Positions 1 to 63,737 are shown, numbered from the whole stretch's first letter. The stretch: 63,737 nt of DNA, filler included, from Reclinomonas americana ATCC 50394 (GCA_048213135.1; 10 parts of 8 records of this genome joined end to end with filler, not necessarily neighbours in it); one strand, 5' to 3'. Numbers and translations: made by a program. Notes: generated from the letters alone by a model not told the origin.

Positions 1-114
1 ACGTACGTACGTACGTACGTACGTACGTCGTACGTACGTACGTACGTACGTACGTACGTACGTCGTCGTCGTCGCGTCGTACGTACGTACGTCGTTACGT
101 CGTTCGTTCGTCGT

Positions 115-191
<77 letters not shown>

Positions 192-257
192 CTGTCATAA
201 TCACACTCACACACACTTCACAATCATCCCACTAACCTTCTCTCTCCTCCACAGGTC

Positions 258-3200
258 ATGCGTTGGCTCCTCTCCATCGTGTGCCTCGTGCTCCTCGGCG
301 CAGTCCTCTTGGCTGGTGAGTTTGTGTGCGTGTGTGCGTGATGACGCGATGTCACTCTTTCCCTCTCCTCTCTTGTGTGTGTTTGTTTTGTGCGCGTGTC
401 TCTTGTGTGCACCTCCTGTGTGTGCGTCTCCTTGTGTGTGCGTGTGCGTGCGCGTGTGTGCGTGTGCGCGGCAGTGGATTCGTGTGTTCGAGTGACAGTG
501 CCTCTCTGCTCGCCTGCGATCTGTCCAACTCACCCATTCTCCACGACGCAGACGCCCAGACCACCACTTTTGCCCCTGGCAGCTCTAATGCGCCGGAGCA
601 GTTCCAGATCATCAAGGCTGTGGGCGAGGATGGTGCGTGCATTGCACAATCTCTTTCTCTCTCTCTTTTGCATGCATTCCTCACGTGCACTCTTCCTCTC
701 TCTCCCTCTTCCTCTCCGCACAGACCTCGACACCTCCGCCCCGAGCGGCTCTCAGTCGGCCATCTGGGTCAACTGGACGACCCCCATCAACCAGGGCAAC
801 TCGTCGCCTTCCGAGTTTGGTGTCGACGTGGCCAGCACTGGTGGCACCACCAAGTACACTGTTGCGTCTTCTCGCTCCCCCTTTCCCTCTCTCTCTCCTC
901 GACTCACCCTCTCCTCTCTCCTCTCTGCAGTGCTCCGGTGTCAACGCCATTGTGGCCAACAACGGCCCTGCCACTGGCGGCGCCGGCTGCTACGGCATGA
1001 TTCTGCGTTACTTTGACCAGAACATCCAGGAGGGTGTCCAGTACACCATCGCTGTTGCGTCTTTTTTTCTCCTCCCCTCCTTCCCTCCACTACCCGCTCA
1101 TCTCATCTCTTCTCCCACCAATCACAGGCGTACTCGGTCAACGCGTACGGTGAGGGCGTCCGCACCTCGTCGCAGGTCGTGACGGTGCCGCTCGGCGGCA
1201 CCCCGCGCACGCCGACGAACCTGACCATCAGCTACACGGCTGCCACCTCGTTCGTGCTGTCGTTCTCGCCGCCGATCAAGCTCGGTCAGACGGGCTCTGG
1301 CATGACGGGCAACACCAACAACTACAACCAGCTGCAGACTCCGTTCTTCCAGGTGCAGATCCGCAGCTCGACTGGCAGCTCGTTGACGGCGTGGACTCCG
1401 GTGACCTTCTACACTGAGACCACCTCGGGCACTGGCGGCGCAAATGCGGCCGTTATCCCGTTCAACTCAAGCCCGTTCTCCCTGCAGACGTGCGTGGTGT
1501 CGGGCACTGGTGCCGATGCCGCGACCAGCATTCTGCTGCCGAGCACTGGCTACGTGGTGCGCGCTCGCGCTGTGGGCCAGTGGGGCTTTGGCCCGTGGAG
1601 CTCTGTTGCGTCTTTTTGTCTTCTGATGTTGCATTGTGTGAAACAGCTTGCTCACATCACATTTCTCTCTCTCTTCCTCCCGCGCAGACCGCCACGGTGA
1701 CCACCCAGGACGGCAAGCAGTCTCCGGACAAGACCGCTACTTTTGGTCAGACTCAACCGACCTCAGCTACCGCCACCGCCAACGTTGCCCCTGCCTCTGA
1801 CGGCGGTCTGATCTCGTGGACTTCACCGCAGCGAATTGGCGGCAGTGTCATCAGCAGCTTCAAGGTGGAGGCTGCGGCGTCGGCCAACGGCGTCACTGCG
1901 CTGTACAACGCCTTTGGCGCCACGTTCACTGGCACGCCTGTCGTCGACAAGACCTTTGGCCGTGTGTCTGGCGGTCACGTTTTGATCTCGAAGCTGACGA
2001 CGACCAACATCAGCGCCTACGTCATCCGCGTGACGGCCGTCAACGACTCTGGTGACGGCACGCTCGCGCTCGACACTGCCTCTCAGCTGACACTCACATT
2101 GTCTGCTGCCGGTACCAACCCGACGCTGCCGGTTCCGGTTCTGGTGGCTTGCTGGACGGTGACTACCGCCAACACGGTGATTCAATGCCTGGCGAATACG
2201 GCTGCTGCCACTGTCATTGGCACTGGTGGCTTCAGCGCCTCCAGCAACCCTTACACGATTGGCAACCCGAACACCGTCACTGGCTTTGCAAGCGGCACTC
2301 TGACGATGGGCGCCAGCGACCTCACTGGCACGATGACCTTCTCGGCCACCACTGCCGGCACCGTGACGCTTGTGGCGACGAATCTTGGCCCTGGCACCAC
2401 CGCCGTCTCGCAAAACGTTCAAATGCAGTCCTCACTCGGTGTGACTGCGCCCACCAACGCCATCTGGTACAATCGCTCTGGCGCCGCCGTCGCCACTGCT
2501 GCCGCCTTTGTCACTCTCGGCAACAACTTTGTGGTGATGTACGCTGGCTCGCCGCAAAACCGTGGTGTGGTCGCGACTGCCGCCAGCACCTCTGCGCCGC
2601 TTGGTGGTGTGAACGCCATTACCTTTGTCGCTGGTACCAATGCGGCCAACAATGGTGCGGCTCCCACCGACTTCCAGTACCTCGACGGCAACACTGCCGC
2701 GTCTGCCGTGTCGGCTACCAAGATCCTTGTCGCCATTCGCGGTGCGGCTGCTCCTGGTGCCACTACCACCTACGGCATCAGCTACACGCTGGTCAGCGGC
2801 GGCACCGCTGCGCCGCTCTATTGCTGCACGGGCAACGCCACTGCGTCCAACGCTGTTGCTGGCGGTATTGTGGCTGTCGCTACAGGCACTGCCGGCGTTG
2901 GCTACCGCAAGGTTTTCGCGAACTGCGCCACAACCAAGCAGACAGGCGCTGGCGACAATGCTCTCACGCTCACGGTGACTGTCGCTGCTGACGGAACCAT
3001 TGCCGCAGTTGCCCTCGGTAACGCTGCTGGCTCTGGTTATGCGAACAACGATACTGTCAAGATTGCCGCCACCCCCAATTGCACGAGCGGTAGCGCCACC
3101 TTCCCGGCGGGCAATGGCGCGCTGCTGTTCACCACACAAGGTGCCGGTGCAGTCACTTCCGTTGCTGTGACCACTGCGGGTTCTGGATACGGCGTGTCCT

Positions 3201-6200
3201 CCAACTACACTGGTGCTGCCATCACCCAGGGCGGTGGAGCCACTCTGAACATCTCGATCAGCGCTGCCGGCGCCCTTACCGTTACTGGCGTGAACGCCCA
3301 GGGCACGGGCTACGCTGCTGCTGGAGCTGTCACCCTCGCCGCTGCGGCCACATTGTACGATGCCACTGGCGGCACTCCGTTTGCCGGCACCGTTGCCAGC
3401 GTCAACACCCTCGCCACTCCCTCCACCGCCGGCACAAACGCTGGTGCCCTCCCCAACCCCGACTCCGTCACCATCGTCGACATTACCGACACGGCGATGA
3501 CCTTCGTCATCACCATGAAGAATGCCGGTGCGACATACACCGCCAACGCGGCCAACTCCAACGCCGCAACTGTCGCCTCCTACTCCTTCACTGCCACCGG
3601 CTCTGCCTTTGTGCGCGGTATCGCTGTCCCCACGGCGAACCTCACCACCACGGCCAACAGCAACCAGCCCGCCACGGGTCACCTCGACGGCTGGCAGGTC
3701 ACTCTCTCTGGCCTCCTCCCCGGCCGCCTGTACAACCCGCTGGTGAATATCTCCGTCGTGAACAACGCCAGCTCCAATTCTCTGACTGCCGCTGTCGCGC
3801 CGTCTGGTATCCCTTTCTGGACCGCCACCAGTTGCGCTTCTTTACACCCTCTCACCCTCTCCGTTCCTCTCGCCATTGGTTAGCTCACACTTATTCTCCC
3901 GAAACAGCCCGCGCTCCGATCGCCACCGCCGGCACCAACTCCATTTACTACGTCAGCAGCACCTCTGCCACCGTCTGGCTGCAGCTGCCGACTAACCTCG
4001 TCGGCCAGGGCGGTCTCTCGTCGCAGACCCCCGGCAACAACGCTCTCAACTTCAAGGACATCAACACCTCGCTGACTGTGCAGCAGACCAGCAACTTCGT
4101 CACAGGCACCACTGCCTACCGCGCGTTCGTGGTCGGCGACAACACTGGTCCCACCACTGTGACCGCCACTGATGCGAATTCAGCTGGCACGTGGCGCGGC
4201 TACACCGTTGGCACTCTGACGAACAACGGCGCCACTGGCGGCTATTCGTACACCATCAACGTGTGGACTGAGTCGCAGGTGAACCGCTCGGCCACGGCCT
4301 GGAGCGGCACCCTGACCACCAGCGCAACGCCGGCTACTGCAGTCGTGTCGCCGACGTCGCCGACGATGTCGTCCACCGTGCGCTACGTCACGTCGAATTC
4401 GGCGTGGGTGGAGTGGGAGGCTCCGGCGGGCAATGTGGGCGTGATTGGCGCTGCCTCGTGGTACGTCAAGTCGGTCTGCGGCTCAACCACCGCGGTTGCT
4501 ACCTCGGCAAGCAATTTGGGTGATTTGGGCATCACCGACACCAACACCGCGAGTCTGACACGCAATCGCGTGCTCACCAAGGTCACTGGCCTGTCTGGCA
4601 CCAGCTGCACTGTGGCTGCGGCCTACTACAACGGCACCGGTCCCGCGGACAGCACCCTGAACTACGCCACAGCCGTGACGGTGACTCTGGCATCGGGTGC
4701 GCCAGCCACGCCGACTGGCTACACTGTGTCTCCGTACACTGGCTCTGTGGACCAGGTCACTTCGACGTCGTTTGTCGTCGCCTTCAACTTCCCGGCCACC
4801 TTTGGCTCGGGCGACACTACCGCCGCGCCGTCCGTCGCCTACACGGTGACAAGCGCCAGCGCTGACCAGACCGCCATATTTAACAACAACAACGCCAGCA
4901 CCCTCACCACCTCGTTCAACGGCCTGTTCCCGTACAACTCGGGCTTCTACGCGCAGATCACCGGCTTCACTGTGAGCGGCACCGCCAACAACTTTGTGGC
5001 TGCCACGCAGTACACGGTCAAGGCCAAGATCTCAGTCAACAACAACGCCACTGCGTCGGCGGCCGGTTCCATCCAGGGCACCACCGACAACAACGGCTCC
5101 GTGCCGGCTGCGCCCACCAACGTGGCGTACTCGCGCCTGTTCTCGACTGGCGTGCGCCTCAACTTCTCGACTCCGATCAGCGTCGGCGGCTCCAACACCG
5201 CCACCTCGAACGCCACGCAGGGCAACCTGTCGACGCCCAACCCGAACGTCACCAACTACCGTGTGGTGTACTCGACCACCAGCGCCTCGTCGGTGACTGC
5301 TGCCACTGCGGGCACCGCCACCAGCATTGACACCAGCTCCATCCCGGCCACCAACGGCACCGGCACTGCGTCGTGGAATGCCAACCTGTCGACCTACTAC
5401 ATTGACGTGACTGGCCTGCCGGCTGGCACCTCGGTCAACCTGCAGATCTGCGCCAGCAACCAGTTCTCGATTGCCTTCCCGACGTCGCCCTTCAACCCGG
5501 CTGGCACCACCGCCAACCCGGTGACGTGCGCGTTCAGCACTGCCATCAACTTCACCACTCCGGCTGCCTCTGGTGTCGTGCCGAACCCGCCGACCAACCT
5601 GGTGGTGACGCAGTACGGCCTCACCAACATCTTCCTGCAGTGGACGATTCCGCAGAACTTTGGCACCAACGCCGTGACCGGCTTCACCGTTTTCCGCGGC
5701 CAGGGCAGCGCGACCCCGGTGTCTGTGGCCACTGTCACCCTGCCGACTGGCTGGGCGCTGACCGCCGCTTACACTGCTGACACGACGCTGACGGCCAACA
5801 CGTCGTACACGTACCAGGTGTACGCCACTGCCACGTCGACCAACTCGGCCACGGCTGCTGGTCCGATCACTCAGACCACTCACAACACCAGTTGCGTGAA
5901 AGGGAGAAAGGAAAGGGGAAAGAAAGAGGACAGGAGAGGTGATAGGGGGAGAGAAACAGGGAACCATTCTGCTTTTTGAATATCTAGCGTCTCATCCACT
6001 TCCTCACCACAGATGATGCTCCGATCGCCCCGGCGGCCCCGACGCTCGCTGGCGGTGTGGCCAACTCGCAGGGCAGCAACTCGAGCGCCGGCTGCGTTGC
6101 TGTGGCTGGTACCCTCGGTGTGGGCTTCTCTGGCAACTGCTACCAGGACACCATCACCAGCATCTCGTGGGCGTCGCCGATTGGCATTGGTGGCACCTCG

Positions 6201-8696
6201 ATCAACGGCTACGTTGTGACGCAGAACACCAGCAACTGCAACCGCACGTACACGTGGACGACGCTGACCACCAACTTCAACTTCCCGACCATTCCGGGCA
6301 AGTCGTACACCTACGCCGTGCAGGCCACCAACACCCGCTCGGACTCTGGTGTGACCTCGACGCAGAACGGTGCTCAGTCGGGCACTCTGCCGCAGATTGC
6401 CAACTCGATTGTGCGCCCGTACCCGCTGCCGGCTCTGACCACTGGCGGCTCGGCTGGCTCGACTGGCTCCGGCTACGCCACCTTCACGCTGTCGACCCCG
6501 TCGACTGTGCAGGGCACGCAGTACCCGCTGACCACCTCGGACGGCTTCGCGAACTTTGTCGGCGTGCAGGTGCTGGTGCAGAACCTGACCAACGTCACCT
6601 CGACCACTTTCGTGCCGGACTCGTTTGTGAACCAGATCATTGGCTCGCTCGGCTCGACCACCTCGACGCTGCTGGTGAACGGCCTCAACTCGAACACCAA
6701 GTACCGCATCGGCGTGGCGTCGTACAACGGCTACCAGGCTGCCTGGTCTGCGTCGGCCATCACCATCACCACGGCCACGTCGCCGCAGCGCCCGAGCGGC
6801 ATCTTGTCGCTGTCTTCGAACCTTCTGCTCAAGCGTTCGACCTCGATCTGGCTCAGCTGGGGACAGCCGCAGGAGACTGGCGGCCAGGGCTTCGTGAACC
6901 AGTGGCAGGTGTCGTGGCGCGCGGCTACGGCCAGCACGCTGACCCAGAACACCACCTCGGTGCAGCAGGCTGTGATCCGCGGCCTCACTGACGCCACCAA
7001 CTACTTCATCGATGTGCGCGGCATCAACGGCATTGGCACGTCGACCACTCAGGCCACCTTCGGTGACGGTATCATCGGCAACGGCCTCAACAACAACGTG
7101 CTGACGGGCCAGGTGCCGAACGACCAGACCAACTTTGCGGTGACCAGCAACACTGGCACGGCGATTGCGTTCTCGTGGACGACTGCCACTGGCGCGTCGA
7201 CTGCCATCTCTGCGCAGACTCTGACTGGTGCGTCGGCCACGACCACAAGCCCGAGTGTGGCGTTGGGTGCCACCGACACCACGGCGTCTGTGACGGTGGT
7301 GAACGGCAACTTCTACCGCTTCTTCCTGAACGCGACCAACTCGATTGGCACGGGCAACAGCTCGCTGTCGATCTACATCCAGGCGTCGCCGGTGACCACG
7401 ACTGGCATTGTGCCGGCTGCTGGCACCCCGTCGCTTGACTTCTACGCCGCCAACGAGTACCGCGTGTCGTGGACTGCTGTGGGCTCGGGCACGACTGCTG
7501 CCGCCACCTACTACCTGGTGTTCTGGCAGTGGACGACCCGCTTCCTGGCGTCGACTGGCAACCCGGCCGCCGCTGACGGCCTGGGCATGAACACTGCCAC
7601 GCTTGGCAGCGGCACCAACCCGGCCATTGCCGGCACTTGCGTGCAGCTGTTCCAGACCATCAAGCCGTCGTCGCGCTACCGCATGGTGCTCNNNNNNNNN
7701 NNNNNNNNNNNNNNNNNNNNNNNNNNNNNNNNNNNNNNNNNNNNNNNNNNNNNNNNNNNNNNNNNNNNNNNNNNNNNNNNNNNNNNNNNNNNNNNNNNNN
7801 NNNNNNNNNNNNNNNNNNNNNNNNNNNNNNNNNNNNNNNNNNNNNNNNNNNNNNNNNNNNNNNNNNNNNNNNNNNNNNNNNNNNNNNNNNNNNNNNNNNN
7901 NNNNNNNNNNNNNNNNNNNNNNNNNNNNNNNNNNNNNNNNNNNNNNNNNNNNNNNNNNNNNNNNNNNNNNNNNNNNNNNNNNNNNNNNNNNNNNNNNNNN
8001 NNNNNNNNNNNNNNNNNNNNNNNNNNNNNNNNNNNNNNNNNNNNNNNNNNNNNNNNNNNNNNNNNNNNNNNNNNNNNNNNNNNNNNNNNNNNNNNNNNNN
8101 NNNNNNNNNNNNNNNNNNTTGGCAGCGGCACCAACCCGGCCATTGCCGGCACTTGCGTGCAGCTGTTCCAGACCATCAAGCCGTCGTCGCGCTACCGCAT
8201 GGTGCTCATCGGTGGCAACACCGTCGGCCTCGGCCAGGGCTCGCAGGGCACCGCCAACAACAACATTGGCACGCCGACTCAGGGCGCTCTGACCCAGACG
8301 GGCCAGGCTGCCGCTCCGGCCGCCCCGACTCAGGGCACCAACACCAACACCTCGATCACCGTCAACTTCTCGACCCCGATCTACACTGGTCTCGGCCTGA
8401 TCACCAGCTACCAGATCCAGACGTTCCCGGAGAACGGCGGCAACGTCATCTTCGGCTACAAGAACGCCACCGACTCGACTTCGTCGTCGCGCGCCAACTA
8501 CACGTTCACTCAGGCGAACCTGCAGCCGGGCACGCCGTACGTGGTGAATGTGCGCGCCGTCAACTCGTTCGGCCAGTCGATCCCGTCGGCCAACCTGCGT
8601 GTGTCGACGACCGGTGGTGCCGGTTTCGCCGCGACCTCGTCGCTGTGGACTGTGGTGCTGATGGCCATTGCCGCGCTGATGGCATTCGCCTTCTAA
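258..8696 (+). CDS. Giant secreted, probably GPI-anchored or C-terminally membrane-anchored, fibronectin type III repeat surface glycoprotein (~2390 aa, 8 exons)
   Basis: Exons 258-315, 552-632, 724-860, 931-1053, 1128-1604, 1688-3830, 3908-5890 and 6013-8696 join in frame through GT-AG introns. It begins with a signal peptide (MRWLLSIVCLVLLGAVLLA) and has many FN3 signatures (e.g. W..P..GG....Y; LQPGTPYVVNVRAVNSFG; LNSNTKYRIGVASYNG). It is T/S/A/G/N-rich with many N-x-S/T sites and ends in a hydrophobic tail (LWTVVLMAIAALMAFAF*). The length assumes the 7692-8118 gap closes by overlap. Confidence 0.9.
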
Positions 8697-8963
8697 ACGG
8701 AGGGCTGGTGATGGTGCTTCTGTGTTGTTTCCGTCAAAAGTGCTTTTTCCGTCCTAGTGGGTTTTCTCTTTCTGGTTTCTCTCAACTGTTATTTGGGGTC
8801 GTCTTGTTGTTGAGGGAGTGAGAGAGGGAGAGATAGTCTTGGGACGAGGCGACAAGATTCTGCGCTCTTTTATTTTGTGGTCCGTGAGCGTGTGAAGTTG
8901 TTGTTTGGGGGCGATTAGTGATGGAAATGAAATGATTGGAGCATGTCGGTGAATCGCCAAGTA

Positions 8964-9012
<49 letters not shown>

Positions 9013-9480
9013 GAAGGGAGAGACTAACTCACAAAGGAACTCGGGCACAGTCTTCCTGTCTTGCATGCAAATCTTTGACAGGCTCACTGTCGGCTCCAGC
9101 TCGGATTGCTGACCATCAGCGCCCGTCTACATAAAGTTCGCCAGATGTCTAATGGGCTGCAGTAGTGGGCAAGAGTGGCGAAGAAGTGCGACGACTGGGG
9201 TGGGAGCGGCCATTCGAGTGTGGTCAAAGTTCTCCCCAATGAGCTGCTGTAACGACCACGGTAAGTACACGAGCGTCTCACGTATGCATATTCGCATCAC
9301 CATCGTCGTCGTCGTCGCAACCACCATCACCAGCAATTCTACTGGACCTCAGCCACCTCCATCACCACCACTACCCCATCATCATTATCATCACAATCGT
9401 CGTGGGCATTGTCATCACCACCGCCGCCACTGTACCAACGCTACTGAAGTCCACCGACGGTATTCGGGGGTGCGATGCAG

Positions 9481-9579
9481 AACGAAGCCAAGGGTAACAA
9501 GGAAGACAAGGGCGACAACGGACCAGCTGGACCGAAAGGTGACAAGGACGACAAGGGAATTAACGGAGCCGATGGCAAG
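9481..9579 (+). pseudogene. Degenerate collagen-like (Gly-X-Y) exon fragment
   Basis: Between CAG| and |GTGTGC it reads NEAK-GNK-EDK-GDN-GPA-GPK-GDK-DDK-GIN-GAD-GK. Two expected glycines are E/D, and no intact flanking ORF was found. Confidence 0.45.
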
Positions 9580-10232
9580 GTGTGCGGCAACACTTGTTGA
9601 TGATGACGGTGATGACTGCAGTTCCCACGATTAGTTTTCACCTTCATTACTGCTTACCGCTACAATATATCCTGCTCACGGCCGTATCGACATGCCGCCC
9701 TCTGCCCGTCAATCGCCCAGTGAGTTCGCTCTCTCTTTCACCCACATCGCGACTCCGCAAGTACTCACCACCAACTCCACTGCCCCCGGCAGCAGCAGCA
9801 CCGCCGGTTCCCGCCAGCCCCATGCGCAGGCGGGAGTGCGCATTGGCAGCCGGTCGTGCCCTATCGCGCGTCGCAGCGCCATCGTCCTGCCCACCAAACC
9901 ACGTCGCGCCTTCAATGTCGCTGGCGGCGCGCATCGCAGGTGCCATCAGTCGACCACTCGACGCAGTCGGCCGGAGACGACCGGTAAAGCCGCCAGCCTG
10001 TCGCGGCACCACGGCCGCCTCCATCTTCATCAGCGGCACTCTTTACAGCCACTCGTCGATGCATTCCTGACGCGCAATGGTGAAAGAGAACAGAAGGGAA
10101 GGGGCGTGGAGGCGGAGAGACGGGGACAAGGAAGCAGCCGATGAATGACAGCACAGCCGAAAAGTGCAACAACATGTGCAGAAGAACGACGACTATTATT
10201 GCCCCTCCCCTCCCCCTCCCCACACTCACCTC

Positions 10233-10772
10233 TCACGCACTCCCGCTCCAACCAACCGCAAATCTCCACAACCTCACCCGTGCATCCTCCTCGATAAAGC
10301 ACCGCAACACTATCAGCGGCAGCGGTTCGCTCGCACCCCGCCTGTACATTGCCGTTTCACGCAACCATCGCTGCGACTGCACCGCCACGCACACCTCCCG
10401 CTGGTAGCACCAAGCGACATTCCACGGACCTGTGGCGTGACTGATGAGGAGGTATTCAACTCGCCACCGGCTGTCGTGCACGAAAACACACCTGACTGCC
10501 ACACCGAGGACGTGCGACTCTCGGTGGCGCACACAATGCGGCCGTCGCCACACAAGGCCAACGAGGTCACCGGCGTCGTGTGGCCAGTGAAGACGGTGAT
10601 GCACTCGTGGTGTGCGAGGTACCACACGCGGGTGGTGCAGTCTGCGGGGAGGAGCGGGGAACACAAAGGGAGGGAGCACAAATGCATGACGAAAAAGAAG
10701 CCGGATGTGCAGACAGACAGAGAGACAGACAGAGGGAAAAGGAGAGAGAGGCAGTCACAGAGGGAGAGAGGC

Positions 10773-10804
<32 letters not shown>

Positions 10805-10987
10805 GAAGAGACAGACTGATAGACAGAGAGCTAGACAGATAGACAGACAGACGCAGTCGTGGTGTGCGAGCTACCACACGCGAGTGGTTCAACCTGCAGG
10901 AGGAGCGGGGAAAAAGCAGGAGAGTCAAAAAGAGATGAGGGAGTCGCAAAAGCACGGGAACAAGGTCACGTGACGAATAAGAAACCG

Positions 10988-11053
<66 letters not shown>

Positions 11054-12677
11054 TGCACTCGTGGTGTGCGAGGTACCACACGCGAGTAGTTCAACCTGCG
11101 GGAGGGGCGTCAAAAAGAAAAAAATAGGAGAGAGTAATCCTTCGTCCAGAAATAGGGAGTGGTTTGAGAAGACATCAAGATGGATAAACAGACAGGCACA
11201 CTCGTGGTGTGCGAGGTAACACACGCGGGTAATGCAGTGTGCGGGGAGGAGCGTCCAAAAGGAGAAGAAAAAAAAGGAGAAAGTCATCCTCAGTCATGGG
11301 AGTAAGGTCATTTGAGAAGAAACACAAACACGCACGCCACTGCTCTTCCCAACCAACTTGTTCTCCACCGCACACAGCTAACCACACACATGTGCCCCAC
11401 ACATCGACACGCAGTACAATGAAGAACGCTGATCAAACGGTATAGCAGAATTAAGAAAGAAGTCGTTGCAGGCGCAGATTACATCGCTGCTCTCCATCAA
11501 TACAGAGAAGAGAGGCACACACATGTCTCTCACGCACTTACTGTCTCTCTCTCTCTCACTACTACGAGAAAGCCTCTCTCGTCACCACCTCCTCCTCCAG
11601 TGCACCTTCCGCCCTATTGACCAGAAACCACGCACATGTTCTCTCTCTCTCTCTCTCACTCACTCACTGTCTCTCACTCACTGTCTCTCTCTCTCTCTCA
11701 CTACTACGAGGAAAATCTCTCTCGTCACCACCTCCACCTCCTGCTCACCTTCCGTCCTACTGACCAGATACCACGCAACTGTTCTCTCCCTCTCTCTCTC
11801 CCTCTCCTTCTCCCTCCCTTCCTTTCTCCCTCCCACCCTCTCTCCCTCCCTCTTTCTCTCTCCCACCCTCTCCCTCCCACCCTCTCCCCCCACCCACTCT
11901 CTGCTCACCTTCCCCCCCACTGACCAAAAACCGCGCATCCTCCGTAAACACCATCACATTAACATGCTTTGTGTGCCCCCTCAACTTTCGCTGCTTGCGC
12001 TGCTCCTCATCCCCGCCGCCGCCATTCAACCAATGCAGGGCGATCCGCTCATCATACGCCGCCGCCATGATCGCACAGTCCGCCGACACCGCAATCGCAC
12101 CAACTCTACCCCGGCGCGCACTGGCGACGGTGCGTCGCACCCGCTTCAACGTGTCCACCTCCCACCAACACACTTGCGCGTCGCCGTACTCGTGGCCGAG
12201 CTCGTAGCTGGTGACCACAAACTCATCCCTCGGCGCAAACATCACCCGCGGCCGCAGCGAGTGCAACCGCAAGCCCACCGTCTTCTTGATTCGTGTGCCG
12301 CGCAGCCACTCGCCGCCGGCCATCAGCCACACCTCCAGCGTGCCTTCCTCGGTCACACTGACCACGTAGCGATTGCTGTGCGACACCGCCACAGCGCTGA
12401 CAGGATCGCACTCGTGTGTTGTCCGCGACTGCGCCTGCCACTCTCGTCGTCCACCACTGCCACTCCATCGTCGCCGACGCAACTGCGTAGACAGCACCTG
12501 CAAGCTCCACACGATAAGGTGACCGTCGGCGTCGCCGGAGACCAGAATGGAGGCGTCGGTTGGAGAAAAGGCCACGCAGGTGGGACGAGTGCGGTGGCCA
12601 TTCAGGGTGCACAGCAGTCGGCCCAGGTCGGCGGAGAAGATGCGGACTGCGCGGTCAGTGCAGGTGGTGGCCACCAT
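10233..12677 (-). CDS. WD40-repeat protein, paralogue A (5' end uncertain)
   Basis: Exons 12677-11909, 10641-10492 and 10429-10233 join in frame. WD repeats include LNGHRTRPTCVAFSP..ILVSGDADGHLIVW and LRGHTKHVNVMVFTEDARFLVSGGE|DCTTRVW. The C-terminal motif is VLRCFIEEDARVRLWR. Confidence 0.8.
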
Positions 12678-12864
12678 CTGTGGGAGAGAGAAGGGGAAGT
12701 GAGGGGGAGGGATGGGGGAGGGAGAAGGAGAGGAGAAGGGAGAGAGGGAGGGAGAAGGAGAGAGAAGGAGAGAGACAGTAGGACAGATAGAGAAGGGGAA
12801 GTGAGGGGGGAGAAGGAGGGAGACTGAGAGAACGAGAGAGACAGAAGGACAGATAGACGCGGAA

Positions 12865-12898
<34 letters not shown>

Positions 12899-13045
12899 GT
12901 CACCTTTGTTTGCATTTCGTCTTGCTGTTTTCTTTCTCGATCAAGCTCTCCCTTCTCCTCTCTCCCTTCTTCTCTCTCCCTTCTTCTCTCTCCCTTCTTC
13001 CTCGGTGTGCGTGTGGTTGTGTGTGTATGAAAGAGAGAGAGAGAG

Positions 13046-13145
13046 NNNNNNNNNNNNNNNNNNNNNNNNNNNNNNNNNNNNNNNNNNNNTTAATTAATTA
13101 ANNNNNNNNNNNNNNNNNNNNNNNNNNNNNNNNNNNNNNNNNNNN
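13046..13145. other. Artificial scaffolding spacer N44-TTAATTAATTAA-N44 (also at 14532, 24096, 26471, 33017, 40191, 45978, 57562, 62228)
   Basis: The same 100-nt construct, with stop codons in all six frames, occurs nine times. Confidence 0.97.
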
Positions 13146-13185
13146 CCTACCGTCCCGTCGTCGTCGTCGTCGTCGACGAGACGAG

Positions 13186-13232
<47 letters not shown>

Positions 13233-13682
13233 GCTACGTCGACTAAGGGTGGAGGAGTCAGTGCCGCCCTAGCACATTCTGCTTCATGACCAAGTAACTT
13301 GCTGAGCATCGTACCAGTGATCACCGTCAGTAAAGTGGTGAGAGGCAGCGATGGAGGGAGACGGTGGAGCAGCCCAGCGCTTCTTCCAAACGTCCGGCTC
13401 AAGCAACCGACGACTTCGCCTACAATGAGACTGCTATTCGATATTGATTGCACGTCGAGATATCGAAATCTGCTTTTGTTTCACGACGCCTCAAGCCAAC
13501 AACCCTGCACCCCTCTCCAGCCATTCTCCTACCACCTTTATCGCCCACACTCGACGCCACTTTACCCGCCGCACAACCCACCACAAAACCGGACACGTGC
13601 ACAAACACGACAGCTTTTCTCTCTCTTGCCGGAAACCACCTATCTGCCCACATCTTTGACTCAACGTCGACACGCGCACGCC

Positions 13683-15564
13683 ATGACAAGCATCACAGAC
13701 AACACATCAGAGGCTCTCCGCTCAACGCGGTGCTTTGTGGCCAAACTCGCGGGTGAGATCGCTCACTATCTCCTCAAACACGCGTGCGCTCACTGCACGC
13801 GTGTGTGTGTGCAGGCAAGACCGATGAACACTCACTGCGAAAGCACATGGAACGTTGCGTCTCTCTCTCACTCTCTCCCTCACTCTCTTCCCTTTCTCAT
13901 CTTGCATGCATGCATTCATGACAGAGACCGGAACAGTTGTTCGAGTATCTCTCAAACGCGACGAGCAAGGCAACTCTTTGCGTTACGCGTGCGTCACTGA
14001 CTCACTCGCTCGCTCGCTCACTGTCTGCCTCTGTCACTCTGTCTTTTTTGCGCTGACCTCGCGCGCAGAATCGTCAAGTTCACGACGCCGGACGAAGCCG
14101 ACGCGGCGGTGCGCGAGCTGCACGGAAGCATGCTCGATGGGCGGTGCATTGTGGTGGCCGAGGTACTTCTTGCGCAGAACGAGGCCTCGCCTTCTGCTGC
14201 ATAGCTTTCTCCTTTTCCTTCTGCTTTTCTTCCGCTTCGCCTTATCATTTCGCATTTCCTTCTCCTTTCCTTCAGCTTCGCCTTCTGCCTCCTTTCTGTT
14301 TCGCCTTCTTCTTCGTCTTGTGCTTCGTCTTGTGCTTTCCTCTCTCTCTCTCTTTACCGTGCTTTTCCGTGCTTTCCCGTGCATTCTCGTGCATTCTCGT
14401 GGTTTCTCTTGCTTTCTCTTGCTTCCTCTTGCTTCTTCTGTACTTCCTCTTACTTCCTCTTACTTCCTCTTACTTCCCCTTCTCCCTTCCCTCTTCCCCT
14501 TCCCCTTCCCCTTCCCCTTCCCCTTCTCCTTNNNNNNNNNNNNNNNNNNNNNNNNNNNNNNNNNNNNNNNNNNNNTTAATTAATTAANNNNNNNNNNNNN
14601 NNNNNNNNNNNNNNNNNNNNNNNNNNNNNNNCCCTTTCCCTTCCCCTTCCCCTTTCTCCCCTTCTCCTTCCCTCCTCACCCTTCCCCTTTCTCCCCTTCT
14701 CCCTCCCCTCCTCACCCATTCCCCTTGTGCTCCCAGGACAAGCACAAACCGGTCAAGCCCAATCCCCCGCGAGTGCGCCGGGCGCAACAACCGCCGGCCG
14801 AGAGTGCGGCAGCAGCCAATGTCGAGCAGCAACCGCGACTGCCCGACTATACAATCGCCGACACGCACGCGCTGCTGGTCACGCGCAGGCCGGAAGAGCT
14901 GGACGAATGGGTGCGCCGCGAAGTGCTCGACAAGGGAGTGCGCGCGGTGGGCATGGACACGGAGAGCAAGCCCTCGTGGCGCGTCGGCGAGCGCAATCAG
15001 CTGGCCGTGCTGCAGCTGGCCACCGAGTCGTCGGCGTGTGTCGCACAGGTCATTGACATGTCGGTGCTGCCGCCGGCCACTGTCGAGTTGCTCGCCTCGC
15101 CCGCCATTCTCAAGCTCGTCTTCTCCAACACCGACTCCTCGGAGCTCTCGGATCGCTTTGGCGCGCAGCTGAATGGTGCGTTTGACGTGCAGCGGGAGGA
15201 GGGCGAGGAGCACGGTACACGGTGAGTCCTTTCTTGTATTCAGACCCTCCGGAGGGGGAATAGAGCTGACTGTGGTGTCGACGGGCAGCGCGAGAGCGGC
15301 GCTCAAGAAGCTGGTGCCGCAGTATCTCGGACTGACGCTCTTCAAGATCAAGAGCGTGCAGGTATCGAACTGGGGCCGCTGGCCGCTGAGTGCCGCGCAG
15401 GTTTGGATGCCCCCTGTTTTATGCATATCTTTCTCTTTCTCTGCTAACATGGGTGCTGGCAGGCCTCGTATGCAGCGTGCGACGCCGCCGTGCTGCTTCC
15501 TCTGGCGGCGGCCGCGTGCCCCACCAGACTCACCGACGCGCTGCAGGCGCTTCCCAGCATCTAA
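13683..15564 (+). CDS. RRM domain + DEDDy 3'-5' exonuclease (WRN-exo/EXD-like) protein
   Basis: The RRM exons in 13683-14162 give RNP2 CFVAKL and RNP1 LRYAIVKF. After the spacer gap, exons from 14737 give ExoI VGMDTE.KP, LAVLQLAT, SNWGRWPLS and ExoIII YAACDA. Phases are compatible (0/0) across the gap. Confidence 0.75.
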
Positions 15565-15585
15565 TAAACCACGCAGACAATGTGT

Positions 15586-17301
15586 TCACCTCTCCGCCTC
15601 ACCCTCGCCAAGTAATATAAAGCACCAGCCGAGCGCCTCCAGCAGTTCCTCCTCCGACATCATCGCCTTCACCTCGTCGTCCACCTTGTCGAAAAAGAAG
15701 GCGCTCTCGTCGAGCCACCCCACGCCGCCGTTTCCCATGCCACACAGCGCGTGTGTGTCCTCGTCGGCGCCGCGACCGTGCGGGTCGACCACAAACAGTT
15801 CCCACTTGTCGGTCCAGCGGGAGCCGCCAATGCCGACCACGAGGCCGCCGCCGATGGCCAGGGCCAGGAGGCCTGTGGGGGAAAAGGGAAAGGGGTGAAG
15901 GGGGAGGGGAAGGGGGAAAGAAGGGGAAGGGGGTGAGGGATGAGGGAAGGGTGATTGAAGGGGGGAAGTCGGGGAAGAAAGGGGGGAAGGTGGGGAAGGG
16001 GGGAAGAGAGGAAGGGGTGAGGGAAGGGGGAGAAGAGGGGAAGAGGGACGAGGAAGGCTGAGGGATGAGGGAAGAGGGTGATTGAAGGGGAGAGACGGGG
16101 AAAGGAAGGGAAGTGAGAAAAAGAGAGAAGAGAAGCGTGGGACAGTGGGGAAGGGCGGAAGAGGGAAGATGGACGAGAAAAATGGGAAACGAAAGAGAAT
16201 AGAAAAACACAATGAACACACACGAGCACAATTACGCGAGAACAACGAGGCAAGGAAGTAGAGGAAGCAGCCATACCGTGCACGGCAAAGTGTTCCGCCA
16301 GGGCCTCGCAGACTTGACGACGGGAGGACCAGTCGCGCACATGGAGGGTGCGGAGGAGGCGGAGGGAGGGAGTGGAGTTGGCGAGAAAGGTGGTGAGGTG
16401 GTCGAGGGAGGCTGATGAAGGAAGGGGAAAGAGGGGAAGAAGAGGGGAATGAGGAAATGAGGGAAGAAGAAGGGAGAGACAGCTCTCGTCTCTTTCACAG
16501 CCTGGCCTTTCTTTCTCTGTCTTTCTGTTTCTCAGTGTGAGTGTGTCTCTCGTTTCCTCTGTTCCTCCTCTCTCCAAATCCCTTTCTTTTGCTTCTCTCT
16601 CTGGTTGTGTGTGTGTGTGTCTCTCTCTTCTCTCTATCTCGCTCGTTCTGTCTCGCTTGGTCTGCCTTCTTGTCACTTTGCCTCCCTGTATTGCTGTTTC
16701 TCAGTGTCTCTCTCTCTCTCCATTCCTCTTTCGCTCCTCCGTCTCTCTCCCTTCCTGTCCCCTTTCCCTCTCTCTGGTGCACTGTCTCTCACACAGGCTG
16801 CAATTCCTCTCTATCTCGCGTTTCCCTTGCGCTTCTTGCATCCCCGATGCTTCCCAGTCGAGTCTGCGCGCCATCCTGAGTGACCACCGATCTCCAACGG
16901 TCTTTCCTCGCCATGCTATCTCTTGCCATCCTCTTCACCTGTTCCTCATCTGTCAGTCTCTTCCTCCCCTTTGCTTGATCTGCACTTGGTTCTTCTCACT
17001 CTCTCAGCTGAGACTTTCTCCGAAGGGAGAGAGCTACTGTCCTCAAGTGAGACAACTCGGGCGAATGGACTCTCCTTCTCCTTGCCCCCCTCCCTCCCCT
17101 CTCCCTCCCTCTACTCACCCCAATGTCCCCAGCACACCGGCTCACTGCCCTCCTCCACTCGCAGCTCATTCATCCGATCAATCATGCAAGCAATGCTCGG
17201 TATCGCGCATCGCCTATCATCCTCTCCGTCCCCTTCTTCTTCCTCATGCACCAACACCTGACTCAGCAGCGCTTGCACTGTGCGATAGCCACATCCCCAG
17301 C
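15586..17301 (-). CDS. UFM1-specific peptidase (peptidase C78, UFSP1/2-like); 5' exon(s) not located
   Basis: Catalytic Cys box GWGCGYRTVQ (17301-17270). The middle exon ..ALAEHFAVHG joins LLALAIGGG, and the last exon carries the catalytic VVDPH and a G.GW motif. Confidence 0.8.
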
Positions 17302-17443
17302 CTGAGAGAGAGAGAGAGAGTGAGAGAGAGGGACAGAGAAAGAGAGAGAGAAGAGAGGGAGGGATAGAGAGAGAGAGAGAGAGAGAAGGAGGAGATGCCA
17401 TGGTGGAAGTAGGGAGAGAGAGAGACTGAAGGGGGAGAGAGAG

Positions 17444-17574
<131 letters not shown>

Positions 17575-18513
17575 NNNNNNNNNNNNNNNNNNNNGATGTT
17601 GATATCGATGTGACGGACACTCTGAACGTTGCCTGGAGGTGGGATGTAGTGGAAAGGCAAGCGCAGTGTACAGTGGTGTGGGCGACACAGAGAGAGCAAC
17701 ACCAGACGACGAGCGTTTCTTTTCCGAGATATTGATTTCACCCAGAAGTTGATCATGATGAACTCTGTCACGACGGCTGCAAATGCAGCGCGAAGGAGAC
17801 GATGTAGGATGTGGTGGAGAAGCATGCGCAGTGTGCAGTGGTGTGGGTGCCACAGAGAGAGCAACACCAAGCGATGAGTGTTTCTTTTTCCGAAGATATC
17901 GAAACGTTAACTACAAAACTGAAAAACTGATATCATGATGAACTCGCGCGCTCATGACGACTGCAGCACAGCAGCGCCCGTGGGACACGGCGAGACATAT
18001 CGGGCAGTGGTGGAAATGCAACGCGGTGTGTGATGGTGAGGTGTTTCAGCTGTGGAAGCCGAGAACGAGTATCCAGAGATATATCGATATCGAAAACTGC
18101 CCACCTCTCTTTCCTCGCGCTAGTTTCGTCACAGTCGTCTCGAACCCCTCCGAGGCTTGCATCTACGCGTGCGTGCTGGAGCCAGCACAGGCACTGCTGA
18201 GTGATTGCGATTGCAATCAATGTGCAAAACCGGTGTTTCCGCACACACTTCCAAACACTCACTCACACACACTCACACTCACTCTCACTCTCCCTTCCAC
18301 CACCTCCCTCCACCTCCGCTCCCCTTCTCCTTCCGCCGTGAACCTCCTTCAAATTTGCCTGTTCTCAACCACCACGATGTGACACCCATCACCACCGCCC
18401 ATCACCCACCGCCTCGCAGACCGTTTTTGATCGCCTTCGTTTAGCCGCTGAACAGCGCACACGCACACACACTCAGCAACAAGAGAGCACAAGCACAGTC
18501 TCAGTCTCTTCAC

Positions 18514-21500
18514 ATGCTGTCGGCCTCTTCGCGCGCGACCGACAGCGTGCCGGCAGTGGCCGCCCATCGTGGTAAGGAGTTGGACGACACACGGAGAGAC
18601 GCGTGCCTTGTGCGTCACACTCACTCACTCACTCCCTCACACAGGCGCCTCTCGTCTCAGCGACATTGCGCAGCTGCGTGCCAGTGGCGGCTCCACTGCC
18701 ACTGCGGCCGCTGCTGCCCGCTCGCGCAGTGTGTCTCCGAGCAACAATGGAGGAGGCGCGCCTCTGGTCGTCTATCATCGCCTGACGCACCATCCGCGTG
18801 AGGAAGCCACTCAACAACAGCAACAGCAGCAACAGCAACAGTTCTATCAGGCACAGCATGCGCATACGGACCTGTTTCCTGAGCGACCAGTGTTCACAGG
18901 CAGTGGAGGCGGTGTGATGAAACCGATGCGAACACCCTCTCCGATCAAACAGCCACGCGCAGGTTCACAACAGCAGCAGCATGTGGGAGTGGAGGACTCG
19001 AGTGATGAGGGACCACGGCCGATGCCTCCCTCGCGCGGTGCAAGGGGAAAAATCGCGAACGGGCTGGGCGTGGAGCCGCATGTGGCGTACAGAGCGCGAT
19101 CGTCGTCGCCGCCTGCGGTCTCGTCGGCCTCGCGTCGTGGTGTCGGCAGTGCCACGGCCGGCATTGAGATGTTGATGAAGCAGCGCAAGGATGCGTTGTT
19201 GTCGGCGCTGGTGGAGGCCGCGCGACAGCATCACTATCCGCACACGAAAAAGACGGCGCCGGTGCCGCAGTACTTGCAGCAACAGCAGCAGCAGAAACAG
19301 CAGCAGCAACAGCAGCCGGGTTCGAGTAGTGGCGTGCGGCAGCGACCGTCGGTGCCGACGCTGATGCGGGACAGCTCCCCGCCGCCGCTGATTCAGTGGA
19401 GACATGCGACGGACAAGGAGAAGGGCGCGGCGAAGGAGGTGGCGGTGGCGTCCAGTTTGCCCGCTCCGGTAAGTTCGGAATGGGGAGAGGGAGAAAGGGA
19501 GAAGGAGATGGAGAAGGAGAAGGGGAAAAGGAGAAGAGACGGAGAAGAGGGAGAGGGAGAGCCGGTTGAGGTGGAAGAGGAGAGGTTGCCACGGTGTGTG
19601 CGTGAGAAATCTGCAAGAGATTGAGAAAGAGAAGGGCTGCGAGTGGACAGGGAGAGAGAGAGAGATATGTCGTGTGTGCGCATGCGTCTTTGCGTGACTG
19701 CGAGAGAAAGAGAAACAGGGAGGAGCTGCAATGTGAGAGAGAGGACGGAGAGAGATAGGGAAAGAGAGAGAGAGAGACGGAGAATGGAGAAACAGCATGA
19801 GAGAGAGAGAGAGACAGAATGAAAGAACGCAGGAATTAGAAGAAGAAAGGAGAGTGTGTGTGTGCGCGGCTGCACTCTGCGAGAGATTGAGGAAGAGAAA
19901 GGGGTGCGAGTGGACAGAGAGAGAGAGAGAAGGAAGCAGAAGTTGACAGGGATGCTGTGGCAGGTGCATTATACCTTGACGTGTGCACGAAATCATGCGA
20001 GAAGGATACAGAGAAAAAGAAAGAGAGAAGGCGAATGAACAGCGGAAGAGAGAAAGAAGCGTAGCTCGACGCATGTTCCACTGTGCGGGCAGAAAGAAAG
20101 AGTGAAGGAGAGTGAGAGAGAGCAGGAATCATGGCTTATGCAAAGTGCCTCTGCGTACGAGGAGAATAGGAGGAGTCCAGATACTGCAAGCTGCAACAGA
20201 TTGTGGGTCGTTGCAGATAGGTGGAGAGAGTAAGAATGGCAACTCGATGCTGGTTTTCTCAGATCTCCTTCACATATCCCCCTCAACCATTCTCACATTC
20301 ACTGTCTCTCACAAACGAGGATTCGACTCAATCTCCTCTCATATTTTCCTTTTTCTTTGTACAAGTCTCGCTATCCTCCATTTCGTCGCTTCTCCCACTT
20401 CTCCCCTCCCGTTTTCGGATCCTCACCTGCTTTTCTCCGCCCCCCTCGCCTCGTTGTCCTCTGTTCTCCCCCCTTCTTTCTCTTGCTTCTGCTCTCTTCC
20501 TTTCCTCCCTTTTTCTCTCCTTGCCTCCCTTCCTCCCTTTTCCCCTCCCTTTCTCCTTGCACCCTCCCTTTCTCAGTCCCCTACTCTCCTTTTCTTCCCT
20601 TTCCTCCCTTCCCCCTCTCTGCTCCCTTTCCTCACCTCCCTTGCCTCATTACCCTCTTTGCAGAACCGCTCCACCCCTGAACCACTCGCCCGCACCGCCC
20701 CACCCGCCACGATGGCCTCCGCCAAGGCGCACCACCAGCACCACCAGCAGTCGCTCTCCATGTCGCACTCGCCGTCGCCGTCACCATCGCCTTCACCCTC
20801 TCCGCCACCAGTACCGGCGTCGCTGCCGCAAAAGGCCAATCAATCAAACATACGGCCATTAACGCAACAACAGTCGCCATCACTACCACCTGCAGCGGCG
20901 TCGAACAATTACCAACAGTACCAGCAGCAGCAACAACACAAACAACAGCAACAGCAACAGCAGCCAAGGCACCAGTCTTCCGGAGCAGCCAACGCACCGC
21001 AACAGCAGCAGCAGCAATCCGCCCTCTTTGCCGCCCAGCAACCACCGCAGCAGCAGTCGCCGTTTTACTACCCACCGCGCAACACGCCGCAGCCACTGAC
21101 CGGCGGCGAGGACAATCCCATATCATTACCGCGCGCCACCTCGCCCAAGCGTCGCGTCTCGCTGGTGCCCGTACAAGTCGCCGACAAGTCGACCTCATTA
21201 GCCGGCGCTCGGCGGCGGCCCTCTGCTGCACCACTCATTCCCGGCTCGCCCTCTCGCGCCGGTCGCGGCAGTCCGCCACCACAAGGAGGAGGAGGGCATT
21301 TGCCACCGGCGGTTCTCGGCTCGCACCAGCACTCACTGACGTACCCACCACCGCCACCACTGTCGCTGCCACAGCCGGGACCGCTGACTGCCGAGCAACT
21401 GACGGCCGCGCACCCCACGCCACTGAACACACGGGCGCGCAATCGTGCCATCTCTTCGTGGTTGGAGACAGTTCCACAGTTCGACATGCACCGTCTGATT

Positions 21501-21881
21501 GCCAGCGAGCCGGGCAGCAGTTACCTGATGGACCGACGACTGATGCCGAATTCCGACGAGCCAAACTCGCCGCGCGGTTCGGAGATGAGCAGCGAGGCCG
21601 ACTCGCTGGAGATGGCGGCGAACTGGGAGAGCGTCAGTGCAAGGTGTGTGCACGAGAGAGAGAAGAGGTCAAGTAGGCATTCTTGTTCTGACAGCTGTTA
21701 CCGCAGAGGGGCACGAGAGCGAAGGGAAATGCTGCTGGCGGCCGTGAACAGTGCAAGTCACGCCACATTACCGCCCACGAACATTATCCGACCAGACATG
21801 GGACCAGCAGCTGCCGCGACCATGCAAGCAGGAGGTGCAGATCCTTCGAGAGCCTCGCCGCTGCCGCCTTTACGGAGCTAG
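18514..21881 (+). CDS. Hypothetical low-complexity Q/P/S-rich (disordered) protein, ~4 exons
   Basis: Long open exons at ~18645-19468 and ~20664-21643 with polyQ/SP tracts, flanked by GTAAG/GTGTG donors and CAG acceptors. No recognisable domain. Confidence 0.6.
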
Positions 21882-22549
21882 TCGCAGTAGTTGTTGTAGT
21901 GCAGAGTGTAAAACAGAATAGCTGATGAAAATAAGTAGCAAGGTAAAATCACTGGAGGATGAAATACGGACGAAGGAGAGGAAGCACAAGGAACTGTCCG
22001 TTCATTAACTCTCAAGTGTCGAAGAGGCACACACGCGGACACAGAATTCCCCACAAATGACACGCATGGATCGACAGAGGCAACACGCAAAGTACGACAG
22101 CTGAGGAACCAGTGTATGTGACAGAGAGAGGGAGGGAGAGAGAGAATGCGTTACAGGTGCCAAATGATAACAACGAAACCTAGAAATCGAAACACATGCA
22201 CCCAACCTGAGCGTCACAGGCGCAAGTCACCGAGCGAATGCAATCTTTGACAGGCAAAGTACGAAAAGCAGAAACGAGCACATACACCCGGAGAGAGAGC
22301 GTGTGTGCAGACACGACTGGAAGTACGACACACAGAATGGTCAGTGAGTTGTGGGGCCTCGTGCCTCTGACATGCAAAGTACGAAAGGCAGAAATCGACT
22401 GCACAAGGTCAGACGGCGTCACGAAAATTGACACACATCAGAGAAAGAGGCACAAAACGCATCTCACTAACAAGCAAACAGCGACAAACAGACTCACGCT
22501 CTGTGTGAGAAATTCGTCGCTTCGCCGTCCCTCATCCGCCCCCCCCTTC

Positions 22550-23689
22550 TCACCACCCCTCAGCCCTCCACACCACTACCCTCGCGTCCTCCACGATGAA
22601 ACACCGCAAAACCATCTCCACCAGACACCGCTCCTCCTCCCCTCCCGCCTCTGCACGGACAGACTCCCACGCCAACACAGCATCGGACACCTCCCGCGTC
22701 GCCAGTCCACGTGGAGTCGACCACTTTCGCACCGTTTTATCCTCGCCAATACTCAGCACGTGCAAGCCGTCAGCCGAGAACGTTACATCATACACTGGCC
22801 CGTCGTGTCCACGCAGTGCCGCCACCGGCACTGTCGAGCCATCACTCGCCGCAGTGCTCCACACGTAAACGATACCATCGCGCGCGCCCGTCACCACGTG
22901 CCGCTCGTCGGGTGACAGGGCCAGCGACCACACAGGCTCATCGCTGTGAGTGCTCACTGTACGCACAGCGTCTTCCTCCTTCTCGTCACCATCCATGGAC
23001 CACACCAACAGTTCGCCCCTGATGCTGGTGGAGATCACCGCACGCTGCCTCTCCATCACCGCCAGTGCCGACACCCAGTCACGATGCGCGCGACACTGCT
23101 TGACCACTTGCTGCGTGGCCATGGACCACACATGCACCACGCAATCAAAGCCTCCAATCAGCACACACCGACTGTCGGCACTGACCGCCGCCGCTCGCAC
23201 AGCATCCCACGGACCAGTCACACAGTGCAGCAGCTGCCCCGAGGCCATGCTCCACACACACACCATCCCATCGTAGCCTCCACTGACAGCAAACTCACAG
23301 TCGGGCGACACGTCGACCACCACCACCGCATTGGTGTGCTTCTGCATGGCCTCATGCACCTGCGTAAACGACTCCAGTGACCACACACGCACAGAGCAGT
23401 CGGTGAGCCCACTGCCTGAGACGAGGTGGCGTCCAGTGCGCGAGACCGCCAGTGCATGCACTGTGTCGGAGTGACCGCGGAGTTGGTGGACGAGCTGGCC
23501 ACTGCGCGTGCACCACACGTAAACGCACTTGTCTGCGCTGCCGGTGAGTGTGTAACGCCCGTCGGGTGTCACTGTCAGGGAGCAGGCCACGTCGGCGAGG
23601 TGCTGGCGGATCGCAGAATGCATGCGCTCTTTGAAAAGATCGAACGAAGAGTGACCGTTACTTTTGTGGTGTTGTGTGAGCAGAGTCAT
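22550..23689 (-). CDS. WD40-repeat protein, paralogue B (~7 repeats)
   Basis: Single long exon with LRGHSDTVHALAVS..LVSGS..CSVRVW and LRGHDGPVYDVTFSADG..LSIGEDKTVRKW. The C-terminus is VLRCFIVEDARVVVWR. The start may lie in an upstream exon. Confidence 0.88.
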   Translation of the reverse strand: MTLLTQHHKSNGHSSFDLFKERMHSAIRQHLADVACSLTVTPDGRYTLTGSADKCVYVWCTRSGQLVHQLRGHSDTVHALAVSRTGRHLVSGSGLTDCSVRVWSLESFTQVHEAMQKHTNAVVVVDVSPDCEFAVSGGYDGMVCVWSMASGQLLHCVTGPWDAVRAAAVSADSRCVLIGGFDCVVHVWSMATQQVVKQCRAHRDWVSALAVMERQRAVISTSIRGELLVWSMDGDEKEEDAVRTVSTHSDEPVWSLALSPDERHVVTGARDGIVYVWSTAASDGSTVPVAALRGHDGPVYDVTFSADGLHVLSIGEDKTVRKWSTPRGLATREVSDAVLAWESVRAEAGGEEERCLVEMVLRCFIVEDARVVVWRAEGW

Positions 23690-23979
23690 TGGGAGAGGAT
23701 GCAGTCGTTTGTGGGACCGTATGCGGCGTTGCGGCGGGGGTCGTCGGCGACAAGCTTGGAGCAGAGTGAGAGGCGGCAGGTGGAGGGTGAGGCGGAGTGG
23801 GCGGCGAGGAAGGAGGCAATAGGTGTGGAAGGGGAAATTGAAGGAGAAGAGGGAAGGGAAGGGAGGGGAAGGGGGAAGAGGAAGGAGAGGGGAAGTGGGG
23901 AGGAGAAGAGGGAGACAGGCAGAAAGTGGGCAAGTGAGGGCATGCGTGAGCGAGATATGAGACGATGAGTGTGTGTGCG

Positions 23980-24023
<44 letters not shown>

Positions 24024-24506
24024 TGAGAGAGAGAGAGAGAACACATGCTCACGAGGTGATGCAGGAAGGGAAAGGAGTGCGGCTGGTGGGAGAGTNNNNN
24101 NNNNNNNNNNNNNNNNNNNNNNNNNNNNNNNNNNNNNNNTTAATTAATTAANNNNNNNNNNNNNNNNNNNNNNNNNNNNNNNNNNNNNNNNNNNNAGAGA
24201 GAGAGAGAGAGAGAGAGAGAGGTGAGGGAGACAGCTGAATCATCGTGCGACTGTGAGGAAGAGAGAGAGAGAGAGAAATTGTGAGAGAGGCTGAGTGTGA
24301 GCGCACAAGAGATTCCGAGAGACAACACAAGAGAGAGAGAGAGAGAGAGGAGGCACGGAGGGAGAGAGACTTGGTGAACGTGAGACTGCGAGAAGAAGAG
24401 TGATGATGTGTGAAGAATGACTAGAACGGGCGTGAGCGACAGAGAGACAGCTGCAAGCACGCCCTTTCATGCCTCGTGATTCCCTTCTTACCTCCGTCTC
24501 CTGCAG

Positions 24507-25870
24507 GCCTTCCCGACCTCTACCACCTCGTTGTCTCTCGCGCTCGCCGTCTCAACTGCCTCCCACCCGACGCACTCGTATCGGCGCACAGTGCGGTCTC
24601 CGCCGACTCGCTGTACGCACTCATTGGTGCTGTTTTCGATCGTCTGGAGTCGGAACCACAGCAGCAGCAGCAGCAGCAGCAGCAGCGTACAACCCGCCAG
24701 ATGCTCTCCGACAGCTCGGGCAACTCGTCGTCCTCGTCATCGGCCGCGACGGCCACCACACAATCCTCCTCATCGTCGTCGTCCACTGGCAGTCTGTCAT
24801 CGACCTCGTACACACTCGATTCCACATGGTCGTCGTCGTTGGCGGGCACCGTGGGTGGTCGCCGTCTGTCGCCGCTGCAGCCGGCGTCCACGCTGCCGTC
24901 GCGCGCACCGCCTCTGTTGCGTCATCTACCACCCATGACAGTGTCTGTCCCCAGAGGCACTCACGGGTGCATCATTGGCAGCAGATTGTCGACGAGACCA
25001 GCAGCCGCCGCCGCCGTCTCATTTCGCGACATGTACGAAAAGTCACTGGATCCGCGAGAGGCCGACGGCCTGTCGCCGTTTGAGGCCTACCTGCGCCAGC
25101 GCACTGCCGCCGCGGCCGCAGCAGAGCCCGTTGCGCATGAAGCAGTGGGCGCGTATGGCACGCTGGACGCGCAACGCGATGCGCATTTGTTTGGGGAGGA
25201 TGTTGCGGGCGACGAGGAACTCGAGCTGCGACTGCTGAAGAGGCGACTGGCGGAGACATTCTCGGAGATGGATTCGGCGATTGGTGGGGTACGCCAAGAC
25301 ACGGAGACTCTCGACACGTTTGTGTCCTCGGCGCCGCCTCCACTGTACGCACCACCACCCACCGCCGCCTTTTCATTCGAACCACCACCACCTCCATCAT
25401 CACTGTACTCACAACCACCGCCAACCACTACCACCGCCTTTTCGTTCGACATGGAGCCTCCACTCCGAGCGTCGTCATCATTACTGGGAGGAGCCTTCGA
25501 GGACTCGCAGCCGCGCGCCGACGAGCGACTGAAGCTGCTGCTCGACGAGTTCTCGGCGGCCGCCGACGCTGCACTGTCGACGCGGCCGCTGGCGTCGGCG
25601 TTCCTCCTCGGCGACGAGTCGATGGTTTCGTCGTCCAGTTCGGGCGACTCGCCGCCACGCACACCGCCTCCGCCACCGCTGCCACCACGGAGGTCGACGG
25701 CACCGAGTGCACAAGGCCAGCTGGCCTCTGGGTATTTGATGGACGGCGGAGACGATGTGGGGCGGGAGCGCTCCTCCGCCGCACCACTCTCCGCCGCGTC
25801 TATTCTCGAGCGATTACGCGAGTCGGTGCGTGACATTGATCCGACTCTGTGGTCTCCGGGGCCCAAGTGA
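24507..25870 (+). CDS. Hypothetical protein, terminal exon (S/P-rich with short helical segments)
   Basis: About 450 open codons after a pyrimidine tract + CAG acceptor, with coding-like codon usage. Upstream exons are lost in or beyond the gap at 24096-24195. Confidence 0.6.
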
Positions 25871-26655
25871 AGAAGTTTATCCTGGTTGTTTTGCTGTAAG
25901 ATGAGGGAGGAGGGGGGGAAAGGAAGATATATACTGAGCACAGTTTGATCGGCTCCCAGTTAGTGTGACGCGCCAGGCGCTCTGCGCGTTCGAGAAGCAT
26001 ATTCGGGCACAGATTGGTTTCACAACGTGTGCAGTACGCTGGTGCTGTTGTAAACCCATTGAGAATAAACACAAGGTGTGTGAGTGAGAGAGTAGTATTC
26101 AGGGAAGCCGTGCAGCATAAGCATCTGCTGCAGAAGGGCCTTGTCACCTTGACGAACCGAATCCTCATTTTCCACTTGGAGGTGGTGGTCACACGCACGT
26201 CTCGCTGGCTATTGAGTGAGCAGGATATGCATACAAAGGAAAGGGAAAGAGGCAGGGACATTTCTCGCGCACGATGGAGTGTGCTGCAGATTTACAACCA
26301 GCTGCTGGCCGAGTGGTCCACCCTGCAGAACACTGGCAATGCTGGTGATGTGGCTGCTTGTTTACCTTTCATGCCGCGCTTTTCTGTGAGAGGAAGCACA
26401 TGACTTGCTCGGTGAATGCTGCAGTCGAGTTCGGACACTTGAGTGACATGTGTGTGGAGAGAATGAGAAANNNNNNNNNNNNNNNNNNNNNNNNNNNNNN
26501 NNNNNNNNNNNNNNTTAATTAATTAANNNNNNNNNNNNNNNNNNNNNNNNNNNNNNNNNNNNNNNNNNNNCCAGAAAAGAACATCGACAACCGCGAAGCA
26601 ACAAGATGAAGACACACACACACACAAACAAAAAACACGTCTAGGATCAGCAGTA

Positions 26656-28901
<2,246 letters not shown>

Positions 28902-49925: not shown

Positions 49926-50974
49926 GGGGCGGAGAAGTGAGAGAGGGCACAGAGCAGGAGAGATCTCTCGGCCGCAGACTCCATCTCTTTCTCTTCTCCG
50001 CTCTCCTCTCTCCTGCCTTCTTATCCCTCTCCATCCCTCGTGCTTTTTGCCCTCGCTCTCCCTCTCCCTCTCCTCTCCCCTCCCTCTCTCCTTTTATCTC
50101 TCTCTCTCACACACACACCTCCTCGCTCTCCTCCTCCCTCCTCTCTATTCTTCGCTCTGCTCCTCTCTCCGACCTTCCTATCCCTCTCCATTCGTCATGC
50201 TTCTTGCCGTCGCTCTCCCTCTCCCTCTCCTCTCCTCTCCTCTCCCTCTCTCCTTTTCTCTCTCTCACACACACCTCCTCGCTCTCCTCCTCCCTCCTGC
50301 CTTCTTATCTCTCTCCATTCGTCATGCTCTTGCCCTTGCTCCCGCTCTCTCTCTCCTGTTCTCTCTCTCTCTCGCTCTTTCTCGCTTTCCTCCTCCCTCT
50401 CCCCCTCTCTACCACTCGCTCTCCTCTCTCTTGCCTTCTATCTCTCTCCCACACTTCCTCGCTCTCCTTCTCCCTCCTGCCTTCTTATCCCTCTCCATTC
50501 GTCATGTCTCTTGCCCTCGCTCTCCCTCTCCCTCTCCCTCTCCCTCTCTCCTTTTCTCTCTCTCTCTCTCGCACTTCCTCGCTCTCCTCCTCCTCCCTCC
50601 TGCCTTCTTATCTCGCCCCATTCGTCATGCTTCAAGCCCTCGCTATCGCTCTCCCTCTCTCTCTCCTTTTCTCTCTCTCTCTCGCACCTCCTCCCTCTCC
50701 CCCTCTCCCACTCTCTACCACTCGCTCTCCTCTCTCTTGCCTTCTTATCTCTCTCCCACCTCGTGCTTTTGCCCGTCCTCTCCCTCTCCCTCTCCCCATA
50801 CCTCTCCCTGTTGCTCTCCTTCCTCTCCTACCGCTCCTCCCTCACACCTCCATTCCTCGCAGTCCCCCCTTTCCCTTAATCCCCTCCCTCCCCTCCCCCT
50901 CCCTTCCCCTGCCTCTCCCTCACACCCTCCATTCCTTGCCGTTCCCCCCCTTTCCCTTAAATCTCCCTCAAGAC

Positions 50975-52594
50975 CTTTGCACGCGGTGTCGGCGACCGCG
51001 ATGGCGGCTCGGGATCAGGGTCAGCCTCCGGCAGCTTGACTTTGATCTTCTTCGCCTTGGCCTTTTCTGGCGGTGGTGTGGGCGGCGACGGCGGTGTGGG
51101 TGGTCTTGAGTGTTGCGCGGGCACGTTGAGACCGGCCAGCTGCGCCACGATCAAGATGAGTTGTGGCGACGACCAAAGGTGGCGAGAGAGCACAAACCTC
51201 GTTCTTGAGTTGCGCGATGCGCGACTCCAGCTCAAACACCTCGCGCTGCTTGTCCTGCCGCTCCTGCTCCATGCGTTGGAGCAGTGCATCGGAGCGCGTG
51301 AGTTGGTCGCTGCAGTCGCCGCTGAGCAAGAGAGGAAATGGCGGTGAGTGGAGGCGGCGCACACGCTATACACTCTGACAGCGACGCACACAAACTGCTT
51401 GAGGAGTTTTTCGTACGCCTTCTTGGTTCGATCCTGTGTGCGCGTGTGGAGAGTGAGCCACGCGAAAAACCATCCATAAGCAAGCAAAAAGACTCACCAG
51501 CTCGCTCTTGATAGACTCGCATTCGGGGAACATGCGCTTCAGTTCGCCCTGAATGCGGTCGCGCTCCTTGGTGAGCGTGGAGATTCTGAGTTGCAGCCCA
51601 CGGAACTCGATCTGCAGCGGCTCTAGGTCGCTGGCGGTGATGCTGGCCAGTTTCATCGCATTCATCTGGTGGTCACAGTCAGTGAGAGTGTGTCACTGGC
51701 TCTTCACACAAATGCACAAGAGCGGCAAGACTCCGCACGACAAAAAGTAGAGAGTGAGAGAAAGAGGCAGAGACAGAAAAGGGAAATGAGATGGAAGAGA
51801 GAGGGGGGGGGGGGGACAGAGTAAGTCAAAAAAAAGGCGTTGGAGCGACGCAAACCTGATCGCGTAGTTGTCGATTCTCATATCTCCACTCCTGCTCCCG
51901 CCGCTTCCACATGTCGATCAGCGTCGCCTCGTCCGCCACCTTCTTGTTGAATTTGGCCTGCCACAGCTCGACCTGCTGCTTCAGTGCCACGACTTGATCG
52001 ACCAGCTTGAAGACGAGCGGAAAGTCTTGCGGAGTGTGCTCACTGAGATGGCTCGGCAGCGCCTCGACCACATGCGACGACGAGGCCAGCTCCAGAATCT
52101 GTCCGCGCTTGTCGACGTGGGTGGAGAGGAAGGAGCCGAGGCCGCTGAGTGCCTCGTCGAGCTCCTCCTGTGCCTTTTTCGCCCCGCCGTCGTCGTCCTC
52201 GTCGTCCTCGTCGGTGGTCAGCGGCCGCTCGGACAGGCGCAGTGGGTAGCGCGGCTTGACGGCCGGACGAGGTGGGCTGGAGCGCTGCTCGGCGTCTTTC
52301 AGAAATCTCTCCAGTTCGCGTTGGGAGCTCTGTGGGGGGAGGGCAGGGGGTCACATAGGCGAAAGGGGGAGGGGGAGGAGGAGGAGGAGGAGTAGGAGGA
52401 GGGAAAGATTACCTTGCGAACTTCCTGTTGTTGTACGAGCTCCTCTTTCAGGCGGTAGACGGCCTGAATGGCCAGGTTGGCGTCCTCCTCGTGGGTCTCC
52501 TACAAGGGGGAAGGAGAATTAAGAAAAGGGAGAGTAAAAAAGGGGAAGAAAATGAGAACAGTGGGGACATAAGTGCCAAAGCGGAAACTGAGGG

Positions 52595-52631
<37 letters not shown>

Positions 52632-53376
52632 AGTGGGTACTGTCGGAGAATAACGAACTGCGAGGCCTGGCAGGGTGAGATCATCTCTCTTTCTTGTTTC
52701 TTCCCTCTCCTTCCCCTCCAACGCAACAATTTCCACCAAATCCTCCACCGACACCACCGCCAGCTTCCTCAACAACTCGCACACCTCACTCAGGTGCGAG
52801 TCAATGGCCAGCTCGCGATGCAGCGGCGAGCAGAACTGCACGAGATTGCACTCGTGACACGGAATATCAAAGGCATGCTCGTGCGGAATGATTTCGTAGC
52901 ACAGCTCGCACACGCCCTTCATCTCGTACTCGGTGAGTGCGCGCTCAATCAGCTGGCCGCGCTGATCGCTGCGCAGCTGCGAGTACTTGGTGACACCGGC
53001 TTTGAGGAAGTCGATGAGGTTGGCGAGGTGCTCCGAGGCCTGAGAGAAGGGGGAGGAGAAGGGGGGGAAGGGGGGAGGGGAGAGGGGGAGGGGAGGAAGG
53101 AAGGAAGGGAGTGAGTGGGGGAGTGGGGGAGTGAGTGAGTGAGTGAGTGAGTGAGTGAGTGAGTGAGTGAGTGAGTGAGTGAGTGAGTGAGTGACCGAGT
53201 GAGTGAGTGGGCGAGTGAGTTAGTGAGTGATTGAGTGAGTGAGTGAGTGAGTGAAGGAGTGAAGAGAGTGATCACCAGTGTAGTGATCATATCAGCGATC
53301 CAGTGATTAATGCATGAAGGCGACGACTTATCCACCATCTCACCCTTCTCTCTGTCTCTCACACACACTCACACTC

Positions 53377-53437
<61 letters not shown>

Positions 53438-54001
53438 TTCTCTCTCTCGCTCACTCGCTCACTCGCTCACTGTCTCTCATTCTTCTTATGCTTCCCTCTC
53501 TCTCTCTCAACTACTGCACTCATGATCACTCATTGCACTCACTCTCTCTCCCTCCCTTCCCCTCCCTCTCCCCTCTCTCACCTTTCTCTGTGCCACCGAG
53601 AAATACGACTCAATCTGCGCTGAATTGGAGGCGCCACTCTGCGCCTTCACTGCCTCACGCAGCGCAGCGAGTCGCAGCAAGCACACTCGCAGTGCATCGT
53701 ACACTGCTTGAGGTGCCTCCGACGGCATCTGAGAGAAAAGAGATTGTGTCCGGAGTCGGGAAATCCGGGACGACGACGACGTTGATGGTTTGCATCTCTT
53801 TCTCTCTCCAGTGCACAAGAGGATCGCTAAGAGGAACAGGGAGCGGTATGTGTGTATGGTTGGCGAAAAACGTTGGCAAGCGTTGCGAAGGAGGATGTCG
53901 CGCACTGATCGCGACGTCCGGACCCCCTTGTAGACGCACCTGCCGGTCCTATACTTGGGCTGTCGCAACGCTGCCGATGAGCGATAGTTGTTGTTAGGCA
54001 T
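50975..54001 (-). CDS. Hypothetical protein with a MYND-like Cys/His cluster and long coiled coil
   Basis: Exon ~52700-53040 reads CELC..PCHECNLVQFCSPLH..H..VCELL. Heptad-rich exons lie at 51200-52330, followed by a Pro-rich PPTPPSPPTPP segment. The putative start MPNNNY is at 54001. Confidence 0.55.
53110..53260. repeat. (GAGT)n intronic microsatellite; long (CT)n/(GA)n tracts also at 121-187, 17450-17574, 40027-40190 and 45860-45977, and (GAT)n at 36664-36758
   Basis: Directly visible simple repeats. Confidence 0.95.
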
Positions 54002-54369
54002 ACTGAGGTTTCTGAAAGGTAGACCGATCAGGAGCCGGCGCCAACTCGTATCATTTCCAATGCACTTCGAATTCGCGCGTGGACAAGAAGTTGTTGTTGT
54101 CGTTGTCTATGGAGAGGAGTGTGTATATACATGTGGATGCTGTAGTTGTCGTCGGCAAGCGACTTGTCGCTATCGAAATGTGGCAAATGGAGTGCTTGCT
54201 TTGCTTGCACCACACAATTAGATCTCGATCAGCGGTCGTGTGCACGGTCGTGTGCACGACACACTCGATCTACAGCAGACGTAAAGTCATCACCGCGTGG
54301 GCTGGAGAATGTCGCAAACTCGCCTTGTACAATTGCACCTTATCGCTCTCCGCATCACAGCCCGGGCCA

Positions 54370-57300
54370 CTAAGCAATGACCCTTGTAAACTGTCCACAA
54401 ACCTCGCGCACTGAGCGCAGCGCATCGAGAACCTCCTGTGCCGTCGGTCGATCGCGACGCATACTCATGCATCGCATGCCAATGGCAAACATGGCTTCGG
54501 CAATACGCGGTGCCCACTGCACGCCGTCGGCACTGTCCACCAGCTCCATGACGCGCAACGAACCCGGCGACTCGTCCCACNNNNNNNNNNNNNNNNNNNN
54601 NNNNNNNNNNNNNNNNNNNNNNNNNNNNNNNNNNNNNNNNNNNNNNNNNNNNNNNNNNNNNNNNNNNNNNNNNNNNNNNNNNNNNNNNNNNNNNNNNNNN
54701 NNNNNNNNNNNNNNNNNNNNNNNNNNNNNNNNNNNNNNNNNNNNNNNNNNNNNNNNNNNNNNNNNNNNNNNNNNNNNNNNNNNNNNNNNNNNNNNNNNNN
54801 NNNNNNNNNNNNNNNNNNNNNNNNNNNNNNNNNNNNNNNNNNNNNNNNNNNNNNNNNNNNNNNNNNNNNNNNNNNNNNNNNNNNNNNNNNNNNNNNNNNN
54901 NNNNNNNNNNNNNNNNNNNNNNNNNNNNNNNNNNNNNNNNNNNNNNNNNNNNNNNNNNNNNNNNNNNNNNNNNNNNNNNNNNNNNNNNNNNNNNNNNNNN
55001 NNNNNNNNNNNNNNNNNNNNNNNNNNNNNNNNNNNNNNNNNNNNNNNNNNNNNNNNNNNNNNNNNNNNNNNNNNNNNNNNNNNNNNNNNNNNNNNNNNNN
55101 NNNNNNNNNNACCACGGAAGTGTCAACCAGGTGGCTTGCTCTCGTAAGAGAGGAAGCCTACAGAAGCAAGGAACTGAAGGAGAGGACACTACAGTTATGG
55201 ATTGTCCTCGACTTCGTGTTCCGCAGCTCAACACTTCCATCATGGACCATTCGCTCACCGTAACCACGGGCTGGCTTGTGACCAACTGCACCAGCAGCAT
55301 ACCCATGCTGTACACGTCGTGCTTTGGCAGCGGGCGCCGGGCACGGAGGGCCAGCGGGTCCAAGTAGTCGAGCGTGCCAGCGGCGACGGTTGACTGTCGC
55401 GATTGGGAGACGAGAGAGTGAGAGGCGTTGAAATCAAAGGCAGAAGGTGATGCGCAACAAACCTTACCACCCGCAATCGATCGGGCTATGCCAAAATCAC
55501 CGAGACATGGCTCAAGGTGTTGGTCGAGAAGGACATTAGCGGGCTTGATGTCGCGGTGCACAACCTCGTTCTGCAAAGGTTGGTGGCGAGTGAGACAAGG
55601 TAAGAAATGAAGGGGGAGAAAAAGAGAGCGGGAAGGAACGGAAATGACCTCGGCCAGGCGAACAACGCAAACCAACCTTGTGTAAGAACGCCACGGCCTC
55701 GGCCAGTCCGAGAGCAATCTGCACGCGCTGCACAACAGAGAGTGGTACAGGACCGGTACGAAGAAGCAAGAGATCTTCTAGGTTGGGAACTCTGCGTGTC
55801 CACATGAGACGTCGGCACTGTAAAACAGAGAGGGAGACAGAACGCACTGCAAGGCCTTGTACACGAGACAGCGTGCCTTGTTGTCGCCCACAGCATAGCC
55901 AACAAGGGGGATTATGCGACGGCCACGCAGACGACCGAGCGTGGAGACCTGGGAAGTCGACAGTGTGAATGAAGCGTTTTGTTCTATAATGAACGGACAT
56001 CACAATGGGTATTGAAACAAAGAATTGCGGTGGCATACCTCACTCTCAAACGACTCCATTGTCCACGGTGCATCGGGGTCGAGCACCTTGATGGCCACGT
56101 GCATCTCGCGAAGAGTGGTAATATACACAGCACCCTGGCCACCCTCACCAATCTTTAGGCGAGGTGCAAACGAGTCGGTGGCTTCGATGATCTCGGGCCA
56201 CTCGAAGCGTTGCACTGAGGTGTCCACTGCGAATGGCGTGACACAATGAATGTGTGACAGGAAGAAAAAAATGAAATACAGGCCGACGACGACAAGGCAG
56301 GTGCAGACCTTGAGCAAGGAGGATTTCCTGTTGCAGCTGGGAGACGAGGCGGTCTCTCTCTTCCAGTTCCCGCTGCAAGACGGACAGCTGAGCAACGAGA
56401 CCGTCCTTGTCATGTACCGCGGCTGTCAACTCAGAGGCGATTCGATCTCGCTCGACCAGCAGGCGTGCGACTTGCTGCTGACTCTCCGCATGATCTCGTT
56501 GACAATCGGTGACGAAATCTTCAAGCTCTCGACGCTGTCGATTCCACTCTCGCCGCTGCTCGTCTCGCTCATGCTCTGAGGCAGCAAGATCGCGCTGAAG
56601 TTGAGCGATTTGGGCGTCCTTTTCGGCGAGCTGTGTGGCATCGACAATGTCCTGCGTCCGCGCGATGGGTTGCAGGCGCACGTAAGAGACAAAGCGATGT
56701 AGAGGCGAGCCGGCGCAGAATCAAACCTGGTTTGCTGCTGTGTATGTCGAGCAAGGCGACAAAGAACGGAACACACATGGACGAGTGTGAGCGGGAAGCA
56801 ACCGCCACAACAAAACGAATACAAGAGCGCACCGAGACTTCCAGGCGGCGGAGAAGGAGGATGTAGCTGTTGTAGCTGTTGTTGAAGTGCAGAATGCTCT
56901 CGTTCGAGGCGCTTGAGCAGCTTGACCACGCGCACCTGTTTATGGTTGCGTGCCACCTCGACCGCCGTCTTGTCTTCCCAGTCGACCATGGGAATGAGGT
57001 CGGGATGGCGAGAGGCGAGCAGTTGCACGATGCCTTCGTAGCCTTTTGCAGCGGCTAAATGCAGCGCAGTGCACAGATCCTCGTCGACTGCCCTCACCAC
57101 CTCCGGCGGACATCGTCGCCCGTCGGCGAGTAACCATTCCACCACCTGCAAATACCCGCCGGCGGCAGCCACCATTAGCGGCGTCCGACGAAGACAGTCG
57201 ACCACGGAAACGAGGTCGGGATAGCGGCTGACGAGAAGATGCACAAAGGCTTCGTGGCCGTTAGAGGCAGCCCAATGCAGCACATTCTGAAAGCCGGCCA

Positions 57301-57561
57301 CTGCTGCACGAACTACCTCCTGCAAACAGTGATGCTGACCGGAAAGCATGGCTTCCACCAGGCGCAGATGCCCACCTTCAATAGAGTGATGCAGAGGCGT
57401 CCGACCTTGCTTGTCGACCACGGAAACGAGGTCGGGAAAGCGGCTGACGAGAAGTTGCACAACGGCTTCGTAGCCTTTTGCAGCGACCACATGCAGTGCA
57501 GTGCCGGTATCAGTGCTGACTGCCCGCACCACCTCGGGCGGACATCGTCGCTCGTCGGCAA
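54370..57561 (-). CDS. Ankyrin-repeat + coiled-coil + IRAK/Pelle/RLK-like protein kinase (5' truncated by gap)
   Basis: ANK repeats (GRTPLHH, TALHLAAAKG). Kinase motifs: RFEWPEIIEATDSF..KIGEGGQGAVY, VAIKVL, LVGYA..CLVY, QRVQIALGLAEAVAFLH, HRDIKPANVLLD, GDFGIAR, GTLDYLDP, DVYSMG, RC..DRPT. Confidence 0.85.
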
Positions 57562-57672
57562 NNNNNNNNNNNNNNNNNNNNNNNNNNNNNNNNNNNNNNN
57601 NNNNNTTAATTAATTAANNNNNNNNNNNNNNNNNNNNNNNNNNNNNNNNNNNNNNNNNNNNAGGTAGTAGAC

Positions 57673-57710
<38 letters not shown>

Positions 57711-57789
57711 TACATACATACATACACACTCTTTCTCTCTCCAACTCATACCTCTCCCCTGCATGCCTGTGTTTCACTCTTTCTGTGCT

Positions 57790-58440
57790 TCCGACATTCG
57801 TGTGTGTGTTTCTGCCCTGGCCGATGATCGTCACGTGGTGATGTCTTCCGTTCGTGAGGCGCAGCTGGTGCTGCATCTGTCCAAGCGTTTGGCCGAGTGG
57901 ACTGGCATTGCCGACAACCCGCAGAAGTCATTGGTGTTGGCTCTGGTCCAATGCAGGCGCAGAACTTTGTAGCGGAGGAGTTCGATCCCGAGCTGCTGAT
58001 GGCTGGCACTGCGTTGCGATCCATGTCATCTGTCACTGAGTGCGATCGTTGGCTTGGCTACCGGTACCCGTTCTACTCACCGACTCGTACAAGTGAGGCG
58101 AGGAAGCAAGTGACGAAGATGCTGGAGAAGCAGCTCCACTCCGATCAAGGCCATCAAGCAGTCGTCGTTGTTGCCGCTCCAGAAGGTGGATGCCGTTCGC
58201 CGCTTCGTCCTCACCAAGGCCACCTTTGTCATTTCGGCCGTGGAGCTCCAGTCGGACGCGCTCGGCAGATTCGACCGCAAGATCCGCGACAGCATCCGAC
58301 TCTGCCTTGGCCTCGACAACGACTCCGGCACCCCCTTCCTTTTCCTCTACACTCCGCTGTCGAAAGGTGGTCTCGGCCTGTACTCTGTGGTGGAGCGAGC
58401 GGCCTCTCTGTTGATCTACTCTGCGCGTGGTGAAGCTGTT
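57790..58440 (+). mobile_element. Decayed non-LTR retrotransposon, RT C-terminal/thumb fragment (R2/RLE-like)
   Basis: ALADD..EAQLVL..AEWTGIADNPQKS resembles the RT xADD..G...N..K region. After frameshifts it continues PLQKVDAVRRFV..FDRKIRDSIRLCLGL..FLYTPLSKGGLGL, the typical post-RT P..GGLG motif. Confidence 0.7.
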
Positions 58441-60599
58441 GACACACCGCCGACTGCTGACTCGTCGTGTGGCGGAGCACATGCTCCACTGCTCGGTGAA
58501 GGCGGCCGGTGGTCGTGTTGACGACTTCTCGCCGTTGCCGACTGCTGGTTTGGTGGCCAAGTACCGGCAGACGAACGAGGTCAAATGCCAGCAGCTGCCA
58601 GTTGCCACGCCACAGCGGTATTTCTCTGTGTGTTTGTCTCCTGTTGCTCCTCCAGCTGGTGCTGCTGCGGTTGCTCCTGGTGCAGGTACTCGGTTTCAAG
58701 TGGCCGCTGATCCGAGTGCTCCTCGCCGCGCTGTTCGTTCCAATCTGAAGGGTGGTGTTGCTCTCGGGCACGCTCTGAGGGTGTCAGTGTGGAGGTGCAT
58801 CCGGCTGCTGGTGCTGCTGACCAGGCTTGGCTGTGATGCTGTGTTTCCCTTTGCCGTGTTCGCGTGCATTACTCAGTGAAACCTCATTCTCTGTTTATCT
58901 CACTGGTCATGGAGCTGAGCCCGATCCCGCTTAACCCGGAAGCGTATCTTGAGGGGCTCTCCGTCCGCCCCAGGCAACTTGAGCAACAGACTGAATGCAG
59001 CTGGCTGTGGCTGCAGGTCTTGCGGCCAGCAAACGACCGTTGTCACGAACGAAAACCGGCCCCCGCCGACGGACATTGTGTTCCCTGACCGCACGTGCGG
59101 AAACGGGGATATCGAATGCTCGGCCGCAGAGGAGTGGAGTACAGCCTTGGAAGTTGATGCGGCTGCTCCTGCTGCTGCACTGGAAGAGTCGGTGCCCGTG
59201 GTCAACGGCAAGCTTGCGATTGTTGACGATGGTTGCCCGCACCACTGCAAGGAAAGTCATCAGTGAGAGGAAGACTGCAGAGTCTTGAGCCGACCCAGTT
59301 GCGTCACTCGCCTCCACACTCGCAACGAGGCACTTGCCTCGCTGATAGGTCCGCATATTTGCATCAAGTCGCGGAAGTAGCTCGTAGCCGACCAAGCCAG
59401 CGCCGAGAAGTTGTGGACCCGGAAGAGTAATAATGCCGTCGCGATCGCGTTGAAGAACCTGGTGTCTCAGTTGGCTGCCGAATCGGATGATGTCGAGACC
59501 GCGGAGGGCATAGATCAGACACACGTCCACCTTATGTGAAACACGTGCAGCTTGAGCGGGTGCATCAAGCGGCCAGCGGTTTAGTTCTGCTGCGGCAGAC
59601 TGGACGCTGTTGAATTTCGCCAAGATTGTGCCTGTAACTCCCCGGCCGTGTGGTCAGCTGCTGCACAGCACTTGGGTGAACACAACAGAGCGCAGCACGT
59701 ACTTGCATCATCAGACGGCAGGTAGCGAGCGATACTGTGAAGAACGGTCCACGTTGTCGTCGAGTCGCTTTCCACGGCCACGGCCGTGCTTGCGCCAGCG
59801 CCAGCACCTTCGCTGCGACCACCGGCAAGAGCAGAGAGCATTTCATCAGCATCGCCGATTGACAACCCAAATGCCTGCCACAGAGATGCCGCTGCACATG
59901 GTCCAGGTATCGTAGTCGCTGAGTACAAAGAGGAGGAAGGAGGCAACTGCAAGTCGTGTTGCGCACCTTCTACAGTTTCCTCGGCGTACTGGCGAACTAG
60001 GGAAACAATGTCCACCTTCCGCCGCGACTGAAGGAAATGGTGCAGGCACAACAGGAGCGCAGAGTGCAGCTGCTGCTGCATTCTAGCCCAGAGTGTCCAG
60101 TCCTCGTCTCCTCCTTGCGACTGGTAAAGCCGACGGTGAATGAACTGGATCGACTCGACAGCTCCCTGGCGAGGAAAGCGCACACGTTAGTTTGGCTCGC
60201 TGCGCGATTCCAATTCAGTGCAAGAGAAGCGTGAGTATAGAACAGTGACAAACCCGCATGTCAGGGTTGGCAAGCAACCAGTACCGCTCATTCGGTATCG
60301 GTACATTGGTCTCGTCCGGTACACTCCTCGTCGGCATGAAGGACGCTGCAAGCAAGGCCTGGCAGCAGGCACAAAGATCCATCGAATGCGCGGCTTCATG
60401 GTCACTGAAGAGTTGCCGAAGGAGACCAGCGCGAGGAATCACTCGGCGCTGACTTGATAAATACCGGGCAAACCTGCCGATTGAGAACAATATCACCATC
60501 ACTGCTGAGATCACTGCATGGAATGTTACGGGCGCAGCAAACCTCCACGAAAGATCTGCAGCGTGCGTGCCGCTGAAGAATTCGGCGTCGCAACCCACA

Positions 60600-61726
60600 T
60601 CACGAAGATGAACGATGAACGACGCAGTGAGATCTTCCTGCAGGCGACGAACAATGCGACGAGTGACCCCAAAGAGCAGCCGGTGCAGGCTCGCACTGAA
60701 TGCCGCCGACAAGCTGGCACTGGATGAACCCTCGCTGTGCTCCAGAGCCGACGCCCTGGACCTCGTCACGCGTGCGTACAGTCAGTGAACAAAGTGGAAC
60801 GGTGGCGTTGCGTGTGTCCCCCACGCACCGGACTGCGGAGGCGGTGAATCTCGATCGCGGGGTGCACAGGTCGTACGCTGGATCTTCAGCGTCGGCGCCT
60901 CTGCCTAGCAGGTCGTCGTGATCACTCTCGCTGGCGTGAACACTGGTGCCGGCTGCAGCTTCCAACCACGAATGCCTTTCGAAATCTGGTCTTTCCATCT
61001 CGAATGTGATTTCGAAACTGCGCGTCGGTGCCGGACCCGTCACGTATTCTGGAAGGATGCCACTATCTGGGTACAGAACCAGGATGAAGAGTTCCAAGCC
61101 ACCAGGCAGGAGCGCCGGCTCGATCGAGGCACGGAATCGCCCGGCCTTCTGCACCTTGTCGGTGCGGAAAAAGCCGAAAGCAGAAAATGACGAGGAGTCA
61201 AACATGCAGTTGCCGCCGACGCGAATGCGCACGTGCTCATTCTCCTCCTCTTGTTCCCGCACCACCTCCTCGTCGACGCCTCCACCGCCAGCGCCTGTCG
61301 GCTCGTTTGCGCGCGGCCGCAAGATGATGTCCATAAAAATGAGGTTTCTGTCGTAATCCGGGGCTGCGCGGACTGCCACGCGTGTGGTGCTCTGGGGAGA
61401 GATGCTCGTCAGCAGCAGTGTTGAAACGAGGACATGTGTGGGCGAACAGCAAAGACGCAGGGAGAGCGGAAGTTCCTTATGTAAATGTCGGAAACCGAGT
61501 TTTTGGCGCGCAGCACCCAGAGAATGACAGTGGGCGCGTGTGCGTACACGTGTGCCACACGCACCATGAACGCGTCTCTGTGCGAAAGTTGCCGCAGTCG
61601 CATGCTCGCCGTGCTGCGCGAGCGGGCCTTGGTGTACAGCTCCTTCACACCACCGGCAACGTACTCCCAGGTGACCACATCTGGGTAATTGTCAAAGTAA
61701 ACATGCGCGCCGCAACAGCTTCCCAT
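60600..61726 (-). pseudogene. Unknown intronless coding-like segment interrupted by a frameshift
   Basis: ORF MGSCCGAHVYFDNYPD.. stops at 61409 while another frame continues to 60600 (259 aa in the track). No family recognised. Confidence 0.3.
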
Positions 61727-62451
61727 GGCGCGCGCGCTGAGGCCTGATATTACAAAAAAACACGAGCGAACCAACGAAATGGCCGTCCGACAGCAAATTT
61801 GTTGAACACCACTCGCTCACTCGCTCAAGGCCGCGCACACGATGCGTACCATCCCGTGCTGGTCCGAGGAGCCCTTTGTTGCGTACCTGTAACCACGCAC
61901 ACACACAAATCATAACAAACTGTCGGTTGTTTGTGTGCGTGTGTGTCATGGCGCGAAAATGGCGTTTGTCAAACTCACACACTCTCTCTCTCTCTCACTC
62001 TCTCTTTCTTCAGCTCGAGCGTGGCGAGACAAAGAAGCTGCCTATCAACGATGTGGCTTTCAAACCCGGTGAGCAGACAGAGAGAAAGAGAGCAAACAGA
62101 CACAGTGATTGTCATCTCTCTCTCTCTGTACCGGCCAAGGCGATGTACGGTACTGACAGTAAGTCGCTCGTAGCCGACCAAGCCAGCGCGAGAAGTTGTG
62201 GACCGAGAGTAATAATGCCGTACGACGNNNNNNNNNNNNNNNNNNNNNNNNNNNNNNNNNNNNNNNNNNNNTTAATTAATTAANNNNNNNNNNNNNNNNN
62301 NNNNNNNNNNNNNNNNNNNNNNNNNNNCTTTCCCCTTTCTCCCCCTTTCTCCCCCTTTCTCCCCCCTTTCTCCCCCCTTCCTCCCCCTTTCTCCCCCCTT
62401 CGTCCTCCCCCTTGTCTCCCCCTCACTTCCCCCCTCCCCTCGCCCTTCACA

Positions 62452-63684
62452 GTCGAGCACGCCAAATTCGTTCAGCGACACGGCCGCTTCTGGGACCGCG
62501 CTGAGGTGTACTACGCCTACGACATGGTCTACAAGTTCACCGAGGAGCCGTTCACCGAGATTGAGGACCGGCATTGCTGGCAGATTGCGCGCTACCTCGC
62601 CTCGAAGTTGAATGTGGCCGGCCAGGACATTCCGTTCGGCGTGTCCAAAGTGTTGCGTCTCTCCTTCCCTTCTCTCTCTTGCTTGCTTGGACCGACTCTC
62701 ACTTACTCTGCGCAGCAAAATCCTGTACACTCTTGGCCGATTGTCGGCCGATCCCAAGCTCAACATGCTTCGCATGGCGCGCTTTGCCTTTGACAAGATT
62801 CAGCAGCACCGCATTCCGCGCGAGTTGCAAGATCAGGTCGATTTGACCTCCATCAAGATCAGCAGCCGGCCGTTTGTCGACGATGAGGTGGGGGTATTCC
62901 CAGGGTCTTTTCTTTTTGTTTTCTTCCCCTCTCACCTGCGTGCACGTGCGTGCACAGAATTACATTCCCATGTGCTACCGCTGCTCAAGTCCCAACGCCA
63001 CCATCGGCAACAAGGGCGACGTGTGCTACACATGTCTGCACCCGTTCATCCGCTCCTTCCTCTCGTTCGATTTGGTTCGTGTCGCACAGCGACGAGCTTC
63101 ACAATGCAAAGCTAACATCACGTGTGTGTGCGCGCACAGCTGCCTCTGGTGGAGTTCAAACCGGAGCCAAGCATCCCGGTGGACGAGGCCACTGCGCTTA
63201 TCAAGGCCGACCCACCAAGGAGGAGAAAGCGGCGAGCACAGGGCGACGATGCCGACAAGTGGAAGGAGTCGACTGACGGAGGTGCGTATGGTTGCACACG
63301 TCCACTGCGTGTCAACAACATGGGTGCTGAATTGTGTCTTCTCTTTACCGTGTCGGTGCAGCCGCCAACGTGCTGTCTCTCGACGGCGGCGGTCCATCGG
63401 GCGTGCCGGGTGGCGGCGACGAGGAGGAGGAGGAAGAGGAGGATCCATTTGAGCAGCACCTGGTCAACATTGAGGTGAGGAGCTACCGCACACAGACTTG
63501 GGAGTGCGCACTCCCACCCTCCTCTCACCTCCTCGCCCATTCGTTGTAGTTTGGCACCACCTACCGGCCCATCACCCTCGATCGCAAGTCGCTGCAAATG
63601 CTGCGCAAGGAGGACATCTTTATTCGCAAGTTCACCTCGCCCGATATTCCGCCGCAGTACTTCCGTAATATGATGCCGGATGTG
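62452..63684 (+). CDS. IFT122: Intraflagellar transport protein 122 (IFT-A), C-terminal exons; partial at both ends
   Basis: FTEEPF..IARYL..PFGVSKVKILYTLG..ARFAFDKI..RPFVDDE..PMCYRCSSPN..CYTCLHPFIRSFLSFDLLPLVEF..EDPF..QYFRNMMPDV matches the recalled IFT122 C-terminus. Confidence 0.9.
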
Positions 63685-63737
63685 GTGAGTGTGGGAGTGG
63701 GAAGTGAGGGGAAAGGGGGGAAGGGTGGGAGAGGGTT

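Follow-up and report, generated by a model that had tools for sequence, protein, structure and literature searches.

Genes and donor classes in the window

We analyzed the intron-exon structure of a stretch of about 64 kb of GC-rich eukaryotic DNA (hereafter the window, to which all counts refer), in which the gene models include an FN3 gene, an RRM gene, ARL2BP (BART), a pectinacetylesterase-like gene, an anoctamin gene, a PLAC8-like gene, coiled-coil and kinase genes, and the C-terminal part of IFT122. A first-pass annotation of the same DNA had listed 18 introns beginning with GTT(G/A/T)CG and had proposed that they form an abundant, rule-like second class of 5' splice site. The motif was found on the listed strand at 18/18 of these sites, where it was preceded by T in 8, A in 5, C in 5 and G in none, confirming the observation of this donor class. 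We refer to donors of the class GTT(G/A/T)CG as S and to ordinary donors as N.

Frequencies were assessed on a curated set of 59 introns, which we selected from the output of our own gene finders and from reading by eye. The set drew on GT-AG pairs only (GC donors were also weighed when the options in the anoctamin gene were ranked), and the GT...AG ends of 59/59 introns are a consequence of this selection. One further S candidate, the intron at 45585..46349, was left out. The curated set contained 20 S and 39 N introns; S introns occurred in 9 of 11 gene models and were mixed with N introns within 8 of them, and three S donors (-52727, -48217 and -47888) had been absent from the first list. 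The description of an abundant and rule-like class thus holds within the window, where S introns make up about one third of the predicted introns, and an offset donor uncommon in humans appears to be in regular use. Gene finders (HMM and GHMM) whose sole knowledge of donors was GT placed GTT[GAT]CG at 10/40 and 10/34 of their well-flanked introns, as compared to 91 of the 7385 GT sites of the window (1.2%; binomial 8e-12). The heptamer GTTGCGT alone had 29 matches on both strands against an expectation of 7.94 ± 2.73 from 100 dinucleotide shuffles, none of which reached that count. This identical heptamer was carried by 15/20 S donors, and 18 different hexamers were found among the 39 N donors. 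As had been noted, the S motif corresponds to the local GT(G/T)CGT consensus lengthened by a T (GTT+GCGT vs GT+GCGT).

The individual junctions are listed in Table 1. Support was stronger for 13 S junctions, coming from the anoctamin profile for 4, Pfam spacing for 2 in ARL2BP and 1 in the RRM gene, and frame logic for 6. Splicing left an open homologous frame by profile in anoctamin, ARL2BP and RRM, and an open frame by ORF logic in the other genes. The spliced anoctamin model, which mixes 4 S with 6 N donors, has 10 exons and no stop, and scored 481.6 bits against an HMM of 52 homologues, with an alignment that was gap-free across the junctions. Its S donors were the top in-frame alternative at 3/4 junctions and within 1 bit of the top at 40837; removal of the intron at 41514 gained 20 bits over its retention by the homologue HMM, and the junction at 41709 fell where the profile alignment runs without gaps. 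In ARL2BP, exon 1 matched Pfam BART positions 16-50 and exon 3 matched from about position 80, so that the 29-residue exon 2 fills positions 51-79 exactly. RRM exon 4 aligned from position 43 of Pfam RRM_1, as predicted by the model with the S donor at 13854, and Pfam TPR_IFT122 ends where the exon before donor 62652 ends. The five S introns of the FN3 gene join long ORFs, with 2-12 in-frame GT-AG options each and no consensus-like donor among the alternatives. Support was weaker for the PLAC8-like donor at 45382, which was placed by ORF logic, and three or four S sites (among them 31061, 44465 and 46422) are ambiguous because an in-frame alternative donor is present. For the intron at 47831..47888, nearer acceptors would give a stop or a 31-nt intron.

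Table 1. Predicted S introns and N introns without G at exon position -1. The slash marks the cut; the lower-case letter is the last exon base.
Coordinates	Strand	Gene	Donor	Class	Basis and remarks
861..930	+	FN3	t/GTTGCGT...CAG	S	Long ORFs joined; 2 in-frame GT-AG options within ±36 nt, other donor non-consensus; donor-blind HMM/GHMM
1054..1127	+	FN3	t/GTTGCGT	S	4 in-frame options; donor-blind HMM/GHMM
1605..1687	+	FN3	t/GTTGCGT	S	12 in-frame options, sole alternative donor t/GTGGGCC; donor-blind HMM/GHMM
3831..3907	+	FN3	a/GTTGCGC	S	4 in-frame options; donor-blind HMM/GHMM
5891..6012	+	FN3	a/GTTGCGT	S	3 in-frame options; donor-blind HMM/GHMM
13854..13924	+	RRM	c/GTTGCGT	S	By eye; 42 residues precede exon 4 in model
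13989..14068	+	RRM	c/GTGCGT	N	
26946..27006	-	ARL2BP	a/GTTGCGT	S	Pfam BART spacing; donor-blind HMM
27093..27155	-	ARL2BP (BART)	c/GTTGCGT	S	Pfam BART spacing; donor-blind HMM
30994..31061	-	Pectinacetylesterase-like	t/GTTACGT	S candidate	Ambiguous: in-frame alternative donor 31043 t/GTCTCTG, same acceptor
31496..31568	-	Esterase	t/GTTCGT	N	
40837..40904	+	Anoctamin	c/GTTGCGT	S	First of the GT donors among 8 in-frame options; two options with a GC donor within 1 bit
41514..41582	+	Anoctamin	t/GTTGCGT	S	Intron of 69 nt, stop-free and in frame; ranked first among 20 in-frame options
41709..42264	+	Anoctamin	a/GTTACGA	S	After 22-nt micro-exon; 25 bits ahead of the other of 2 in-frame options
42518..42584	+	Anoctamin	c/GTTGCGT	S	Top of 10 in-frame options; donor-blind HMM
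44465..45355	+	PLAC8-like	t/GTTGCGT	S candidate	By eye; ambiguous: in-frame alternative t/GTTTGG 15 nt downstream (44480)
45382..45445	+	PLAC8-like	c/GTTTCGT	S	Sole in-frame GT-AG pair within ±36 nt; by eye
45585..46349	+	PLAC8	t/GTTGCGT	S	Weaker; intron spans assembly spacer 45978-46077; frame continuous with exon at 46350, by eye
46422..46494	+	PLAC8-like	a/GTTGCGA	S candidate	Ambiguous: in-frame alternative a/GTGTGTG 12 nt downstream (46434)
46527..46593	+	PLAC8-like	a/GTGCGT	N	
47831..47888	-		a/GTTGCGT	S	Not on first list; by eye; 6 in-frame options
48154..48217	-		t/GTTGCGT	S	Not on first list; 4 in-frame options
48744..49312	-		a/GTGCGT	N	Not on first list
52500..52727	-	Coiled-coil	t/GTTGCGT	S	Not on first list; HMM/GHMM; 25 in-frame options, ORF logic and motif only
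55728..55847	-	Kinase	a/GTGCGT	N	Boundary uncertain; GHMM preferred 55843 c/GTTCTG
62652..62715	+	IFT122, C-terminal part	t/GTTGCGT	S	Frame change needed; 3 in-frame options, others non-consensus

The 3' signals of the two classes were alike. A CTNAY motif lay 8-45 nt from the 3' end in 18/20 S and 31/39 N introns, the acceptor was CAG in 19/20 and 38/39, respectively, and the pyrimidine fraction near the 3' splice site was 0.72 for S and 0.71 for N. U12-type introns, whose donor consensus is /RTATCCTT, also have a long rigid donor motif without an exon-side consensus. We rejected this assignment for the S class, as its donor motif differs, the U12-type branch site TCCTTRAY was found in none of the 20 S or 39 N introns, and the pyrimidine tract and CTNAY motif are as in N. 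Since S and N introns adjoin in the same genes and have branch-like motifs, pyrimidine tracts and CAG in common, it is most likely that one major spliceosome removes both.

The last exon base and the CG(T) block

In the curated set, G at position -1 was found in 0/20 S as opposed to 33/39 N introns (Fisher 8e-11), and the best-supported tier alone gave 0/13 vs 10/12 (p = 2e-5). The proposed association of a non-G base at -1 with GTT-N-CG was therefore borne out within the window, with the qualification that zero G before 20 S donors is only modestly unlikely given the exon composition (G = 0.20 at -6..-2; 0.8^20 = 0.012).

A second regularity joins the S donors to a minority of N donors. The CG(T) block was present in 26/26 donors without G-1 compared to 7/33 with G-1 (p = 1e-10), at +4..+6 in 6 of the 26 and one base farther from the cut in 20. 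In terms of motif, these 26 comprise 20 GUUGCGU-like donors, 6 GUKCGU and 0 GURAG. The four exceptions that the first-pass annotation had named among normal-register donors (13989, 31568, 46527 and 55847) carry the sequences it described. The bases following the block coincide once S and N are aligned on it: GCGT is followed by C and then T in both classes, C occupying S(+8) in 11/20 and N(+7) in 6/13. Several predicted introns with a non-G base at -1 and lacking the CGT block were left out of the curated set as unconvincing (examples are 18603 c/GTGCCT, 25317 c/GTGTCG, 28873 c/GTCACG and 36875 a/GTTGAG); if real, these would be exceptions to the 26/26 rule.

Pairing register and candidate readers of the block

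We put at somewhat better than even the chance that the S introns are genuine GT-AG introns of the major spliceosome in which the UGCGU block is read one nucleotide out of register. The window would then contain both well-known types of 5' splice site: an exon-anchored type, with G-1 and a loose intron side, and an intron-anchored type, without G-1. The intron-anchored kind would require the C-G-U block, which in 20/26 cases lies one nucleotide farther from the cut. Most likely, U-G-C-G-U would be read by base pairing displaced by one nucleotide relative to GU, with U1 on initial binding, with U6 once the site has been passed on, or with both, and cleavage would fall at the only available GU, one base upstream of the cut that the same pairing gives in G/GUGCGU. 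The sequence itself shows the motif and how often it occurs, the missing G-1, the junctions in conserved genes and the matching 3' signals; from these we infer that displaced-register pairing is the cause, and likewise which RNA may read the block.

The displacement fits the missing G-1, because position -1 would no longer face C9 of U1. However, that G-1 and a strong intron side seldom go together is a general property of 5' splice sites in the account of PMC11732430 drawn on here, and so is by itself no evidence for a register shift. The suggestion that the intronic G+1 stands in for G-1 was upheld in part. S donors never follow G, as a shift would have it, but under one fixed U1 register with G+1 replacing G-1 the base before S donors should resemble position -2 of N, and this was not quite seen: S(-1) was T9 A6 C5 G0 compared to A21 T8 G6 C4 at N(-2) (chi-square p = 0.025).

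Pairing with U1 was assessed by nearest-neighbour folding against the canonical U1 5' end as printed in PMC4856993, which may differ from that of the host; the model treats plain RNA, with pseudouridines, cap and proteins lying outside it. Canonical U1 paired with the local G/GUGCGU at -6.3 kcal/mol and with x/GUGCGU at -1.1 kcal/mol, and a human-type shifted model site paired at -5.8 kcal/mol in the shifted register, whereas the S site gave +0.5 kcal/mol and no stable duplex in any register. Human shifted sites are defined by better U1 pairing in the +1 than in the canonical register, and S sites do not show this with canonical U1. It follows that pairing alone fails to explain why S donors (20) outnumber x/GUKCGU donors (6). 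The unusual U1 pairing geometry that had been suggested agrees with the absence of G-1 and is at odds with the instability of the canonical duplex. Moreover, the C that never varies in the block lies opposite a pseudouridine in U1 and an A of the ACAGA box in U6, so neither standard RNA accounts for it. No snRNA genes were found within the window.

These properties lend some weight to the alternative that UGCGU is recognised through direct complementarity by a reader of its own or by one that has changed, rather than by shifted use of a standard RNA; we consider this unlikely. Candidates would be an snRNA (the U1 5' end, a U1 paralogue, or U6 next to ACAGA) or a protein (LUC7-like or U1C-like). 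The far greater rigidity of S than of N donors, the absence of a stable S duplex with canonical U1, and a C-G that is invariant in 26/26 donors without G-1 and whose C lacks a partner in canonical U1 and U6 are all in keeping with such a reader. LUC7 paralogues each favour one 5' splice-site class according to the portion of PMC11842720 used here. If the two pseudouridines of U1 were replaced by G and C, the predicted pairing energy would be -6.2 kcal/mol with S and -14.2 kcal/mol with G/GUGCGU, but such a U1 would still pair better with x/GUGCGU (-9.0 kcal/mol) than with S. Against an altered reader, published accounts have the 5' end of U1 almost invariant across eukaryotes (in the same portion of PMC11842720) and strictly kept in a tunicate whose introns mostly break the GT-AG rule (in the portion of PMC13326754 consulted), and the AG/GTGCGT consensus of Micromonas was published, as far as the relevant part of PMC3879977 goes, without appeal to a variant snRNA. 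Somewhat less probable still is the specific form in which the lineage's intron-side reader has changed to an snRNA carrying G/C for two pseudouridines or an A, with Watson-Crick pairing to UGCGU mostly one nucleotide off-register; the changed RNA could be U1 itself, at its 5' end, an additional U1, or U6 around ACAGA. If true, this would represent natural co-evolution of a core snRNA and its splice sites, and a spliceosome tolerating two cut-to-helix spacings.

A bulged register is quite improbable. Here G+1 and U+2 would pair with C8 and A7 of U1, U+3 would be bulged, and GCGU would pair as in GUGCGU, as in the human bulge +2/+3. The sequence logic is the same, with one extra U after GU, and the part of PMC4856993 drawn on reports experimental validation of this register for human sites and counts 54-68 human sites of the type. 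Position -1 would, however, still face C9 of U1, predicting G-1 at a frequency like that of N rather than its complete absence, and nearest-neighbour folding with canonical U1 returned no such structure.

It is very unlikely that the class is an artefact of the gene models, with the true donors elsewhere and GTTGCGT enriched for another reason. Three or four listed sites do have in-frame alternatives, 13/29 GTTGCGT sites are donors in no model, and clear non-donor copies occur at 11779 (acceptor and exon start) and 12483 (inside a WD40 exon). Against this stand the profile-level support for junctions in anoctamin, ARL2BP and RRM, the choice of S sites by donor-blind parsers, and the branch-like motif, pyrimidine tract and CAG that follow each S donor at 58-122 nt or further. 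Recent spread of an introner-like family, whose 5' ends would be common by descent, is barely credible: the first 7-9 bases are near-identical in many copies (GTTGCGTCT), but in an all-against-all blastn the 20 S introns matched one another, beyond the signals, in no more than four CT-rich stretches of 12 nt, and they range from 58 to 891 nt and lie in 9 different genes adjoining ordinary introns.

Significance and comparison with known systems

Roca and Krainer reportedly described, in 2009, atypical human 5' splice sites read by U1 in the +1 shifted register. If one third of introns in a genome use one fixed offset motif, it would provide a natural system in which the choice of cut site is uncoupled from the helix register at scale, which would bear on how U1 passes the 5' splice site on to U5 and U6. 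The C-G-U in every curated donor without G-1 is unexplained by canonical U1 or U6, and therefore leads to a concrete and inexpensive prediction on the snRNAs or the LUC7/U1C-type factors of the lineage. In such a genome, gene finders trained on one donor model only would put roughly every third donor in the wrong place.

The CG(T) motif and the one-base offset are new, whereas the split into exon- and intron-anchored sites is already known. Where offset 5' splice sites are described in humans, in the part of PMC4856993 drawn on here, they are treated as infrequent, exceptional cases that make up no more than about 2% of sites: U1 reads GUU-plus-consensus sites in a shifted or bulged register, and all non-canonical registers combined account for <=2.1% of human 5' splice sites, compared to 20/59 introns for S. 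Human +1 shifted sites resemble S in having GU, an extra U and a consensus block, with the cut at GU and the block one position off. They differ in that the human block is AAGU and the S block is GCGU, the latter without a stable canonical U1 duplex, and in that only the S class is tied to a missing G-1. The bulge +2/+3 (Roca et al. 2012, as cited in that part of PMC4856993) shares the extra U after GU, but predicts a retained preference for G-1, in contrast to the 0/20 of S.

A division of 5' splice sites into exon- and intron-anchored classes (U5 vs U6) that rarely co-occur is set out in the portion of PMC11732430 considered. In the window, too, G-1 and a strong intron side tend to exclude each other, and both classes occur within the same genes. 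The intron-anchored motif is GURAG in the two-class system and GUUGCGU or GUKCGU here, and the G-U that would pair with U6 lies one base farther out in 20/26 cases, unlike in that system. The left- and right-handed sites that depend on LUC7 are likewise classed according to whether the match to the consensus lies before or after /GU, and their description in the relevant part of PMC11842720 includes no offset of the intron-side consensus, unlike S. The AG/GTGCGT donor consensus of Micromonas (Mamiellophyceae), as given in the part of PMC3879977 used here, is of the same G/GTGCGT type as the ordinary class of the window; a GTTGCGT class is not mentioned in that part of the account, unlike in the window, where both types occur together within genes.

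Gene content and assembly of the window

The window has a base composition of about 56% GC and consists of ten short contigs separated by spacers, each made of 44 N, TTAATTAATTAA (a 12-base six-frame stop linker) and a further 44 N; six other N runs of 20-530 nt are ordinary gaps. At least two genes, encoding a pectinacetylesterase-like esterase and a PLAC8-like protein, cross spacers, and because genes run on across them, the contigs are adjacent within a scaffold. Gene content was assessed by a Pfam scan of 210 ORFs from the window, with two further genes read by eye.

Features of the window and the source of each assignment
Feature	Position	Strand	Source
Assembly spacers	13046-13145, 14532-14631, 24096-24195, 26471-26570, 33017-33116, 40191-40290, 45978-46077, 57562-57661, 62228-62327
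FN3-rich giant gene	about 1-8700	+	Pfam
WD40 gene	10316-12899	-	Pfam
RRM gene	13683-14162	+	read by eye; last exon confirmed by Pfam
WD40 gene	22553-24139	-	Pfam
ARL2BP/BART gene	26828-27389	-	Pfam
Pectinacetylesterase-like gene	30112-33710	-	Pfam
Anoctamin gene	40523-43329	+	Pfam
PLAC8-like gene	44.2-46.7 kb	+	read by eye
Kinase and ankyrin genes	54-57.6 kb	-	Pfam
IFT122, C-terminal part	62284-63449	+	Pfam
Exonuclease gene			Pfam
C78 peptidase gene			Pfam

The FN3 gene model (1-8696, +) encodes about 2,600 residues, strongly rich in Thr, Ala, Ser, Gly and Asn, with a signal peptide, several FN3 domains and a hydrophobic C-terminus. A comparison of 55 ORFs with Pfam found no upstream IFT122 exons in 57662-62227. 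The heptamer GTTGCGT occurs at 59298, 60807 and 61878 (all +), where gene finders and Pfam gave no convincing gene; an unmodelled gene may lie around 59298-61878 (+). TCTCTCT is present 791 times in the window versus about 6 expected from base composition, and CT/GA dinucleotide runs are very frequent (e.g., 41830-42260 and 49900-50950). These are mainly intronic, sense-strand runs, and pyrimidines make up about 69% of intron sequence. Two duplications were seen on the minus strand: a WD40 exon start with its acceptor forms three to four degenerate tandem copies at about 200-nt spacing in 11260-10600 (near 11240, 11095, 10893 and 10642), the open exon continuing from the last copy only, and a short exon-like piece is repeated at 11779-11757 and 11640-11618.

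Offset donors and the last exonic base

The first-pass annotation had listed 18 donors of the form GTT(G/A/T)CG following a non-G exon end, and all 18 were confirmed on their strands. In these offset donors, mostly GTTGCGT, the CG(T) block found at +4 to +6 in the ordinary register lies one base further out. Counting both strands, the window has 29 copies of GTTGCGT, compared with 7.94 ± 2.73 in 100 shuffles, none of which reached 29; the ordinary-register heptamer GGTGCGT occurs 19 times, with 8.9 expected. Fifteen of the 29 sites are donors in our curated intron list and a sixteenth is the donor at 45585, the predicted acceptor of which lies across an assembly spacer. Two others sit within curated introns, the one at 11779 is an acceptor and exon start, the one at 12483 lies inside a WD40 exon, and the remainder carry no assignment.

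The curated list comprises 59 introns in 11 gene models and is our own selection from parser outputs and reading by eye, leaving out parser introns that came from poorly scoring strands or low-complexity proteins or that spanned gaps. It holds 20 offset (34%) and 39 ordinary donors, with both kinds present together in eight genes; offset donors at -52727, -48217 and -47888 in the models extend the first-pass set. The proposed association with a non-G exon end held within these introns, G being the last exonic base (-1) at 0/20 offset versus 33/39 ordinary donors (Fisher 8e-11). The same contrast was obtained in the best-supported tier (0/13 vs 10/12, p = 2e-5) and in the donor-blind parse (0/10 vs 14/24, p = 0.0017). 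It arises mostly because ordinary donors strongly prefer G-1; given exon composition (G = 0.20 at -6 to -2), zero G in 20 offset donors has a probability of 0.012.

All 26 curated donors that lack G-1 carry the CG(T) block (20 offset, the other six all GT(G/T)CGT), versus 7/33 with G-1 (p = 1e-10). This rule would have exceptions if several omitted introns that lack both G-1 and a CGT block, including 18603, 25317, 28873 and 36875, are real. Offset donors are also rigid, with an identical heptamer in 15/20, while the 39 ordinary donors use 18 different hexamers. GTTGAGT after non-G, which would be the shifted counterpart of GTGAGT after G, appears to be absent. Five of the seven introns of the FN3 gene are of the offset type. 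At the donor 51855 (-), where G precedes GTTTGCGTC, the GCGT block lies two bases further out, yet -1 is G; this single case may be due to chance.

Support for the offset sites as donors

Three independent lines of evidence from predicted gene models in the 64-kb window bear on the offset sites: donor-blind parsing, homology and frame logic. Two parsers, an HMM and a generalised HMM in which introns were at least 40 nt long, required only GT at the donor and scored coding periodicity, intron composition, frame and stops, with the acceptor scored in the generalised HMM only. Among well-flanked introns, GTT[GAT]CG donors were picked in 10/40 cases by the HMM, whose starting set was five IFT122 introns including one offset intron, and in 10/34 by the generalised HMM, the intron-content and acceptor models of which were trained on a list already holding 12 offset introns; by comparison, the window has 7385 GT sites in all, 91 of which have this form (binomial 8e-12). 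The generalised HMM misses micro-exons and gap-broken genes. A self-training HMM with a donor PWM over-predicted (136 introns, many of 1-30 nt) and was kept as a candidate source only.

Homology was drawn on for the anoctamin, ARL2BP and RRM genes. The last large anoctamin exon, searched with HMMER against 1.84 billion representatives, gave 150 relatives, including proteins from oomycetes, insects, an ichthyosporean and a glaucophyte, and a profile was built from 52 full-length ones. The 10-exon model is stop-free, scores 481.6 bits against this profile and aligns gap-free through the junctions 41514, 41620, 41709, 42293 and 42518; if the 69-nt intron at 41514, which is in frame, is kept, 20 bits are lost. 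All in-frame, stop-free GT/GC-AG pairs lying up to 36 nt from a boundary were scored as alternatives, 65 variants in total. Of these, our choice ranked best at 41514 (of 20), 41709 (of 2) and 42518 (of 10), and at 40837 two of eight options, both GC-donor variants, came within 1 bit of it. Two micro-exons, 41687-41708 (22 nt, followed by the offset donor GTTACGA) and 42265-42292 (28 nt), both on the plus strand, code for a conserved part of the profile that aligns without gaps. In the ARL2BP model, exon 1 covers Pfam BART positions 16-50, exon 3 begins to match near position 80, and the 29-residue middle exon exactly spans the gap. In the RRM model, 42 residues precede the last exon, which Pfam aligns from RRM_1 position 43; the first residue we take, from the RRM consensus, to be profile position 1.

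The five FN3 introns and that of IFT122 have to connect long ORFs lying in different frames, and among the 2-12 in-frame GT-AG pairs at these junctions the alternative donors are all unlike the consensus. Three offset sites are ambiguous, each with an in-frame alternative donor: 31061 (31043), 44465 (44480) and 46422 (46434). Homologous-protein searches with anoctamin, IFT122 and esterase exons returned zero matches, leaving both 31061 and 31043 as candidate donors in the esterase gene. A cut after the G (xG/UUGCGU) was rejected: the mRNA would gain a base unless a non-AG acceptor was used as well, and only a cut before the G keeps the models in frame. The offset introns 27093-27155 (-, 63 nt) and 41514-41582 (+, 69 nt) are multiples of three with no in-frame stop, and their retention would therefore leave the frame intact. 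The gene models indicate that the offset sites are a real, abundant, intron-anchored donor class within the 64-kb window.

Possible recognition and comparison with known donor classes

Standard snRNAs would read the offset block in a displaced register, an account we consider somewhat more likely than not. The first-pass annotation had proposed shifted recognition, with intronic G+1 standing in for G-1. A shifted register fits both the lack of G-1 and the C, then T, that offset and ordinary donors share downstream of the block. Three observations speak against carrying the human mechanism over unchanged. The -1 base of offset donors is T/C/A-rich and -2 of ordinary donors A-rich (p = 0.025), ruling out that one simply equals the other, and the canonical U1 5' end forms no stable duplex with the offset site in any register (+0.5 kcal/mol, compared with -1.1 for GUGCGU after non-G and -6.3 after G). 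Pairing energy would favour GUGCGU after non-G over the offset site, yet the latter is three times commoner.

That an altered or dedicated reader serves the offset block is a less probable alternative. Neither canonical U1 nor canonical U6 has a base that pairs with the invariant C of the block, and a hypothetical U1 whose two pseudouridines were replaced by G and C would pair at -6.2 kcal/mol with the offset site and -14.2 with GUGCGU after G. However, the U1 5' end is described as nearly invariant (PMC11842720) and as kept even in a tunicate most of whose introns are not GT-AG (PMC13326754), and the account of green algal introns in the relevant sections of PMC3879977 gives a GTGCGT consensus after G without appeal to a U1 change. 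Rfam gave no match in the window at gathering scores, and at E <= 1 its hits were limited to low-complexity microRNA-like and UTR matches, with no snRNA among them.

What probability the other readings leave goes to a gene-model artefact or an intron family. The 3' halves of offset and ordinary introns are indistinguishable, and the same machinery most likely serves both: CTNAY lies 8-45 nt from the 3' end in 18/20 and 31/39 (median distance 18 and 20 nt), the pyrimidine fraction is 0.72 and 0.71, the acceptor is CAG in 19/20 and 38/39, and median length is 69.5 and 73 nt, respectively. A scan of the 20 offset and 39 ordinary introns found no U12-type branch site, and an all-against-all comparison of offset introns gave four 12-nt CT-rich matches only. 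The shared 3' signals, the lack of U12-type branch sites and of similarity beyond the signals argue against the offset introns being either minor-spliceosome introns or members of a repeat family. A bulged-U register is improbable, since it predicts that G-1 is still favoured and G-1 is absent here. In geometry the offset donors match the shifted and bulged sites known from humans.

The window's proteins have no close relative in the collections searched, and a metagenome scan with the anoctamin exon gave five distant loci only (35-49% identity). By title and abstract, we found no splicing paper on a GTTGCGT-type motif and no description of an offset donor class in the GTGCGT/GTTCGT splice literature; supplements of comparative papers could hold such logos. 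As outlined in PMC11732430, 5' splice sites are either exon-anchored (AG//GUNNN, U5 loop 1) or intron-anchored (NN//GURAG, U6 ACAGA box), the two seldom co-occurring, and the anticorrelation of G-1 with a strong intron side is established there; LUC7 paralogues each prefer one class, according to the summary in PMC11842720. All non-canonical registers together, shifted and bulged included, make up <=2.1% of human sites as reported in PMC4856993. In our duplex calculation, a human-type shifted model site pairs with canonical U1 at -5.8 kcal/mol, a stability that the offset site here lacks. The split into exon- and intron-anchored donors is thus already known; what is new is the intron-anchored class itself, in which the known RAG motif is replaced by CGU, one base further out in 20/26 donors.
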